Positions 1 to 64,000 of a DNA stretch of 64,000 nt are shown here, piece by piece. The position numbers were made by a program, and so were the translations under genes. This DNA is from a virus, in the IMG/VR virus record IMGVR_UViG_3300046674_000362, positions 1 to 64,000 of that record; one strand, written 5' to 3'. Numbering within the stretch: position 1 is the first letter of the stretch; the number at the start of each line of letters is the position of its first letter. Below the pieces are notes generated by a model that was not told where the DNA came from, did not search any database, and saw only the letters and a list, made by a program, of their open reading frames with translations.

Positions 1-880
1 CGTCCACCGGCAGCAGCCACCCGAACGGCTCATCCGGGCGCACGGCGATGAGGCCGACGCATGCCTGAATGGCCTTTGGACCCAGCAGGTACTTGCTCGA
101 CTGCTCACTGAAGCGGCCCAGCACCTTGATGTCGAATTCCTCGGGGGTGTACTGCTTCTTTTTCTCGGCAACAAATTCCTCGGACACGATAGGCGAGTCC
201 GCCGAGCTGAATACCAGGGAGTTCCACGATCCGCCCTCGGCCTTCGACAGCGTATGGTGCGTGTCGTAGAAGAACCCGGACGAGCGGGTAGGCTGCGACG
301 CGATACACATGCGGTTGCGCTTGTCCGTCAACGCCCCGGTGATAACCCCGAAATTGGCGTCAGGCACGCCCGAGGCTTCGTCAACGAGGAACAGCAGCCA
401 GTCGCGGTGAGCGCCCGCAAGGTTCTCAGGCGAGCCGCGCGGCGCGGTCTTGGCGACGATCCACCATGACAGCTTGAAGCCCTTCACGAATACGCGCTCG
501 GCCTGCACCTCGAAATACTCGGCAATCCATGCGTGCGGGCCGCTCTTGATCTTGCCCATCAGGTCGGCGAACTCTTTCCATACGCCGTCAGAAACAGTCG
601 TCAGCTTCGGGGCGGATAGGATCGTGTTGCTGTTGTGATAGCAAAGCAGGTGCCACAGGCCGATGATGCCGTAGCCTGCGGTCTTGCCGGTGCCGTGGCC
701 GGACGAAATCGAGGTGCGGGAACCCGGCTCCTGCACGCTCTCGAACATTTCCCATTGCTGATGGGTCGGGATGGTGCGGCACACCTCAATGGCGAACCTG
801 GGGAGGTCGTAGGCGTAGCGCTTGGCGAATTCCGTGTAGCGCGGGTCTTGCAGCAGAGTGAGCTTCGATGTTGCGGCCAC
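1..880 (-). CDS. pacB: Terminase large subunit, P1 PacB-like (3' end runs off the window)
   Basis: Not in the ORF track. Translated by hand from GTG at 880: MAATSKLTLLQDPRY...SSGHGTGKT (Walker A)...LFLVDEASGV (Walker B)...SQPTRSSGFFY. Confidence 0.92.
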   Translation of the reverse strand, partial: MAATSKLTLLQDPRYTEFAKRYAYDLPRFAIEVCRTIPTHQQWEMFESVQEPGSRTSISSGHGTGKTAGYGIIGLWHLLCYHNSNTILSAPKLTTVSDGVWKEFADLMGKIKSGPHAWIAEYFEVQAERVFVKGFKLSWWIVAKTAPRGSPENLAGAHRDWLLFLVDEASGVPDANFGVITGALTDKRNRMCIASQPTRSSGFFYDTHHTLSKAEGGSWNSLVFSSADSPIVSEEFVAEKKKQYTPEEFDIKVLGRFSEQSSKYLLGPKAIQACVGLIAVRPDEPFGWLLPVD

Positions 881-884
881 AGCC

Positions 885-1772
885 TCACTCCCTCACATCC
901 ACGTCCACGGCATCGGCAGCACGGCGCTGGCGCTCCAGCACCTTCCTGCGGTTCTCCTGCATCTGCGCGTAACCGGCCGCGTAGAAGTCGTCCAGCTCGG
1001 CGGTCGATGCCATCGTGTGCGTAATCTCGCCGGTCGTTTCAACCTGATCCTTCCAGCCCGCGAGGTTCTTGGTAGCAAACACGGCAAAGCGCGGCTCATA
1101 TACACCAGACATCCCGCCCTCAACCAGCAGACTTTCCTGGGCGTCCCTCGCGCGCGCGTATGCGTAAGAAAATTCCGGGCGCTTGAGGGCTCCAGCTTGG
1201 TCTTTTTCGGTTGCCCAGTCGTGAAGCGTCTGCCGGGTAACGCCGATCTTGGCGGCGAAGCGCGTCAGGGTCGGGAACGTGTTGACGACGAGCTTCTGTT
1301 CGGTTCGGGTCTTGCCGTCCTTGTCCACCACGTCCACGTCTACAACCCGCTGCACCTCTATGTCGAAGTAGGAAATCAGCTCGGCGACGAACTCGGGGCG
1401 GTACTCACTTGGGCGGCCGACAGGGCGACGGCCGAGGGCCAGCGCCAAGTCCCGTTGGGACAGGCCAGAGGCTCCTGCAGGGGGTTCTTCCGCAGGGTGC
1501 GGAGGTGCCTTTTCTTCCCCCTTGGCCGAAACTTTCGGGGTCTTGGTAGTCGAAACTTTCGGGCGCGGCGAAACTTTCGGGGCTTCGTCTTGTTTCGGTG
1601 CCTGGGAGGCGCTTTCCCCTCCCCTCGTCCAGCCCTCACGCTCGGCAGTCTTGCTCACCGCGACGCGGCTGCACCCGAACTTGTCGGCGACCGTCTGGAA
1701 CGATACGCTGGCGTCGCCGCCCTCCCACATTGCGCGGGCTTCCGCCCACTGCTCTTTGCTCAACCGTGCCAT
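885..1772 (-). CDS. Terminase small subunit (PacA position)
   Basis: N-terminal HTH (QTVADKFGCSRVAVSK), GRPSEY motif, second HTH-like segment (PTLTRFAAKIGVTRQTLHDW), FATKNLAGWKD; directly upstream of terL. Confidence 0.85.
   Translation of the reverse strand: MARLSKEQWAEARAMWEGGDASVSFQTVADKFGCSRVAVSKTAEREGWTRGGESASQAPKQDEAPKVSPRPKVSTTKTPKVSAKGEEKAPPHPAEEPPAGASGLSQRDLALALGRRPVGRPSEYRPEFVAELISYFDIEVQRVVDVDVVDKDGKTRTEQKLVVNTFPTLTRFAAKIGVTRQTLHDWATEKDQAGALKRPEFSYAYARARDAQESLLVEGGMSGVYEPRFAVFATKNLAGWKDQVETTGEITHTMASTAELDDFYAAGYAQMQENRRKVLERQRRAADAVDVDVRE
1527..1581. repeat. Three copies of CGAAACTTTCGGG (palindromic core) inside terS; candidate pac signal
   Basis: Copies at 1527, 1551 and 1569; core CGAAA-C-TTTCG is an inverted repeat. 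The repeat is seen directly; the pac role is inferred. Confidence 0.6.
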
Positions 1773-1798
1773 GCACTGCCCCTATGCTGCTCTATGGC

Positions 1799-2002
1799 TC
1801 ATGATGCCGGGCACAGCGAGACAGCAGAGGCCGAGTTTTCCCGCGTGCCTTCATCGGCCATGTGCGTTGCGACCATCAGGACCAGGATCAGGACAGCGGC
1901 ACGGATCATGCGCTTGGTCGGGCGACCCGGCTCAACCATGTGCAGCAGCCCATAGGCAGCGAGCCACGAGAGGATTTTTCCGACAATGAACAGCGCGCCC
2001 AT
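1799..2002 (-). CDS. Small membrane protein
   Basis: 67 aa with two hydrophobic segments; start overlaps the stop of the upstream gene. Confidence 0.55.
   Translation of the reverse strand: MGALFIVGKILSWLAAYGLLHMVEPGRPTKRMIRAAVLILVLMVATHMADEGTRENSASAVSLCPAS
1801..1842 (-). promoter_or_regulatory. Late promoter element upstream of terS
   Basis: GGGAAAA-N29-CATCAT on the minus strand; same geometry as eight other copies. Confidence 0.65.
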
Positions 2003-2700
2003 CAGAACAGGTCCAGTTGCGGGATGAACGAGGCGAGCGGGCCTTCCTTCCCCTTGGCGATGGCAAGGCAGTGTTCCTCGATCAGCGCGCGGCGGTTGCT
2101 TGACTCCTTCAGCGGGATCATGGCCGCCTCCAGGCGCTCCACGGCGGCGGTCAGCTTGGTCCCGGCGCGCAGCTCTTCCCAGGCGGCCGGATTCAGCTCT
2201 TGCACGCGGCCCAGCGCATCGTTCACGGCCTCGGCAGCGACGGTGACGGCCTGAAGGTCCACGCGGGCGACGGCGCGTTCGCTCCCGTAGCGGACAAACG
2301 CCTCGGTCATCGCCGTAACCTGCGACTGGACGAGCTGCTCGAAGCCCCGGAACATGGCGAAACTTTCGGCCGCGACCGGATCGCGCTCCGGGTGCGGGGA
2401 AATACCCATCAGGTAGTCCACCGACACGGAGTACGCCTTGCTCATGTTCAGCAGGAACTTCCAGTCATCGGGCACCTTGCGCTCGCCGCTCTCGATCTGG
2501 CTGAGCTGGGTCGAGTTCTTGTAGCCGAGGCGCTGGGCCGCCTCTACAGCGGTCAGGCCATTCATCACGCGCGCCGAAACCATCCGTTCGCGCATCAGCT
2601 CCCTCTCGCGCGGCACGTCCTTGTTGCGCACGAAGCGCTTGGACGGGGCGCTTGGCACGCCTTCCAGCGCAATGGTGACGACTTCCTCGGTGTTGCTCAT
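2002..2700 (-). CDS. XRE-family HTH transcriptional regulator (candidate late activator)
   Basis: RVMNGLTAVEAAQRLGYKNSTQLSQIESGER...YSVSVDYLMG is an XRE HTH, followed by a helical C-terminal region. Confidence 0.8.
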   Translation of the reverse strand: MSNTEEVVTIALEGVPSAPSKRFVRNKDVPRERELMRERMVSARVMNGLTAVEAAQRLGYKNSTQLSQIESGERKVPDDWKFLLNMSKAYSVSVDYLMGISPHPERDPVAAESFAMFRGFEQLVQSQVTAMTEAFVRYGSERAVARVDLQAVTVAAEAVNDALGRVQELNPAAWEELRAGTKLTAAVERLEAAMIPLKESSNRRALIEEHCLAIAKGKEGPLASFIPQLDLF

Positions 2701-3158
2701 ACCATCCCCAGTATTTGATTAACGTAGTTGTCCAAATTCGCCCGATTTTGGTAATGGGCCAGTATCTTTTGCAGCAGAACGTCGGCGACAGCGCTATACA
2801 GGCGCTCGAAGTCCTCGGGCTTCATGCGGCCAAAGCTGATCGACTTGGCCTTGACGCGCATATCGCCGTTGATGCGGTAGGTAACGGTGAAGAACCCGGC
2901 CGCGATGGTCACGTCCTCGCGGAACTGTTCAAAGTCCTTCTGCACCGGGAAGCCCTTGTATTCGCCCTGGGGCGGGTTGAACGCATCGAATCCGACGCGC
3001 AGCAGGGCGAAGAACTTCCGGTGGAACATCGGGTTGCGCACCTGCTTGACCTCGGCGCGCACCAGCACGCCCTGTTTGATCTTGGCGATCTTCTCGGCCT
3101 CCAGCTCGTCGGCCGGGTACAGAAAGCCCTTGGGGTGCTTCAGCAGCAGGATGTCCAT
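2697..3158 (-). CDS. DUF1367 / NinB-like protein
   Basis: VRNPMFHRKFFALL...KSISFGRMKPEDFERLY signature. Confidence 0.82.
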   Translation of the reverse strand: MDILLLKHPKGFLYPADELEAEKIAKIKQGVLVRAEVKQVRNPMFHRKFFALLRVGFDAFNPPQGEYKGFPVQKDFEQFREDVTIAAGFFTVTYRINGDMRVKAKSISFGRMKPEDFERLYSAVADVLLQKILAHYQNRANLDNYVNQILGMV

Positions 3159-3566
3159 TCAGGCGGCTTCCTCGGTGCGTTCCCGCGCAAACGGGAACAA
3201 GGCGTGCAGCAGGCCGGATCGGTGCGCATGCTCACCGCGCGGCCAGTCGTTCACCCCTACGCTGCGCTGGACCACAATGCTGGCGTCCTTGCAGTCGCCG
3301 ACCGGCAGCGGGCCGCTTTCGGTGCCCAGGCAATACAGGGCGGTCTGCCTGCGGGCGCTGTTGTGCTTCGTGTGGACGGCGAGCCGCAGGATGTCGCACA
3401 GGTAGGTCACATACATATTCGCCATGCGCGGAGGCAGATTGACCAGCTCCGCGATCTGCGCCGCACTGGCGGTTTTCTCGCGCGCCACCAGGGCGATGAT
3501 CGCTTCCAGGCGCTCAATCGCGCGCGGCGTGTCCATGCGACAGCCTTGATAGGTGATCCCGCTCAC
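3159..3566 (-). CDS. Hypothetical protein, probable winged HTH
   Basis: SAAQIAELVNLPPRMANMYVTYL; coupled to both neighbours. Confidence 0.6.
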   Translation of the reverse strand: MSGITYQGCRMDTPRAIERLEAIIALVAREKTASAAQIAELVNLPPRMANMYVTYLCDILRLAVHTKHNSARRQTALYCLGTESGPLPVGDCKDASIVVQRSVGVNDWPRGEHAHRSGLLHALFPFARERTEEAA

Positions 3567-4024
3567 TTGCTACTCTCTCGAATCAGGATGCCGTGTACGG
3601 TCATCATCAGGTGCTTCTTGTTGCGGTAGGCGGCCAGCTTGCGCGTGACATCGCTTTTGAAGTCCTCGACCACCTGCGCGCCGTTCTCCATGTAGGTGAA
3701 GTCGGCCTTGTAGCGCAGCGCGGGCTTCCTGCGCCCTTCGCCCAGGTCGCACGCCGGGGCCAGGACAAAGTAGACGCCGCGCTTCAGGTCCGTGATCTGC
3801 TCCATCGCCTGCATCCGGCACAGCTCGACGTAGCGGGCATACTCGCCTTCACTGTCCCACGTCACGCCATCCACCACCACCTTGCGATTACGGAACTTCG
3901 GGCGCTTGGCAGGCGCAGCTTCAACCACCGGGCGGCCACCAGCGCCAGCGGTGCGGGCCTGGGCCAGCGCCAGATCGGCGGCGGACCAGCGGCCTCCCTT
4001 GCTGCGGTTGAATGAGGTTGCCAC
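3563..4024 (-). CDS. DUF1064-family putative PD-(D/E)xK endonuclease/resolvase
   Basis: KFRNRKVVVDGVTWDSEGEYARYVEL...YKADFTY...VVEDFK...YRNKKHLM. Confidence 0.85.
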   Translation of the reverse strand: MATSFNRSKGGRWSAADLALAQARTAGAGGRPVVEAAPAKRPKFRNRKVVVDGVTWDSEGEYARYVELCRMQAMEQITDLKRGVYFVLAPACDLGEGRRKPALRYKADFTYMENGAQVVEDFKSDVTRKLAAYRNKKHLMMTVHGILIRESSK

Positions 4025-4036
4025 AGCGCGCGGTCC

Positions 4037-4342
4037 TTACAGTGGTTGGAACTGAGCCTTCAGGCCCATGAGCGCGTTCAGGTCGGCGATGGCCCAGCCG
4101 GTGATGTAGTGGAAGCGGATCAGGATGGCCGACGTGACGCTGACTTTCTTGCTGCGGACCTTGCTGATGACGGCTGGCGGCAGCTTCATCGCGCGCGACA
4201 GGGCTGCGTCGTTCTTGAGTTTCAGGCGCTCCAGCATCGTGTCCAGCAGATGCGCCGGGGTGTAGTCGGGGTCGTCGAGGTGATTCTCGGTCAGGGCGAT
4301 GATGTGGGCGTTCGGCGCGGCTTTCTTTTGTTCAGCACTCAT
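4037..4342 (-). CDS. Small XRE-like HTH protein of the KNDAALSR family
   Basis: LLDTMLERLKLKNDAALSRAMKLPPAVISKVR; start reassigned to ATG 4342, with an AT-rich upstream region. Confidence 0.75.
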   Translation of the reverse strand: MSAEQKKAAPNAHIIALTENHLDDPDYTPAHLLDTMLERLKLKNDAALSRAMKLPPAVISKVRSKKVSVTSAILIRFHYITGWAIADLNALMGLKAQFQPL

Positions 4343-4399
4343 TGCGGGGCTCTCTGAAATGAAAATAGGGACTCCAATGCCTATGCAATTGGAGTCCCT

Positions 4400-4429
4400 A
4401 TTACTGACAGCAATATATTTGAATGTCAA
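4400..4429 (-). promoter_or_regulatory. Sigma70-like promoter for the 4037-4342 gene
   Basis: TTGACA (4429-4424), 18-nt spacer, AGTAAT, within an AT-rich intergenic island. Confidence 0.5.
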
Positions 4430-4484
4430 TATTCTAAGGTAAATTTATTGGCTTTGAGAATCTGAACTATTGCAATGCTTATAT

Positions 4485-4775
4485 CTACGGGCGCAATAAT
4501 GCCGCCTTAGCCGGTGCCGACAGCGCCTCATGCTTCGCTGCACGGAACTCCACCAGTCGCCGATACTCGGTCGCTACGTCCTGCTGCTGCTTCTTCATCG
4601 CCTCTACCCCATCGTCCTTGAGCGTCTGGTTGTACACCTCTTGCCGTCGAGCCTTCGGCATCGCCGCCAACATGCGCAGCTCACAACACACCCTACCCTT
4701 CTTCATCCTGCCCGAGAACGTCAGGCACCACTCGCACGGCCCCTGCTCGGCCTGGGTTAAGAGGTCGCCGCCCAT
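4485..4775 (-). CDS. Hypothetical protein (Cys-containing N-terminus)
   Basis: ORF track; CEWC and CC motifs; overlaps the end of the upstream gene. Confidence 0.6.
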   Translation of the reverse strand: MGGDLLTQAEQGPCEWCLTFSGRMKKGRVCCELRMLAAMPKARRQEVYNQTLKDDGVEAMKKQQQDVATEYRRLVEFRAAKHEALSAPAKAALLRP

Positions 4776-6115
4776 GCCGCGTATCCATGTGTGCGCATGA
4801 GTTCATACAGGACGCGGGCGTGCTCCGGTTCGAGGTCGAACGGCTTCCTGCCGGGGATGCGCAGGTGCAGCGAGCCATCCGACATCACGCCAGCCAGGAA
4901 GCGCTCGGCTCCCGCATCACGCGCCTGGGCATCTGTCCTAAATGGGGTGATTTCGGACGTGGCAAACGGGCGCGTCAGGATCGGCAGGCCGCCGAGGATG
5001 CTGACGGGCTCCAAAGCGGCGGGCTCTGGTGCCAATTCTGGCACTTTTACGGCTGCCTGCTCAGGCTGCGCGTCGGGGGCGGCCTCGGCACTGGCCACCC
5101 ATGCGGCAGCGGCATCCGGCTCGACAGGCGCGGGCGCGGCCGGTGCCGGGGCGGCTGCTTCCGGGTCGGCCTGCGCTACCCACTCGGCAGCAGTCGCGGC
5201 GGTGGGCGCAGCCTGGGCCGATTCGGCAAGCGCTTCCTCCAGGCGCGCGACAGTCTCGCAGTCGTCGCACAGCAAGGCGCGCTCGGCGGCGCTGCGCGGG
5301 TCATCGGCGTGCGGGCCGCAGTTCATCGTGCAGCGCTTCGAGCCCGGCACATATGCGGCCAGGGCGGCAGGGTCGGCGCGCGGGAACTCAATCGCGGCCG
5401 GGGTCGGGGCGGTGCGCGCCGTCACTACCGGGGCGGCCAGCTCGACGGCAGCCGGGGGCTGGTCGGCGGGCTTCTTCTTTGCGGCCTCGCCGAGCGTCCA
5501 CATTTTCGCCCGCATAACCACGCGGCCGTCGCGCATCGCATCGCGCAGGTAGCTGGACGGGTGATGCTTCGGTGGCAAGCCCATCACACGCACCAGCATT
5601 TCAGTCGGCACCGGCTCGCCGTCGGCGGCGCGCAGGCATTCAAGCGCCAGCTCGACCTTCGTTGGCGCGCGTACTGGCGCGGGGGCTTTAGCGGTAGGCG
5701 GGATCAGGGGCACGCCTTCCTTGCGCGTCACCGGCACGTCGATGTCCAGCGGGGCGGCGGCAACCTCCAACTTCTTCGCGGCAGCGGCGGCAGCGGCGGC
5801 AGCGGCGGCAGCGGCGGCAGCGGCGGCGGACTTGCGCAGCCAAGCATCCTGGGCCACGTTGTTGCCCAGGTCGGTTCGAGTGCTCTCGATCACTGCGTCC
5901 GCGCGGCGGAACGACATCACCGTGCGGCCATTCGGTGCGAGAAAGGGTTCTTCCACGATCAGGCCGCCTTTGATTTCGTCGGCGATCTGCGGGCGCACCG
6001 TTTCGAGGTCGATGTCCAGGCGGTCGGAAATCTCGACAGTGCGAATGTTCGGATTCGCGGCGATCAGGTCAAGGATTTTTTGCTTCATGGGATGCATGGG
6101 GTACTCCGCTGTCAT
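4757..6115 (-). CDS. Ala/Pro-rich protein with N-terminal winged HTH and poly-Ala tract
   Basis: KILDLIAANPNIRTVEISDRLDID is wHTH-like; start placed at ATG 6115, just after the upstream stop at 6117. Confidence 0.7.
   Translation of the reverse strand: MTAEYPMHPMKQKILDLIAANPNIRTVEISDRLDIDLETVRPQIADEIKGGLIVEEPFLAPNGRTVMSFRRADAVIESTRTDLGNNVAQDAWLRKSAAAAAAAAAAAAAAAAAKKLEVAAAPLDIDVPVTRKEGVPLIPPTAKAPAPVRAPTKVELALECLRAADGEPVPTEMLVRVMGLPPKHHPSSYLRDAMRDGRVVMRAKMWTLGEAAKKKPADQPPAAVELAAPVVTARTAPTPAAIEFPRADPAALAAYVPGSKRCTMNCGPHADDPRSAAERALLCDDCETVARLEEALAESAQAAPTAATAAEWVAQADPEAAAPAPAAPAPVEPDAAAAWVASAEAAPDAQPEQAAVKVPELAPEPAALEPVSILGGLPILTRPFATSEITPFRTDAQARDAGAERFLAGVMSDGSLHLRIPGRKPFDLEPEHARVLYELMRTHGYAAWAATS
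5778..5828. repeat. 9-bp tandem repeat (GCGGCAGCG)n encoding about 17 alanines
   Basis: Seen directly. Confidence 0.9.
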
Positions 6116-6116
6116 G

Positions 6117-6965
6117 TTACGGGGTGCCGGGATCGTCGCCCGGCTCGTTCGGTTCCAGTCTCGCCAGCACATCGCGGGCGTGCTCGACGTGGTAGACGTA
6201 CATCACTTCTCCAGCCGCATGGCGCGCGAGTATCGACCGCGCCCGCTCGATGGCGATGTCTCGCGAGGGCTTCTTGTCCGCCAGCGAGGCCATCGCCTTC
6301 ATTGCAGCAGCGCGGGCCTCGGCTGAGGTCATCGCCTTGCCGTCGGCATCCAGCGGCGGGGGAGGAAGCTGCGGAACAAATGGTGGCACGGCCGGGCATC
6401 CCGGCTTGAGGCGCTTATCCAGCAGCTTTTTCCACCGGGCGGCGGCCTGCGAATAGCTCGCCTGCCGCAGCTCGTACTGCCCGAAGTCCACGGCTGCCCA
6501 GTACACGGCCGGGACCGGCCAGCTATCCTCTCCGGTGCGGCGCTTGCGCATTTCCCGCACGGCGTAGTTGAATGCGTCCTCATAGTCCACGGCCGGGCGG
6601 CACAGGGCGACGAACTGCCCTTCCGTCGGTGCCCAGTCTGTGTACTTGTCCCGGCAACGCTCGATCCCTTCGAGCGCCATCTGGAACGTGATGCCCTCGG
6701 AAATCAGCGTGTTCGACCACGCCTTTTTCCAGTCCGCGACGAGCTGCGGTGACGTGAAGTGCGAACTCCACTTGTGCATGTACATGGTCGCGAAGCGCCC
6801 ATACAGGCGGTCGATGGCCGACAGCATCCGGGGCACCTCGCGGACCCCGCCCATGCCATCGGGCTCTACGACCATCACCTCACGCGGCGCGTTCCACGAA
6901 TTAAGCGTCGATGGTGTAGGGCTCGGCTGCTGGGTAAGCTGGTGCTGCTGCGGCTGCTGGGACAT
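6117..6965 (-). CDS. Replication protein P-like / helicase loader
   Basis: W...L...GIT...GIERCR...WAPTEGQFVALCR pattern typical of lambdoid P-like proteins; follows the initiator gene. Confidence 0.7.
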   Translation of the reverse strand: MSQQPQQHQLTQQPSPTPSTLNSWNAPREVMVVEPDGMGGVREVPRMLSAIDRLYGRFATMYMHKWSSHFTSPQLVADWKKAWSNTLISEGITFQMALEGIERCRDKYTDWAPTEGQFVALCRPAVDYEDAFNYAVREMRKRRTGEDSWPVPAVYWAAVDFGQYELRQASYSQAAARWKKLLDKRLKPGCPAVPPFVPQLPPPPLDADGKAMTSAEARAAAMKAMASLADKKPSRDIAIERARSILARHAAGEVMYVYHVEHARDVLARLEPNEPGDDPGTP

Positions 6966-8070
6966 TGGATGCTCCTGAATTCACGTAGGCGTTCGGGTCG
7001 AACTTGGGCGTGCGCGCCGGGGCGCTGCCGCCGTTCGAGTGCTGCGCGAGCTGGTCGGGCTTGACCGGGTACAGATCGGTCCATTTCCCGCTCATCACGC
7101 TTTGCTCGATCACGGCAACCGGGTCTTGCCCGGCGTCGCGCATCTTCGCCAGCTTTTTGATGCACAGCTCGGCAGCACGGTCAGTCATCGGTGCCTTGAC
7201 GGCAATCCGGTGCTCAGCCCAGTCATTCCATGCGGATTCAGGGAGCCAGTCGGGCAAGACTACGACCGGCGCAGCCGGTGCAGCCTTCGATTTCCTCGCG
7301 GCTTTTTTCGTAGGAGGTTTCTCTGGTGGATTATCTGATGGTTCTACTGGGGGTTCTGTGTCCCGTTTTTGGGACGGCTTCGGCGGAAAAACGGTACTGC
7401 TTGCGGGAAAAACGGTACTGCTTGCGGGAAAAACGGTACTGCTTGGAGCTGTGCCAAAAACGGCACCGCTTGAAGCTGTCCCGTTTTCGGCACCTCTTTC
7501 CCAGTGGGCCGCTTTCAACTCCTTCGATGCACCGTGCGGGGCATGCTCGTTACGGCAAAGCGGGTGGCCGCCAAGCTCGCGGAACGCGCGCAGCTCTGCC
7601 GCCTTGGCTTCCACTGGGTTGTCGAACACGGCCAGCACTTCGCGATGCAGGGGGATTTCACGGCTGAGCAAGTCCATGACCCAGCGCGAGCTGCCGCGAT
7701 AGGTGTCCAGCTCCGGGTCGCCGTTGAATGAGCGCATGCCGATGTAGAACTCGCCGGTTTCCGGGTTCGCGGTCCTGTAGACGTAATGGACAGCCGACGC
7801 CGACGGCATGCCGACGAGCTGGTAGACGATTACGCTCTTGGTCGCGCCGACGCGGTGGCCGGTGTCGCGCAGCAGCCCGGATTCACACAGGCGCTTGAGG
7901 TTGGCAAGGATGGTCTTGCGGTCCTGACTGGTATCGCGTGCCAGGGTGGCCGTGCTCGGGAAGCAGACCCCGCGCTCGTCGGCGTAGTTCGCCAAGCAGA
8001 CCATGATGAATTTCTCGCTCGACCGTGAAATATCGAGCTTGAGCACCCACGACATTGCTTCGATGCTCAT
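6901..8070 (-). CDS. Phage replication initiator (N-terminal wHTH) with embedded GIY-YIG domain
   Basis: CLANYADERGVCFPSTATLARDT (phage replication HTH); HYVY-x10-YIG; C-terminal PDWLPESAWNDWAEHR...IEQSVMSGKW domain; internal repeats. Confidence 0.85.
   Translation of the reverse strand: MSIEAMSWVLKLDISRSSEKFIMVCLANYADERGVCFPSTATLARDTSQDRKTILANLKRLCESGLLRDTGHRVGATKSVIVYQLVGMPSASAVHYVYRTANPETGEFYIGMRSFNGDPELDTYRGSSRWVMDLLSREIPLHREVLAVFDNPVEAKAAELRAFRELGGHPLCRNEHAPHGASKELKAAHWERGAENGTASSGAVFGTAPSSTVFPASSTVFPASSTVFPPKPSQKRDTEPPVEPSDNPPEKPPTKKAARKSKAAPAAPVVVLPDWLPESAWNDWAEHRIAVKAPMTDRAAELCIKKLAKMRDAGQDPVAVIEQSVMSGKWTDLYPVKPDQLAQHSNGGSAPARTPKFDPNAYVNSGASNVPAAAAAPAYPAAEPYTIDA
7360..7495. repeat. 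Iteron-like repeats, probable lytic replication origin
   Basis: GGAAAAACGGTACTGCTT three times at 21-bp period (7385-7444), a degenerate copy at about 7456, and inverted CCGTTTT copies at about 7363 and 7481; lambda-O-like placement inside the initiator gene. Confidence 0.8.
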
Positions 8071-8789
8071 TGGCGGACCTCCGCAGTCGTGATTTCCGTC
8101 GAATTTCCGACAGATGAACGCGCGGACACGCTCACCACAGAATTAATCTGTGGTACTATTTTCGTACTCATTGACTGCCCTATCAGTTGATTCGAGTTGA
8201 AGCCGTTCCCTGTTCCAGCAGGTAACGGCTTTTGTTTTTTTACGTCCTTCAGTTGTTGATAAACAACAGCACTAATTACTTTTTTTGCAAACAGGCGCTC
8301 ATGGGTCAGCTCTACGGCGACTTCAAAGCGCGCCAGCATCATATCCCGCGTGAAACCTTCCGGGCGAGGCGCATGCCCGTCCAGAACGGTGTGACACGCA
8401 TAGCAACCATAGGCGGCGTCGGTATCGGCGGCCTTCATGCCTGCGCCAGCGCCGTTGCGGTGGCACAACACGGTCGTGTCGGTGCGATGGTTGCAACATG
8501 GGAATCTTAACGTACATTCCTCATCTTTGGCACTGGCACGAATCGCGGTCATCTTCGGCCCGGTCGATTTCAGGCCGCGCTTGCGAGCCGGGGCAGCTTT
8601 CACCACCAGTCCGGCCGCACCATCCTGCTCGACTTGCTGCATCAGCTCCGGGCACGCGCGCACGGTGATTTCCACCCGCTGCGCCTGGGCCTTCGGAGCC
8701 TTCGCCCGGATCGGGCCGCTGCGCGTGAGCTGCGATGCGCCACGGCTCATAGGCTTGCCGCGCTTGAGTTCACTGCGCTTCAACGTCAT
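8067..8789 (-). CDS. DUF1364-family (His-Me finger-like) putative nuclease
   Basis: ECTLRFPCCNHRTDTTVLCHR...GMK..D..AAYGCYACHTVLDG; start at ATG 8789 (ATGA overlap). Confidence 0.8.
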   Translation of the reverse strand: MTLKRSELKRGKPMSRGASQLTRSGPIRAKAPKAQAQRVEITVRACPELMQQVEQDGAAGLVVKAAPARKRGLKSTGPKMTAIRASAKDEECTLRFPCCNHRTDTTVLCHRNGAGAGMKAADTDAAYGCYACHTVLDGHAPRPEGFTRDMMLARFEVAVELTHERLFAKKVISAVVYQQLKDVKKQKPLPAGTGNGFNSNQLIGQSMSTKIVPQINSVVSVSARSSVGNSTEITTAEVRQ

Positions 8790-8962
8790 TGCTGCTGCGC
8801 CTCCGACTGCTGGGGGGCGGCCGCTGCCGCGCGCGCCTTCACGCACGCAGCGCAGGCGGCATACTGGATGAGCTGCTTGGCCGTCACCTGTCGGCCGCAT
8901 AGGCAGCGCTTGCGCTCCAGCGAACATGCCAGGGCGGACCCCGGATTGCGCTGGCCGCTCAC
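8786..8962 (-). CDS. Small Cys-rich (Zn-binding) protein
   Basis: GTG start overlaps the upstream TGA; CLC...CAAC; stop overlaps the next ATG. Confidence 0.55.
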   Translation of the reverse strand: MSGQRNPGSALACSLERKRCLCGRQVTAKQLIQYAACAACVKARAAAAAPQQSEAQQQ

Positions 8963-9207
8963 TGCTGGGCTCCCAGTTTGCAGCCGACCGGGTACTTGCG
9001 CGCCAGCCAGATTTGACCCTTCTCGGTCAGCAGCGCGTTGCACTCGCGCTGGCGCAGGTTGGCGACGATGAAGTGGCCGCGATTGATATGCTCCTGATAC
9101 GGACGGCCGCAGGCTTGCAGGATGGCGTCAGCCCTCATGCGCTCGACCAAGGCGGCCTCATCATGCATGAGCGTGTTAGCGAAGCGGGTAATGGTAATGC
9201 GGCTCAT
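8959..9207 (-). CDS. Stand-alone antirepressor KilA-C (ANT)-like domain protein
   Basis: PYQEHINRGHF...LTEKGQIWL matches the ANT domain pattern. Confidence 0.7.
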   Translation of the reverse strand: MSRITITRFANTLMHDEAALVERMRADAILQACGRPYQEHINRGHFIVANLRQRECNALLTEKGQIWLARKYPVGCKLGAQQ

Positions 9208-9755
9208 GCGGCCTCCTTGTAGACTTGTTGCTGTTCGATGCGCCGCGTGACTTCAGCGAATGCCGACAGGACATCGGCCTGTTTCGTTACTTCGAGCTGG
9301 GCGGCGTACACGTCGATGCCCTCGTTGATCGCGTCGTTCGCGGCATCGCTCCAGCCCCATGCGCCGGTTCGCTCGAAGCACATCTTGACCACGAAAATCT
9401 GGTCCTGCGCCTCCACTATCGTGTCGAGCCATTCCGGGCCAAAGCCGCGCTCGCACAGCACGAGCGCGACATTCAGCACCTCCGTTACCTTGTTCCAGTC
9501 ATCGAGCCCGCCGTTACCGTTCTTCAGCAGGACCAGCGCGGTTTTGCAGTCCACCGCCCAGTCCTTTTGCTTGTCGGCGTCGAGGTGCTGAGCGAATCGC
9601 TCGCGCAGCTCGGCCTGCTTTTCATCGCTCACCTGGGTGGCCGTGAACGTCGCGCGCCAGTTGTCGCGGATCGCCTTGTATGCGGCGTCCGCCTTGACCG
9701 GGCGCGGCTGGTATTTCTTGTCGCGCCTCGGCTTGCTTCCGTGCTTCGATGCCAT
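9204..9755 (-). CDS. Hypothetical phage protein
   Basis: ORF track; coupled within the early operon. Confidence 0.75.
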   Translation of the reverse strand: MASKHGSKPRRDKKYQPRPVKADAAYKAIRDNWRATFTATQVSDEKQAELRERFAQHLDADKQKDWAVDCKTALVLLKNGNGGLDDWNKVTEVLNVALVLCERGFGPEWLDTIVEAQDQIFVVKMCFERTGAWGWSDAANDAINEGIDVYAAQLEVTKQADVLSAFAEVTRRIEQQQVYKEAA

Positions 9756-9756
9756 A

Positions 9757-9990
9757 TCAGCCCTCGCCTACGGCCGGGGCGCACATCGGCACCACCAGAT
9801 TGCGCCGCGCGAAGGCCACCTTGATACGCTCGACCAAAACGGCCGGTGCGCGGGACTTTTTCGCGGTGTTATTCAAGTGGTAATGCACGTTGGCCTGGGT
9901 GCAGCCCAGTTCGGCGGCGATGGCCTGCTGCGTCATCCTTCCGTCGTCGTACAAGGTCGATAGCGCCTGCTTTACGTCAACTTCTTTCAT
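9757..9990 (-). CDS. cro: Cro-like repressor
   Basis: MTQQAIAAELGCTQANVHYHL HTH; 77 aa; divergent from the cI-like gene. Confidence 0.75.
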   Translation of the reverse strand: MKEVDVKQALSTLYDDGRMTQQAIAAELGCTQANVHYHLNNTAKKSRAPAVLVERIKVAFARRNLVVPMCAPAVGEG

Positions 9991-10197
9991 CTGCGGAACC
10001 CTAGTCTTGTCATATTTTTTCTTTGTTGCCTGTAAGAATTGGCCTACGGATTATAAGCATCTAAATATCCCGCTGCCAATACCTGAACAACATTTTTATT
10101 GGTATTGACATAAAGCAACGGTTTTCGGCCCCCTTTATTTCCACGTAGATATGGTGTATAAATGGCGAATTATAAGTTTATTGATTAAAAATATAGA
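9991..10197. promoter_or_regulatory. Divergent cro/cI control region
   Basis: AT-rich; TTGACA at about 10105; ATTATAAG repeated at about 10050 and 10169. Confidence 0.6.
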
Positions 10198-10932
10198 ATG
10201 GAAGGCAACATGATAGGGATGGGCGCAACCTCAAACTCGTCAAATGGCGTGCGAGTGCCATCAACGACCGGCGAGCGCGTCAAGGCTCGCCGCCTGGAGC
10301 TGGACCTCTCGCAAACCGAGTTGGCGAACAAAGCGGGCCTGACTCAGCCGACCATATCGGGGCTAGAGAAAAATCGGTCGCACAGCAGCGGCAGCTTGGC
10401 GTCCATCGCGCGGGTGCTGGGCGTCAGCGCGCTATGGCTGGAAACGGGCATGGGTGATATGGTCCCATCGCATCCAGAAGAACCGCTTTCGGTCATCGTG
10501 GGCGATCCTGATGCGGTCATGGTCCCCCTGCTGGAGTGCAAGGGCAGTTGCGGCAATGGCCGCCTGTATGGCGACGTGGACTATTCCCCCATCACTATCA
10601 GCGCCCGGCTGCTGCGCTCGTTCTACGGGCGGGCCGCCAGTGAAAACCTCATCGCCTTGTATGCCGACGGCGACTCGATGGCGAGCTACATCATGCACGG
10701 CGACATCATCGTGTTCGACACTGGCATCGCCGACTTTCAGGAAAGCGGCATCTATCTGCTCGATACGCCTGACGGCCTGCGCGTCAAGCGGGTCAGCCGC
10801 CGCGCCGATGGCCGGGTTGTCCTGCGCAGTGACAGCCCGGATAAAACTCGCTTTCCCGACGAGGAATACAGCGCCGAGGAAGCGCCTCTCTTGACCGTCA
10901 AAGCCAAGTTTGTGCTGCGCATGGGCGGCTAA
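10198..10932 (+). CDS. cI: CI-like repressor (XRE HTH plus S24 peptidase)
   Basis: LSQTELANKAGLTQPTISGLE HTH; GDSM (catalytic Ser) and VKR (catalytic Lys); SCGNG cleavage loop. Exact start codon uncertain. Confidence 0.92.
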   Translation: MEGNMIGMGATSNSSNGVRVPSTTGERVKARRLELDLSQTELANKAGLTQPTISGLEKNRSHSSGSLASIARVLGVSALWLETGMGDMVPSHPEEPLSVIVGDPDAVMVPLLECKGSCGNGRLYGDVDYSPITISARLLRSFYGRAASENLIALYADGDSMASYIMHGDIIVFDTGIADFQESGIYLLDTPDGLRVKRVSRRADGRVVLRSDSPDKTRFPDEEYSAEEAPLLTVKAKFVLRMGG

Positions 10933-10966
10933 AGACCTCCCCCAGCCTTCCCTGTTCCCTCCGTTT

Positions 10967-10991
10967 GCCCGCCATTGAGCGGGCTTTTTTT
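10967..10991 (+). terminator. Rho-independent terminator after cI
   Basis: GCCCGC-cattga-GCGGGC followed by T7. Confidence 0.85.
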
Positions 10992-11019
10992 CGTCTGTAC
11001 GACACGCCTTGCCGCCTCG

Positions 11020-11190
11020 GAATGAATTTTTTTGCATAGTTCTCATGAGGCAACATATAAAAATATATGGTTTTTTCCGCAAATATATAGAAATCCCTAT
11101 TGCGCCAAATTATTTCTATCCCTATACTTTTGCTCATTAGCATTTCTATGCTATAGACCAATAAAAACCCACTTTGCGGAGGAACCCAGC
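11020..11190 (+). promoter_or_regulatory. AT-rich early promoter/operator region (PL-like)
   Basis: AT-rich with repeated CTAT/ATAG half-sites; precedes a GGAGG RBS and the recombination operon. Confidence 0.5.
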
Positions 11191-11191
11191 A

Positions 11192-11335
11192 ATGAGCACC
11201 TTTAGCGTCAAGGTCCGTACCAACGACGGCACCCGCCACCAGTTCGACCAGCTCGGCCGCACGGCCGCCGAAGTCCATGAGGCAGCATCCGAGCGCTTCG
11301 GCCATCTGTGCAACGTCTTGGTTATGCCGAAATGA
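11192..11335 (+). CDS. Small hypothetical protein (47 aa)
   Basis: Below the ORF-track cutoff. GGAGG RBS; MSTFSVKVRTNDG...VMPK*; ATGA overlap with the next gene. Confidence 0.7.
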   Translation: MSTFSVKVRTNDGTRHQFDQLGRTAAEVHEAASERFGHLCNVLVMPK

Positions 11336-11484
11336 GCACCACAGCACAGGCCCGCCAGTTGTTCAGCGACCGCCGACTGGCCGCAAAGTGGGTTTTGGCT
11401 CGCCGCTACATCAACGAGCGCGGCCTGCAACCCTACCCCTACCTGCCAATGGCGCTGCGGATCGTTCGCGGCCCGATCCATTAA
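11332..11484 (+). CDS. Small hypothetical protein (50 aa)
   Basis: MSTTAQARQLFSDRRLAAKW...GPIH*; coupled to the previous ORF. Confidence 0.65.
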   Translation: MSTTAQARQLFSDRRLAAKWVLARRYINERGLQPYPYLPMALRIVRGPIH

Positions 11485-11499
11485 CCCGGAGTACATCCA

Positions 11500-12810
11500 A
11501 TGAGTGACAATCAACAAGCCGCCGTCGCCGCCGTCGCCATCGCCCATGATGCCGCGACCGTCATGGGCTTCCAAAACCTCGGCGCGTTCGAGTTCATGCA
11601 GCGCGTCGCGAAGGGCTTTGCGCTGTCCACGATGGTCCCGCCCGCATATCAGGCGGTCGTGTCCGAGGGCTATGGCCGCGACAAGAAATGGGTCCAGAAC
11701 CCGGCCGCCCTGAGCAATTGCATGGTGGCGCTCGACCTCGCGCAGCGCATGGGCGCATCGCCCTTGCAAGTCATGCAAAACCTGCATGTGATCGAGGGCC
11801 GCCCGAGCTGGGCAAGCGCGTTCATCATCGGCCTCATCAACAACAGCGGCCACTACGCGCACGGCCTGCGCTTCCGCTTCGAGTGGCTGGAAGAAAAGGA
11901 GGTGACTTACACCACCGTCGAGTGGATCAGCAACGTCCGGCAGGAAGTCGCCAAGACCATCAGGATCAAGGACGCGGTTTGCATCGCCTGGACGAAAGAC
12001 AAGTCCGGCGAGATTGTCGAATCCTCCCCCGTCACGCTGGAAATGGCCGTGCAAGAGGGCTGGTACACCCGCAACGGCAGCAAGTGGCGCACCATGCCGC
12101 AGCAGATGGCGCAGTACCGCGCCGCCGCGTTCTTCGGCCGCACCTACAACCCGGAGCTGTTGATGGGCCTGCCGACGGCTGACGAAATTCACGACATTAT
12201 CGACGTGACGCCGCAGGCGGACGGCACCTATGCAGCGCCGCCAGCCGTCGCGCCGGAAGCAGCCGCACCGGAAGCGACAGCCCGCACCCCGCGCGCCCCG
12301 CGTGCCAAACAGGACGCCGCCCAAGCCACCGACGTGACGCCCTCGCCTGCCGCCGAGCCGACCCCGGCACCAGCACCAGCACCAGCACCGGCCGCCGAGC
12401 CCGAGCCCGAGCCCGAGCTGACCCAGGCACCGGCCGCCGAAGTCCAGCCCGAGCCGATCCCGGCACCGACCACCGAGCCGACCACCGAGCCGACCCCGGA
12501 ACCGACCCCGGAACCGACCCCGGCCGCAACCCCGGCCGCAACCCCGGAACCGACCCCGGCACCGGCCGCCAAGAAAGCCGCCGCCAAGGCGACCCCGGCC
12601 CCGGCCCCGGCAGCAGCGACCACCAGCGCCAGCGCCCCGGTCCTGTCGCCGCAGAAAATCGCTTTCGTCAAAGCCCAGCTCGATACCACTGGCGGCTGGA
12701 CGACGGCCGATTTCACGGCCAAGTTCGGCATCACGCCCGATGCCCTGACCGTGCCGCAGTTCCCCGATGTGCTGGCATGGTTCAAGCAACCGAAGCCCGC
12801 GAGCGCATAA
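11500..12810 (+). CDS. RecT/Beta-like single-strand annealing protein with long Pro/Thr/Glu linker
   Basis: SPLQVMQNLHVIEGRPSW...MAVQEGW...SKWRTMPQQMAQYRAAAFFGR...PELLMG; adjacent to an exonuclease gene. Confidence 0.75.
   Translation: MSDNQQAAVAAVAIAHDAATVMGFQNLGAFEFMQRVAKGFALSTMVPPAYQAVVSEGYGRDKKWVQNPAALSNCMVALDLAQRMGASPLQVMQNLHVIEGRPSWASAFIIGLINNSGHYAHGLRFRFEWLEEKEVTYTTVEWISNVRQEVAKTIRIKDAVCIAWTKDKSGEIVESSPVTLEMAVQEGWYTRNGSKWRTMPQQMAQYRAAAFFGRTYNPELLMGLPTADEIHDIIDVTPQADGTYAAPPAVAPEAAAPEATARTPRAPRAKQDAAQATDVTPSPAAEPTPAPAPAPAPAAEPEPEPELTQAPAAEVQPEPIPAPTTEPTTEPTPEPTPEPTPAATPAATPEPTPAPAAKKAAAKATPAPAPAAATTSASAPVLSPQKIAFVKAQLDTTGGWTTADFTAKFGITPDALTVPQFPDVLAWFKQPKPASA
12340..12615. repeat. Mixed 6- and 12-bp tandem repeats (PAPA, EPEP, PTTE, PTPE, TPAA)
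   Basis: Seen directly. Confidence 0.85.
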
Positions 12811-13410
12811 ATGCTGACGTTTGACGAAGCCCGGCACGAATACCGCTTCAACGGCGAGCTGATCCCGTCTGTGACGGGCGTCCTCAAGCCGCTGGTAGAT
12901 TACTCGGGCATCCACCCGGACGTGCTCAAGCGTGCGAGCGAGCTGGGCACGCTGGTCCACAAGACCACGGAGCTGTATGACGAGGGCGTGCTGGACGAGG
13001 ACGATCTGGACCCGATCCTGCGCCCTTACCTCGACGGCTGGAAGCTGTTCAGGCATGAGGTGGGATTCGTGCCCGACACCATCGAAAAGCGCATGTACCA
13101 CCCGACGTTCCGCTACTGCGGCACGTCGGACAGGACCGGCGCGATTCGTGGGCACAAGGCCGTAGTGGACATTAAGAAAATGATGACGCTCGGCCCGGTC
13201 ATCGGCCCCCAGCTCGCCGCCTACAAGGAAATGCACAACCTCGAAGGCGCGGGCATCGAAAAGCGCTTCGCCCTGGGCCTGCGCCCGGATGGCACCTATC
13301 GCCTGCAAGAGTTCGCCGACCCGAGCGACCTACCCTGCTTTATGTCCCTGCTGACGATGATGCGCGCGCAGGAAACGATTAATAACTGGAGAGCCAAGCA
13401 TGGCAAGTAA
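12811..13410 (+). CDS. PD-(D/E)xK exonuclease (partner of the annealing protein)
   Basis: PSVT...GTLVH...E...YCGTSDR...VVDIK...QLAAY. Confidence 0.85.
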   Translation: MLTFDEARHEYRFNGELIPSVTGVLKPLVDYSGIHPDVLKRASELGTLVHKTTELYDEGVLDEDDLDPILRPYLDGWKLFRHEVGFVPDTIEKRMYHPTFRYCGTSDRTGAIRGHKAVVDIKKMMTLGPVIGPQLAAYKEMHNLEGAGIEKRFALGLRPDGTYRLQEFADPSDLPCFMSLLTMMRAQETINNWRAKHGK

Positions 13411-14236
13411 GAAAATCAAGGTGGACACCGCCGCGAACGATGGGGGCGCGGCTGATCTGGCCGTGTTGCCAGCGGACGCCCCGAAGGGCACGGACCTGAT
13501 GGCCGAAGCCGCCACCGTCTGCGAATCCCTGTGCGTTACCGTGATCGACAGCCCCATCATGTACGAGCTGGCGGCCACGGAGCTGCAAGAGCTGCAAGCG
13601 AAGTACAAGGCGCTGGAAGATAAGCGCTTCGCCATCACCCGCCCGATGGACGCGGCCAAGAAAGCCGTCATGAGCCTGTTCAATCCGGCGCTCGACCGCC
13701 TCAATACGGCCATCACCGGCCTCAAGGCGTCGATGCTGGAATACGACCGCGAGGAAAAGCGCAAGGCCGCCATCAAGCAGCAATTGCTGGACAAGATCGC
13801 CGCCGACCAGAAGGCCGCGCTGGCGGCCGAGGCCGCCCGGCAGGCCGAGGAAGCGCGCGTGCAGTCCGAGCGCGCCGCGCAGCTCATGGAGAAGGGCGAC
13901 AGCGCCGGGTTCAACGAGGCCATGACCGCCGCCGAGACTGCGCAGGAAATGGCAGCGGCCCTTTCGCAGACTGGCGCAGTTGTCAGCGCGGCGACGGCGC
14001 TCACGGCCGTGCCGACCGTCGCAGGCATCACCACTGCCGACGTGTGGAAGGCCCGCGTTACCGACCTCCCTGCCCTGCTGCGCTTCGTCGCCGATCACCC
14101 GGAATATCACGACTGGATCGAGGTCAAGATGACCGGCCTGCACGATATGGCGAAGGCCCAGCGTACCGAACTGCGCGTGCCCGGCGTCGAGGCGTTCGAG
14201 GAATCCCGCATCGCCGCCGCTCGCAAGGCGGCATAA
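13400..14236 (+). CDS. Coiled-coil phage protein
   Basis: Long Ala/Glu/Lys helical region; C-terminal W.ARV.D...VPGVEAFEE motif common in phage recombination modules. Confidence 0.75.
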   Translation: MASKKIKVDTAANDGGAADLAVLPADAPKGTDLMAEAATVCESLCVTVIDSPIMYELAATELQELQAKYKALEDKRFAITRPMDAAKKAVMSLFNPALDRLNTAITGLKASMLEYDREEKRKAAIKQQLLDKIAADQKAALAAEAARQAEEARVQSERAAQLMEKGDSAGFNEAMTAAETAQEMAAALSQTGAVVSAATALTAVPTVAGITTADVWKARVTDLPALLRFVADHPEYHDWIEVKMTGLHDMAKAQRTELRVPGVEAFEESRIAAARKAA

Positions 14237-14299
14237 GCATCACCGGGCAGGCCCGCCCTGCCCTTCCAAAAACGAGAACCGAAAGAACCGAGAATAACC

Positions 14300-15547
14300 A
14301 TGTGGATCAGAAACGCCCAGGTGTACCGCCTCCCCGCCCCCTACGCAATGACTGCCGAAAAGCTGGCTGAGGCCATCGCGCATCAAAAATTCGTGCCTTG
14401 CACCAGCATGGAAAAGGACCGCTCGGGCTGGGTTGCGCCCTTCCCCGACGGTGAGCTGGTGCATGTGGTGAACCGCCAGTATTTCCTGAAGCTCTGCACG
14501 CAAACCAAGGTGCTGCCGGGCTCAGTCGTGAACAAGGAGCTGAAGGCGCGCGCCGCCGCCCTGGAAGAACAACAGGGCTTCGCGCCTGGGAAGAAGGCCA
14601 CCAAGGAGCTGAAGGAGCGCATCACCGACGAGCTGCTGGCGAAGGCGTTCGCGAAGGACGAGCACATGCTGGTCTGGATCGACCCGGTGAACGGCTGGCT
14701 GGTCATCGACGCGGCCAGCGCCAGCAAGGCCGATGCCGTGGTGAAGCTGCTGCTGAAGGCCATCGACAAGCTGCCGCTCGAATCGCTGCGCGTGCAGCGC
14801 TCGCCGGTTGCCGTCATGACCGGCTGGCTGGAGTCGGACGAAGCCCCGTATAACTTCACGATGGATCAGGATGCGACCCTGAAGGCGACCGGCGAGAGCA
14901 ACGCCACGGTGCGCTACCAGCGTCACAGCCTGGACCCGGAGGATATGCGCCGCCACATCGCCGCAGGCAAGCAGTGCGTGCGGCTGGCGATGACGTGGAA
15001 CAGCCGCGTGTCGTTCGTGCTGGACGAGTCGCTGACCATCAAGGGCATCAAGCCACTCGATGTCATCAAGGAAGGCACCGCGATCACCTACAGCGATCAG
15101 GAGCGCGCCGACAACGACCTCATGCTGATGTCTGGCGAGCTGTCGAAGCTCCTGGGCGATCTGGTCGAGGCGATGGGCGGCGAGGCGAAGGATGGCGAAG
15201 CGGGCAGCGATGGCCAGCAGCAGATCGCCGATGGCAGTGCCCACGAGGCGGTCCGCAAGCTGCACCAGATGGCCGCGAGCGAGGGCGTGAGCGCCACCCT
15301 GATCTACGGTGACAAGTCCGTGACGTTCGGCGCGAAGCTACCGCCTGATGGCGAAGGCGACGACGCCGCCATGTACGAAAAGGCCGTCGCTATCGTGCGT
15401 CAGCACCAGCGCGCATCTATCTCCCTGGTCCAGCGCCACCTCGCCATCGGCTACAACCGCGCCGCGCGCCTGATGGAACAAATGGAAGCCAAGGGCGTCG
15501 TCGGCCCGATGGAGTCGAACGGAAACCGCACCATCATCAACCAATAA
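14300..15547 (+). CDS. rdgC: RdgC fused to a C-terminal FtsK gamma (wHTH) domain
   Basis: MWIRNAQVYRL...SGWV.P...LPGSVV (RdgC); YEKAVAIV...ASISLVQRHLAIGYNRAARLMEQMEAKGVVGP (FtsK gamma). Confidence 0.92.
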   Translation: MWIRNAQVYRLPAPYAMTAEKLAEAIAHQKFVPCTSMEKDRSGWVAPFPDGELVHVVNRQYFLKLCTQTKVLPGSVVNKELKARAAALEEQQGFAPGKKATKELKERITDELLAKAFAKDEHMLVWIDPVNGWLVIDAASASKADAVVKLLLKAIDKLPLESLRVQRSPVAVMTGWLESDEAPYNFTMDQDATLKATGESNATVRYQRHSLDPEDMRRHIAAGKQCVRLAMTWNSRVSFVLDESLTIKGIKPLDVIKEGTAITYSDQERADNDLMLMSGELSKLLGDLVEAMGGEAKDGEAGSDGQQQIADGSAHEAVRKLHQMAASEGVSATLIYGDKSVTFGAKLPPDGEGDDAAMYEKAVAIVRQHQRASISLVQRHLAIGYNRAARLMEQMEAKGVVGPMESNGNRTIINQ

Positions 15548-15565
15548 CAACAGGAGAACCGCCCC

Positions 15566-16510
15566 ATGAATACCACGAAAACCCCTGCCGCTGCCGCCGC
15601 ATCGCAGTTTGTGTCCCTCAAGGCCGCTGCCGAGGACAAGGCTAATCCAGCCGTCGGCAAGGAAACCACTTTCAAGGTTGACCCGCGTGTGATCGAGATT
15701 CAGCCGGGCTTTAACCGGCCGATCAGCCGCGAGCACGTCGAACAGCTCAAGACCTCGATTCGCAACGGCGCGACCCTGCCACCGATCTTCGTCCGCGTCG
15801 AGCCGGGCCGCATCATCATGGTGGATGGCGAGCACCGCTGGATCGCCGTCATGGAGCTGATCGCCGATGGCATGGAAATCCCGTTTATGTCGGCCATCCA
15901 GTTCCGGGGCAGCGACGCCGACGCCATCGCGCACTTGCTCACCAGCGCGCAAGGGCAGGCAATCTCGCCGCTCGACCAGGGCATCCAGTATCTCAAGCTG
16001 GTGCGCCTGCACTGGGACGTGAAGATGATCGCCGCGCGTACCGGCAAGAGCACCACGCACATTGAAAACTGCCTGACGCTGGCCGAGGCGAATACCGACG
16101 TGCAGCAGGCCGTGCGTAACGGCGAGGTCGCAAGCTCGCTGGCCGTCGATCTGGTCAAGGAACACGGCCCCGAGGCCGGGAAGGTTATTCAAACCGAGCT
16201 GGTCAAGGCCAAGGACAGCGGCAAAACCAAGGTGACGCGCGCCAGCGTGCAGGGGCGCGCGGTGCCGCGCAAGCTGGTGGATCGCGTCGAGAGCAACATG
16301 CGGACCCTGTTCGAGTCGCGGCCGGACCTGACGGCCGAGGGACTGGCCGAGCTGCCCGAGGGTGCTTCGGTATCGGTTCCGGCCGCCCTGCTGGCCGAGC
16401 TGCGCGCCGCACATGATGAGGTGCAGAAGATGCGCGCCAAGGAAGCGGCGGCCGCTGCGGCTGCGCCCCAGGCACCAGCCACCCCCGAGGAAGGCACCGG
16501 CAACGAATAA
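15566..16510 (+). CDS. ParB/Srx-domain protein with HTH
   Basis: PGFNR...LPPIFV...MVDGEHR; HTH IAARTGKSTTHI. Confidence 0.85.
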   Translation: MNTTKTPAAAAASQFVSLKAAAEDKANPAVGKETTFKVDPRVIEIQPGFNRPISREHVEQLKTSIRNGATLPPIFVRVEPGRIIMVDGEHRWIAVMELIADGMEIPFMSAIQFRGSDADAIAHLLTSAQGQAISPLDQGIQYLKLVRLHWDVKMIAARTGKSTTHIENCLTLAEANTDVQQAVRNGEVASSLAVDLVKEHGPEAGKVIQTELVKAKDSGKTKVTRASVQGRAVPRKLVDRVESNMRTLFESRPDLTAEGLAELPEGASVSVPAALLAELRAAHDEVQKMRAKEAAAAAAAPQAPATPEEGTGNE

Positions 16511-16695
16511 TGCAACTCTCATTCTTTGATGAGCTTGACGCGCCCGCACCGGCACCCGCCCAGGTTGCGGTCGCGTCACGAATAATCGAGACTCCGCATG
16601 CGCGCTGCCCGGCGTGCGGCTCGATGTTCCTGGCAGTCGAGTGGCTGGCATGGCGCAAGGCTGGTTACTGTCGTGAATCACATCAACCCAAATGA
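16510..16695 (+). CDS. Small CxxC protein
   Basis: 61 aa; CPAC; TAATG coupling to the upstream gene. Confidence 0.5.
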   Translation: MQLSFFDELDAPAPAPAQVAVASRIIETPHARCPACGSMFLAVEWLAWRKAGYCRESHQPK

Positions 16696-16960
16696 TAGCG
16701 AATCACATAACTCCATATTATTTGTATCCACATCATTTCATGTGACATCACATCAGATGATGTGATGTCAACTCACATAACTCAGCCGCCACGCCCGTTA
16801 CAAGGAGTTGGCGGCTTTTCGCGCCGAATGCGATGTTAATTGATGTCAAATGATGTCATATCACATCAAGTTAAGTAGGCAAAATCGATATGATGTGATG
16901 TTATATCAATCTATGTCATCTTAAATAATTCAATATCGCATTAGGTGATTTAATGTGACT
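16675..16960. repeat. TGATGT/ACATCA repeat array; candidate centromere (parS/parH-like) and par operator
   Basis: Many TGATG/CACAT units in both orientations; perfect 13-bp inverted repeat TGACATCACATCA-ga-TGATGTGATGTCA at 16743-16770; just upstream of parA. Confidence 0.75.
16784..16820 (+). terminator. Probable terminator of the early recombination operon
   Basis: AGCCGCCA...TGGCGGCT followed by TTT. Confidence 0.55.
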
Positions 16961-17083
16961 CGACACGGAATAGCCTCATGTAAATCCATTTGAAATAGTT
17001 CAACATGGTATTAGATTTCCCTTGCGTGAACTTATAAAGAGTCTGATAATCGCGAGTGTTATCAATCCACCAAGGGGAAGCGC

Positions 17084-17725
17084 ATGAATGTCTTGATCGC
17101 AGGCGAGAAGGGCGGCACCGGGAAAACCACCACGTCAATTAACATGGCCGTGGCGCGCGCGCTGGCGAGCCGTGATGTGCTGCTGGTGAACGCCGACAAG
17201 CAAAACAGCGCTGCGGAGTGGGCGGCGATCCGGGCTAGAGAGAAAATCGCGCCGAATATCACTTGCGTTTCGATTCTCGGGGCAACGCTGGCCGACGAAA
17301 TCCGCAGGCTCGAAGGGAAGTTTGAGGACATTATCATCGACGCAGGCGGCATCGACTCGCTCGAACTGCGCTCGGGGATGCTGGTCGCCGACGTGATCGT
17401 GACGCCTGCCCGCCCGTCCCAGTTCGACGTTTTCACGCTGGCGAAGATGGACAAACTTGTGGCCGAGGCAAAGGCGTTCAACACGAAGCTCACGGCCGCG
17501 ATCCTCTGCAATTGCGCGCCGACGCACCCGAACAGCACCGATGCGCAGGAAATGGCCGAGTACGTCGATGGCCTGCAAAACTACACGATGCTGCAAACTA
17601 TCGTCCGCCAGCGCAAGGTGTACCAGAACTGCGCCCGCGACGGCATGGGCGCGCTCGAATACGTCCGGGGCGATGAAAAGGCAATCGCTGAAATGACCGC
17701 CCTCGCTGCGGAGATTTGGGCATGA
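17084..17725 (+). CDS. parA: Short (type Ib) ParA partition ATPase
   Basis: KGGTGKTT deviant Walker A; NADKQ; IIIDAGG; no N-terminal HTH. Confidence 0.93.
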   Translation: MNVLIAGEKGGTGKTTTSINMAVARALASRDVLLVNADKQNSAAEWAAIRAREKIAPNITCVSILGATLADEIRRLEGKFEDIIIDAGGIDSLELRSGMLVADVIVTPARPSQFDVFTLAKMDKLVAEAKAFNTKLTAAILCNCAPTHPNSTDAQEMAEYVDGLQNYTMLQTIVRQRKVYQNCARDGMGALEYVRGDEKAIAEMTALAAEIWA

Positions 17726-18273
17726 ACCAGAAAAAGAAACAGGGCTTTCGTAGCCCGAGCGAGTTTGTCGAGGCTGCGAACGAAGCGCCCGCCTTGATGC
17801 ACGTTGATCCGGCAGGCGGCGTCACAGTCGTCAAGGCGGGCGACAGCGCCACAGCGCCAGCGCCAGAACTGACCCCGGCACCCACTCCAGCACCGGCCCA
17901 GGCAGCAGGGGAGGGCGCACCGGCTGCACAGGAGGCCGCACAGGCAACGAACGAGGGCAAACCGGCACAAGCACCAGCGCCAGCGAAGGACAAGCCCCAG
18001 CGGCCCGCAAAACCGGCCGCTGACAAGCCCGGCATCCACACGCACAGGCGCGCGGACGACGGCCCGCCCGAGCCGCCCCCGGCACCGTGGGACAGCGAAA
18101 GCCCGGACATCAAGGGTCCGGGCTATCAATACCGCTTCGACAAGCGCCTACACGCGCAGATTCAGTGGATTTCGGACAACGTACCGCAGCACAAGTCCAT
18201 GCAAGTCGTCATCGACAAGGCCGTGCGCGCATACGTCGCCGAAGTCCTCGAAAAGCACTACAAGCCCGAATGA
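17722..18273 (+). CDS. Partition partner: disordered N-terminus, C-terminal ribbon-helix-helix-like domain
   Basis: ATGA overlap with parA; YQYRFDKRLHAQIQW...SMQVVIDKAVRAYV fits strand-helix-helix. Confidence 0.7.
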   Translation: MNQKKKQGFRSPSEFVEAANEAPALMHVDPAGGVTVVKAGDSATAPAPELTPAPTPAPAQAAGEGAPAAQEAAQATNEGKPAQAPAPAKDKPQRPAKPAADKPGIHTHRRADDGPPEPPPAPWDSESPDIKGPGYQYRFDKRLHAQIQWISDNVPQHKSMQVVIDKAVRAYVAEVLEKHYKPE

Positions 18274-18464
18274 CCTGGGCCGCCTGCATCCCCAGCGCCG
18301 ACTGCCGCCAGTTGGCGCGTTTCAGCCTCGTATTCCTTCGCGCAGTCGCCTGAGCACCAATGTGCTTTAGGCGGCACCTTGTAGCCGCAGAAGTGGCACT
18401 TCCCATCCGGGTACAGCGTCCCGGCCGCGCGCCGCTCAATTCGCGCCTGCTTGCTTAAACTCAC
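18258..18464 (-). CDS. Small Zn-ribbon protein
   Basis: CHFC...WCSGDC. Confidence 0.65.
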   Translation of the reverse strand: MSLSKQARIERRAAGTLYPDGKCHFCGYKVPPKAHWCSGDCAKEYEAETRQLAAVGAGDAGGPGHSGL

Positions 18465-18994
18465 TTCGACACCTCCGCATCCCCGTAAAAACCATTCTCG
18501 CGCGCGAACTGCTGGTGCCCACGCGCTACTGCGGCGGTCTTGTCTGCTTCCTTTTCCAGTCGTCCAACGCCTTCTGTAAATCGGTCAACAGCTCGCTGTA
18601 CTTCTTCTGGAAATACAACGGTTCCGGCAGCGGTGCCATCAGGTCCGCTGGCACCTGCGGCTTTGACTTCGGCGGCAGCGTCACCACAACCGGAGAAGGC
18701 AAGGGCTGGGAGGCGCACGCTTGCAACAGGAGGGCGGTAATCGAGCACGCCAGCAACTTCCTTTTGAAATCCATCGGATACCTTTCTGGCTTTCGCCTCA
18801 TTTTCCTTTTGTTCATGCGCGTTTGCCTCGACGCCATTAAGCACTGCCGTAACTACCGCATCCTTCCGTGTGCTCTCCACACGGCCCTGCCCAACCTGCT
18901 GCGCGTTGCGGCCCGCGCTGTAGGCAAAGTAATGCGACCCTGCCAGCAGCAGCGCCAGCACCAGCGCCACTACGGCCTTGATAGTTCCGCTCAT
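18461..18994 (-). CDS. Inner-membrane spanin (Rz-like)
   Basis: N-terminal TM helix and helical periplasmic region; follows the endolysin; contains a nested lipoprotein gene. Confidence 0.75.
   Translation of the reverse strand: MSGTIKAVVALVLALLLAGSHYFAYSAGRNAQQVGQGRVESTRKDAVVTAVLNGVEANAHEQKENEAKARKVSDGFQKEVAGVLDYRPPVASVRLPALAFSGCGDAAAEVKAAGASGPDGTAAGTVVFPEEVQRAVDRFTEGVGRLEKEADKTAAVARGHQQFARENGFYGDAEVSK
18526..18774 (-). CDS. Outer-membrane spanin lipoprotein (Rz1-like), nested in Rz
   Basis: MDFKRKLLACSITALLLQAC lipobox followed by a Pro-rich segment; different frame of the same strand. Confidence 0.75.
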   Translation of the reverse strand: MDFKRKLLACSITALLLQACASQPLPSPVVVTLPPKSKPQVPADLMAPLPEPLYFQKKYSELLTDLQKALDDWKRKQTRPPQ

Positions 18995-19635
18995 GCGATG
19001 ATCCTTTCTGCGGCGTTGAGGAAGGCAAGCCGGTCCTGATAGCCGATGGCGTCGCCCTCGGCGTCGGTCTGGTGCCCGATGTTGATGGCATCAGAAACGC
19101 CGTCGAAGTCGTTTTTGTCGGCCAGCTCGTTGCAGCCGTGGGTTTTCCAGAACCACGCGGCCGAGCGGCAAGCGCCTTCCGGGGTGCGCAGCCAGTCGCC
19201 CACCTTGCGCAGCTCGATCCCGAAGTAATCGGCGCATTTCTTCTGGTTGTCGCGGAACGTGAGCCCGATAAGGCCCGCGCCACGATGGAGCCACCCATCG
19301 CCGCTCGCCTCGTCGCGGTTTCCGCCGCGATCCGCATAGACCCGATTCGCGAGGGCTTCGGGCTTGTGCGCGTAGTGGCTCGCCACCGCGAGGGTAGGGA
19401 AGCGGCGCGGCCATACCTGCATCAAACGCTCGGCGCTGTAGTCCATGCACTCGACGGTAGAGCGGAGCTGGCCGGATTCCACGGCGATCTGCGCGAGGAA
19501 CATTTCGACGCGGCGCTCGGTCGTAATGCCGAATTCCCGCATGGCGGCATTCAGGGGCTCGACAAAGGCCGCAGCCACGGCGCGCGCGCCGGGCATGACC
19601 CGCGTTATCTGGTCGAGCGTGACGCTTACCTGCAT
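18991..19635 (-). CDS. Endolysin, glycoside hydrolase family 19
   Basis: FLAQIAVESG...E...ANRVY..R.GN...DGW..RG.GLI.LT...N...SAAWFW. Confidence 0.92.
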   Translation of the reverse strand: MQVSVTLDQITRVMPGARAVAAAFVEPLNAAMREFGITTERRVEMFLAQIAVESGQLRSTVECMDYSAERLMQVWPRRFPTLAVASHYAHKPEALANRVYADRGGNRDEASGDGWLHRGAGLIGLTFRDNQKKCADYFGIELRKVGDWLRTPEGACRSAAWFWKTHGCNELADKNDFDGVSDAINIGHQTDAEGDAIGYQDRLAFLNAAERIIA

Positions 19636-19766
19636 AGCTCCACCACCGCCAGCAGCGCGATCAGGGACAGGGCCATCGTACCCAGTGTCCGGGTCTTGAG
19701 GCGCGGGTTAAGCACGCCCCACAGGCATACGCTGACCACGATAAAGAGTGCGGTTTTCAGGAGCAT
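19626..19766 (-). CDS. Small two-TM protein (holin/antiholin component)
   Basis: Below the ORF-track cutoff: MLLKTALFIVVSVCLWGVLNPRLKTRTLGTMALSLIALLAVVELCR*; overlaps both neighbours. Confidence 0.65.
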   Translation of the reverse strand: MLLKTALFIVVSVCLWGVLNPRLKTRTLGTMALSLIALLAVVELCR

Positions 19767-20113
19767 TATTTGTCGCCCCCGAAGTAGCGGCGCTTGATGG
19801 TGCCGATGATGTCCGCATTGTTAATCTCGGTGAACAGCTCGCGGCAGGTAGCCAAAGCGAACAGGCCGACAAGGAACTCGATGCCGGAATGGACGCGCGG
19901 GCCTGCGATGCTGAAGAATTCGATCAGGGCCGGGGCGACGTAGATCGCACACGCGAAGCCAACGCCAAAGGAAATCAGCCGCTGGGAGCGGTTCAGGTCC
20001 GCCCCCAAAAACTTGAGCGATACCGCCGCACCGGCCGCGCCGGGTAGGTAGCTGATCGCGGCTTTCGCCAGGGCCGAAAAAATCGCCGCGAGCGTTGCTA
20101 CTGGTTCTGCCAT
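19766..20113 (-). CDS. Holin
   Basis: Three hydrophobic segments and a basic C-terminus; heads the lysis cassette. Confidence 0.75.
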   Translation of the reverse strand: MAEPVATLAAIFSALAKAAISYLPGAAGAAVSLKFLGADLNRSQRLISFGVGFACAIYVAPALIEFFSIAGPRVHSGIEFLVGLFALATCRELFTEINNADIIGTIKRRYFGGDK

Positions 20114-20133
20114 GTGGGTTCTCCAAACTGCCG

Positions 20134-20292
20134 CTACCGCGACAGTGCCTTACCTAAATTCCCGATAGATCGGATGACAATATCGAGCCGTTCAACCACA
20201 GCCAAGTCGATCTTCTGGCGCGCTTCCTGCGACTTCCTCCAGTCGCTGAATGCCTTGCTCTCGAAGATCGTTTGCACGTCCGACCGGCGCAT
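20134..20292 (-). CDS. Small hypothetical protein (start uncertain; the open frame extends to 20397)
   Basis: MRRSDVQTIFESKAFSDWRK...; ATG 20292 lies 30 nt downstream of a late-promoter copy. Confidence 0.55.
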   Translation of the reverse strand: MRRSDVQTIFESKAFSDWRKSQEARQKIDLAVVERLDIVIRSIGNLGKALSR

Positions 20293-20321
20293 GAGCTGCG
20301 CCTTGCCGTAGTCGATACCGA

Positions 20322-20363
20322 AGTTTAAGAACAAAGTCGCGAGGACTTCGCTATGCTTTTCCT
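20322..20363 (-). promoter_or_regulatory. Late promoter element upstream of the lysis cassette
   Basis: AGGAAAA-N29-TAAACT. Confidence 0.6.
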
Positions 20364-21109
20364 GCAAGTGAAAGCGCGACCGCGCCGATGCAGGCAAGAA
20401 CGAGAAATCGGGCCGGTGGCGTCAGCGCCCCGGCCTCCTTTGGAAGAACGACGACGCCCTGATCGTCAAACCAGATCGAGAAGAATTGACTGTCGCGCTC
20501 GACCGCCTCGCGGTATCGCGCGAACAGCACGTCGAAGCTCGAACTGGGGAATTCGCGCAGTACGCCGATCCGCTTTTCCAGCCATGCGGCGTAGTCGGTC
20601 GTTTCCGTCACCGGGTCCGGGTGCTGCTCGCCTTGGCGCAGCAGTTGCGCCGCCATGCCGCCGATGAGCCAGTGCGCGCGGCCGCTCAGGTCAGATTCGA
20701 GCTGTAGCGCCTCCAGAACCTCCGCAGCGGCCCCGGACAGGGGAACGAGGGTCCAACTATCCCCGAGCGCGCTGAAGGTCGCTGGGGCGGCCGGAAGATC
20801 CCGCTGCATATCGAGGTAGTCGGATACCTTGGACACTTCCGTGACGGCGTAATCCGGCCGGTCGTCGCGGGTATGGATGCAGTAGTGCGCAAGCGCCAGC
20901 AGGCGCTCGCTGACGCTCCATGCGCGCGGGTCCGAAAGGTGCTTGGGGCTCGATGCGGTAGCGCTTTCGACTGCGCGGGACAGAAACTCGGTCAGCGCTT
21001 TCTCGTGCGCGTTTTCGGGCAGATGGCACAGGGCGATTTCGTCGCCGATGGACAGCTCGTGCAACTGGGCATCCACGCGGCGCGTGCGCAGCGGTGAAAA
21101 AACGATCAT
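20351..21109 (-). CDS. P1-like tail/baseplate morphogenetic protein
   Basis: Start at ATG 21109 (ATGA overlap); position in a late operon. Confidence 0.6.
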   Translation of the reverse strand: MIVFSPLRTRRVDAQLHELSIGDEIALCHLPENAHEKALTEFLSRAVESATASSPKHLSDPRAWSVSERLLALAHYCIHTRDDRPDYAVTEVSKVSDYLDMQRDLPAAPATFSALGDSWTLVPLSGAAAEVLEALQLESDLSGRAHWLIGGMAAQLLRQGEQHPDPVTETTDYAAWLEKRIGVLREFPSSSFDVLFARYREAVERDSQFFSIWFDDQGVVVLPKEAGALTPPARFLVLACIGAVALSLAGKA

Positions 21110-21951
21110 AGGTAGATTTTCCGGTAGTCCGCCCGGTCGAGCGCAGCCAGGGTGGCAAGCGTGATCTGCACGCTGCACGCCGTCATAACGCCCTTGTCGG
21201 TTCGCGGGTTGGTGATGGGTTCAGAGACACTTTCAATGACCATCGGCTGATAGGTCATATCGCCGTACCGCATGCCGACGACCTGCGGCGTCAGCGACGG
21301 GAAAAGCGTATCGAACATATTTTGGTTCGCGCCGTTCTTGATGGCCCCGGCCACCAGTCCATCGGCGGCGAGCATTTGCGGCAGCGCCCATTCCTTCAGC
21401 TTCAGGATCGGCTCGCGCACCTCCTTTACCGCGTCCTTGAAGGCGCGGAAGTGCAGCGTGAAAGTCAGTTTGATCGGCGGCATGCCGCTGAAAATCTGCG
21501 TGCTGTTCAGCTTCGTGATGCCGGTCTTGCCTTCGATCTTGCGGGATATGTCGGCCGACTGCTTCGCCAGATCGCCGAGCATATCGGGCATGATCCCGGC
21601 GCTGCCGATACCCTGGAGCATGGAGGTCAGCGAGCCGGACTGAAGCATCGCGGACAGTGCTGGGGCTTTCGACTCTGCCCCGGCGTTCTCGAACGGGCTA
21701 TTCCAGTTCAGGGTCAGCTCGCTTGTGCCGTCCGTCATTGGCGCATGCACCTCGATCCCGTCGTCCGCCACGTACTGATCGGCCACCGTGCCGTCTTTCT
21801 TGCGGCCTTGTTCCCAGCCCGAGCCGTCCGCGAGCTTGCGGACAGGGTAGAAGCGCGCCAGCAGGTGCGGCGATAGGCCGGTCCAGTCGGAGCTTAGGAC
21901 TTTGGTTTTGTTGCCACGGACGACAACGGTAGGGATGTTGGAATCTGCCAT
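21106..21951 (-). CDS. P1-like baseplate/tail protein (tube-like fold)
   Basis: NWNSPFE...STQIFSG.PP....TLHFRA pattern; directly after a late promoter. Confidence 0.6.
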   Translation of the reverse strand: MADSNIPTVVVRGNKTKVLSSDWTGLSPHLLARFYPVRKLADGSGWEQGRKKDGTVADQYVADDGIEVHAPMTDGTSELTLNWNSPFENAGAESKAPALSAMLQSGSLTSMLQGIGSAGIMPDMLGDLAKQSADISRKIEGKTGITKLNSTQIFSGMPPIKLTFTLHFRAFKDAVKEVREPILKLKEWALPQMLAADGLVAGAIKNGANQNMFDTLFPSLTPQVVGMRYGDMTYQPMVIESVSEPITNPRTDKGVMTACSVQITLATLAALDRADYRKIYL

Positions 21952-21957
21952 GCGCAA

Positions 21958-21999
21958 AGTATGTGCGCGGCCCTTGCGGGCGGTCCCGGCGCTTTTCCT
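21958..21999 (-). promoter_or_regulatory. Late promoter element
   Basis: AGGAAAA-N29-CATACT. Confidence 0.75.
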
Positions 22000-22006
22000 A
22001 CAGGCG

Positions 22007-22031
22007 AAAAAAAGGCGGGGATTCCCCCGCC
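22007..22031 (-). terminator. Terminator of the capsid-sheath operon
   Basis: GGCGGGG hairpin followed by T7 on the minus strand. Confidence 0.8.
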
Positions 22032-22056
22032 CTTGGCGCTTGGTGCGCGGCCCAGG

Positions 22057-22752
22057 TTACAGGCCAGCCGCCTTGCGAATGCGATTCGACTTGATGCGGT
22101 GCATGGTAGCCGTCGCCGAGTGCGACTTGCGGAGCATCTTGCGGATCGAGATTTTCTGCTTGGCCGACAGGCGAACATGGCCGGACACGCGCTTGTTGAT
22201 GCGCACCTTACGGCCGCCGCGCACGACAACCTTTTTCTTGTACACGGCATCGAACACTGCGCTGTCCGAGTCGGCGTCGAAAGCGAAGGAGTCCATATCC
22301 TCGGCCGATGCTTCCTCGCCTTCCGGCAGGGCAGTCACGATCAGGTCATAGGCGCGATCCGCAGCAGCCGCACCCCAGTTGTTCAGCAGGGCGTCGCAGT
22401 CGTCGTCCGAAACGCCCTTCGACAGCAGGTAGTCCCACATATTTTCGAGGACGGTATCGCAAACGGCCTGCTCGTCGTCGGTGATTTCGCCGTCCTTGTC
22501 GGCATCGGCCACGCCGACGACCATCGACATCAGGCGGTCGGCCATCGACTCGCCATCGGCCAGATCGTCGGGCGAGGTTTCCGCCCACTGCTGGATGACC
22601 GCAGCGGCCTTCAGGCGCAGATCGGCGGTGGCATAGGCCGCCGCCCCTTGCGGGGCTCCTGCACCAGTGGCGCTATCCAGCACCGTTTTCGACTGCGAGC
22701 CCTCGGCCGACAGGCTACGCATAGCCATCGCCAGGGGGGATTGATTCATCAT
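22057..22752 (-). CDS. Head morphogenesis / prohead-core-like protein
   Basis: Acidic N-terminal two thirds and a very basic C-terminus (RLSAKQKISIRK...RIRKAAGL); follows the sheath gene. Confidence 0.6.
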   Translation of the reverse strand: MMNQSPLAMAMRSLSAEGSQSKTVLDSATGAGAPQGAAAYATADLRLKAAAVIQQWAETSPDDLADGESMADRLMSMVVGVADADKDGEITDDEQAVCDTVLENMWDYLLSKGVSDDDCDALLNNWGAAAADRAYDLIVTALPEGEEASAEDMDSFAFDADSDSAVFDAVYKKKVVVRGGRKVRINKRVSGHVRLSAKQKISIRKMLRKSHSATATMHRIKSNRIRKAAGL

Positions 22753-22763
22753 TCAAGTGCTCC

Positions 22764-24389
22764 TTATCGCGAAAGGGTTTGGGTAACGGTGATTGCGCGA
22801 ACCACGCCGTCGTAATGCAGGCTGTAGGTCACGTCCATACGGTCGGCCGGGCGCACCGCGTTGCGCTTTACGTCGAAGGCATAGCCGTTGTCGCCGAGTT
22901 CCGGCTCATCCGAGGCCACCAGCCAGCCGGACGAGCGCGCAGCGTCGAAAGTCGCCTTCAGGAACTTGCGCATCTTGGCGGTGGCCGGGTCCATCGGCAG
23001 TTGCACGACTTCCTTGCCGTACTTCGCCACCATGTCGTCCAGCGATGCGCTCATTTCGGCGACGGAAATCAGCTTGCGGTAGGACGTGGAAACCTTCGCG
23101 CAGGTGAGCGAGTCGGTGAACACGTAGCGGCCGCCGCCGTTGTAGCGCTCGTAAATGACCGGGTTGATCTTCGCCAGCGCCAGATCGTTCAGCTCGGGAT
23201 CGCTCGGGGTATAGAGCTGCTTGACGCCGGTACGCGCCAGCGGCCATTCCTTGCCCGCGACCGGCGTGTTCTTCGGTGCCAGCCCGTAGGCGTTGGTCTG
23301 CGCGTTTCGGGCGCAGCGCAGGCCGACGTTGTAGGCCGAGGTGCCGATGACCGCCTTGCCACCATTTACCGGGTCGTCTGACTGCAACGGTGCCCAGTAT
23401 GCTTGGCAGTAGTGCGAGTCCAGGCCGAGCTGTGCGATGAAGGCTGCGGCAGCGGCCGGGGTCAGGTTGCCCGGAATGTCGAACACGAATTGGCGATTCG
23501 CGCGCACCGCGAGCTGCCCGAGCTTCGACAGCAGCGCAGCCGCTTGAGAGCCGCCGCCCACGATGTAGGCGAAGTCGTTCGGGCTGTTCTCCAGCAGGCT
23601 GATCGCCTTGTCGTAGTTCGCGACGGTGTAGCCGGTGCCGCCTTCGGTGAACAGCACCAGCGGCGACGCGCCACTCGTTGCGATCTTGGTGGTGCCGTCG
23701 GCATTGCGGCCGTAGCAGTCGGCAGTAATCGGGATCGACGCGCCAGCGGCGACGTTGATCGTGATTTCATCGGTTTGCTTCGCGATGACGGAGCCGATGA
23801 AATAGTCCTGCCCGAAGTCGTCCACGGCGGCTGGGTCCAGCGAGCCGGTGAACTCGAACATCAGGTTGCCGTTCGGCTCGCGCACGCGCAGGGTGATGAC
23901 TTTGGCCGGGGCCGAGGTCACGCCGTCCGCGCCCAGCACCTTGTCGGCCTGGACTTCGAGCTGGATGCCGTCGTTGAAGCAGCCGAGGTGCTGGAGATAG
24001 AACAGGAACGGGGCAACCGGCACGGTCGGGCTGACCGTAAATGCCGATGCGCTGCCGGTGATGTTGAACACCGCGTAGCTGTTGACTGCCGCATCGGTGA
24101 CGAGGCGCGTGAGCACCAGTTCCGATGCGCCGCCGTCGAGCGCTTCGACCGCATGGACATACGCCTCGTTCAGCGCAGAAATGCGGATCGACTCGGGCGC
24201 ACCCAGGACCGACAGCCGGTTGCCGCGATTGACCTTGAACGGCGCGTCGATGCGGCCGCGACGGAAGCGGCCGATGAGGGCCGCAACCTGATCGCTTGCA
24301 TCGGCGGCGAAACCATCCGTGTTGTCACGGAGCGGGTTAAGCTGGACGCCGGGTTGCGCGCCAAGTTGGCGCGTATGAGAATAGAACAT
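22764..24389 (-). CDS. Tail sheath protein (P1 gp22-like)
   Basis: 541 aa; N-terminal GRFRRGRID.PF.V; C-terminal sheath pattern (L..AKINPV...FTDSLT...YDGVVRAI). Confidence 0.8.
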   Translation of the reverse strand: MFYSHTRQLGAQPGVQLNPLRDNTDGFAADASDQVAALIGRFRRGRIDAPFKVNRGNRLSVLGAPESIRISALNEAYVHAVEALDGGASELVLTRLVTDAAVNSYAVFNITGSASAFTVSPTVPVAPFLFYLQHLGCFNDGIQLEVQADKVLGADGVTSAPAKVITLRVREPNGNLMFEFTGSLDPAAVDDFGQDYFIGSVIAKQTDEITINVAAGASIPITADCYGRNADGTTKIATSGASPLVLFTEGGTGYTVANYDKAISLLENSPNDFAYIVGGGSQAAALLSKLGQLAVRANRQFVFDIPGNLTPAAAAAFIAQLGLDSHYCQAYWAPLQSDDPVNGGKAVIGTSAYNVGLRCARNAQTNAYGLAPKNTPVAGKEWPLARTGVKQLYTPSDPELNDLALAKINPVIYERYNGGGRYVFTDSLTCAKVSTSYRKLISVAEMSASLDDMVAKYGKEVVQLPMDPATAKMRKFLKATFDAARSSGWLVASDEPELGDNGYAFDVKRNAVRPADRMDVTYSLHYDGVVRAITVTQTLSR

Positions 24390-24407
24390 GGGTTGCGTTC
24401 CTTCGCG

Positions 24408-24779
24408 TTATTCGACTTCGGTGACGCGCAGGGCCGGTTCTTCAGCGTCCCGGTGCGTATCGTTCAGCGACATGATCTGCTGGCAGTCCGATTCCATGCG
24501 GGTGATCTCGTCCTGATCGTTGACGGCGACGCTCACGCGCTCATGGCCTGCAACGTACTGGCCCGCGACCACGTAGGGGATCGGCGTGTCGTTGATGATC
24601 TGGACCAGTCGCGGGAACCACGGAGCGGCCTGCTCGATGATCGTTGCGGTGCCGCCCTGCGTGCCGTCGGCTACGCCCTGCTTCGCGTCGGCGCTGTTCA
24701 GTGCCGGGTCTGCTGCGCCCTTGTCTGCCGGTTCCGTGGAACCGGCAGCAGGCGCGGTGCCTGCTGCCTTCTTTACCAT
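24408..24779 (-). CDS. Hypothetical structural-region protein
   Basis: ORF between capsid and sheath, with an RBS. Confidence 0.65.
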   Translation of the reverse strand: MVKKAAGTAPAAGSTEPADKGAADPALNSADAKQGVADGTQGGTATIIEQAAPWFPRLVQIINDTPIPYVVAGQYVAGHERVSVAVNDQDEITRMESDCQQIMSLNDTHRDAEEPALRVTEVE

Positions 24780-24828
24780 TTGTTGTTACCGCCTTTCGTA
24801 TAGTTTCAGGGTGATGTACCAGCCTGGA

Positions 24829-26463
24829 TTACTTCAGGTTCAGAATGGTAATCAGCGCGCAGCCCTTGGACGAGTAGCTGTGCGGGTTGGTCGCGGTGAA
24901 GCTGCGGGCATGGAAGGCGTAGCCCGACTTCATGTTTTCCTGCACGCCCAGCGCCTCGAAGGTCGGGGCCGATGCGTCGCCGAAGATGATCGGGCAGCGC
25001 GCGGTCTGCGAGCTGCGGCCGACGGCGATGATTTCCGAGGCAGTGCCATCGGCCGACTCGTTGACCACTTTCGGGCTGTAGTACACCTCGTACATGCCGA
25101 ACAGGCGGCCGACGCGGTAGATGCCAGGACGTGCGGTGATACCCGACGGCTCGAACAGCTCGCGCGGCATGCCGAGGAACTGGGCGGCCACGAACTTGCC
25201 CACGTACAGGTGGGTGATGCCGTGGTCGGCGGTATCTTCGGCCATCTTCTGCGAGGCCGAGCCCAGGACCGCAGCGAAGTCCTGCCAGATTTGCGAGCGG
25301 GTTTTCTGCTGGATTTGCGCCGCGTACTGGAAGTCGTAGGTCACGGCGTTCTGGTACTTGCCGATCATCTTGACCTTGCGCAGCGCGTCATAGTGGCGCT
25401 CCATCGCGAACTGGCCGCGAACTGCCAGCATCGCCTCGGCACCGGCATCGACGCCAACTTCATTGGCGAACTGCGAGCGGGCTTCCGGGGTGATCGAGTA
25501 CAGGCCACGGAACGGGTTGGCGAACAGTTGGAACATCGACGCCTGCACGGACATGCGCGGGGTGATCGAGCTGTCGGCTTCGTAGTCCACAAAGGCTTCG
25601 CAGGTGACGACGGTGCCGTTCGGGAAGGCCGGGGTCGGGGTCACGACGATTTCGCCGCTGGCGGGCTTCGCGGTGCCGCTGATCGCGTAGTCGGTGCCGC
25701 CCAGGTTGACGGTGCCGGTCAGCGGGACGGTCGCGGCGGTGCTCGGGCCATTGACGATTTCGGTTGCGGCGCGCTGGCCGTTGACGTACACGATGGCGCG
25801 GCCGCGCAGCAGGTTCACCGGGGTGCCGGTGCCGTCGGCGCTGCCGGTGAAGGTGAACTTGTAGTTTGCGGTATCGTTCGGGGCCGACAGCTCTTTCACG
25901 CGGGCCGACGACAGGTAGCCGCCGCCAGCGGCAACGCCGTCCATGATGTCGGACAGCTTGTAGTCGCCCCAGGCGCTACCGGCGAGGTGGTTGACGACGA
26001 TCAGGCGCGCTTCGTTCGAGCCCTTGTCGGCGGGCAGGTAGCCAGCGAACGGGGTTGCTTCGGCCATCGCGCCCATGATCGCGACCAGCGGCGCGTTCGG
26101 GTTAATGCCGATCTGGTCGTGGTGGCCGTTCGTCACCGAGTCGAACACCGTCGATGCTTGGTGGATCGCCGACAGGATCAGGTCGCCGGTCGGGCGGAAG
26201 CCGTGCTCACGCTCGAAGGTGGCCGCGCCGTCGAAAATCGCCTTGATGGTCTTTTCTTCGTCGGTGGTCTTGCCCAGCAGTTCGGTCAGGACGAGCGGGG
26301 CATTGGAGCCCGATTCGTTCTTGATGGCGTCCATCGCCGAATGTGCCGCTGCTGCCGAATCCAGACGCATGCCCGGCTTCGATTCTGCGCTCATCACGTC
26401 GCTGACGAACGATTGCAGCTTTACTTCGTCAAGCTTGGTGTACTTGGGGGTAGTTCCGCTCAT
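24829..26463 (-). CDS. Major capsid protein (P1 gp23-like)
   Basis: 544 aa from ATG 26463 (GAAGGAAG RBS); strong codon bias; putative N-terminal propeptide; C-terminal YRVGRL...VYYSP; own late promoter. Confidence 0.82.
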   Translation of the reverse strand: MSGTTPKYTKLDEVKLQSFVSDVMSAESKPGMRLDSAAAAHSAMDAIKNESGSNAPLVLTELLGKTTDEEKTIKAIFDGAATFEREHGFRPTGDLILSAIHQASTVFDSVTNGHHDQIGINPNAPLVAIMGAMAEATPFAGYLPADKGSNEARLIVVNHLAGSAWGDYKLSDIMDGVAAGGGYLSSARVKELSAPNDTANYKFTFTGSADGTGTPVNLLRGRAIVYVNGQRAATEIVNGPSTAATVPLTGTVNLGGTDYAISGTAKPASGEIVVTPTPAFPNGTVVTCEAFVDYEADSSITPRMSVQASMFQLFANPFRGLYSITPEARSQFANEVGVDAGAEAMLAVRGQFAMERHYDALRKVKMIGKYQNAVTYDFQYAAQIQQKTRSQIWQDFAAVLGSASQKMAEDTADHGITHLYVGKFVAAQFLGMPRELFEPSGITARPGIYRVGRLFGMYEVYYSPKVVNESADGTASEIIAVGRSSQTARCPIIFGDASAPTFEALGVQENMKSGYAFHARSFTATNPHSYSSKGCALITILNLK

Positions 26464-26539
26464 GCTTCTTCCTTCATAAATGGGATGTAAATTCACTTTC
26501 AACAAATGCGCGGAACCCCGCACACGAAACTGAGCCTTC

Positions 26540-26581
26540 ATTGTCAAGGCGGCGGGAGGCGGCCCGCCGCCCAGTTTTCCT
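26540..26581 (-). promoter_or_regulatory. Late promoter element for the capsid operon
   Basis: AGGAAAA-N29-GACAAT. Confidence 0.8.
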
Positions 26582-27068
26582 AAGCGGCTTGCGCCGTCAG
26601 GGATGCCAGCGTTTCCCGCGCCACGCCGATTGCCTCGTCCACGGCCGCGATCCGGTCACGCAATACCTTCTCCATCTTCGGCGCGGCGGTACGAATCGAC
26701 TTGGGTAGCGTTACCTTGACCTTCGCGAGCGCCGCCTGGAACTTCGCGCGGCCCTTGTTCATGGCCGCCGCGATTTCGATGACAGCCTGTGCATGGTCGT
26801 GCTGCTCCTTCAGCGGGAACAGCTTGCCGTTGATCTTGACCTGATACACGTCGCCAGTGCTCTTGATGCCGAAGCTGACCGTTTGTGAGTCTGCGAAGCC
26901 GAATTGCACCTCGCGGTAGGACTGGCCCGCCGTGCGGCGCACCTTGGCGTCCACGTCCACGCTCGTGACGGTGGCCCCGGCTTGCGCGAAGTAGCGCTTC
27001 GCCGCCTTGATGGAGCCGTCCTTGTGCGACAGCTCGAAGAAATCGAAAATGAGTGTGTTGTTTGCCAT
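26580..27068 (-). CDS. hdf: Hdf-like protein (DarA N-terminal domain homologue)
   Basis: FGFADSQTVSFGIKSTGDVYQVKINGK parallels YELTDGQTVSVFF...WKWMLNKK in the DarA-like protein of this window. Confidence 0.65.
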   Translation of the reverse strand: MANNTLIFDFFELSHKDGSIKAAKRYFAQAGATVTSVDVDAKVRRTAGQSYREVQFGFADSQTVSFGIKSTGDVYQVKINGKLFPLKEQHDHAQAVIEIAAAMNKGRAKFQAALAKVKVTLPKSIRTAAPKMEKVLRDRIAAVDEAIGVARETLASLTAQAA

Positions 27069-27078
27069 GCTCCCGCCT

Positions 27079-27672
27079 TTAAGTTGGTGTACCAGTAGTG
27101 CCCGAGCCCGTCGCGACGCCGCTGTGCTTGTGATCGCTGCCGATGTTCTTGCCGTTGTTCGTGACGGTGCCGCCGATGCTCGCGCCTCCAGTGCCCGTCA
27201 TGCCCGCCTTGTAGGTGAAAGCGCCCTGCACCTCGACCTTGCCGGTAAAGGTGGAGTCAGCCGAATCGACCAGCACCTTTGGCGATGTCACCGTGGCCTG
27301 CTTGCTCGCGTTCACAACCGCCTCGGGCGTGTTGATCGTCACTTTTGCGCCCGCGTCGATGATGAATTCACCATCTGCCGTGAACTGGAAGTTTGCATGC
27401 TCGAATCTGCGCCAGTCGATGCCGTTTTCCTCCTGCCTGGGGCGGTAGCCGACGATGACCGGGTAGCGCGGATCGCCGCCGACGAAGGCCAGCCAAACCC
27501 GGTCGCCGGGCTTGACGCGGATTTCCGTATGCTCGCTCTTGTCGCCGACGGGGTTGCAGAACTGCGCCTCGGGCAAGTCAGTTGCGCCATCGGTCAGGCC
27601 GGGAATCCGCACCTTCGCAATACGCGCCTCCCGGTCGATGGAATCCACTTCAGCAGGCATCAGGCCAATCAC
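27079..27672 (-). CDS. Baseplate spike / gpV-like protein
   Basis: OB fold (VRIPGLTDG...GDRVWLAFVGGDPRYPVIVG), beta-helix repeats, terminal HKH metal-binding motif. Confidence 0.88.
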   Translation of the reverse strand: MIGLMPAEVDSIDREARIAKVRIPGLTDGATDLPEAQFCNPVGDKSEHTEIRVKPGDRVWLAFVGGDPRYPVIVGYRPRQEENGIDWRRFEHANFQFTADGEFIIDAGAKVTINTPEAVVNASKQATVTSPKVLVDSADSTFTGKVEVQGAFTYKAGMTGTGGASIGGTVTNNGKNIGSDHKHSGVATGSGTTGTPT

Positions 27673-28547
27673 GACAGTCCTCCCAGCCAGAGGCGCGAAT
27701 ACTGCTTTGCGCCGCCGCCATCCACGTTGTTTTGCAGGTAGTGCGCCGCCGTCATCACGACCAGCGGCACGTTTTGGACGTTCAGGACATCCCCGGCCCG
27801 GATGCCCAGGCTTGGCATGCAGGTGATGACCTTGCGGCGCACCAGCACGCGCCCCATCAGGCCCAGCTCGCGCGTGTTCTTGCGCGAGGTGTAGGCCATC
27901 GCCTGCCCCTCGGCGCGCTGCTCGCCCATCAGAAACTTGCCGTCCGGGCCGACGGAGAAATAGACCGGGATTTCGTCACTCTCCAGAAAGCTGCTACGGA
28001 TGTCCTCGGAGGCAATCGCCGCCACGCTCTGCACCGGCTCTTGTGCCAGCACGTCGCGCAGGCGCATTAAGCCGATCTTCCCCGCGCGCCAGATCAGCAC
28101 CGCCGATTCCTCCTGCAACACCTTGGCAAGCTGGAAGGTCGGAACATCGCCCTTGAAGCAAGCGAAGCGCCCGATGTTGATGTCGCCGCTGACGGCCATC
28201 GTTGCGCCGCAGGAGCGATAGATGGACGCGAAGCTGGCATTGTTCGCGATGACGGCCGCGCGCCGCCTGCGGGCCACGTTGACCACGGATTCAGGAAATG
28301 CCGTGATCGACACGGCCGACATCGGATAGGAGCCCTGGGTGAGCCCGCCCGCGTTCTTCATCGGCTCGCACTTGATGATGCGGAAGTCGATTTCGTTCAC
28401 GCGGATCACGCTGCCGTCTTGGAAGTCGCTCGCGGTTTCCGGCGTCAGGCGTATTTGCGCCTCGAACGTCAGTGGGATCGGGGCCAAGTCGTAGCGCAGG
28501 CAGGCCGACAGGACCATATCGCCGCGCAGGCCGTTCACAGAAATCAT
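27669..28547 (-). CDS. Baseplate hub-like protein
   Basis: Coupled upstream of the spike gene; beta-rich. Confidence 0.6.
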   Translation of the reverse strand: MISVNGLRGDMVLSACLRYDLAPIPLTFEAQIRLTPETASDFQDGSVIRVNEIDFRIIKCEPMKNAGGLTQGSYPMSAVSITAFPESVVNVARRRRAAVIANNASFASIYRSCGATMAVSGDINIGRFACFKGDVPTFQLAKVLQEESAVLIWRAGKIGLMRLRDVLAQEPVQSVAAIASEDIRSSFLESDEIPVYFSVGPDGKFLMGEQRAEGQAMAYTSRKNTRELGLMGRVLVRRKVITCMPSLGIRAGDVLNVQNVPLVVMTAAHYLQNNVDGGGAKQYSRLWLGGLS

Positions 28548-28744
28548 GGGCGTCCCTGCTGGTGCTGGCGGTATGCGTCATGCCCGATCACGCCCTTGCA
28601 GCGGCGGCAGGCGTAATGCGACGGAGAGCGGCTATTCAGCGCGGCGAAGTCATGCTCGGCGCAGGCAGCGAGCGCGGCCTCGTTCTCCGCTGCCATTTCG
28701 GCGGCAGTGGCCTTGATGTCGGCCATATCCAGATCGACGTGCAT
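28544..28744 (-). CDS. Small Zn-binding protein
   Basis: CAEH...CRRC; coupled on both sides. Confidence 0.55.
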   Translation of the reverse strand: MHVDLDMADIKATAAEMAAENEAALAACAEHDFAALNSRSPSHYACRRCKGVIGHDAYRQHQQGRP

Positions 28745-29124
28745 CAGATCGACTCGGGCACCGCCGAGAAAGCGAGGCGCGGCAAGTCCACCGTTTCATA
28801 CTGCCGGATGTCGCCCTCAATCGAATTCACGTCGCGGCCGTACACGTCCACGCCCTGCATGCGCGAGGCTTCGAGGGCGCGGGCGTTCTCCCGCTCGACG
28901 TACAGCATGAACAGGGGCTTGATGACGCCCCATTCGGCCGGGGCAATCGGCAGGCTGTCGTTGATGGCGGCCAGCTCGTCGGCGCTATCCGGCGCGACGC
29001 CCGACAGGTCGCCCCAGGTCGCGAACTGGCGGGCCGCCGCGACGGCCAGCTCCAGCACCTTGTCATCTTCAATGACGAGGCCGAAAACCCAGTTGACCGA
29101 TACGGCCAGATCATTGAGCGTCAC
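28744..29124 (-). CDS. P1-like morphogenetic protein
   Basis: EWGVIKPLFMLYVERENARALEASR; late operon position. Confidence 0.6.
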   Translation of the reverse strand: MTLNDLAVSVNWVFGLVIEDDKVLELAVAAARQFATWGDLSGVAPDSADELAAINDSLPIAPAEWGVIKPLFMLYVERENARALEASRMQGVDVYGRDVNSIEGDIRQYETVDLPRLAFSAVPESI

Positions 29125-29133
29125 GCCGGTTCC

Positions 29134-29622
29134 TTAGATATTGCCGGAGATTTTTTCGCCGAAGTAGTGGAAGAACAGCGTGCCGGAAATGGTCGTCACC
29201 TGCGAACGGTTCTCCCAGTCGCGGTCAGGGTTCTCGAATTGCAGGAAGCAATCCACGATGCGGCAGCCGCGCGAATGGCGCTCCAGCGTGCCCTCGTACA
29301 CGGCCGCCTGGAACTTGTTGCCCTGCGCTGCAATCTGCTCGATGAAGGTTTCGAGGTCGCCGCGCACGGTTTCGTAGAACGAGACTTGGCCTTGCATTGC
29401 CGGGTTGAGCTGCTGCTGTTGCCATTGCTTGCTGCCCATCGGGGAAGCGATTTCGATTTCGCCTGCGGTCGAGAGGATCGGCCAGGGGAATTGCTTGCAC
29501 AGCAGGCGCAAATGCTCGAAGCCGTCGATGACGAACATCGCGTCCGAGGAAACGGACTTGTCGCCCAGGGCTTTAACGAGCCCGTAGGATTGCGCCAGGA
29601 ATGCCGGGGTGGAAACAGTCAT
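29134..29622 (-). CDS. Tail tube-like protein
   Basis: 162 aa, beta-rich (LCKQFPWP...GEIEI...FYET..G); first gene after a late promoter. Confidence 0.65.
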   Translation of the reverse strand: MTVSTPAFLAQSYGLVKALGDKSVSSDAMFVIDGFEHLRLLCKQFPWPILSTAGEIEIASPMGSKQWQQQQLNPAMQGQVSFYETVRGDLETFIEQIAAQGNKFQAAVYEGTLERHSRGCRIVDCFLQFENPDRDWENRSQVTTISGTLFFHYFGEKISGNI

Positions 29623-29655
29623 GTATCACCTGTAAAAGTGGAGGTTCGATAACCC

Positions 29656-29697
29656 ACTTTACGGCCTGCCAGGGTAGCCCTCGGCCCGACTTTTCCT
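29656..29697 (-). promoter_or_regulatory. Late promoter element
   Basis: AGGAAAA-N29-TAAAGT. Confidence 0.75.
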
Positions 29698-29700
29698 ATC

Positions 29701-29725
29701 AAAAAAAAAGCCCGCCGAAGCGGGC
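29701..29725 (-). terminator. Rho-independent terminator
   Basis: GCCCGC-ttcg-GCGGGC followed by T9 on the minus strand. Confidence 0.88.
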
Positions 29726-29743
29726 CAAATCCATGAGGGCGCG

Positions 29744-30181
29744 TCAGAAACGCCGGGGCATTTCTCCCGATATTTTCGACAGCCTCGGGGCGAGATACGG
29801 CTGGAATTCCTCGGGGCGGGTGACGATCCGCGCGCGCTCCAGCGCATACATCGCCTTCAGCAGCAATTCGCCGTTGGTGAAGTATTCATTTTGCGGCGCG
29901 TTGATCGCGCGGCTCGCCTCCTTGTCGATGACAGCCGAGGACACAACATAGGAAATGCAATACTCCACATCGCGCCCGACGTGCTTGTTTCGGCGGCTGG
30001 TATCGAGCCCGGCATAGCAGTTTTCCGCCTCCTGCACGAGCCCGGTGACGCCGGTTTTCCTGTACGTCGCGAGCGCAGCATCCATCGCCCGCTCGATGTT
30101 CCTGTTGCTGTCCCACGAGTCGGCCAGCGCGGGGAGGCTGGCCGCCAGCAGCGCGCCAGCCAAGATGAGCTTTTTGAACAT
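29744..30181 (-). CDS. Secreted/periplasmic protein of unknown function (moron-like)
   Basis: Sec signal MFKKLILAGALLAASLPALA; AGGAGG RBS; two Cys; own terminator. Confidence 0.8.
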   Translation of the reverse strand: MFKKLILAGALLAASLPALADSWDSNRNIERAMDAALATYRKTGVTGLVQEAENCYAGLDTSRRNKHVGRDVEYCISYVVSSAVIDKEASRAINAPQNEYFTNGELLLKAMYALERARIVTRPEEFQPYLAPRLSKISGEMPRRF

Positions 30182-30237
30182 GGTTCCTCCTGAATGGTTT
30201 GTTGCTAGTGTGACATAGTTATGTGCCAGCCTGCAAA

Positions 30238-32358
30238 TTACCCGCTGATGCCTCCGGTTGCGATCTGCGCCAGCCTGCGGTCGCGCACGTCCTGATTCGC
30301 CATCTGGTCGTTCGCCAGCGTCACGACCGTAGGGCCATCGCTGTTCAGCTTTACCGGGACTTCCGCGCGGGGCGCAGCCGACGGCACCGGCGGGGCGCTG
30401 ACCGCCGCCGCTGGGATACTGGCCGGGGGAGGCAGGCGCGATAGGCCGGGGGCGGTCGTCGTCACGCTTGGAACGCTTGCGCCTGGGGCGGCCGTCGCTA
30501 TCGGCACCGGCCCGCTCGCGGCCGGGGTGGCGGCTGTCTGCGACGACTTGCCGATGATCGGGCTGGCGCGAGCTTCCAGCGCCGCGCTGTTCTTGTCCAT
30601 GTACTCCTTGGCCGTCTTGGAGCCCGCACCGTAGTTCTTCGCTACCGCGCCCTGCGTCGCTTCGGAGAGCTGGCTGATCGTCTTGCCGCTCGCAGCGCCC
30701 GCAATCAGCTCCTTGGCCGCATCCGGCCCCAGTTGGTGCATCATGTACAGGTTTTCGGCCGTCGCGGGCAATCGGGCTTTCCGCAGGATGTCCGCGTTCT
30801 GCTTTGCCAGGGCGATGCCGCCAGCGATGTTCTGGTCCTCGTTGAAGCGATCCCGCACGCCGATGCCGGACGCGGTTTTCCCGGTGAGCTGCATGACGCC
30901 GATAGCGCCAGTTGAAGAAACGGCGTTCGGATTGCCACCCGACTCCATCGCCGCGAACTTCAGCATCGTTTCCGGGTTCTCCCCGGCCGCCTTTGCCTGG
31001 GCGATGATCTTGTCCCGCACGCGATCAGACATGCCGCCCCTCGGGTTGGCGCTGGTGTCTGCGCCGCTGGCCTTGAGCTGGCGGATTCGCTCTGCCTCGG
31101 CATCGGTATAGCGCCCATTCTCGGCCAGGGATTCGCCGCCCTTGATGCCGCTGAAGTTGGCCTTGTGCCGGTAGCCGGGCATGATTTTTTCGAGCCAAGA
31201 GCCGCCCTTTGTCTGGATCGCATCGGATGCGCCACCGATGCCGCCCTTGATGTCCACGCCGGTTGCGCTCTTGATCGCATCGTTCGCCGCGTTCCCCATG
31301 TTGCCGACGATGTTGAGCTTTTCCTTCAGGAAGTTCGCAATCGGCTCCCACAGGCCCATGAACTTTTGGAGAACGTTGTCCCATGCCTTGCCGATCCGGT
31401 CGCTCAGCGCCATCCATCCGGCCGTGAGCGCACCGATAATCGCGATCCCGACTGGGCTGAAAATCAGCTTGATCGCCTGCATGATGATCCCGTCGCCGTC
31501 GCCGCCACTGCCGCCGCCGTTGCCTTTGATCGCGCGTACCTCGGCCTGACTAAATTCGCGGTCCTCCTTGCGCATCAGGCGCAGTTGCACGAGCATGCGG
31601 CGATACCACGGTACGGCCGAATCGCGCTCCTTCTGGCCTCCGCTGAAGCCCCGGCCGATCACTGCCTTGCCGACCGCACCAATGCCCTTCAACGGGCCTG
31701 CAACCATGTTGCGCAGCTCGTTCGCCGCCTCAATCGCCGGGTCGATCTTTTCCAGCTCGCCGCTACTGCTCATGCCGCCCTTGATGACATCCTTCAGCCG
31801 CGAAAGCATGCCATCCTTGTCGCCCTTCGTGCTGCCGCCGCCATCGCGGCCTTCGCCATTGCCGCCGCCCGAGCCGAAGCGCCCGCGCGCATCACGCGGC
31901 TGGGCGCTGGCAGCGCTTGGCTCATTGCCCTGGTTGCGCTGGGATTCTTCCGCCCGGCGCGCGCTGGCGGCCTGCTGCGCCTGCTGGCGCGTAAGCTGGT
32001 TCACGGCTCGCTCGACCGTCGCCCCGGCCTCGGCCTGGGGGATGCTTGCCACGAATCGGCCGGTCTGCGGATCGCGCTGGCGCGTGCTGGCGCTTCCTGC
32101 GGCCAGGGGCGGGCTCGATGGGTCGCCACGCTGTCCGCTTGCCGCCGCTCGGGCGCTGCCGCCGCTGCCGCCGCTCGGGCGCTGGCGGCTGCTGGCGCTG
32201 GTCGTGCGCGCCCGCTGGAGCACGCTGGAGCGCGCACGCCCGCTCAGCAATCGAATCAGCGTGCTCGTGTCGCGCTTGATGCCCTTCAGGAGCGGCGTCG
32301 CCGCGTCGGCGCTCAGCCTGCGATCCGCGATGAGAAAGCCATTGTTGTCTGAATCCAC
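30238..32358 (-). CDS. Tape-measure/injection protein with lytic transglycosylase domain (P1 Sit-like)
   Basis: AAMESGGNPNAVSSTGAIGVMQL (SLT motifs I and II); one TM segment; repeated RD..GRF motifs. Confidence 0.8.
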   Translation of the reverse strand: MDSDNNGFLIADRRLSADAATPLLKGIKRDTSTLIRLLSGRARSSVLQRARTTSASSRQRPSGGSGGSARAAASGQRGDPSSPPLAAGSASTRQRDPQTGRFVASIPQAEAGATVERAVNQLTRQQAQQAASARRAEESQRNQGNEPSAASAQPRDARGRFGSGGGNGEGRDGGGSTKGDKDGMLSRLKDVIKGGMSSSGELEKIDPAIEAANELRNMVAGPLKGIGAVGKAVIGRGFSGGQKERDSAVPWYRRMLVQLRLMRKEDREFSQAEVRAIKGNGGGSGGDGDGIIMQAIKLIFSPVGIAIIGALTAGWMALSDRIGKAWDNVLQKFMGLWEPIANFLKEKLNIVGNMGNAANDAIKSATGVDIKGGIGGASDAIQTKGGSWLEKIMPGYRHKANFSGIKGGESLAENGRYTDAEAERIRQLKASGADTSANPRGGMSDRVRDKIIAQAKAAGENPETMLKFAAMESGGNPNAVSSTGAIGVMQLTGKTASGIGVRDRFNEDQNIAGGIALAKQNADILRKARLPATAENLYMMHQLGPDAAKELIAGAASGKTISQLSEATQGAVAKNYGAGSKTAKEYMDKNSAALEARASPIIGKSSQTAATPAASGPVPIATAAPGASVPSVTTTAPGLSRLPPPASIPAAAVSAPPVPSAAPRAEVPVKLNSDGPTVVTLANDQMANQDVRDRRLAQIATGGISG

Positions 32359-32373
32359 TTGTTGCCGCTCCTG

Positions 32374-33147
32374 TTACATGAAGGTGTCGAACTGGGTAAA
32401 TACTAGTTGGAGCTGCTGGAGCGTGTCATCGCTGCGCGACAGCTCAATATCAATCGAGGATGGGCGCACCACGAAGGTTTCCTTGTAGCTGCCGAACAGC
32501 GAGCCGCCGATTTCGTCAATGGCCGACTGGGTGACGCGCATGGTGATGAGGTAATCGACCGGCAGGCCAATGGTCCCGTCCTGATGCTCGATCTTGGAAC
32601 ACTTGGCATCGAACCACTTCCTGATCGTGCCCTTCGTATCGTCGTAGGTCGTGATGCGCAGCTCGACCCGCTCGGACCCGGTTACGATGTCAAACTGCGC
32701 CATCCCGACGGCCTTGGCCTCACTGGTGATCGTCCACGGCCCGTAGGCCACGTCGGTGGCGAACAGGTTGAAGGCATGGCTGATGTCCTTGGAGCCACTC
32801 GGGGGCTTCCAGTCCTCGATTTCGAGGAACCACAGATTTTTCTTGGAATACTGCGTCGCCTGGACTTCGGCTGCGATCCGGCGCGCTTCGTCCAGCGTGA
32901 TCCCGCCCAGCAGCGGGTTTTTCTTCAGCGCCTTGGCGATCTTGCCGGTGACAAACCCGGTGAGGCCATCGGCCACCGCACCCGCGAGGTCGCCGCGCAG
33001 GGCGCGCGAGGCGGCCCCTTGCAGGCTTTTCGGCACGAACTTGCCGATCACGGAATTTCCGAGCGACTGGCCGATAGCGCCCAGCGAGGGAATCCGGCTC
33101 GATACGTTGGCCGTTATCTGACTTGCGATGGAGTCGAACAGGCTCAT
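32374..33147 (-). CDS. P1-like tail/baseplate morphogenetic protein
   Basis: Coupled to the portal gene; tube-like C-terminal region. Confidence 0.6.
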   Translation of the reverse strand: MSLFDSIASQITANVSSRIPSLGAIGQSLGNSVIGKFVPKSLQGAASRALRGDLAGAVADGLTGFVTGKIAKALKKNPLLGGITLDEARRIAAEVQATQYSKKNLWFLEIEDWKPPSGSKDISHAFNLFATDVAYGPWTITSEAKAVGMAQFDIVTGSERVELRITTYDDTKGTIRKWFDAKCSKIEHQDGTIGLPVDYLITMRVTQSAIDEIGGSLFGSYKETFVVRPSSIDIELSRSDDTLQQLQLVFTQFDTFM

Positions 33148-34724
33148 CCTTCAGCGCCTCCACCGGCACCGCCGAATCCACCGCCACCGCCACCGAATCC
33201 GCCGCCGCTGCCGTCATCTTCGGCCGGGGGCTTCGCCATGCCCTTGACGATCAGATCGGCCTGATCCTCGTCCAGCAGCATGATCTTGGTCAGCACCTCC
33301 TTCAGCGCCGCATCATCCAGCCTCAAGTCGCGCAACTGGGCAAGTGTCTGCGCCATGATCGCGCCGGTATTCATTGCCTCGGACTTGGTTTTCTGGCGCT
33401 CAGTTTCGAGCGCGCTGATGGTGCCGTAGAAGTTGACTACCCAGGGGCGCTCATCGGCCGTGAACACATAGCCGTATTTGCTGTACGTGTGGATGTCGAT
33501 GACATGGTTGAAGAACTCCGTCATGCCCACGCGCAGCAGGCGCGAGCGCTCTGCGGCCTGCGCCGAGGTGCGGAAGAACCCGCCGTCACCCAAACCTCCC
33601 GACAGCAGCTCGGCAAAGCCCAGCATGGACAGGTCGATCCCCAGCGCAGCGGCCAGCATCTTCGCGTGAAACAGCACGTCCTCGATACTGATGCTGCCAC
33701 TCGTGCCGCGCCCACCGCCGCCCGTCAGCGTGCCATTCAGGGCGGTGAGCTGCTTGTCGCCGTAGACCGGCATCAGGTTGTAGACGCGGGACAGGACCGG
33801 CCTGCCCGATGCGATAGCTTCCTCGGCGCGCTTTTTCGATGCGGTCAGGATCGACTTCAGGTTCGTCATGTAGGACTTGCGCTGCTCCTTCGTCATGCTG
33901 TCCATGTTCACGGTCAGCATGGACTCGTCAATCGAGTCGAGCACCCGCTGGCCGACAAGACCGGCGAGGGCCGCCGACAGCGCATCGTATGGACCTTCGG
34001 CGCTGTCGAGGAACGAGCCGCCGATCAGCGACGGCAGCAGCGGCAATTCGTTGATGTCGTCCTCCTTGAGCGCCAGCCGGATCGACTTCTCGACGGCGCG
34101 CACCTGGGGGATGTAGACCATGCGCGGCATCTTCATGCGCGCCATCTGGTCGAGGCCCAGGCGCTCGGTGAACTTCGGGCCAGATGCGACGACAAAGCCC
34201 ACCGTCGTGTTACCCCGTTCGTAGGATGTCACCATCGCCGGATGCACGATTTCGTCCACGTAGACATCGACCACGCCGCGTTTGCCGTCGGTGTACACGC
34301 GGCCGTAGGCGTCGCCATAGGCTGCGCCGTGGAAGCCGACTGTATAGGCGATGCGGTTCAGGAGCGGGGCCAGATCGGCGCGGATTTCATCGACAATCTT
34401 CTGTTTGGCCTTGTCATCCTTGAAAGCGGCCGCAGCCTCCAGAAACACCACGTCACCGGATGTCTCATGCCCTCCCAGGGCGGCCGTGACGTGCAGGCGC
34501 AGGGCCGTGGAAATGATGGGATCGCCCACCATTTCAATCCACTTCTGGTAAATCTGCTGGCGGTTCCGCGCAAGCCGCTTCGTACTGCCCAGCAGCATCG
34601 AAACGGACAGGCCATCGGTCATTGCATCCGATTCCTCGGCCTGCCCGATCTGGTGGCTGGCGACGTGCTTGCGGCCGAAAAGGCTGGCGATAAACCCTTT
34701 GACGCGGCTATCTGATTGGGGCAT
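33144..34724 (-). CDS. prt: Portal protein (P1 Prt-like)
   Basis: 526 aa; M..DPIISTALRLHVTAALGG, LGID.SMLGF...LSGGLGDGGFFRTS.Q. Confidence 0.82.
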   Translation of the reverse strand: MPQSDSRVKGFIASLFGRKHVASHQIGQAEESDAMTDGLSVSMLLGSTKRLARNRQQIYQKWIEMVGDPIISTALRLHVTAALGGHETSGDVVFLEAAAAFKDDKAKQKIVDEIRADLAPLLNRIAYTVGFHGAAYGDAYGRVYTDGKRGVVDVYVDEIVHPAMVTSYERGNTTVGFVVASGPKFTERLGLDQMARMKMPRMVYIPQVRAVEKSIRLALKEDDINELPLLPSLIGGSFLDSAEGPYDALSAALAGLVGQRVLDSIDESMLTVNMDSMTKEQRKSYMTNLKSILTASKKRAEEAIASGRPVLSRVYNLMPVYGDKQLTALNGTLTGGGGRGTSGSISIEDVLFHAKMLAAALGIDLSMLGFAELLSGGLGDGGFFRTSAQAAERSRLLRVGMTEFFNHVIDIHTYSKYGYVFTADERPWVVNFYGTISALETERQKTKSEAMNTGAIMAQTLAQLRDLRLDDAALKEVLTKIMLLDEDQADLIVKGMAKPPAEDDGSGGGFGGGGGGFGGAGGGAEG

Positions 34725-34753
34725 GGCTGCTCATGGTAATGAATCCAACAGCC

Positions 34754-34795
34754 ATTGTTGCGCCTGCCGAGGGGAGGCCCGGCGCTGATTTTCCT
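34754..34795 (-). promoter_or_regulatory. Late promoter element for the portal operon
   Basis: AGGAAAA-N29-AACAAT. Confidence 0.8.
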
Positions 34796-34801
34796 GCAAT
34801 G

Positions 34802-34826
34802 AAAAAAGCCCGCTCGGGGCGGGCTT
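34802..34826 (-). terminator. Rho-independent terminator
   Basis: GCCCGC hairpin followed by T6 on the minus strand. Confidence 0.85.
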
Positions 34827-34847
34827 CTGGCGGGCTGGTGCTGGGGA

Positions 34848-35204
34848 TCAGGGCATCCACTCGCCCGCTTCGTTGCGCATCGGGAGGTCGCGGCCGCGCT
34901 CCATCGACGCGGTATCCTCTTGGGTCCAGTGCCCACTGTCGAACGCATCGCGGTCGGATTCCGTGCTGTCCCAGCGGTGAGGCTGGCCGTCGTAGTGCCA
35001 TTCCGCGCCCAGGGACTCGCCCGAGCAAGTGCGGGGCTTACCATCCGGGTCCGTATAGTGGACGCAGCCGCCAAAATCCGGCTCCGGGGTTTCCAGCTCG
35101 GTCACGGTGGCCGCGAACGGCCCGCCGAGGCCCAGCACGGTGATGGTGCTGCCTACGCCGATCACCTCGCCGCTGTCGGTGAGGATCAGTTCAAACTTGC
35201 TCAT
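34848..35204 (-). CDS. Small acidic hypothetical early protein
   Basis: ORF with an AAGGT RBS; lies in a two-gene unit under an early-type promoter. Confidence 0.7.
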   Translation of the reverse strand: MSKFELILTDSGEVIGVGSTITVLGLGGPFAATVTELETPEPDFGGCVHYTDPDGKPRTCSGESLGAEWHYDGQPHRWDSTESDRDAFDSGHWTQEDTASMERGRDLPMRNEAGEWMP

Positions 35205-35234
35205 GGTGAGTACCTTTCGTGTTGGTCGTTCGGG

Positions 35235-35828
35235 TCAGAATGGGATGTCGTCTGGAATTGCAGCAATGCGGGCACGCTCGGCGTCGCTCATCGGCGGCAG
35301 CGGCTTATACAGCTCCGGGCGCAGGGCGCGCATCCGTGCGCCGATCAACTCAGCCTCGGCCAGCAGCTTGCCCTTCTCATCATCCGAGCGCTGAGCCCAG
35401 CAGGATGGATGCTGCCCCGGCCCGGCGTCGCCGAACATGGCGCACTCGGAACGGTATTGTGTCATGCGCTCGGCGGCGCTTTCGTCAATCTCGTTGATGA
35501 TTTCGCCGATTTCGTTGTGCCGCGCTTCGAGGGCGTCATAGTCGTCCGACAGCAGCAGATCAGGGACGGCCGCCACCGGCTCGGCCTCGGGCTCGCAGTT
35601 GCGCAGGAACACCACGACGGTGCCGTAGTCGGACACGGCGCGGACGCTCTTGACCGCGCGCACGGTCGGCAGCTCGTCGGCCGGGGTGTCATGGAACTGC
35701 TCGCGGATCGCGGTTTCCAGGGAGTGCCCAGCCATTTCGGCGAAGCGGGCCATTGCCTTGTCGATGCTCTTGTAGCTGCGGCGGTCGCTGCCGTCAACGT
35801 CGCGGGTGTGTACGGTGTAGTTGCTCAT
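35235..35828 (-). CDS. Acidic hypothetical early protein ending in an SSB-like DDIPF tail
   Basis: GGAGAGGA RBS before ATG 35828; C-terminus IPDDIPF. Confidence 0.8.
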   Translation of the reverse strand: MSNYTVHTRDVDGSDRRSYKSIDKAMARFAEMAGHSLETAIREQFHDTPADELPTVRAVKSVRAVSDYGTVVVFLRNCEPEAEPVAAVPDLLLSDDYDALEARHNEIGEIINEIDESAAERMTQYRSECAMFGDAGPGQHPSCWAQRSDDEKGKLLAEAELIGARMRALRPELYKPLPPMSDAERARIAAIPDDIPF

Positions 35829-35869
35829 GGTCTGGTCCTCTCCGGTCGCTGCGCCGTGGCGCTGTCTCA

Positions 35870-35910
35870 ATGAATCGAATTGTACGCGCTCACAATTTGA
35901 ATCGTCAAGC
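35870..35910 (-). promoter_or_regulatory. Early promoter with overlapping palindromic operator (copy 1 of 3)
   Basis: GCTTGACG-attcaa-ATTGTGAGCGCG-TACAAT-tcGATTCAT. Confidence 0.85.
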
Positions 35911-35933
35911 GGTTCTTTTTTGTGACGCAAACG

Positions 35934-35957
35934 AAAAAGCCCGGACGTGCCGGGCTT
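35934..35957 (-). terminator. Terminator of the darB operon
   Basis: AAGCCCGG-cacgt-CCGGGC followed by T5. Confidence 0.8.
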
Positions 35958-35978
35958 CGATGGGAGGGGAGGGAGGCG

Positions 35979-36386
35979 TCAGGCGCGCGCGGCCTGATCC
36001 GGGTCGTACAGCACCAGCGTGCCCGCAGGCAGCTCGTATTCAGAGGTCAGCACGCCCACGCCGCCAATGTTGTCGTCGCCGAACTCCCAGGCGGCCAGCA
36101 AAGTGAGTTCCGGGCTCACCGCGCCGTCCTCGCCCTTGATGGCGTATTCGTCCGCCCAGGTCGGCTCATCATAGGTGCCGACGGCCAGCCCGCCCGCGCG
36201 CAGGATACGCTTCATGGCCCACCAGTACGGGCCGTAGCGCAGGTACGCCGTCAGGCTTTTCCCGAGCACCTTGCGGGTTTGCTCGATGAAGATGGGCAGC
36301 AGCGGCTTGCCGCCGACTTGCTTGGACAGGTCGGCCAGCTTTCCGCGCAGGTAGTTCGGGTCGATCTTGTAGTCTGGTTCGCTCAT
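35979..36386 (-). CDS. Small protein downstream of darB (Ulx position in P1)
   Basis: YLRYGPYWWAMKRIL; synteny only. Confidence 0.6.
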   Translation of the reverse strand: MSEPDYKIDPNYLRGKLADLSKQVGGKPLLPIFIEQTRKVLGKSLTAYLRYGPYWWAMKRILRAGGLAVGTYDEPTWADEYAIKGEDGAVSPELTLLAAWEFGDDNIGGVGVLTSEYELPAGTLVLYDPDQAARA

Positions 36387-36432
36387 ATCGTTCTATCGTT
36401 GGTGCCGCCCCGGAGTGGGGCGGCAGGTTATG

Positions 36433-39400
36433 TTACACGAGGTAGTCTTTGATGTTCAGCCCCAGGTGCGCAAACAGCGATGCCACCGAAGCCACGTCCT
36501 TGCCATCGCTGAACTTCTCGCCGTCCTTGATGGTCAGGCGGAATGCCTTGCTCACGTTGTCGAACGTGCGGCCTTGCAATCCGGCTGCGCCTGCGGTGGC
36601 GATCTTTTCATGGGTCGGCGAACCGCGAGTCGTTTTAAGCAGAATGTATTCGTTGGCCTTGTAGAAGTAGCTCGCGGAATAGCGGTCTGCCGTTTTCATG
36701 TCGTCCAGGGTGCCCAGCTCGGCCGAGTTGACGCCCGGCACGCGGCGCAGCGCCTTGAGCATCCCGTCGAGGTCCACGCCTGCGGCATCAAGCGACTGCT
36801 TGGCGTTGTAGCCCTTGGCGTAGCTCCGCAGGCTCGACCAGATCGCGCCCACGTATTCCTGGGTGAGCTTTGCCGCCGTCGCCCAGTCCTTGACGTACAT
36901 GCGCGCCGAGGCCGGGAGTTCTTGGCTGCTGCGGGCATTGTCCGCGCCCGCCACCAGCTCGACATACTCGCCGGTTTCCTTGAACAGCAGCTCGGCGAGC
37001 GCGCGGCCGTTCTTCTCGTAGAAAGCAAAGTCCGGTGAATAGCTGGGCGCGGCCATGATTTCGCTCGCCAGCGTCCCATCCTGCACGGCCTTGGAAATCG
37101 CAGCATACGCTGGGGAGGTGATGACGTACTTGCTCGACTCAGGGAACAGATGCCAGCGCTCCACACCATCATCAATCTTGTTGCGGGTCTTGGTGTAGGT
37201 GGAGTACAGGTAGCCCAGTGCGTCCTCCAGCGAGTCGATTTCCGCGACTTGCTGCTCGGTGCGGAACCAGTTCAGCGCCCAGGTGTCCAGCTCGTCCGGC
37301 GACTTCACGCTTGCCACGCCGCCCGGCAGCGCCAGCTTGAACGCCTCGTCAATGTCCAGCGCGGCGAGCGCCTTGCCGATGGTCAGGCCCGGCGTGATGG
37401 CGTCCAGATCGGCCTTCGTGACACGCAGCTTGTGCGCCACGACGTACACGGCCAGCTCCTTGAACTTGGCTTCGGGCGTCGCATAGCCGCCGTCACCGAC
37501 GTTGCGCAGGTCGGTCAGGATGATCTGGCGATAGCCCTTGCCGTAGGACTGGATCAACGGCGCTTGCTCGGCCCTGATCTTGTCCGTCAGCTCGCCGCCC
37601 TTGGCATCCTGATCCAGCACGAACGGGAAGTAGGGCGCTTTGAAGCGGAAGCTGTCTGCGGTCATGGCGGCCGACGGAATCGGAACGTCCAGCGCCTCGC
37701 GCACGTCGGCCACCAGGGACGAATACAGCGACAGGTCGCTGGCCGTGAACGCGCCAACGGTTGCGATGGTCGCCTTGTCAGCCGCGACGGCGCGCGCTAC
37801 CGTGGCCGCCCATTCCTCGGAGCCGCGTGCGATGAAGGTTGCGCCAGTCATGCGCAGCAGCTCGGTATCGGTCAGGTCGGCCGGGTTGAAGCCCACCAGA
37901 CTGGTGCCGCGTCCGCGCGTCGGCTTGCGCACGACCAGCAGCTTGTTTTCAAAGTCCACGAAGCTGCCCACCACGGCCAGCGAGCCGGTCACGATTTCCG
38001 CCTCGCCCGCGTTGAAGGCGTCCAGATCGTCCTTGCTGTAGCCGTCGCCCGCGCGCATGTTGAAGCTCACGGCCGCCTCGTCCCTCATGCGGGTGGCGAT
38101 GCCCAGGTCTTTCTGCCAGTTCGCATAGGCTGCCGTTTCCTTCATGGCGTCGGTAAGCCCGCCGAATTCGGACGGCGCAACCGGCGTGCCGCGCGAATCG
38201 AGAGACAGGCCGCCCAGCAGCGAGAGCTGGTCCTTACGCTTGGATTCCAGTTCGGTGATCTGCCGGGACAGGCGAGCGGCCAGAATCGGGCCTTCGGTTT
38301 CGGACAGGCGCTCTTGCAACTTGTCGATGGCGCTGCGGGTCTGGTTCGCAGCCGCGAGCTTGGCCTTGACCCATTCCACGAAGCCGGTCAGCGGGCGATG
38401 CGCCGAGCCCTCGCCGTACTTGGCGAGCCACTTGGTCTGCGCGTCGATGATGCGCAGGCTTTGGAGCTGGGCCACGCGCACGGCCGCGCGCTTCTGGCGC
38501 TTCTGGCGCTGCTCAATTTCCTCGCTGATGCGGTTCATCGCGCCAGCGTCGCCGACGGCGTTCGCCAGCAGCTCGTAGTCCTCCTTACTCATATCGCCCT
38601 CAATCTTGATCGAGGTCGAATCGCCATTCATCAGCGAGCCGATCCAATCGGCCTTGATGCCCACGAGCTTGCGCTTGTAGCCGTCGAACGTGCCGTCGGC
38701 GTCGTAGTGGTACACGCTCACTTTCGATACCGGGTTGCCCTGACGGACGCCGCGACCGTTGCGCTGATGGATCGAGTCAGGCGTCCAGCCGATAGTCATG
38801 TGGTGGATCGCTTGGCAGCCTTTTTGCAGGTTGATGCCCACCTCGGCCTTTTTGTTCGCAATAACGACGGTGTATTTATTGTCCTCGCCATCGGCGTTGA
38901 AACCGTCCTGCACGTCCTGCATACCGGCCGTGTCCACGGAAACCGCGTTGACGATCTTGATTTTCGATGCCGGGACGCCCACCGCCTGCGTCAGCGCCAG
39001 CTTGATCTTGTGGTGCAAGCTCAGCTCATCGCAGAAAATGATCTGCTTGGCCTGCCCCATCCAGCGCGGCGTCGCGGCTTCGTTGCGGAAGTTCTCGATC
39101 ATCGCGGCCAGCTTCGGGCTGATGCTTACCGACGGCTCGATGTCTTGCGCCGCCAGCAGCTTCAGCAGCACGTCCTGCGTCTCGAAGTCGGTAGACAGCA
39201 GCTCAACAGCCCGGCCATCGGCGGCCGCGCGGGTGCGCACGGTGATGAGGAACTTGGTGACGGACTCGCCGGTTTCCACGTCCTTGACCACGCGGGTTTT
39301 GATGTCGGCCGGGTCAGCGTTCGGGTCGCTGTAGTCGCGTTCTTCGACAACGTTTTTCTTGTTGAATGCCGCGATGGCCTTGGCCGCACCTTCAGCCTGG

Positions 39401-42400
39401 GCCGCCGTGTGCTTGAACTTGAAAATGCCGCCGTCCAGCTCGCGGTCGTTGATTACCCGAGTCATTTTGCGGATCAGGTTGAACGGGCTTGCGGCCAGCT
39501 TTTCCTCGGCCGTCGCACCGCCAGCCTTGACTGCCTCGACCGCATCCATGTACTCGTCCTTGTAGCCCAGGATGGTGCTCATCGCGTCCGAGCCGATGTC
39601 CACCGAGACAGCCACCTCATCGGCATCCGGCACCGAGATATTCAGGCCGTCGGCCTTCACATCCTCGGCGGTCTTGATGACGGCAGAGGTTTGCAGCAGG
39701 CGGCGCAGAAGGCCCGCATTGGACAGGCCGCCGAACACGCGCACCGGGCGCATGATGCCGACAATGTTTTCTTCCTCGCGCTCGTCAATGTCGCAGGCGG
39801 CCGCCATGAAGGAATCCGCGCCGGTCACGCCGTACATGGAGTTGACTTCACGCTCGCCCAGCGCCAGCGTCAGCATCGCATAGACTTCCAGCGGGGAGTT
39901 CGTCACCGGGGTCGCGGTCAGCGACAGCACGCCATCGTTGCGCGGCGACAGGCCACGGATGAACCATGCTTTCGCCTGCATGTCCATGCCGCGCTGTGAC
40001 TTGGACGGGTCAGCCAGATACTTCGCGCCCTTGAACTGGGAGCTGGTCATCTTGCTGTTTTTGTAGTTGTGCGCCTCGTCCAGCACCAGCGAGTCCACGC
40101 CCATATCCTCGAAGTAGGGCAGCGCGCCGGACTTCTCGCCGGTATCCTTCACGGCCTTGGATTTGCTGTCGGCGGCGATGTTGGCCTTCTTCTTATTCGC
40201 ATCTTCCTCGGCCAGCAGGTAGGCATCATCGTTCTCCGTCAGGTATTGGATGTACGCCTGCATGGTTTCGTCGCGCAGCGGGATCATCTTGAACGCCTCC
40301 AGCGTCATGAAGATTTTGCTGTGACGGTTCTCGCGGATCGCGTTCAGGTCGGCTTTCACCTGGGCGGCGTCGATCTTGTCCTTGCCGTTCTTGCCCTTGA
40401 CCAGTCCCACGTACAGGCAATCGGACGTGTCCAGATACGCCTTGCCGCTTTCCTTCTTCCAGTTGGTCAGGGTGGCGTTCGGCACCACGAAGATGGTCTT
40501 GCGCTTGACGCCGATGCTCTGGCAATACTGGGCTGCCGCGAGCGCGGTCAGGGTCTTGCCGAGGCCCACGTCGAAGCCCAGGACGCCGCCGAAGTTGCGC
40601 GAGAACCGGCGCACGGCCGCATACTGGTAGGCGTGCGGGCGGAAGTCCAGCGAATTGAGGTTCGGGATTTCCAGCGGCGAGCCGTCCGGCTCCTGTACGA
40701 AGCGCAGCGCCTCGGGCGAGTTCAGGCGCGCATGGAGGCCCGCTTGCACTTCCTCGTTGGCGCGCGCCCAGGCGTCGAACTGGGCTTTCGCGCGGTCGGC
40801 GATTTCCTTGATGCGGCGGACCAATGCGGCTTCCTTGTCCGGGTCCGCCTCCACATCCACCTGCTTGTTCTGCGTCGTGATGTTCTGGTTCTTGAGATAG
40901 CCCTTGACGAAGCGCTGCATGGCCTTGTGCGCGGCGGCTTCCTCCTCGGATGCCCACTTGCTCAGCGACGGCTGCTTAATGTCGAACACGTCGCGGCCCA
41001 GTGCGTCCTGGGTCATGAAAATGTCCGGGCTCACGTAGGCGCGCAGGAATTCCAGCTTTTGCAGCATCGTGACGTGCGGCGTGAACAGGCTGAACGTCAT
41101 TTGCGACACATCGACCGGGTTCAAGCGGGCCTTGGCCGTCTCGTGCTGGCGCACCAGCTTGGTGCGGATCGCCGGATCGTCGCACGCTTCCAGCTCGGCG
41201 GCGGCCGCCTTCAGGAAGTCGGCATAGATGCCGGTGTAGTAGTCGTTGGCATGGATCACGGCCTTACCGTCGGCCGACACGCACCATTCCTCGTCGGTGA
41301 GCGGGTCGAAGCCCGAGAATGCCGCCTGCATCTTCTCGACCGGCACATAGCCCGATTCGTCCTCGGCTTCGTACTTGACCTTTTCGTATACCTGGGACGG
41401 GGTGAGGGCGATGGTCTGGAGGTCCGGGGCGATCTGGCCCAGCCAGAACGGGGTGAATTCGCCCTTGGTGCGGGCGGTGCGGATCGACAGCAAGCCATCC
41501 TTCACGACCTTGGCGGCGCGGCCGAGGGTCTTGTTGCCGTAGGACTGGACGCGCGCGAGCTGCGCCGACAGGACCGGGTAGCCGTCCTTGTAGTTGTACG
41601 GCTCAACGCTGCTGGCATCCTGCGACAGCCCCATGACGGCCAAGCCCGCGCTGATCGCTTCCCACCAGCTCTGGCGCTCGTTGTCGGCGAGCTGGTCGAG
41701 CGAATTGCGCACGGCCAGCAGCCAGTTCGGGGTGCTCATGTGGCGGCCCTTCAGGTTCTCGTAGGCGATCCAGCGCCCCACCTGATCCCACTTGATGCCG
41801 TTGTTGACGCAATCCAGCGGGGTCTGCACCTTCTGCCCGATGGCCTGCATTTCCTTGTCCTCGCCCACGTTTGCGTCGAGCGCGACCCATGCGCCATCCT
41901 TCCATTCGAGGGTTTGGCCGTTCGAGTGGATCACGTCGCCGTCGGCGTACACGATAGGGGCGGTTTCGGTCGTGTTCAACAGCTCCCAGTCGATGTGCGA
42001 CGCCGGGAAGCGCTTGATGAGCTTCGCGATGTTGCTGATGGTGTCGTTGTTGATGACGGCGGCGACTTCGCCATAGCGGCCGGTGGTCGTGCCTTCCTCG
42101 CCGAGAATGTACTTGCGGCCAGCGCCAACGAAGTATTTGCCGGACAAGAATTCATCCCACAGCACGCGCGCTTCGCCCAGGATGGCCGGGTTCTGCTCTT
42201 GCAGCTCGGCGATCTTGGTCGCGGCTTCGCGGGAGAACTTGCGGAACACGATCAGGTCGGTGGTCACGTCGGCGGCGGCCGTCGTGAAAATCGAGTTGGG
42301 CAGGCGGTACGCGCCCAGGAATTCGGCCATGAGGCTGGCGCTGGTGCGCAGCTTCGATTCCTTGCTCGACAGGCCGGACACGATGGACTTGGGCACGATG

Positions 42401-43236
42401 AACGCGGCCAGCCCGTTCGGCTTCAGCTTTTGCAGCGAGCGCAGGATGAAATACTCTTGCAGGTTCGACTTCTGGAACCGCTTGTCCTTGAGCGGATTGT
42501 CGCCGCGCATCGCCAGATCGCCGAACGGCACGTTGGTGACGACGGCATCGTAGATTTCGTCCGGCGTCGCGGCGGCGACTGCCTCGAACGGGGCCACGGT
42601 GGTGCTGACGGTCGGGCCGTCGTTGATCGCGCCATTGATCGCGCCCGAGGTCGCATCCAGCTCTACCTGCGTCATCACGGCGCTGGCTGGGCGGGTGGCG
42701 GTGAACACGCCGGAACCGGCCGACGGATCAAGCACGGTGCCGCCATTGAAGCCCAGCTCTCCCAGCAGGGACCACATGGCCGAGGCGATGGGCTTCGGGG
42801 TGTAATACTCGTAGGGCGAGCCGGTCAGGCCGTTTGCGTCCGTCAGGCCGCCACCGTTGCCGCTGTACTTCGCCAGGATGGCGCGCTCGTCATCCGTTAC
42901 CGCGACTTCCCCAGTCTTGATCTTGGCGAGCAAGGCGATGGCGGCATTGTTGTCCTTCTGGCGCTGGCCCAGGGTGCGCTTTCCTTCCTCGGGGTAGAAC
43001 CGCTGCGTATCGCTCGCGGGCGTGCCCTTGGTCGGTGCCGGGGTTTGGACGGAGGCCGGGCGCTTGCCCATCGCCTGCATGATTTCACGGACGCGGACGC
43101 CGATCTTCAGCAGCCGCAGGCGCGACTTGGTATCGTCGCCGAGGGAATCGCGCTCTTTCTTGAGCTTGGCAAACTCGGCCGCGAGCTTGAAATTGGCAAG
43201 TGGATTGCCGGGGGATGTATCGTCAAAGATTCTCAT
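36433..43236 (-). CDS. darB: DarB-like antirestriction protein: N6-adenine MTase plus SNF2 helicase (2267 aa)
   Basis: EYYTP, LDPSAGSG (motif I), TNVPFG (motif IV variant); FDVGLGKT, LDEAH, LTATP, GINLQ, QRNGRGVRQGN. Confidence 0.92.
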   Translation of the reverse strand: MRIFDDTSPGNPLANFKLAAEFAKLKKERDSLGDDTKSRLRLLKIGVRVREIMQAMGKRPASVQTPAPTKGTPASDTQRFYPEEGKRTLGQRQKDNNAAIALLAKIKTGEVAVTDDERAILAKYSGNGGGLTDANGLTGSPYEYYTPKPIASAMWSLLGELGFNGGTVLDPSAGSGVFTATRPASAVMTQVELDATSGAINGAINDGPTVSTTVAPFEAVAAATPDEIYDAVVTNVPFGDLAMRGDNPLKDKRFQKSNLQEYFILRSLQKLKPNGLAAFIVPKSIVSGLSSKESKLRTSASLMAEFLGAYRLPNSIFTTAAADVTTDLIVFRKFSREAATKIAELQEQNPAILGEARVLWDEFLSGKYFVGAGRKYILGEEGTTTGRYGEVAAVINNDTISNIAKLIKRFPASHIDWELLNTTETAPIVYADGDVIHSNGQTLEWKDGAWVALDANVGEDKEMQAIGQKVQTPLDCVNNGIKWDQVGRWIAYENLKGRHMSTPNWLLAVRNSLDQLADNERQSWWEAISAGLAVMGLSQDASSVEPYNYKDGYPVLSAQLARVQSYGNKTLGRAAKVVKDGLLSIRTARTKGEFTPFWLGQIAPDLQTIALTPSQVYEKVKYEAEDESGYVPVEKMQAAFSGFDPLTDEEWCVSADGKAVIHANDYYTGIYADFLKAAAAELEACDDPAIRTKLVRQHETAKARLNPVDVSQMTFSLFTPHVTMLQKLEFLRAYVSPDIFMTQDALGRDVFDIKQPSLSKWASEEEAAAHKAMQRFVKGYLKNQNITTQNKQVDVEADPDKEAALVRRIKEIADRAKAQFDAWARANEEVQAGLHARLNSPEALRFVQEPDGSPLEIPNLNSLDFRPHAYQYAAVRRFSRNFGGVLGFDVGLGKTLTALAAAQYCQSIGVKRKTIFVVPNATLTNWKKESGKAYLDTSDCLYVGLVKGKNGKDKIDAAQVKADLNAIRENRHSKIFMTLEAFKMIPLRDETMQAYIQYLTENDDAYLLAEEDANKKKANIAADSKSKAVKDTGEKSGALPYFEDMGVDSLVLDEAHNYKNSKMTSSQFKGAKYLADPSKSQRGMDMQAKAWFIRGLSPRNDGVLSLTATPVTNSPLEVYAMLTLALGEREVNSMYGVTGADSFMAAACDIDEREEENIVGIMRPVRVFGGLSNAGLLRRLLQTSAVIKTAEDVKADGLNISVPDADEVAVSVDIGSDAMSTILGYKDEYMDAVEAVKAGGATAEEKLAASPFNLIRKMTRVINDRELDGGIFKFKHTAAQAEGAAKAIAAFNKKNVVEERDYSDPNADPADIKTRVVKDVETGESVTKFLITVRTRAAADGRAVELLSTDFETQDVLLKLLAAQDIEPSVSISPKLAAMIENFRNEAATPRWMGQAKQIIFCDELSLHHKIKLALTQAVGVPASKIKIVNAVSVDTAGMQDVQDGFNADGEDNKYTVVIANKKAEVGINLQKGCQAIHHMTIGWTPDSIHQRNGRGVRQGNPVSKVSVYHYDADGTFDGYKRKLVGIKADWIGSLMNGDSTSIKIEGDMSKEDYELLANAVGDAGAMNRISEEIEQRQKRQKRAAVRVAQLQSLRIIDAQTKWLAKYGEGSAHRPLTGFVEWVKAKLAAANQTRSAIDKLQERLSETEGPILAARLSRQITELESKRKDQLSLLGGLSLDSRGTPVAPSEFGGLTDAMKETAAYANWQKDLGIATRMRDEAAVSFNMRAGDGYSKDDLDAFNAGEAEIVTGSLAVVGSFVDFENKLLVVRKPTRGRGTSLVGFNPADLTDTELLRMTGATFIARGSEEWAATVARAVAADKATIATVGAFTASDLSLYSSLVADVREALDVPIPSAAMTADSFRFKAPYFPFVLDQDAKGGELTDKIRAEQAPLIQSYGKGYRQIILTDLRNVGDGGYATPEAKFKELAVYVVAHKLRVTKADLDAITPGLTIGKALAALDIDEAFKLALPGGVASVKSPDELDTWALNWFRTEQQVAEIDSLEDALGYLYSTYTKTRNKIDDGVERWHLFPESSKYVITSPAYAAISKAVQDGTLASEIMAAPSYSPDFAFYEKNGRALAELLFKETGEYVELVAGADNARSSQELPASARMYVKDWATAAKLTQEYVGAIWSSLRSYAKGYNAKQSLDAAGVDLDGMLKALRRVPGVNSAELGTLDDMKTADRYSASYFYKANEYILLKTTRGSPTHEKIATAGAAGLQGRTFDNVSKAFRLTIKDGEKFSDGKDVASVASLFAHLGLNIKDYLV

Positions 43237-43281
43237 TGAGGGTCCGGTTTAGGGGATAAAAAAACGGGCAGCGCACTCGAA

Positions 43282-43323
43282 AGTATGCCGCCCGTCAACC
43301 ACACCAAAACCGGGGCTTTTCCT
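43282..43323 (-). promoter_or_regulatory. Late promoter element for darB
   Basis: AGGAAAA-N29-CATACT. Confidence 0.8.
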
Positions 43324-43338
43324 TGCGGATTTACCCTA

Positions 43339-45501
43339 TCAGCCCATCGCCTTGACCATGTAATCGGTGTACGCCTGAATCGCTTGGCCCCACAGCGCCA
43401 GCACCTCGGCGTCGCCATCGTAGGCCGTGCCCATCGCCTCGATCTTGTCCGCCAGATCATCGGCCCACATATCGGCGTTGCCGGAAATGACGCTGTTCAG
43501 GAACGCCATATCGTTGGCGCGCTGCGGGTTATTGACCGGCTCGGGATCGACGGCGGCAGGCGCGGGCTGGAATGCCTCGGCCTCAGCCCGCGCAGCAGCG
43601 ATCGCCTCGGCGGCGGTGCCGTAGGTGCCCACCTCTTGCGAGGGTGAGCCGCTGATGCCGCCAGCAAACGACGCCGACTTTTTCAGCTTGAACTGCGCTG
43701 GGGTGCCAAACACGCGAATGTTGAGGTTGAGCTTACCGCTCTCGCCCTGCACACCCTTAGCCCATTCGTTGCCGCTCACGTTCTTGAATCCGGCCGCCGT
43801 CAGCTCGGCCGATCCAGCATCAGCCACGACAGGCTCAGGCTCGACGGCCGCAGGTATCTTCCAGTCCAGCTCGGGCCATTCCTCGGCCATCACGTCCGTG
43901 ACTTCGCGCGCCAGATCGGGGCGGCCGGTGGCTATGTAGGTCGCCAGCTCGGCGCGCTGCTCGCCTGCGGAGTTGAGCACGCGGTACACGTCGATGCGGC
44001 GCAGTTGCGCCAGGGTGTCGGCAGCGATCTTGATGAGGGTGTCCATGCTGGGCTTCTCCTGCTGGGTTGGTTCCGGCACCGGGGCCGCCGCATTGGCGGC
44101 ATGCCATGCCTTGCTATAGGCGTCGTATGCGGCTTTCCATGTGTCGCCGCCGATGGTCAGGTTGCGCACCAAGTTCATAAATACCGGGTTTTGGCTCGGG
44201 GTCGAGGTCATGCCGATGGCGAATCCGGCAGCGCCCAGCTCGGCCGCCGACTTGATGATTTCGTCGGAGGTGATTTGCGCGGTCAGCTCCGCATCGCGGT
44301 TGGTCGCATATTCGATCTTCGCGGCGAGCTGGCGTGAGCGCGCGGACAGGGCAGGGGTCAGATAGCCCGCCTTGCGCTGCTCGGCCAGCAGCGTAAGCGC
44401 CTCCTGATGCCACAAGCCATTGCCGGTGCGAGCGGCGCGCATCGCCAGCACCTCGGCATGATGGTTGGCCGCTGTCAGGGCGTCGATGATGGCGCTGTAG
44501 TCCGCCTCAGTCATACCCTGAATCAGCGCCGTGGGCAGGGTCCATGCCTCATGCGTGAACGGGTCTTGCACGGCCTGCGCAATCGCGGCGGCCACCGGGT
44601 CCACGGTTGGCTCGGGCAGTGTGGCCATTGCGTCGATTTCGGCGGCCAGCTCGTCCGGGGTCTTGGTCAGATCATCCCTGATGCCGTTGATGGTCATGCC
44701 GACAACGTTCTTGCCTGCGCCCACCTGCCAGAAATCGAAGCGGGCGATGATGCCATTCTTCGACAGCACGCCGCGCTGCTGGCCGTCCCAGCCCAGGGCG
44801 CGCAGGGCATTGCGCACGTCCACGATGCGGCCGCCAAAGAAAGAGTCAAGGCGGTCTTGCCACTCGATTGCCAGCGCCTCGCTTTTCAGTACCTTGGCGT
44901 AGCCAGTCGGCGAGGTCGGGTCGAACTCGGGCACCGCCTCACCCTTGATCTTGCGGGTGAGCACGAGGACATCGCGCGCGACGCCCAGGATGTACAGCGG
45001 GTCAGCGCCGATCCTGATGGCGCTTTCGAGCGATTCCTTGCGCTCGCCAAGCTCGCCCTGCAACTGGAAGCCCAGCAGCGGGTTTGCCGAGTCCATCACC
45101 GGCACCGGGGCGGGCACCACTTCAGCTACCGGCAGCAGCTTGGCCGCATCCTCGGTCAGCACCGCGTCATACACGCTTTCATCCTCGGGCAGCTCGGCCA
45201 GGACGATGCTCGATTCGATGTTATCGACCACGGCGTACATGGTGACGCCCTCGCGCGGCTGCGGCGCGACCGGGAAGGCGACGGAGTAGCGCACGGCGCT
45301 GGCCGTAAAGCTGACGCCCACCACGATACCGGCGACATACAGGGCGTCGCCCTCGGCGTCGTTCAGGGCTACCCACACGCGGCCAGCAAGCGAGTTTGCG
45401 GACGGCAGGACGGACGCGCTCATAGCGTCGGCGGCCGCCTGATTGATGAGCTTGAAGCCGAGCCAGGAGGTCGGCAGGGTGGTTTGATTCGTGTCGGTCA
45501 T
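43339..45501 (-). CDS. Polyvalent Dar-associated protein with a DarA-C-like terminal module
   Basis: Start ATG 45501 (AAGGAG RBS); mosaic of short domains and Pro/Ala linkers; C-terminus aligns with two neighbouring proteins. Confidence 0.75.
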   Translation of the reverse strand: MTDTNQTTLPTSWLGFKLINQAAADAMSASVLPSANSLAGRVWVALNDAEGDALYVAGIVVGVSFTASAVRYSVAFPVAPQPREGVTMYAVVDNIESSIVLAELPEDESVYDAVLTEDAAKLLPVAEVVPAPVPVMDSANPLLGFQLQGELGERKESLESAIRIGADPLYILGVARDVLVLTRKIKGEAVPEFDPTSPTGYAKVLKSEALAIEWQDRLDSFFGGRIVDVRNALRALGWDGQQRGVLSKNGIIARFDFWQVGAGKNVVGMTINGIRDDLTKTPDELAAEIDAMATLPEPTVDPVAAAIAQAVQDPFTHEAWTLPTALIQGMTEADYSAIIDALTAANHHAEVLAMRAARTGNGLWHQEALTLLAEQRKAGYLTPALSARSRQLAAKIEYATNRDAELTAQITSDEIIKSAAELGAAGFAIGMTSTPSQNPVFMNLVRNLTIGGDTWKAAYDAYSKAWHAANAAAPVPEPTQQEKPSMDTLIKIAADTLAQLRRIDVYRVLNSAGEQRAELATYIATGRPDLAREVTDVMAEEWPELDWKIPAAVEPEPVVADAGSAELTAAGFKNVSGNEWAKGVQGESGKLNLNIRVFGTPAQFKLKKSASFAGGISGSPSQEVGTYGTAAEAIAAARAEAEAFQPAPAAVDPEPVNNPQRANDMAFLNSVISGNADMWADDLADKIEAMGTAYDGDAEVLALWGQAIQAYTDYMVKAMG

Positions 45502-45502
45502 G

Positions 45503-46603
45503 TTACTCCTTGAGCGCCGCGTCGGCCTGGGCAATGGCATAGGCCGCATACGCCTCTACGGCGGATTTGAACAGCGCGAGCATATCGGCATTGTCGGCGC
45601 TGGCCGCATGGATTTTCCCAAGCTCATCGGCCACGGCCAGATCGGACAGGTCCAGGGTGCCGCCGATCACGGCATTCAGGTAGGTGCGCGCCTCGGCGTG
45701 CTGGTCGGCGACCGGCTCAACCTTGACTTTCTTGGCGATGCCGTAGCCCTTGGACATTTCCGCGAATTGCTTGAGCTTTTCGGCGACCATGTGCGGGTGC
45801 GCCGCCAGCTCGCCGCCCGGCGTGAAGAAATCAAACAGCTTCGCCGCCCACGGCCCGCGAATCTTGTCCATGATCCCGTCTTTCGCGCCAATGTCGTGCT
45901 TCATGTTATTGATGGCGCTGCGCAGGTTCGTGTACTCGTTCGCATACTTGTTGCTGGCCGGGTCAAGGCGCAGCTCGCTCATGCGGTCACTGGTGATCGA
46001 CGCGACCATCTGGCGCAGGGACATTTGCTGACTATCGAACGTCCGGCCCATGCCTGCATACACCATCGCAGCGCGGCCAGTGTCGCCCATCGCCTCATAG
46101 TCCTTCTCGAAGTCCTCGGTAGTCTCGTAAGCGCCCCATTCCAGCTTGCGCTTTTCCGGCTCAGGGGCGTCGTCGCCCAGCTCGGTCACGATATGGCGCA
46201 GGCGGTCCAGATCGCCAAAAAACGTGTCGGCGTTCTCATCCAAGCGGCCGAGAATCTGCGCGCCCTCGCCGATCAGCTCGAAGGCTTCGGCCGGGCTTAC
46301 TGCGTCGAGCACCGTTGTCGTCATGTCGTTGTTTTCCAGTTCGTCCATTAAATCGTCCTCGGTCGGGAGAACGGTAATTCCGTATTTCTCGGACTGGCAA
46401 AATCCGTAAAGGTCAGCCGGTTCCAGGCTATCGAATTCGATCAGCGCGCCGCCGCGCCCGGAAATAGAATTCAGCCCGAGAAAAGCCTTGAAATACTCGA
46501 TTGCATCGGCGCTGCCGGTATATTCGACGCGGCTTTCCTCGTCATCGCCCCATGTGGCCTGAAACGCCCCGTAGGGCGTGACTGCTTTGTAAATCGTGGT
46601 CAT
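45503..46603 (-). CDS. Dar-associated protein with shared N-terminal helical module and DarA-C-like terminus
   Basis: Start ATG 46603 (ATGA overlap); the internal VLDAVSPAEAFELIGEG module matches the N-terminus of 46600-48483. Confidence 0.75.
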   Translation of the reverse strand: MTTIYKAVTPYGAFQATWGDDEESRVEYTGSADAIEYFKAFLGLNSISGRGGALIEFDSLEPADLYGFCQSEKYGITVLPTEDDLMDELENNDMTTTVLDAVSPAEAFELIGEGAQILGRLDENADTFFGDLDRLRHIVTELGDDAPEPEKRKLEWGAYETTEDFEKDYEAMGDTGRAAMVYAGMGRTFDSQQMSLRQMVASITSDRMSELRLDPASNKYANEYTNLRSAINNMKHDIGAKDGIMDKIRGPWAAKLFDFFTPGGELAAHPHMVAEKLKQFAEMSKGYGIAKKVKVEPVADQHAEARTYLNAVIGGTLDLSDLAVADELGKIHAASADNADMLALFKSAVEAYAAYAIAQADAALKE

Positions 46604-48483
46604 TGTAGGTTCTCCACTCCAACTGTCTCGATCAGCTTTTTCTTGGGATCGCCAGAAAAGCCGTCGATGAAATAGCGCCATGCGTTTGTGAGGCCCGCGT
46701 TGTCGCGGTGTGCGATGGCAAGCAGGGCTCGCACCATGTCGAGGTCGCCGTGGAAGCTGATCGAATCGGGAATCGTCCGCGCGCCGGTTTCGCTGCGCGT
46801 CCCGCCCGTCGAGGCATCCACAAGCAGGAATCCTTTGGCGTTGCGGTTGGTGTCGTACTTACGCAGGACGCCCGAGAACACCTTGTACTCGCCGCTGCTG
46901 CCGACGTACTGCGCTTTGCCGGTGCGGACCTTCCGAAGCGGGTAGGCGTACAGCATTTCCGCAAACAGCGAATCCTGGTCGAGCGTGTCGAACCAGTCAT
47001 CTTTCGTCAGCGGTGCCTTGCCCGCGAGGTAGTCGATGGCACGCCGGTACAGCTCGCCCTCGGTGCGCGCCTGCTCCTGCTTTTCGCCAATCGCGCCCTT
47101 GTGCATGTTCAGCTTCGCATGCATCGCGGGAGTCAGCGGCATGGTGAGATAGCCGGTAATCAGCGCGAACATTTCCGGGTCTTTCGCCGCGAAAATGGCG
47201 GCATCCTTCGGGTTCGCGAGGTACTGGACGCCCATCGACCACACTTCGGTGATGCCATCGCGGTACACCTTGCCGACATAGGCATCCATGAAGTGATCCT
47301 TGTAGGCCACTTCGCGGGTGTCATAGCCCTTGTTGCCGGTCAGGTCGCGCAGGCGGTAGGCTCCCTCGCCCTCGCGGCGCTTCAGCAGGAAGCCGTTCGA
47401 GGCGGCCTTCGCAATCGGATCGTTCTCAAGATGGTGCGCCAGCTCGTGAAACAGCACGGTCTTGTTGAAGCGCGAGCCCAGGTTAATGACCTTCTCGCCC
47501 AGGCGCTCGGTGATGCCGACGGCATTGGCGCGCTTGCCGCCGTCGATGCCGATGCGGATAGCCGATGCCTTGCCGCCTGTCAGGCGGTAGAACTCGGCCA
47601 TATCGCGCACCACGTCATCGGGCTTGTAGCCCAGGCGCTTGAGCTTGGCCTTGGCGTTGTCGTCAATGACTTGCTCGCGCGCCCAGGCGTCCGCCTGCTC
47701 GGCCGTGATCGGCGATGCCTCGGCGATCTTGGTGAGGATCGCGCCCCCGGTTTCGTTGAAAATCGCGGCGTGCTTGGCCGCCCGGTCGGCGTAGAACTTC
47801 TGGTGCAGATCGTTCATGCGGGTCCACGCAGCCGTCTGCTCGTCGTCGTACTTCTGCCAGATCGCATCGCGCTGGCGCACCAACTCGTCAATGTTGGCGC
47901 TGTCCGATTCCATCAGCGCCTTGAGCGCAGCTAGGGCGTCCTTGCGCTGGGCGATGACACGCGCGTAGTCGTCGCGCGCCTTGGCGTATTCCGGGTCGTC
48001 TGCCGGGTGCTTCGTCAGCAGCTCATCGGCATCTGCCACCGTCTTGTTCAGTGCCTCCTGCGTGATGCCGTGCTTGACGCCACGCCCTGCCAGGGTCGTG
48101 AACGCAGCGAGCTTCGCCTCGGGGTCGGCCGGTTTGCGGTTGAGCACGTTCTGGTAGTCCCAAATCTGCTCGGGCAGCATGGTGCCGCCGCTGCCGATGA
48201 GCTGGCCCAGGTCGCTTACCGTCACCAGCTCGAACAGCGCCAGCTCGTCCGGCAGCGCCTTGATGCCAGTTTCGAGGTAGCTTTTCAGCGCCTTGATCGA
48301 CGCATCCTTATCCGCCAGGGAGAATTGCAGCGGCTTCACGGCCGACTCATACCCCAGCATGGCGAGGATTTCGCGCAGCCGGTTGAGGTCGTCAAAGAAC
48401 CCGGACGATTCCTCGTCCAGATTCTTCAGCAGGGCCGCGCCTTCGCCGACGATGGCGAAGAATTCTTCGTGCCCTGCATCCAT
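46600..48483 (-). CDS. Zincin metallopeptidase (MPTase) polyvalent protein, DdrB-like
   Basis: VLFHELAHHLE (HExxH) with downstream TEVWSMG; located in the dar cluster. Confidence 0.75.
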   Translation of the reverse strand: MDAGHEEFFAIVGEGAALLKNLDEESSGFFDDLNRLREILAMLGYESAVKPLQFSLADKDASIKALKSYLETGIKALPDELALFELVTVSDLGQLIGSGGTMLPEQIWDYQNVLNRKPADPEAKLAAFTTLAGRGVKHGITQEALNKTVADADELLTKHPADDPEYAKARDDYARVIAQRKDALAALKALMESDSANIDELVRQRDAIWQKYDDEQTAAWTRMNDLHQKFYADRAAKHAAIFNETGGAILTKIAEASPITAEQADAWAREQVIDDNAKAKLKRLGYKPDDVVRDMAEFYRLTGGKASAIRIGIDGGKRANAVGITERLGEKVINLGSRFNKTVLFHELAHHLENDPIAKAASNGFLLKRREGEGAYRLRDLTGNKGYDTREVAYKDHFMDAYVGKVYRDGITEVWSMGVQYLANPKDAAIFAAKDPEMFALITGYLTMPLTPAMHAKLNMHKGAIGEKQEQARTEGELYRRAIDYLAGKAPLTKDDWFDTLDQDSLFAEMLYAYPLRKVRTGKAQYVGSSGEYKVFSGVLRKYDTNRNAKGFLLVDASTGGTRSETGARTIPDSISFHGDLDMVRALLAIAHRDNAGLTNAWRYFIDGFSGDPKKKLIETVGVENLQ

Positions 48484-51254
48484 TACGCCACCTTCTTCTT
48501 GAATTCAGCCACGAAGAAATTCTTGGCGGCCGTTTTCGCCTGCATGACCAGATCGAGGAAAGCGCCGCTCGGGTCGGTGTAGGTACGCGCCAGAGCCGCG
48601 AGGCGATCCGTCACGCCCTTGTCGTAGAAATCCACGTTACCGGCTGCTGCGGCGGCCAGGAAGTCGCCATCGGCCGATTCCTGGGCTTCCTGCGCCTCTT
48701 TCGCGGCCTTCGCTGCGGCCTCGGCGGTGGCGGCCTCCTGGGCGGCCTTCTCGGCTGCCGGGTCCACGGTCGTGATCGGGACTGCGCCCTCGATCATGGC
48801 GTAAGCCTCGGCCGGGGTCGCGGCCCAGGCGCTACCCGCGCTGCGGCCATCAGCGTACAGCGCCTTGATCGCGCGGAATGGCTTTTCCTTGCTCGGGTTG
48901 ATCTGGAACGCATAGCCATAGCCCACCAACTTCACCAGCTCGCCCAGCTCATTCGCAACGTAGCTGCCCACTTCCGGCAGGTAGTCGTCGGGCAAATCAT
49001 CGGTGCGGCCGACGATGCCATACCAGCCGGGCTTGCCATCGTAGAACGCCTTGGCATCGCTGTAGAGCTTGTCCTTGTGCTCGGTTTTCGGCGGCGCACT
49101 GTTGGCGGTGTCCCAGCCATCGAGCCATTGCGCTTGCTGCCACGGAGCCATATCGGCCGGGGCGATGCGGTCCTGATCGTCAAAGAATGCGCTGCGGCCT
49201 GCCGCGAATGCCGCTTCTTCCATCCTTGCGCGGTCGGCCAGCTCGCCCGCGTTCGGATCGGGGAATTCGCCGGTTGCGAAATACACGCTGGCGGCGTTCT
49301 CGGCGTCGCCTTCGCTCAGGTAGGCCGGGCTGATCGGGTTATCATTCTTGACGCTGGCGACGCGCCACGTACCTTGCGCCTCGTTTTTCTGCACATAGAA
49401 CTTGTCGCGCCACGTCGGCTCAGGCTCTTGCTCTTGCTCTTGCTCTTGCTCCGCAACGAATTTGCCCTTGAACGCCTTGAGCTTGTTCGCGTTGCCCGGC
49501 CCCAAGTCCGGCCGGAATGCTTCGACAATGGCCTTGCCTTCCGGCGTGATGGCGCTGCGCTTGAGGTACTTGCTCGCCGCATTCAGGCCCGCCGCCGCTT
49601 CGGTGTACTCTGCCTCTCCGATCCCGGCGTCGCTCATGGCGTTTTGCAGACGGGCGAACGACTTGAACGAAGCCGTTGCGATCAGTACGACCATTTCCGC
49701 ATCGGTCAACGCGGCCGCTTTCGGACGGTCCTCGCGCTCCAGAACTGCCACCACGTCAGCGATGTTTTCGAGTGAGTACCGTACCGCCGTCTGCATCCTT
49801 TCTTCCGGCCTCGGGACGCTGCCCGCATCCTCCGTCTTGCTGCCATCGCTGACGTTCGCATACAGGCGCGTGAAGTCCGCGCCCTCATGCGGCTTCCTGA
49901 TTTCGAGCGTAGCGGTATAGCCGCCGTCAATGGCAATCATTGCGCTCGTATCGTCGCCCGAGGTCAGCGCATAGCCTTCCGGTAGTTGGCGCTCAATTTC
50001 AGCGCGCAGGGACAGGGCAGGGTCCGGCTGCGGCAGCGGGTCCGAGTCGGTCAGTCCTGCGGCGTCGCGCGAAGCCTGGGCGGCGGCCACCTGCTGCTCC
50101 AGATCGGCCAGCGTCGCCTCCTTCGTTTCCAGCTCGGTTTTCAGGCTGGCGATGGTTTCCATGCGCTCGGCGCGCTTGCCGTTGGCGGCGATGAAGCGGG
50201 CGCTGTTCTTCTCGGCCAGCATCATCAGGCGCGCGGCCACGGTGCGCACGTTCAGGTCGCGGCCCTTTTCCGGCGCGACGGCCACGGTGATGTCTTTCTT
50301 GTTGAGCATCCACTTCCACGAAATGACATCATCGCCGGGCGCGATCTTCCGGGGCGTCACGTCCGGGTTGTGGAAGAACACCGACACGGTTTGGCCGTCG
50401 GTCAGCTCGTAGATCACGGCGACGTTGGTCGAGCCGCGCTGGGTGAACGGCTCGCTGACCTGCATCGAGGCCACCTTTACGGCGTCGCCCGCGCGGTCCA
50501 GCACCTTCTGCAACAGCGTCATGCGCTGCTCCAGGCGCGCGAGCGGGATCACCAGCGCATCCAGCGCCAGCACGCCGTCGGCATCGCCGAGGATGTCCGC
50601 CATGCTTACGGCGTCGAACAGCAGCCCGTCGTCGCCGTCATGTGCGCGCAGGCGGTAAAGCACCTGCTCCAGTGTCGAGTGCAGCGGCAAGTTAGCGCTG
50701 TCCCAAAGTACCTTTTCCATTTCGTCCGTTCCTTCGTTGGGGAGTTGATCTTGGGTGAGGGGGCGCGTCTTGTTGCCGTGCGCGATCCACCATTTGAGTT
50801 GCGTGATCGAGCACGCGGCGCAGCTTCCCAGGCCGGTCCAGCCGGGATCGTAGTTGCTCAGGTATCCAGCGACGGCGGTGCGCTTGTCGGGGAACCCCAG
50901 CATGATTTTGTGCTCATCGAACTTGCCGCCGATGAACTGGTTCACCACGTAGACGCGCGGCGACTCGGGCATCGGCCCGATGCTGCAATCCAGCTCGTCA
51001 CCATCGTTGCCCAGGGTGCCCATGATGTAGCCATAGTGGAACTTCATCAGGTTGCTGCCGCTGGTGCCGTCGGCCGCCTTCCAGTGGCGCAGCGTGCCGC
51101 GCGGCGATTCGATGGCGATGCGCAGGCCATGCAGGGACTCCCGCCCCTTGGCGTAGTTGCCCGCTTCGTTCTGTGCAGCCGTCGAGGCGCGCTTGTGGTT
51201 GTGTCCGTTCGCACCAGAGTGCGCGGCAATGTCGAGGTTGGCGAATTTATCCAT
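48483..51254 (-). CDS. darA: DarA-like polyvalent protein: inorganic-pyrophosphatase-like domain, DarA-N, variable region, DarA-C
   Basis: AGNYAKG...IESPRG...HYGYI.GT.G.DGDELD...FDEHKIMLGF (PPase-like); LTDGQTVSVFFHNPD...ISWKWMLNKKDITVAVAPE (DarA-N). Confidence 0.82.
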   Translation of the reverse strand: MDKFANLDIAAHSGANGHNHKRASTAAQNEAGNYAKGRESLHGLRIAIESPRGTLRHWKAADGTSGSNLMKFHYGYIMGTLGNDGDELDCSIGPMPESPRVYVVNQFIGGKFDEHKIMLGFPDKRTAVAGYLSNYDPGWTGLGSCAACSITQLKWWIAHGNKTRPLTQDQLPNEGTDEMEKVLWDSANLPLHSTLEQVLYRLRAHDGDDGLLFDAVSMADILGDADGVLALDALVIPLARLEQRMTLLQKVLDRAGDAVKVASMQVSEPFTQRGSTNVAVIYELTDGQTVSVFFHNPDVTPRKIAPGDDVISWKWMLNKKDITVAVAPEKGRDLNVRTVAARLMMLAEKNSARFIAANGKRAERMETIASLKTELETKEATLADLEQQVAAAQASRDAAGLTDSDPLPQPDPALSLRAEIERQLPEGYALTSGDDTSAMIAIDGGYTATLEIRKPHEGADFTRLYANVSDGSKTEDAGSVPRPEERMQTAVRYSLENIADVVAVLEREDRPKAAALTDAEMVVLIATASFKSFARLQNAMSDAGIGEAEYTEAAAGLNAASKYLKRSAITPEGKAIVEAFRPDLGPGNANKLKAFKGKFVAEQEQEQEQEPEPTWRDKFYVQKNEAQGTWRVASVKNDNPISPAYLSEGDAENAASVYFATGEFPDPNAGELADRARMEEAAFAAGRSAFFDDQDRIAPADMAPWQQAQWLDGWDTANSAPPKTEHKDKLYSDAKAFYDGKPGWYGIVGRTDDLPDDYLPEVGSYVANELGELVKLVGYGYAFQINPSKEKPFRAIKALYADGRSAGSAWAATPAEAYAMIEGAVPITTVDPAAEKAAQEAATAEAAAKAAKEAQEAQESADGDFLAAAAAGNVDFYDKGVTDRLAALARTYTDPSGAFLDLVMQAKTAAKNFFVAEFKKKVA

Positions 51255-51260
51255 CCCCCC

Positions 51261-51302
51261 ATTGTCAGGGCCGGGGTGAGGCCGGGTGCGGCGGGTTTTC
51301 CT
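51261..51302 (-). promoter_or_regulatory. Late promoter element for the darA operon
   Basis: AGGAAAA-N29-GACAAT. Confidence 0.8.
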
Positions 51303-51316
51303 GATGATACGAAACC

Positions 51317-51357
51317 GCTTGACGGCTCTTATTGTGAGCGCATACAATGTGAATCAT
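51317..51357 (+). promoter_or_regulatory. Early promoter with operator (copy 2 of 3)
   Basis: GCTTGACG-gctctt-ATTGTGAGCGCA-TACAAT-gtGAATCAT. Confidence 0.85.
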
Positions 51358-51377
51358 ACGAACACACGGAGGGTTTC

Positions 51378-52304
51378 ATGGCTGCTGAATTCTTTGGAAA
51401 TTGCCAGATTTGCGGGCGCGAACAGAAAGCCCACCCGCACAAGATCGCCAAGCATGGCTACACCGTGCAATACGGCTGGCAGTCAGGCGAGTGCTACGGA
51501 TCGAACGGTGCGCCGATCCAAACGAGCTGCGACCTGATCGCTCGCGCTGTCGAGAGGGCGAAAGAGTACATCAAGCGCTCGCAGGAGGAAATCACTCGCC
51601 TGAACAGTGCAAACCCGCTGGGCGATAACGGCACCATCCTCGTCGTGATGAAGGTCCAGGGCATTGGTGGCAGCACGTATAACGACTGGTGCCCGGCAAC
51701 CGTTGTCCAGAATGATGCAGGCGATTACGAGGTACGCAACCACAACAGTAAGACCGTCGCTACTCTCCGCAGCTACAACTACGACACCCTGAGCGATGCA
51801 ATCAAGATGCTGGCCGGTCGCCGCGCCCGCTATCTGGTCGAAACAATCGGAGTGGCCGAGCAAAGCATCAAGGAAATGACGGCCCGCCTAACGAACTGGA
51901 AGCCTACCGAGCTGCGCCCAGTGACGGCCACCGACCGCGCCGCGACCGCGATCAAGGTTCACATGGTCGCCACCAAGTTCGGCCGCAAGACCGGCGTGTG
52001 CGTCGCCTCGGCATCTGGCGCGCAGGCTTACAAGCAGACCACCGACGACCGCTCGAAAGTCACTTGCGCGGCCTGCCTGAAGGAGCTGGCCCGTCTGGAC
52101 GATCTGCCGCGCCTGAGGGCCGAGAAAGCCGAGAAAGAACGCCTTGCTGACATCAAGCGAGCCGAGCGCGAAATCAAGGACTACACCAAGTACCTGAAGA
52201 ACGCGACGACCGAGGCCGACAAGCTGTACTACGCTCGCGAACTGACCGAGGCCACCAACCGCCTGAACGAACTCAAGGCCGCCGCCCCAGCCGCCGCCCA
52301 GTAA
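51378..52304 (+). CDS. Early protein with two putative Zn-binding sites and coiled coils
   Basis: GGAGG RBS; CQICGR...HGY...C; C...TCAAC. This is the real C-terminal part of track ORF 49986-52304. Confidence 0.8.
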   Translation: MAAEFFGNCQICGREQKAHPHKIAKHGYTVQYGWQSGECYGSNGAPIQTSCDLIARAVERAKEYIKRSQEEITRLNSANPLGDNGTILVVMKVQGIGGSTYNDWCPATVVQNDAGDYEVRNHNSKTVATLRSYNYDTLSDAIKMLAGRRARYLVETIGVAEQSIKEMTARLTNWKPTELRPVTATDRAATAIKVHMVATKFGRKTGVCVASASGAQAYKQTTDDRSKVTCAACLKELARLDDLPRLRAEKAEKERLADIKRAEREIKDYTKYLKNATTEADKLYYARELTEATNRLNELKAAAPAAAQ

Positions 52305-52311
52305 TGCAACA

Positions 52312-52330
52312 CGGCCGGGAATCCCCGGCC
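52312..52330 (+). terminator. Hairpin between early genes
   Basis: GGCCGGG-aatc-CCCGGCC; no U-tract on the + strand. Confidence 0.4.
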
Positions 52331-52336
52331 AAAACT

Positions 52337-52377
52337 GCTTGACGCTCGCATATGTGAGCGCGTACAATCCGATTCAT
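52337..52377 (+). promoter_or_regulatory. Early promoter with operator (copy 3 of 3)
   Basis: GCTTGACG-ctcgca-TATGTGAGCGCG-TACAAT-ccGATTCAT. Confidence 0.85.
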
Positions 52378-52397
52378 CAACAACAGGGAGGGTCGCC

Positions 52398-52964
52398 ATG
52401 CTGGAAATCAAGTCGAACGCACCGGAAATCAAATGGATCATCGGCAACGCCGGAACCAATGACTTCGCCCGCTCGCTGGACCAGCAATTGCAGCGCAGCG
52501 GCAACCTCACCGAAAACCAAGTCGCGGCCGTCACCCGCATCCTCGCGCGCCAGTCGGCCGCCCCGGTTGCTACTGCCGCTGTCGCCGCCGTCGGCGCTGG
52601 CGTCGAGGCGATGCAAACCGCATTCGCCACGGCCACCGGCAACGGCTTGAAGCGCCCGAAAATGCGCCTTGGTGACTTCGTGCTCAAGCTGGCCCCGGCC
52701 ACCGGCCGCAACGCTGGCGCGATCTACGTCACCGCCGCCGACGAATACCTGGGCAAGATCGCCGACGGCCAATTCACCGCCTCGCGCGACTGCGACGCCA
52801 CCAAGCAGGCCGAAATCATCGCCCTGTGCGCCAACCCGGTCGAGTCGGCCATTGCCTACGGCAAGCGTACCGGCATCTGCGCCTGCTGCGGCCGCGAGCT
52901 GACCGACCCGGAATCCATCGAGCGCGGCATCGGCCCGATCTGCGCTGCGAAATACGGCTTCTAA
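52398..52964 (+). CDS. DUF6011-family Zn-finger protein
   Basis: YG..TG.CACCGRELTDPESIERGIGPICA. Confidence 0.88.
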   Translation: MLEIKSNAPEIKWIIGNAGTNDFARSLDQQLQRSGNLTENQVAAVTRILARQSAAPVATAAVAAVGAGVEAMQTAFATATGNGLKRPKMRLGDFVLKLAPATGRNAGAIYVTAADEYLGKIADGQFTASRDCDATKQAEIIALCANPVESAIAYGKRTGICACCGRELTDPESIERGIGPICAAKYGF

Positions 52965-52985
52965 CCACAAACTCATAGGGAAAAC

Positions 52986-53219
52986 ATGGCATCCATGACT
53001 TTTAGACCGCGCTTCACTGTTGAACTCGATAGCCCCGAAATGCGCCTCGTCATCCTCGCCCTTACCGGCCGGATCGACTTCAAGCACGAAAATGGGAAGG
53101 ATCAGGCCGCCGCAATCGAGCTGGGCAACCAGTTGTTCGCTGCACGCGCCCAGCAGACCAGCGACTACGGCAAGGCCCACCAGCCGAAGCCGGATCAGCC
53201 CGCCCAGGAGGGTGCATGA
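52986..53219 (+). CDS. Small hypothetical early protein
   Basis: RBS present; coupled to the next gene. Confidence 0.7.
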   Translation: MASMTFRPRFTVELDSPEMRLVILALTGRIDFKHENGKDQAAAIELGNQLFAARAQQTSDYGKAHQPKPDQPAQEGA

Positions 53220-53521
53220 GCTACATCGAAACCCCAGGCGTCACGGCCACCATTCCGCGCGAGCTGGCCCCCGTCATCGAATACCTGCAATACGTGCCTC
53301 ACGGTACGCCGACGACGGCCTACAACGAAACCCGCCGCGTGATGATCGCCTATACGATCATGCTGGCCGTGGCCCACGCCCGCGAGCGCATCGTGCTCGA
53401 CTCCGACCTGAAAACGCTGGTGCCGAAGCACCTGCGCGATGAGGCGATGGTGCGCGCTGTAGAGCATGGCCTGTTGCGGCGCACGGAATGGCGCGGCAAG
53501 CCCGCTTGGCAATCCGTCTGA
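53216..53521 (+). CDS. Small hypothetical early protein
   Basis: GGAGG RBS; ATGA overlap. Confidence 0.7.
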   Translation: MSYIETPGVTATIPRELAPVIEYLQYVPHGTPTTAYNETRRVMIAYTIMLAVAHARERIVLDSDLKTLVPKHLRDEAMVRAVEHGLLRRTEWRGKPAWQSV

Positions 53522-53540
53522 ATCTCACAAGGAAACCAAC

Positions 53541-54041
53541 GTGCAAAAACCTCCCAATCTGGACGGCCTGCCGCACCTCTCGGCCGCGATGAGCTACCGC
53601 AGCACCACCGGGCAAAATACCTGCGTCCAGCGCGCGGCGGCCCTGATGCTGGACCTGACCGGCGCGGTGCTGGTATTCGGCGTAGTGCGCGCGGCCACGC
53701 CCGAGGAACGGGCCAAGATCGGCCCGACAGCCTCGCCGGTCCCGTTCATCCACGCCTGGGTAGAATACCGGGACGAGGTGTACGCCCCGACGCTGATCGA
53801 GAGATTCGGCGATCTGCGCCCGCTGCCGCTGGACTTGTACTATTCGGAGAACGGCGTTGAGCGGACGTGGCGACTCGAACACAAGGCATTCATGCTGGTT
53901 GCGCGCCGCTACCGCCTGTCGTCCGCCTTCCGGCATAACAGCGACCGCGCAGGCCACGCCGACGTTGCCGACGCCCTGCTGCGCGCGGCAGGCGTCAAGT
54001 ACGTGCTGAGCGAGCGCCGCACGCTCCTTCCTGCATCATAA
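53541..54041 (+). CDS. Transglutaminase/papain-like Cys-His protein
   Basis: AAGGA RBS with GTG start; NTCVQRA...FIHAWVE...VYAPT. Confidence 0.6.
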   Translation: MQKPPNLDGLPHLSAAMSYRSTTGQNTCVQRAAALMLDLTGAVLVFGVVRAATPEERAKIGPTASPVPFIHAWVEYRDEVYAPTLIERFGDLRPLPLDLYYSENGVERTWRLEHKAFMLVARRYRLSSAFRHNSDRAGHADVADALLRAAGVKYVLSERRTLLPAS

Positions 54042-54060
54042 TCACCACCGGAGAACCGCA

Positions 54061-54339
54061 ATGGCGAAATACGACCGCTACACCTATGAGAAGAAGCGCC
54101 CCATGAGCGCCAACCCGATCTGTGTCTATGGCTGGGGCACCTACCCGGCAAGCTCCGTCCTGGCCGGGCAGGCGATGAAGTGCTTCATCGACAGCTTCCC
54201 CGATGTCGAGGCGGCACTCAAGGAATACCCGACTGCCACCGCCAGCAGCAAATACACCGAGCCGCAAGTGAGCCTCAACCACCTGCCGGGCGAGGATGAC
54301 CCGGTGCCGGGCGGCATGTACCCGGATGACATCGACTGA
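54061..54339 (+). CDS. Small hypothetical early protein with acidic tail
   Basis: GGAG RBS; ends YPDDID. Confidence 0.75.
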   Translation: MAKYDRYTYEKKRPMSANPICVYGWGTYPASSVLAGQAMKCFIDSFPDVEAALKEYPTATASSKYTEPQVSLNHLPGEDDPVPGGMYPDDID

Positions 54340-54355
54340 CCAAGGAGAACCACCC

Positions 54356-54550
54356 ATGCTTGTACGACTCACCAATGGCGCGAACAGCTACGCGCATATC
54401 TCGAAGAACGGCAAGGAGCTGGACGTGCTGCTGACGCCGGGCCGGACCCCGGCCGAATCGCTGCGCGCCAGTGCCCAGGAAATGCGCGATCAGGCCGCGC
54501 GCCTCACTGAGCGCGCCGAGCTGGTCGAGCTGGCCGCCGAGCGAATCTGA
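54356..54550 (+). CDS. Small hypothetical early protein
   Basis: AAGGAG RBS before ATG 54356. Confidence 0.7.
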   Translation: MLVRLTNGANSYAHISKNGKELDVLLTPGRTPAESLRASAQEMRDQAARLTERAELVELAAERI

Positions 54551-54927
54551 TGAGCACACCCGATTTCGAGGCCATCAAGGCGATACTGGACGCGGCGTGC
54601 TACCGCCCGGACCAGTCGCCGGATGAGTACCTGACCCTGCTCGGCCGCGTCCTGGCGGAAACTCGCGACCGCGAGCGCGCCGCGCGGCTGGCAAAATTCG
54701 GCGCACAGTTCAAGCCCGCAGGCCAGCCGGTCGAGGAATCGGCCGCACAGCACCAGTTTCAGCCCTGCCAGCAGGTTTTTACCGCCGAGGGGTATCTCGG
54801 CTACATCGCCGGGCACGATGCGAGCGGGAAGGCCATCGTCAACGTCGTATGGGAGGCGGCCGAGTACGATGAATCGAAGCTGACCGCGATCCCCGGCCCG
54901 GCCGTGCTGGACACGATGCGGACGTAA
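54550..54927 (+). CDS. Hypothetical early protein
   Basis: TGATG coupling. Confidence 0.7.
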   Translation: MSTPDFEAIKAILDAACYRPDQSPDEYLTLLGRVLAETRDRERAARLAKFGAQFKPAGQPVEESAAQHQFQPCQQVFTAEGYLGYIAGHDASGKAIVNVVWEAAEYDESKLTAIPGPAVLDTMRT

Positions 54928-54951
54928 CACCAGATTTTGAAAGAATAGAAG

Positions 54952-55479
54952 ATGCGAAACATGGAAATGAAGGTATTCAATGGCTGGACGATGAAGAACG
55001 GCAAGCAGGTGGCCGTCATCGTGGCGGCGTCATCGCAGCGCAAGGCTTCCGCCGCCCTGGCGGAATTCGGCATCGACGCGAGCGTGCGGGCCATCCAATC
55101 GTACTGGGCCATCACCGGCAACAAGAAACACTGCGAGGTGGCGCTGGCCGTGCCTGGGCAGGCATTCGCCGCCAGCTCGCTCGACAGCGATGACTACAAG
55201 CCGCTGCCGCGCAAGCCGCTGGCGAAGGTGCCGCAATTGCCGAAAACCCCGACGGACCCGGAGGGCAAGCGCCTGTATGACAAAAACCGCCGCGAGGCAT
55301 CGGACAAGAACAAGCGCGAGCGCGGCGAGAGGCGCATTAGCTCGTGGCTTCCGCCCGAGGCCGCCGCAGCGCTCGACCGGCTGACGGGCGGGGATGAGTC
55401 GCGCGGCGCGGTGCGCGCGGCGCTGGTGCTGGCGCTGACCACCTGCGCGGCCACCCAGGAAGCACAGAAGGCCGCATAG
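54952..55479 (+). CDS. Hypothetical protein with basic, RHH-like C-terminus (candidate regulator)
   Basis: KRERGERRISSWLPPEAAAALDRL...AVRAALVLAL. Confidence 0.65.
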   Translation: MRNMEMKVFNGWTMKNGKQVAVIVAASSQRKASAALAEFGIDASVRAIQSYWAITGNKKHCEVALAVPGQAFAASSLDSDDYKPLPRKPLAKVPQLPKTPTDPEGKRLYDKNRREASDKNKRERGERRISSWLPPEAAAALDRLTGGDESRGAVRAALVLALTTCAATQEAQKAA

Positions 55480-55481
55480 CC

Positions 55482-55790
55482 ATGAGCCGCGATCTGTTCC
55501 AGGGCACCACGACAGCGGCGGCAGGGACCGTCGCGCCCCAGCAGCTCGATCTGATCGGGCTCGCAGAGGCGATTGAGGCCGTGAACCGGCAATGTGAGCG
55601 GCAGGCGAGGGCGCTGCGCGAACTGTTCGCCGAGCACGGCTATGACCTTGCGAACGGGGATGTGCTGTACCACGCGCCGGACGTGGCGCTCGACGTGCCG
55701 CCGCGCTACCGCGCCCAGGTCCAGCCGAGCCCGCTGGTGCCATCCGGGCAGATCGTCTTTACCAAAAACCCCCGTTTTTCGCTGTTCTAG
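55482..55790 (+). CDS. Hypothetical protein, last gene of the early cassette
   Basis: Its stop overlaps the stop of the convergent gene. Confidence 0.65.
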   Translation: MSRDLFQGTTTAAAGTVAPQQLDLIGLAEAIEAVNRQCERQARALRELFAEHGYDLANGDVLYHAPDVALDVPPRYRAQVQPSPLVPSGQIVFTKNPRFSLF

Positions 55791-56305
55791 TCGGGCGTCC
55801 ACGGCGCGAGGTCGTGCAGCTCGTCGCGCGGCGCGATCACGAACTTGGTCGTGTAGGGGTAGATCGCGACGCTGCCGGTGACGCCGACGATTTCAAACCC
55901 GATCAGCACCCCGCCGCCCGGCATCACGCCCACCAGATCACCCTTCTGCGGGTCCGGGCCGGGCTGCTTCACCCCATCCACCTCCACGTCCAGGCACACG
56001 ATCTGCGCCTCCTGCATCGGCTCGCTGGGCACGATGGCGTCGCCCCGGTCGGTCATATCCGCGCCGCCATCGTAGCGGCTGGTGATGAGGATGCGACCCA
56101 TCCCGAGCTGGGTGTACTCGAACTCGGGCTCGTCCTCGTTCTTCAGCACGCCCAGGCCGCCGAGGGTCGGCAGGCCGCCCATAGTCTCGTCGGCCGTGCG
56201 CTTGAGCACCTTCCGGTACACCACGCAATCCATTGAGTTCGGGTGCTTCAGCGTCACTGTGCGCGCCGCCTGCATGATCCTGATAGGTACTTGGGTGATC
56301 GTCAT
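55787..56305 (-). CDS. P1-like neck/head-completion protein
   Basis: HPNSMDCVVYRK...PTLGG.GVL..EDE..FEY; late operon position. Confidence 0.55.
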   Translation of the reverse strand: MTITQVPIRIMQAARTVTLKHPNSMDCVVYRKVLKRTADETMGGLPTLGGLGVLKNEDEPEFEYTQLGMGRILITSRYDGGADMTDRGDAIVPSEPMQEAQIVCLDVEVDGVKQPGPDPQKGDLVGVMPGGGVLIGFEIVGVTGSVAIYPYTTKFVIAPRDELHDLAPWTPD

Positions 56306-57336
56306 TTCTTGCTCGCTGCCTTTACGATTTGGTCAAACTGCGCCTGTGTGATCGCGCCCAGCTCCAGCAGGGAACGCGCATGCCGCTCCACCTGCCGCAT
56401 TGCCGCCGTGGGCTTTGCCGCGTCCGTAGCGGCCTTCTTCATATCACGCTTGGCCTTGGCGCGCGCCGCGATTTCCTTCTTCTCGGCGCTGCTTTTCAGG
56501 TTGGTGCTGGAGGTCCGCTTGCTCGACTGCGCCTCGGCCATCTGGCGCAGCTCCGCGACCTTCGTTTTCTCGGCCTTGATCTGCGAGCGGTCCAGCGTGT
56601 CGCGCGCCTTCAGCACCGCCTGGGCGATCTTGAGCTGCACCGCCGAGTCTTTCAGGACGACGTGCATGGTGCGCAGGACGTGCTTGCACGCGACGCCTAC
56701 CAGATTCGGGTTCCTGATCTTCGGGAAGCCGGTTTCGTTGCGCCCGGCGTTGTACTTGCCGATGGTCGCCATGTAGCGATACCAGAACGTGTGGCGGCCG
56801 CAGTCGCAGTCGAACGCCAGCCGCCCGCCCGCCACCAGCTTGCCCAGCTTCTTCGGATCGTTCGGCGATGCGCCCACGGCCGCGTCGAAGTCCAGAAACA
56901 AGACTTGGACGTGGTGCCGCGCCACGTCCGAATGCGGCCCGGCGTTGGTGATGAAGTGGACCTTGCCGCCCCGGATCGACGCGGGCACCGCCATGCGGAT
57001 TTCGCTGTTCGCGCGCTGACGGTCGGACGGTAGCGACAGGTCAATCACGCCCTGGGCCGTGATCCCGCCCTTGAACTTGGTCTTGAGGCGCGTGACGTTC
57101 TGCTGGAATGCCCGGATGTCGTCAATGGTGATGGCGCGCAGCTCGCCGCGTAGCGACGTGCTCAGCAGCCGCCCGGCGTCATACTCGCCCGATACCTCGT
57201 TCGGGTTGAGGATCGTGGTGGCGGCCTGCCGCCGCGCCAGATCGAACGCTGCCGCTTCCGCCGCCTCGCGCTTGGTCGAGCCCAGGCGCGCGGTAGCCGC
57301 GCCGATGGTGGCCTTAATTGAGGGCTTCAAAGGCAC
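56302..57336 (-). CDS. SWIM-type Zn-finger morphogenetic protein
   Basis: FDCDCGRH.FWYRY...PKIRNP.L.GVACKH. Confidence 0.7.
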   Translation of the reverse strand: MPLKPSIKATIGAATARLGSTKREAAEAAAFDLARRQAATTILNPNEVSGEYDAGRLLSTSLRGELRAITIDDIRAFQQNVTRLKTKFKGGITAQGVIDLSLPSDRQRANSEIRMAVPASIRGGKVHFITNAGPHSDVARHHVQVLFLDFDAAVGASPNDPKKLGKLVAGGRLAFDCDCGRHTFWYRYMATIGKYNAGRNETGFPKIRNPNLVGVACKHVLRTMHVVLKDSAVQLKIAQAVLKARDTLDRSQIKAEKTKVAELRQMAEAQSSKRTSSTNLKSSAEKKEIAARAKAKRDMKKAATDAAKPTAAMRQVERHARSLLELGAITQAQFDQIVKAASKK

Positions 57337-57634
57337 GTCGTTCCTCGTCCGTCAGATAGCCGGTTTGGCGCTTGATGAGCATGAGCTGGCCGGACGTGGG
57401 CAGCACGAGCTGCTGTTCAGGAATGACCTGTTCCAGCGTGTCGAGCCCGGCCGCCGCGAAGATCGCCATGTACTCGCTGCGGCTGCCGTAGACCCGCTCC
57501 GCGATCAGGGTGATGTCCGTCCGCTCGTCCGGCTTCGTGTAGTAGCGCAGCGCCTCAGCCCAGCCGGGCGTCCTCAACGAGAACGCCCGCACGGCCTTGA
57601 CGAATTCTGCCGTAGCAGTAGGGCTATAAGGCAT
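57314..57634 (-). CDS. Baseplate protein (LysM/tail-X-like)
   Basis: Y.TKPDE..D.TLIAERVYG...IFAAAGL. Confidence 0.65.
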   Translation of the reverse strand: MPYSPTATAEFVKAVRAFSLRTPGWAEALRYYTKPDERTDITLIAERVYGSRSEYMAIFAAAGLDTLEQVIPEQQLVLPTSGQLMLIKRQTGYLTDEERRAFEALN

Positions 57635-57640
57635 TCCAGC

Positions 57641-58072
57641 TTACCCGTAGGTTCGGATGTACAGGTCGCGCGGCATGATGCGCCATGCCTCGACACGGAA
57701 CAGCGGGAATTCAGCCTCGCTGAAAGCCGCCGCAATCAGCTTCGAGCAGAAGTCATAGAATGGCCGCTGCATTTCGATGCGCAGAATGAACGCAACGAGG
57801 CCGAGCCAGTCATACTCCCTGCCGATGTGCTTGCGCGCTGCCGCAAGGACTGCATCGGGGTCCGGGCAGGGCACGTCGATGATTTCCCACTTGCTCGCTG
57901 CACCCTTGAACTCCGCGAGCGTCCGCTTGCCGACCTTTTTGAACATCAGCGCCTCGATCACCTCGTCGCCGTCGATGATGCCGCAGTGGGACCACGGCGA
58001 CCACATCCACGTCCGCAGCAGGACGCTGCCAGGATTGTGTCGGCGGCTGAAAATCAGTTGTACCTTCTTCAT
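57641..58072 (-). CDS. Permuted papain-like (YaeF/YiiX, NlpC/P60) enzyme
   Basis: WSHCGI...VIEA...G.EYDW...FCSKL, with His before Cys. Confidence 0.85.
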   Translation of the reverse strand: MKKVQLIFSRRHNPGSVLLRTWMWSPWSHCGIIDGDEVIEALMFKKVGKRTLAEFKGAASKWEIIDVPCPDPDAVLAAARKHIGREYDWLGLVAFILRIEMQRPFYDFCSKLIAAAFSEAEFPLFRVEAWRIMPRDLYIRTYG

Positions 58073-58089
58073 TCACTCTCCACGATGGA

Positions 58090-58587
58090 TTAAGCAGTAG
58101 CAGCAGGATCGCCCGCGCCTTCAGGGGCCGGTGCCGCAGGCTGCGGCAAGCCCTTGATGTGGCGCTCGTATTCCTCGGTCTGGAGGACAAGCGCTGCGTC
58201 GTACTCGGCCGCAGTGATGAGTGCCTTCGCCACCAGCAGCCCCATCATCCTGGGAAGATCGGGGCGCTTGAGGTCCACGTACTTGCGCGGCAGGAGCAAC
58301 GTCACGAGCCCCTTTACTTCCGGGTCTTCCGAGCTGGTGATGACCAGCGCCTTCTCCCCGAAGCGGTCGAAGAACGGGCCAACATCGACCCAAAAATACT
58401 CTGCTGGCGCGTCATCCCATGTCGCGGGCGGCCCCGATGGGGCAGTGGACCATGCACCATCCACGAAGCGCAGCGGCAGCGCAGCGTTTTCAGGCGGCGG
58501 CACTTGCGTGCTTCCGACTGGCTGCCCCGGACCATCGAACATTCCGGTGACGAACCCGGCTGCGTCAAGAATCCATGCTGGCATCAT
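58090..58587 (-). CDS. Tail-fibre-associated (assembly/chaperone-like) protein
   Basis: GSTQVPPP...LRFVDGAW motif; follows the receptor-binding gene. Confidence 0.55.
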   Translation of the reverse strand: MMPAWILDAAGFVTGMFDGPGQPVGSTQVPPPENAALPLRFVDGAWSTAPSGPPATWDDAPAEYFWVDVGPFFDRFGEKALVITSSEDPEVKGLVTLLLPRKYVDLKRPDLPRMMGLLVAKALITAAEYDAALVLQTEEYERHIKGLPQPAAPAPEGAGDPAATA

Positions 58588-59720
58588 TTCACCCTTACAA
58601 ATTGGCCAGCCGATCCGGGCAGATACATATAGTCGCTTGGCGTCGGGCTGTTGTCGTAGTTTTCAACTGAAGCTGCCACCGAATTGCTAGCGCCCAAGGT
58701 GACAAACAGCCCGGCCCCATATGTGGTTCCGTACCCCGAGATCATATTAAGCCCCCCGTTTTTTCTCATTTTGAAAGTGACGCCATCATTGGAAACGATC
58801 GAATATCCCGAGTATGTACTGTCATTTATGAAAATGATAAGGGTGCCGTCGCCATATATGCAGCCGTTGAACCCGCCAGTGCTTCCGCCGACGTTCTTAC
58901 CTGCCCAGTTGATTCCGTCCGGCGATGTGTAAAACGTAAAGTTTGTAGTGCTCTTGGCACCGACGATGAACTGGCCGAAGGCATATCCAACGAGATTGTT
59001 GGCGGTCATCGTTGCGCCGGGCAACACGCGGGCGGTCCAATTGATGCCGTCGGGCGAAGTTGCTGCACTGGTGCTATCCGAGGCAACGGCAACCCATGTG
59101 CCACCACCATATGCCAAGCCGTTCCAGCTCCCCGTTGCTGGCAGGGTGCGCGGGGTCCAGTTGATGCCGTCCGGCGACGAGTAGCACTGGTTTGTCGTTG
59201 CGGCGTTATTAAAAGCGATGAATTTGCCCCCGCCAAAAGCCAGTGCGCTGGCCGTGGCGACGCCGATGGTTCCGCGCGACACCCAATTAAGGCCATCTGT
59301 GGAAGTGGCAACACCGCCAACACTATTCAAGGCAACGAATACACCATTGCCCCATTTGACGCCGACCCATGTTCCCGAGGCTGGCAGGGCCGCTACATCC
59401 CAGTTCTTGCCGTCGGTGGAGATGAGCGCCTTGCCTTGCCCGCTGGAAGATGACCCGCCTACCACGACAAACATGCCGTTGCCATACTCTGCGGAATTCC
59501 AACCGCCGGTCGCAGAAACTGCGGTGGTGATGGAAAGGCTGACGGCGTTCATGCTGCCGTTGCGCGGGAATGCGGCCGACAGGTCCGGGTAGTCGGAACG
59601 CCTCACGAGTTCGCCAGCGGCTTTGTAAGCATCCCCGGATCGAAAAACCGAGGCCACGGCACCAATTGGCACCTGATTGACCACCACCGAAGCCTGTGTC
59701 TGGCTAAGCGTCCGGCCCAT
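58584..59720 (-). CDS. Putative receptor-binding tail protein with S-x-D-G-x-N-W (Asp-box/BNR) repeats
   Basis: Collar-like RSDYPDL, then five to six S.DG.NW repeats with YG.G.FVA strands. Confidence 0.7.
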   Translation of the reverse strand: MGRTLSQTQASVVVNQVPIGAVASVFRSGDAYKAAGELVRRSDYPDLSAAFPRNGSMNAVSLSITTAVSATGGWNSAEYGNGMFVVVGGSSSSGQGKALISTDGKNWDVAALPASGTWVGVKWGNGVFVALNSVGGVATSTDGLNWVSRGTIGVATASALAFGGGKFIAFNNAATTNQCYSSPDGINWTPRTLPATGSWNGLAYGGGTWVAVASDSTSAATSPDGINWTARVLPGATMTANNLVGYAFGQFIVGAKSTTNFTFYTSPDGINWAGKNVGGSTGGFNGCIYGDGTLIIFINDSTYSGYSIVSNDGVTFKMRKNGGLNMISGYGTTYGAGLFVTLGASNSVAASVENYDNSPTPSDYMYLPGSAGQFVRVK

Positions 59721-60046
59721 TATGCGGCCTCCTCGAAGCCATGAGCGCGAACGGACACATTGCCCGTACTGCTGCGCACGATGATCTTCTCGCCCGGCGA
59801 GCAAACTACGCCGGTACGCTCCAGCACACCACCAGCTTGCAGCGTAGCGTCATATTCGATGTAGTCATCGACTATCGGCGCGGCCCCGACAGAGACAGCC
59901 AGCCGCACCAAGGCATCGCCGGGACCGCGATTACAAAAGCTAATGGTTGCAGTTGCGACCGTTGCGACCGGGGCGGCCGGGGCGGTATAGATCGCGGTAT
60001 CTTGACTGGCCGCGAGCGCGGCCTTTCCGAGTCTGCCTGATGGCAT
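59720..60046 (-). CDS. Small beta-rich tail-fibre adaptor-like protein
   Basis: IYTAPA...ISFCNR...YIEYD..L..GGVLERTG. Confidence 0.6.
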   Translation of the reverse strand: MPSGRLGKAALAASQDTAIYTAPAAPVATVATATISFCNRGPGDALVRLAVSVGAAPIVDDYIEYDATLQAGGVLERTGVVCSPGEKIIVRSSTGNVSVRAHGFEEAA

Positions 60047-60057
60047 AGTGGCTCTCC

Positions 60058-60687
60058 TTAAAGGCTAGTATGGAAAAAGCGCTTGGCGCGGCGGCCCATG
60101 ATTAGGGCGTCTACCTCGGCTTGCGTCATGTATTGGGGGTGAGGGTCGTTCCTCGCCTCATGATCCGTAACCGCAGCGCCGAGTTCGTCGGCGGTAACGT
60201 ACTGCGGGTGAGGGTCTAGATCGGCCTCGTGGGCGAAGATCATGGACTGCATGGCCGCGTCGCCCAGCTCCACCTGCACCGTTACCGAGTCAGCGGGAAG
60301 GGCCGACACGTCGAGCGTGTACGCGATAGGCACGTCATATTCCGCCGACTTGTAGAACAGGTACTTATCGCTGCGGCTCCAGATCGCAACGAGCGTCGCC
60401 CCGGCGTAGAAGCCGATTTCGCCTATCCACTGGTCATTGAGGGGGCGTCCGTCCGGGTCTTGATCCTTGAGGGTGATGCCGACGCGGATCGAGGTCGGGG
60501 ACGCCTTGCCCCCAGCGACAACCGGGAAGCGCGCCAGCTCGTTCGCAAGCGCCGTTTCGTCGCCGGTCGGATCGTACTTTCCCGAGCCGATGGCGATGTC
60601 CGTCAGCGTGAGCTGAAAACCCGGCGTCGGAGACTGCGGGAACAGCGCTAGGCCAGCATGGGTGAACGTTGGGTTAATGGGGACCAT
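60058..60687 (-). CDS. Tail fibre anchor protein (baseplate-attachment domain plus H-x-x-x-x-DPHPQY repeats)
   Basis: T.AGL...IAIGSG.Y.P...ETALANE..R...EIGFY; DPHPQY twice. Start at ATG 60687, downstream of the late promoter. Confidence 0.75.
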   Translation of the reverse strand: MVPINPTFTHAGLALFPQSPTPGFQLTLTDIAIGSGKYDPTGDETALANELARFPVVAGGKASPTSIRVGITLKDQDPDGRPLNDQWIGEIGFYAGATLVAIWSRSDKYLFYKSAEYDVPIAYTLDVSALPADSVTVQVELGDAAMQSMIFAHEADLDPHPQYVTADELGAAVTDHEARNDPHPQYMTQAEVDALIMGRRAKRFFHTSL

Positions 60688-60714
60688 GTTTTGCCCTGAA
60701 TGACTTGGTAGGTC

Positions 60715-60756
60715 ATTCTGCGGCACCGCCCCCGCCGCGCCCGCGCTGGTTTTCCT
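60715..60756 (-). promoter_or_regulatory. Late promoter element for the tail-fibre operon
   Basis: AGGAAAA-N29-CAGAAT. Confidence 0.8.
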
Positions 60757-61216
60757 AGATGGTCAGGAAGAACTCGGCCAGCTCGTCCGAAAAGTCAGTT
60801 GCCGCCTGCGCCTTATACGCGCGGTCGGCAGCGTCCACCAGCGCCAGCACCGCCATGTTGCCGTTCGAGACATCGGGCGACAGGCGATACTTCGAGCCGT
60901 TCTCGTCCAGGCCATTCGCCTCGATCTTGTGTGACGGGTCGAACTTGGTCACGCTGGGCAGCATTTCGATCATGGCGGTCGCCTTCGCGCGGAAGAACAG
61001 CCGGATCGCGCCCTGCAACTTGTCCTCATCGAACAGGCTGTCGCGCTGCTCCGAGCGCGGGTCGTTGGACACGGCAATCGCGCCCTCGACACGCTCGCCG
61101 TAGGCCAGCTCCTTCGCCACGATGAACAGGCCGCTGCCCATATCGAGCGCGCCGAGCACATTTGCGGAGCTGCCGCCGTAGCCGGTTATCTCAGCCTGAA
61201 TGCGCACGGTAATCAT
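60755..61216 (-). CDS. P1-like hypothetical morphogenetic protein
   Basis: Coupled in the late operon (start 61216 overlaps the upstream TGA). Confidence 0.6.
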   Translation of the reverse strand: MITVRIQAEITGYGGSSANVLGALDMGSGLFIVAKELAYGERVEGAIAVSNDPRSEQRDSLFDEDKLQGAIRLFFRAKATAMIEMLPSVTKFDPSHKIEANGLDENGSKYRLSPDVSNGNMAVLALVDAADRAYKAQAATDFSDELAEFFLTI

Positions 61217-61965
61217 GTGACGGTCCACTCCGCTCCATCGGCATTCAAGCCGTCCACCTGCACCACCACCGGATAGCCTGCTGGCGCTGGGTTGCCGTCG
61301 TTCGCCTCGTCCGCCTTGGGCGACATAAACATGGGGATGGATGCCCGGATGCTCATGTCCACCAGCAGGATCGTGAGGTTCTTCTGATCGGCCTTGCCGT
61401 CCACCGCGCCCAGGTCGATTTCCTCCAGCACGGCCGGGAAGTCGTGGCGCTGCCCGGCATACTCATGCCAGTGCTTGAATCGGCGGCCGCCCGGCCCGTT
61501 CGCCCACAGGTGGAACTGCATCGCGAGGCTGTGCGCCGTGTGCGCCTCGGGCGCGATGATGACCACCTGCGCGCGGTATTCATTAACGGACAGACGCACC
61601 TTGAACGTGCGGCCGTAGGGGTCGTCCGGGCTCGCCACGTCGATGGGCGTACCGATGGCCGCGCCGAAGTCGATCATGGCCGGGCTGAAGTCCTTCGCCA
61701 TCCCCACCAGCATCACCGGCAGGAACGAGGACAGGCCCGCCCCGCCGCCTGGGGTGCCGTTCGCCTTCTCGTTGTCATTCTTGCGCCACTCGTCCAGCAT
61801 CGCCTGCACGTCGTCCACCATGCGACCGGGAACCCACACGATTGACTTGGCGAGTCCGCGCTTGACGAATTCCTCCATCGCGGGCGTGTCGGCCGCCAAC
61901 TGGGCGTAGAACTCGCCCAGGTAGGTGCCGAGGGCGATTTCCAGCGGCGTGCGCATGCTGCTCAT
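61213..61965 (-). CDS. P1-like tail-completion/neck protein
   Basis: GRMVDD...EWRKND...LPVMLVGM; ATGA overlap with the protease gene. Confidence 0.55.
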   Translation of the reverse strand: MSSMRTPLEIALGTYLGEFYAQLAADTPAMEEFVKRGLAKSIVWVPGRMVDDVQAMLDEWRKNDNEKANGTPGGGAGLSSFLPVMLVGMAKDFSPAMIDFGAAIGTPIDVASPDDPYGRTFKVRLSVNEYRAQVVIIAPEAHTAHSLAMQFHLWANGPGGRRFKHWHEYAGQRHDFPAVLEEIDLGAVDGKADQKNLTILLVDMSIRASIPMFMSPKADEANDGNPAPAGYPVVVQVDGLNADGAEWTVT

Positions 61966-62807
61966 CGCGGAATTCCCCACTGCTGCATGGCGCGATCCAG
62001 CATCGTGTCGCTGCTGCCCTCATCCGGCAGTGCGCCGAAGCGCGCCAGCGATGCGCCCCTGAACCCGGACGCCGTGGCTGCAAATGCCTGCGTCGCCTGC
62101 TTCGACAGCAGGGCAGGGCGCTGGCCGCCGACGCCATCGAGCACGGTATTGCCGCCGCGCGCGAGCGCCGACATCAGTTCCTCGTTTTCCTCCATGAGCT
62201 TTTGCATGGTCGCCAGCGCCAGCGCGTGATCCGCTTGCAGGCTGTCGTACAGGGTCAGCATCGCCTCATTCCCCTGGGTGAAGTCGTGCATCACGAAATC
62301 GAAGATCGCGCCGTCCTCGCCGCTCTCGCCCGCCACACTGTCGAAGGTATAGCCGCGATTCGTCGTGAAATTCGGCTCCAGCACGTAATCGAAGCCTGCG
62401 AACACGGTAGGGACATCGAGCCCGCCGCGCGGTGCCGCATGAATGGCGCTGGAGAACCCGCCCGCCTTGCTGCGGTGCAGACGCGCGGCAACCTTGCCCG
62501 CCGCAGTGTCGAGGAATTCGGTCTGGTGCTCGATGGTGCCGTCCGGCTCGGCATGCAGGTAGGTCGTGACAATCGCGGGCTCGATCTTGACCACCTTGCC
62601 GCCCACGATGGCCGTTTCGGGCGGGATCAGGCCGAACTTCATGCGCAGCCAGTGCCCGTAGTAGCCGAGCATATCGCGGTTCTTCACGCGCTCCTGAGTC
62701 TCGGGCGAGTTCACGAGTGCCGCCAGGGCGCGCGTGTCGAAATTGCGATCCTTGCCGCGATGCGTGCGCCCGCGCTGGCCGACGTTAAAACGAATAGTTT
62801 CCGGCAT
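61962..62807 (-). CDS. pro: Prohead (maturation) protease, P1 Pro-like
   Basis: GYYGH (His), GGFSSA (Ser), GFDYVLEPNF (Asp); AGGA RBS before ATG 62807; C-terminal coiled coil. Confidence 0.85.
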   Translation of the reverse strand: MPETIRFNVGQRGRTHRGKDRNFDTRALAALVNSPETQERVKNRDMLGYYGHWLRMKFGLIPPETAIVGGKVVKIEPAIVTTYLHAEPDGTIEHQTEFLDTAAGKVAARLHRSKAGGFSSAIHAAPRGGLDVPTVFAGFDYVLEPNFTTNRGYTFDSVAGESGEDGAIFDFVMHDFTQGNEAMLTLYDSLQADHALALATMQKLMEENEELMSALARGGNTVLDGVGGQRPALLSKQATQAFAATASGFRGASLARFGALPDEGSSDTMLDRAMQQWGIPR

Positions 62808-62842
62808 ATCTTTCCTAGTTCGGTTATTGGTCAAAAACCTTG

Positions 62843-63484
62843 TTATGCGCCTGCTGGCATGCGCATTGTTCCCCTCAAATACATCGGCATGACTGCACCG
62901 GCACCGCCCGCCAAGCGCAGACCGTTCGCCATTTCCACGTACAGCACCATTTCCAGCACGAGCCTCGCAGCGAGCGCCGAGCGCAGCGCCTTTTGCATCG
63001 CTACCAGCCCGGTCCCGTCGTCCACTGCGACCGTGACACCAGCCCGGATTCGGCTTGTCAGGAAGTGCGTCGCAGGGTCGCCGTCGGCCGTCTTGTCGTT
63101 CGGGTAGTTGAGCATTGTGGCAATCGGGTGCCAGAGCTGGTCTACGCGCCATTCATTCGGCCATACGGTCTGTAGATACTTCCGCAGGAACAGCATGCCC
63201 CGCTCCGGGTTCCGCGCGCGCCACGCCTTCAGCAGAAAGCGCATTTGCACCGCGTCGCGCCGGATCAGGGCGAGGCCATCGTTCAACAGGCTTCGCTGGA
63301 CCAGCTCATCGCCGCCCAGGTGCGCCATGCCGTACAGATTCAGCGCGCGCTCGCGCTCGCGCACGAGATTGCCGAACACGTTGATGAAAACCTGCTTCAA
63401 CTCGCTTTCAAGCTGGTTTTCCTCGAAGCTCGCGACCAATGGCGCGAGGCTTGGAGGATCGACCGGGATCAGGTTGTTCGACAT
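62843..63484 (-). CDS. Baseplate wedge / tail protein I-like
   Basis: LLKAWRARNPERGMLFLRKYLQ..WP...FLTSRIR; follows the J-like gene. Confidence 0.65.
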   Translation of the reverse strand: MSNNLIPVDPPSLAPLVASFEENQLESELKQVFINVFGNLVRERERALNLYGMAHLGGDELVQRSLLNDGLALIRRDAVQMRFLLKAWRARNPERGMLFLRKYLQTVWPNEWRVDQLWHPIATMLNYPNDKTADGDPATHFLTSRIRAGVTVAVDDGTGLVAMQKALRSALAARLVLEMVLYVEMANGLRLAGGAGAVMPMYLRGTMRMPAGA

Positions 63485-63487
63485 CGC

Positions 63488-64000
63488 TTAGTGACTCCAC
63501 AGGCCGTCGTTGTAGGTCGCTTGCGTGACGTTCACGGTGATGGAAGCGGCCGAGACATAGCGGTATTCTTCCGGCATCGGGGCCGCCTGCGCACCAAGAA
63601 CCACTTCCAAGTCACTGCCGTCATCCTGAAGCGCAGGCACCAGCCGCTTGATTTCCTCGTAGATGCGCTTGCGGTTCAGCGACAGCATGCCGCGCGCTGC
63701 TGCCACCGAATCCGCGCCGTACAGGCCCAGCAGCGCCCCGGTGATCTTGTTCTTCGTGTCGGCGATGTCATGCACCACCGACACCTGCGCATTGATGGTG
63801 ACGGGCAGCTCGACCGGGACCGGCGCGACGAACTCGATTCTGTAGGAGTCGTCGGCCGCCGCGATGTACTTGGTAATCTCGGACTGAAGCCAGTCCGTCG
63901 TCACGTTGTCCATCAGCGCCGCGACGAACAGCTTGTTGTTGTGGGTGATGGACGGGCCGCGCACCTTTTCCTCGATCTGCTCATTCCAGACCGAGAGGAA
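63488..64000 (-). CDS. Baseplate J-like protein, C-terminal part (starts beyond the window)
   Basis: Open frame to the window edge: FLSVWNEQIEEKVRGPS..HNNKLFVA...PEEYRYVS..SI.V.V. Confidence 0.65.
   Translation of the reverse strand, partial: FLSVWNEQIEEKVRGPSITHNNKLFVAALMDNVTTDWLQSEITKYIAAADDSYRIEFVAPVPVELPVTINAQVSVVHDIADTKNKITGALLGLYGADSVAAARGMLSLNRKRIYEEIKRLVPALQDDGSDLEVVLGAQAAPMPEEYRYVSAASITVNVTQATYNDGLWSH

What the first reader, a model, noticed from the sequence alone, without database searches (positions are those of the whole stretch)
1801..60756. Late-promoter code RGGAAAA-N29-NAnnnT upstream of nine late units
Seen: nine minus-strand sites have (A/G)GGAAAA, exactly 29 nt of mostly GC-rich spacer, then a -10-like hexamer. 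They are 1801-1842 CATCAT (terS), 20322-20363 TAAACT (lysis), 21958-21999 CATACT, 26540-26581 GACAAT (capsid), 29656-29697 TAAAGT, 34754-34795 AACAAT (portal), 43282-43323 CATACT (darB), 51261-51302 GACAAT (darA) and 60715-60756 CAGAAT (tail fibre). Three sit immediately downstream of an intrinsic terminator. Intragenic AGGAAAA hits I checked (about 24940, 39500, 48885, 62188, 63420) lack the hexamer at +29; one at 27390-27431 (CAAACT) has it. Known: P1 late promoters use an Lpa site centred at -22. Inference: this phage uses a different activator bound near -45, with no -35 box. I do not recognise this architecture.
Basis: partly seen in the sequence, partly recalled or inferred. Interest (0 to 1): 0.85.

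Follow-up and report, generated by a model that had tools for sequence, protein, structure and literature searches.

The report
Late-gene promoter code of phage-plasmids
A plasmid-like phage with P1-type particle genes starts its late gene blocks from look-alike promoters (a GGAAAA box, 29 bases, then a -10 element, no -35 box), a layout kept in many related phages and probably switched on by an uncharacterised phage DNA-binding protein.

Summary
RGGAAAA-N29-NANNNT occurs 10 times in the window, all on the minus strand, against 0.32 expected. An unbiased 7-mer-plus-distance scan puts AGGAAAA at 29 nt first. Eight of the nine listed sites lie in front of late genes and are kept, with diverged spacers, in relatives. 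The terS site (1801-1842) lies inside a small ORF and is not conserved, so it is doubtful. Two more sites lie beyond the window.

The core is GGAAAA. The same layout occurs in 16 related records of Burkholderia type and Xanthomonas. pBVIE05 mostly uses 30 nt. Two Pseudomonas plasmids use GGAAAG or GCAAAC at 29 nt.

An ATG 5-7 bases after the hexamer in three gene groups supports the hexamer as a -10 element. No -35 box, Lpa, Mor/C, Ogr, sigma or Q homologue was found.

The best candidate reader is the XRE-type protein 2002-2700. It is the only regulator-like early gene kept in all relatives, and its recognition helix changes where the box changes. This link is correlation only; no transcript data exist.

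The scan has noted this code before on other genomes. It is a new variant of activator-dependent late promoters.

The parts
20322..20363 (-). Late promoter. The box AGGAAAA overlaps the last codons of gene 20351-21178. It is followed by 29 nt and TAAACT, and drives a small ORF and then the holin gene 19766-20113.
   Evidence: Kept in G001, G002, G003 and pBVIE05.
21958..21999 (-). Late promoter (CATACT) of the PmgG-like head gene. An ATG lies 6 bases after the hexamer, so the mRNA is probably leaderless.
   Evidence: The orthologues in G001 and G002 have TGGAAAA-N29-CATACT and the same ATG offset.
22007..22034 (-). Intrinsic terminator (10-bp GC stem and a U run) just upstream of the box at 21999.
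   Evidence: -22.3 kcal/mol, z -2.59.
26540..26581 (-). Late promoter (GACAAT) of the major capsid-like gene 24829-26490.
   Evidence: Kept in G001, G002, G003, G004 and pBVIE05.
27390..27431 (-). Intragenic match (CAAACT) inside gene 27079-27672. It may be an internal promoter or a by-product of protein conservation.
   Evidence: Box, spacing and hexamer are kept in G001, G002, pBVIE05 and G015, but inside conserved coding sequence. Unresolved.
29656..29697 (-). Late promoter (TAAAGT) of the tail tube gene 29134-29622.
   Evidence: Kept in G001, G002, G003, G005, G004 and pBVIE05.
29701..29726 (-). Intrinsic terminator just upstream of the box at 29697.
34754..34795 (-). Late promoter (AACAAT) of the portal gene 33144-34724.
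   Evidence: Kept in G001 and G002 (as TGGAAAA), G003, G005, G004 and pBVIE05 (30 nt).
34802..34828 (-). Intrinsic terminator just upstream of the box at 34795.
   Evidence: -16.3 kcal/mol, z -2.72.
43282..43323 (-). Late promoter (CATACT) of the 2267-aa DarB-like gene 36433-43236.
   Evidence: Kept in G001, G002 and pBVIE05 (30 nt).
51261..51302 (-). Late promoter (GACAAT) of the DarA-position gene (ATG near 51254, ending at 48483). The ATG lies 6 bases after the hexamer, so the mRNA is probably leaderless.
   Evidence: Kept with a near-identical ATG offset in G002, G004, pBVIE05, Rb1 and W03.
60715..60756 (-). Late promoter (CAGAAT) of the tail-fibre gene 60058-60687.
   Evidence: Kept in G001, G002 and pBVIE05.
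1801..1842 (-). Doubtful site (GGGAAAA ... CATCAT) 28 nt before the terS ATG.
   Evidence: It lies inside a 67-codon ORF (1799-2002) whose product looks like a small membrane protein by my reading of its hydrophobic stretches. It is not found upstream of terS in G001 or G002. 0.32 chance matches are expected per window.
2002..2700 (-). Candidate late activator, 232 aa. It has an XRE/434-repressor-like helix-turn-helix (about residues 31-97) and a long helical hairpin (108-215). It is the last gene of the early replication/nin block, next to terS.
   Evidence: Homologues occur in all 18 other records examined. The recognition helix changes where the box changes. Binding is not shown.

Best explanation
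**What the sites are.** They are the late promoters of a temperate phage-plasmid. Its particle genes are of the P1 type and its early region resembles that of lambda. Each promoter has two parts:
- an asymmetric upstream box, (T)AGGAAAA, with core GGAAAA;
- a weak -10 hexamer, nAnAaT, 29 nt downstream.

With the hexamer at -12 to -7, the box lies at about -49 to -42. The G+C-rich stretch between them holds no -35 element. Host sigma-70 RNA polymerase alone should therefore use these promoters poorly.

**Proposed mechanism (inferred).** A phage protein made at the end of the early operon binds the box. From there, about one helical turn upstream of where region 4 of sigma sits, it recruits or positions the polymerase. 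The likely contacts are sigma region 4 and/or the alpha C-terminal domain, as Mu Mor does from -43.5 and lambda cI from about -42.

Transcription would start about 7 bases after the hexamer. In three gene groups that base is the A of the start codon, so those mRNAs would be leaderless.

**Most likely reader.** The best candidate is the 232-aa XRE-type protein encoded at 2002-2700.

**Shown versus inferred.**
- Shown here: the motif, its enrichment, its strand and position, its conservation with diverged spacers, the lack of a -35 box, and the lack of known late regulators.
- Inferred: that these are promoters (my estimate about 0.85); that an activator binds the box; that it is 2002-2700 (about 0.55); and which polymerase contacts are made.
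For: **Enrichment.** There are 10 matches against 0.32 expected in shuffles. The whole record has 11 reverse and 0 forward matches, and 0 in the reversed-pattern control. AGGAAAA at 29 nt is the top 7-mer-plus-distance pair in G000 (10 of 23, p 2e-18), and the box at the same offset (GGAAAAC at 28 nt or AGGAAAA at 29 nt) is top in G001 and G002.

**Position.** Eight window sites and two beyond it lie just upstream of late gene starts. Three follow terminators.

**Conservation.**
- Of 54 GGAAAA-N29-NANNNT matches in G000-G005, 52 are on the late-gene strand.
- Orthologous sites keep the box, the distance and the hexamer while the spacers diverge.
- The logo of 43 sites in 11 groups shows information only at -49 to -42 and in the hexamer.
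- The layout recurs in pBVIE05, Xanthomonas phage Rb1 and ten further IMG/VR records.

**The hexamer as -10.** Over 101 unique sites, an ATG lies 5, 6 or 7 bases after the hexamer in 3, 10 and 4 of them. Other offsets hold about 1.1 each. These sites fall into three orthologous gene groups.

**No -35 box**.

**No other known late system.** No Lpa, Mor/C, Ogr over the cut-off, sigma-70 region 2 or Q.

**The candidate reader 2002-2700.**
- It has an XRE helix-turn-helix.
- It sits after the nin-like genes and before terS in G000, G001, G002, G004, pBVIE05, Rb1 and both Pseudomonas plasmids.
- Besides terL and an RdgC-FtsK-gamma protein, it is the only non-virion gene found in all five distant complete records.
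- All 10 further relatives have a homologue.
- Its recognition helix is invariant in 41 homologues.
- The helix fits GYxN[SP][ST][QK][LI]S in 16 of 16 records with a GGAAAA box. It differs in the two records with other boxes: GGAAAG in W03 and GCAAAC in W04.
Against: - No transcript or binding data exist. No RNA run holds this DNA.
- The link between box and protein is a correlation on related genomes. Only two variant-box lineages were found, and both are Pseudomonas plasmids, so host or phylogeny could explain the pattern.
- The W04 box is statistically borderline: 11 of 46, p 5e-7 before correction for about 170,000 k-mer-by-distance tests. It does, however, sit at five orthologous late genes.
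- XRE-type proteins usually bind palindromes as dimers. The box is asymmetric and no second half-site is seen.
- Two helix types (NSTQLSQ and NPSKLSK) go with the same GGAAAA core, so the helix may not be what reads the core.
- One listed site (terS) is probably a chance match. One intragenic site is unexplained.
Confidence: 0.6

Rival explanations
1. The sites are late promoters, but the box is read by something other than 2002-2700. Candidates are another phage protein not recognised here, including the universal RdgC-FtsK-gamma protein (14300-15547), or the host RNA polymerase alpha C-terminal domain using the A-tract as a UP-like element. In the second case a phage co-factor that does not bind DNA would give the timing.
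For: - The GGAAAA core stays the same across two different helix types of the XRE protein.
- The box is asymmetric, with no second half-site.
- AAAA at -45 to -42 lies within one base of the proximal UP subsite (recalled, not from a call).
- The RdgC-FtsK-gamma protein is as universal as the XRE protein, and FtsK gamma domains read short asymmetric purine-rich words (recalled).
- P1 itself needs a host co-activator, SspA (PMC1891329 and PMC3152322, passages read).
Against: - The invariant GG and the preferred TA before it are not features of UP elements (recalled consensus).
- The box changes to GGAAAG and GCAAAC in two lineages. That fits a co-evolving phage factor better than a conserved host subunit.
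- RdgC-type proteins are recombination factors, and this gene lies among recombination and partition genes.
- No other regulator-like gene is shared by all records. Small, fast-evolving proteins could escape tblastn.
Confidence: 0.27
2. A phage-encoded or alternative sigma-like factor recognises both the box and the hexamer directly as a two-part promoter.
For: The distance between the two conserved elements is fixed, and there is no -35 box.
Against: - No sigma-70 region 2 match occurs anywhere in the record in six frames.
- A gap of 29-30 nt is far longer than the 16-18 nt that a sigma-70 family factor spans (established knowledge).
- The hexamer looks like an ordinary sigma-70 -10 element, with A2 and T6 fixed by the search pattern and A4 in 82% of the weighted sites.
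Confidence: 0.05
3. The motif is not a promoter. It would be another kind of signal placed between operons, such as a terminator or insulator for opposite-strand transcription (GC hairpin followed by TTTTCC on the plus strand), or an RNA-level or packaging signal.
For: The capsid spacer read on the plus strand scores as a terminator-like hairpin followed by TTTTCC (26548-26571). Many spacers are G+C-rich.
Against: - Spacer hairpin energy is not clearly beyond G+C-matched controls: mean -11.2 against -9.7 kcal/mol.
- A terminator needs no fixed distance to an A/T hexamer, yet the distance is exact.
- Start codons 5-7 bases after the hexamer are kept in three gene groups.
- The box is not at ribosome-site distance from any start codon.
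Confidence: 0.05

Closest known systems
Phage Mu middle promoter Pm with Mor, and Mu late promoters with C
   Same: Both have a -10 hexamer, no -35 hexamer and no extended -10. [quoted passage not shown] C binds from -30 to -55 (PMC3152322, passage read). Here the box lies at -49 to -42.
   Different: The Mu sites are dyad-symmetric and bound by dimers of the Mor/C family. Here the box is asymmetric and no Mor-family match exists in the record. There are at least 10 dispersed units here, against four late promoters in Mu (PMC4461284, abstract seen in the listing).
Phage P1 late promoters with Lpa (gp10) and host SspA
   Same: The particle genes are related (PmgG-, PmgB-, Hdf- and DarB-like). 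Many separate late operons each have their own -35-less promoter. The regulator gene lies just upstream of the packaging genes: in P1 the order is lpa, LPpac, pacA.
   Different: P1's box is a 9-bp element at -22, 4-9 nt before the hexamer in the five promoters printed (10 nt from the 9-bp box in four, 15 in LPhot). Here the box is 29 nt before the hexamer. No Lpa homologue is found. Dependence on SspA could not be tested.
Lambda cI at PRM, 434 repressor and restriction-modification controller (C) proteins: XRE-type activators that touch sigma region 4
   Same: The helix-turn-helix domain of 2002-2700 matches these folds: 434 repressor, ImmR, P22 c2, C.AhdI and the lambda cI-sigma region 4 complex 1rio (Z 9.0). 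They activate from a site next to or overlapping the -35 region (recalled).
   Different: Those proteins bind palindromic operators as dimers, and their promoters keep a -35 element (recalled). Here there is one asymmetric box and no -35. The C-terminal helical hairpin has no informative match.
P2 Ogr / P4 Delta late promoters
   Same: A phage activator works on several -35-poor late promoters through the alpha subunit (PMC3152322, passage read).
   Different: Those use inverted repeats centred at about -55 and a small zinc-finger protein. No Ogr/Delta match over the cut-off exists here, and nothing is conserved at -55.

Membership tests
P1-type (Lpa-dependent) late promoters | The phage encodes an Lpa (gp10) homologue. 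| tested here: not met
   tblastn of P1 Lpa (translated from AF234172.1) against the whole record gave a best E-value of 0.31 over 20 residues. A remote homologue cannot be excluded by this test.
P1-type (Lpa-dependent) late promoters | A conserved 9-bp box centred at about -22, a few bases upstream of the -10 hexamer. | tested here: not met
   P1's annotated '-22 regions' were printed. In the logo of 43 sites no position between -41 and -13 is conserved.
P1-type (Lpa-dependent) late promoters | A -10 hexamer without a -35 element, at many dispersed late operons. | tested here: met
   There are at least 10 units in the record.
P1-type (Lpa-dependent) late promoters | Requirement for host SspA. 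| not testable with these tools
   The requirement is known for P1 from PMC1891329 and PMC3152322 (passages read). Testing it here needs genetics.
Mu Mor/C-dependent promoters | An activator of the Mor/C family (Pfam PF08765). | tested here: not met
   A six-frame search of the record found no match at E <= 0.1.
Mu Mor/C-dependent promoters | A dyad-symmetric activator site centred near -43.5. | tested here: not met
   The position is similar (box at -49 to -42), but the box is asymmetric and no second half-site appears in the logo.
Mu Mor/C-dependent promoters | A -10 hexamer present, with no -35 hexamer and no extended -10. | tested here: met
   One search shows no -35. No TGn precedes the hexamers in the sites printed.
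P2 Ogr/Delta-dependent late promoters | A zinc-finger activator (Pfam PF04606). | tested here: not met
   There is only a 12.9-bit match (cut-off 26.3), on the strand opposite terS.
Lambdoid Q antitermination | A Q-family antiterminator and a single late promoter with a Q-binding element. | tested here: not met
   No PF06530 match was found; other Q families were not searched. There are at least 10 separate promoter-like units, three of them directly after terminators.
Promoters of a phage-encoded sigma factor | A sigma-70 family protein is encoded. | tested here: not met
   No Sigma70_r2 match was found. One small Cro-position protein has a sub-threshold region-4-like helix-turn-helix.
XRE (lambda cI/434/C-protein) type class II activators | An XRE-type helix-turn-helix DNA-binding domain in the candidate activator. 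| tested here: met
   Pfam HTH_31/HTH_3 matches are just under the cut-offs. The PDB profile search gave ImmR at 1.7e-5 and 434 repressor at 4e-4. The fold matches have Z 8.5-10.
XRE (lambda cI/434/C-protein) type class II activators | A palindromic operator next to or overlapping the -35 region, bound by a dimer. | tested here: inconclusive
   No palindrome is seen. Only weak G/C preference appears at -37 to -35. The oligomeric state and the footprint are unknown.

The most novel reading that the evidence does not exclude
A large clade of P1-like phage-plasmids of Beta- and Gammaproteobacteria has replaced the Lpa/-22 system with a new class of late activator. This would be an XRE-type helix-turn-helix protein with a long helical hairpin. 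It would read one asymmetric 8-bp box about 45 bp upstream of the start and drive -35-less promoters, several of them giving leaderless mRNAs. Box and recognition helix would co-evolve (GGAAAA, GGAAAG, GCAAAC).
Probability: 0.5. Interest if true: 0.65.

Novelty: new variant of a known kind. Interest (0 to 1): 0.55.

Why it matters
- **Annotation.** The code gives a simple, testable rule for finding late operons and their start points in a widespread but unstudied group of 80-115 kb phage-plasmids of Burkholderia, Paraburkholderia, Xanthomonas and Pseudomonas.
- **Evolution.** It shows that relatives sharing P1's particle genes do not share P1's late switch.
- **A concrete candidate.** It names a candidate regulator with natural box variants. 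Specificity swaps could test how one asymmetric site 45 bp upstream activates a promoter with no -35 element.
- **Possible use.** If confirmed, the box-activator pairs could serve as tight, orthogonal expression switches in G+C-rich bacteria.

The finding is moderately surprising to a specialist. It is a new member of a known class of solutions, not a new principle.

Tried and rejected
- **Hairpins in the spacers.** Mean folding energy was -11.2 kcal/mol, against -9.7 for G+C-matched genomic 29-mers and -9.0 for shuffles. There is no clear signal, so I dropped the idea that the spacer acts as a structure.
- **A second half-site or a -35 box.** None was found in the logo or in the TTGACA scoring.
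- **A private motif in G004.** The top k-mer, CACAGCC, turned out to be a repeated coding segment. G004 in fact uses C/TGGAAAA-N29.
- **RNA evidence.** No RNA holder was listed for window 20200-30000. Only four rhizosphere metagenome DNA runs were listed, three of them possible sources.
- **Megablast against phages and plasmids.** This gave nothing in phages and one 380-bp hit in plasmids. Protein searches were needed to find relatives.
- **Fold searches of the whole 2002-2700 model.** Only the helix-turn-helix domain matched. The helical hairpin gave generic coiled-coil rows.
- **Conserved stretch after the promoter at 72947-72988.** It has no shared ORF and no Rfam match. The consensus fold is weak, at -6.5 kcal/mol. 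It is left open.
- **One-mismatch boxes.** Only three matches appeared and none is convincing.
- **Literature searches.**
  - Searches found no description of this code, of pBVIE05 biology, or of phage Rb1. sought papers on P1 Lpa and SspA and gave the two read.
  - The P1 genome paper (PMC523184) is not held, so P1 promoter facts come from the GenBank record and from two other papers.
  - Supplementary tables of PMC7969092, which list phage-plasmid groups, could not be seen, so I cannot say whether this group is named there.
- **Errors of mine.**
  - In one search a partial-contig case (G003 darB) printed a very long stretch and the output was cut.
  - In one search I grouped the G004 site at 54131 with the pmgG promoters, although it lies downstream of that gene in G004.
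  - One search failed on a parsing error and was repeated.
  - The W03 record repeats about 20 kb at its ends, so 3 of its 18 sites are duplicates.

Full report
**What the window is.** The window is bases 1-64000 of an 85,481-bp IMG/VR virus record with 127-bp terminal repeats and 63.6% G+C.
- PHROG matches give P1-type particle genes: PmgG-like, PmgB-like, Hdf-like, DarB-like, portal, tail tube, tail fibre, holin and small terminase.
- The early region resembles that of lambda. It has a cI-like repressor with an S24 peptidase domain (10198-10932, plus strand) and a small Cro-position helix-turn-helix protein (9757-9990).
- It also has an O-like initiator (6901-8070) containing 21-bp iterons, a P-like helicase loader, NinB and a RusA-like resolvase.
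- ParA/ParB-like genes fit a plasmid prophage.

**The observation.**
- RGGAAAA-N29-NANNNT has 10 matches, all on the minus strand. One hundred dinucleotide-preserving shuffles gave a mean of 0.32 and a largest value of 2.
- In the whole record the AGGAAAA form has 11 reverse and 0 forward matches, and 0 for the pattern read backwards. This adds sites at 65217-65258 and 72947-72988.
- A scan of every 7-mer against every distance from 10 to 44 nt to an NANANT hexamer, made without reference to the finding, ranks AGGAAAA at 29 nt first in G000 (10 of 23 copies, p 2e-18). The box at the same offset also ranks first in G001 (GGAAAAC at 28 nt; AGGAAAA at 29 nt third) and in G002. The ordinary CTTGACG-17/18 pair of sigma-70 promoters comes far behind in G000 and G002 and is not among the twelve rows listed for G001.
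- The distance histogram has a single peak at 29 nt.
- Spacers average 78% G+C, against 63% for the genome.
- The three terminators are confirmed by folding.

**Which sites are real members.**
- Eight window sites lie directly upstream of late gene starts. They are 20322, 21958, 26540, 29656, 34754, 43282, 51261 and 60715.
- The terS site differs: GGGAAAA and CATCAT, inside a 67-codon ORF (1799-2002). G001 and G002 have equivalent small ORFs there but no box. I treat it as a probable chance match.
- The intragenic site 27390-27431 is kept in G001, G002, pBVIE05 and G015, but inside conserved coding sequence. It is unresolved.

**Conservation.**
- A portal search found five relatives. G001 and G002 are complete, G003 and G005 are fragments, and G004 is a 97-kb provirus with 51% portal identity.
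- All carry the pattern on the late strand only, with 0 matches of the reversed pattern. Of 54 GGAAAA-N29-NANNNT matches in G000-G005, 52 are on the late-gene strand.
- Orthologous promoters keep the box, the 29 nt and the hexamer while the spacer sequence changes. Some have TGGAAAA or CGGAAAA, so the core is GGAAAA.
- A logo of 43 sites in 11 orthologous groups, weighted by group, shows information at T-49, A-48, GGAAAA (-47 to -42) and nAnAaT (-12 to -7). There is weak G/C preference at -37 to -35 and G/T at -6, and nothing else.
- The best match to TTGACA at 16-18 nt from the hexamer is about 2 of 6, as in random 29-mers.

**Wider family.** Homologues of the 2002-2700 protein led to four named records:
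- B. vietnamiensis G4 plasmid pBVIE05;
- Xanthomonas phage Rb1;
- two Pseudomonas plasmids.

What these and further records show:
- Rb1 has 8 forward and 0 reverse GGAAAA-N29 matches. pBVIE05 has 5 at 29 nt and 13 of 55 at 30 nt, at the orthologous late genes.
- The P. psychrotolerans plasmid (W03) uses TTCGGAAAG-N29. GGAAAG has 18 of 48 copies with a hexamer at 29 nt, three of them duplicates of a repeated record end. TCGGAA at 31 nt has 19 of 31 (p 2e-22).
- The P. fluorescens plasmid (W04) has GCAAAC(C)-N29 at the capsid, tube, portal and baseplate-operon orthologues, and GAAAAC at the DarA-position gene. The count is 11 of 46 (p 5e-7), which is borderline after multiple testing.
- Ten further IMG/VR relatives (portal 49-70% identical) all show strand-biased GGAAAN-N30 matches.

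**Evidence that the hexamer is a -10 element.** Over 101 unique sites in ten records, an ATG follows the hexamer after 5, 6 or 7 bases in 3, 10 and 4 of them. Other offsets from 0 to 27 hold about 1.1 each. These cases are the PmgG-like, DarA-position and 96-aa baseplate-operon genes. The offset is kept in distant relatives although the intervening bases differ. That is what leaderless mRNAs starting about 7 bases after a -10 hexamer would look like. The three groups are orthologous sets, not 17 independent events.

**What is absent.** The following were not found:
- an Lpa homologue (best tblastn E-value 0.31);
- a Mor/C family match;
- an Ogr/Delta match over the cut-off;
- a sigma-70 region 2 match;
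- a Q antiterminator of family PF06530.

P1's own late promoters, as annotated in GenBank, have their box at -22.

**The candidate reader.** Gene 2002-2700 is the last gene of the early block. It overlaps the end of NinB and lies next to terS, the position that Q holds in lambda and lpa in P1.
- *Structure.* Its product has an XRE-type helix-turn-helix. The AlphaFold model was built with 41 homologues and has a mean pLDDT of 75.9. It shows that domain at residues 31-97 and a long helical hairpin at 108-215.
- *Fold matches.* Fold searches match only the first domain: 434 repressor, ImmR, P22 c2, controller proteins and lambda cI bound to sigma region 4.
- *Synteny.* The same gene order holds in G001, G002, G004, pBVIE05, Rb1 and both Pseudomonas plasmids.
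- *Universality.* Of all G000 ORFs outside the late operons, only this gene, an RdgC-FtsK-gamma gene (14300-15547) and terL are found in all five distant complete records. All ten further relatives have a homologue, fragments included.
- *Recognition helix.* It is invariant in 41 homologues down to 32% identity. It fits GYxN[SP][ST][QK][LI]S in 16 of 16 records that use GGAAAA. It reads GQKQCSQVS in the GGAAAG record and GHSNLTMIS in the GCAAAC record. Within the GGAAAA records, the NSTQLSQ type goes with tAGGAAAA, and the NPSKLSK type (seen in G004 and Rb1) goes with cGGAAAAA.
- *Limit.* This fits a co-evolving reader, but it is correlation on a tree with few independent changes.

**Mechanism proposed.** The following is inferred from geometry and from known systems. 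With the hexamer at -12 to -7, the box centre is 35 bp from the centre of the -10 element. It is also about 12 bp, roughly one helical turn, upstream of where a -35 hexamer would be. A protein on the box would therefore sit beside sigma region 4 and within reach of the alpha C-terminal domain.

This is the geometry of Mu Mor at Pm (site centred at -43.5; both C-terminal domains required; PMC4287176). From recalled knowledge it is also that of lambda cI at PRM. How an XRE-type protein reads a single asymmetric box is not explained. The G+C-rich spacer is also unexplained.

**Earlier notes of this scan.** One search lists follow-ups on other genomes that reached the same reading: a GGAAAA or GGAAAG box 28-29 nt before a -10 element in P1-like phage-plasmids, probably read by an uncharacterised helix-turn-helix protein. 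I saw them after my own analysis. They agree with it but are not independent evidence.

**Verdict.** This is a new variant of activator-dependent phage late promoters. It was not found in the searched literature.

Noticed in passing
window 7385-7445 (array continues with degenerate copies to about 7500): A 21-bp direct repeat (GGAAAAACGGTACTGCTTGCG) occurs 2.9 times at 100% identity inside the O-like replication initiator gene 6901-8070. This is probably the iteron origin, as in lambda. Its GGGAAAA copies on the plus strand account for two of the RGGAAAA hits.
   Followed up: partly
G000 72800-72946, minus strand (beyond the window): The late promoter at 72947-72988 is followed by about 70-100 nt that are conserved in G001 and G002, less so in pBVIE05. 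There is no shared ORF, no Rfam match and only a weak consensus fold. It could be a late small RNA or an unrecognised short gene.
   Followed up: partly
window 1799-2002, minus strand: A 67-codon ORF lies between the XRE-type gene and terS, and by my reading of its two hydrophobic stretches its product looks like a small membrane protein. G001 and G002 have ORFs of the same kind at the same place without detectable sequence similarity.
   Followed up: partly
G006, G007, G010, G011, G012 (loci L104-L106, L110, L111): In this sub-group a GGAAAA-N29-hexamer site lies inside the coding sequence of the XRE-type gene itself, upstream of terS. It may be the terS promoter that G000 seems to lack.
   Followed up: no
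pBVIE05 (CP000621.1), whole record: Most late promoters of this plasmid have 30 nt rather than 29 between box and hexamer (13 of 55 boxes at 30, 5 at 29), so the system tolerates one extra base.
   Followed up: yes
window 14300-15547, plus strand: An RdgC domain is fused to an FtsK gamma domain. The gene is kept in all distant relatives. P1 has an RdgC-family gene, hrdC, whose annotated length (906 bp) leaves no room for a gamma domain. The gamma domain might link the plasmid prophage to host XerCD dimer resolution (my inference).
   Followed up: no
window about 51320-51345, minus strand: A near-palindrome (TTGTATGCGCTCACAAT) lies about 20 nt upstream of the box of the DarA-position promoter. 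Other first-stage notes on this genome describe it as a lacO-like operator of early promoters.
   Followed up: no
CP018759.1 (W03), positions about 13700-18400 and 108000-112700: Three promoter sites and their flanks are identical at both ends of this 114-kb plasmid record. This suggests a terminal duplication of about 20 kb or an assembly overlap.
   Followed up: no
Xanthomonas phage Rb1 (PQ569993.1) 690-730: A GGAAAA-N29-GATAAT site lies immediately upstream of the XRE-type gene itself and overlaps its annotated start codon. This could mean positive autoregulation in that phage.
   Followed up: no
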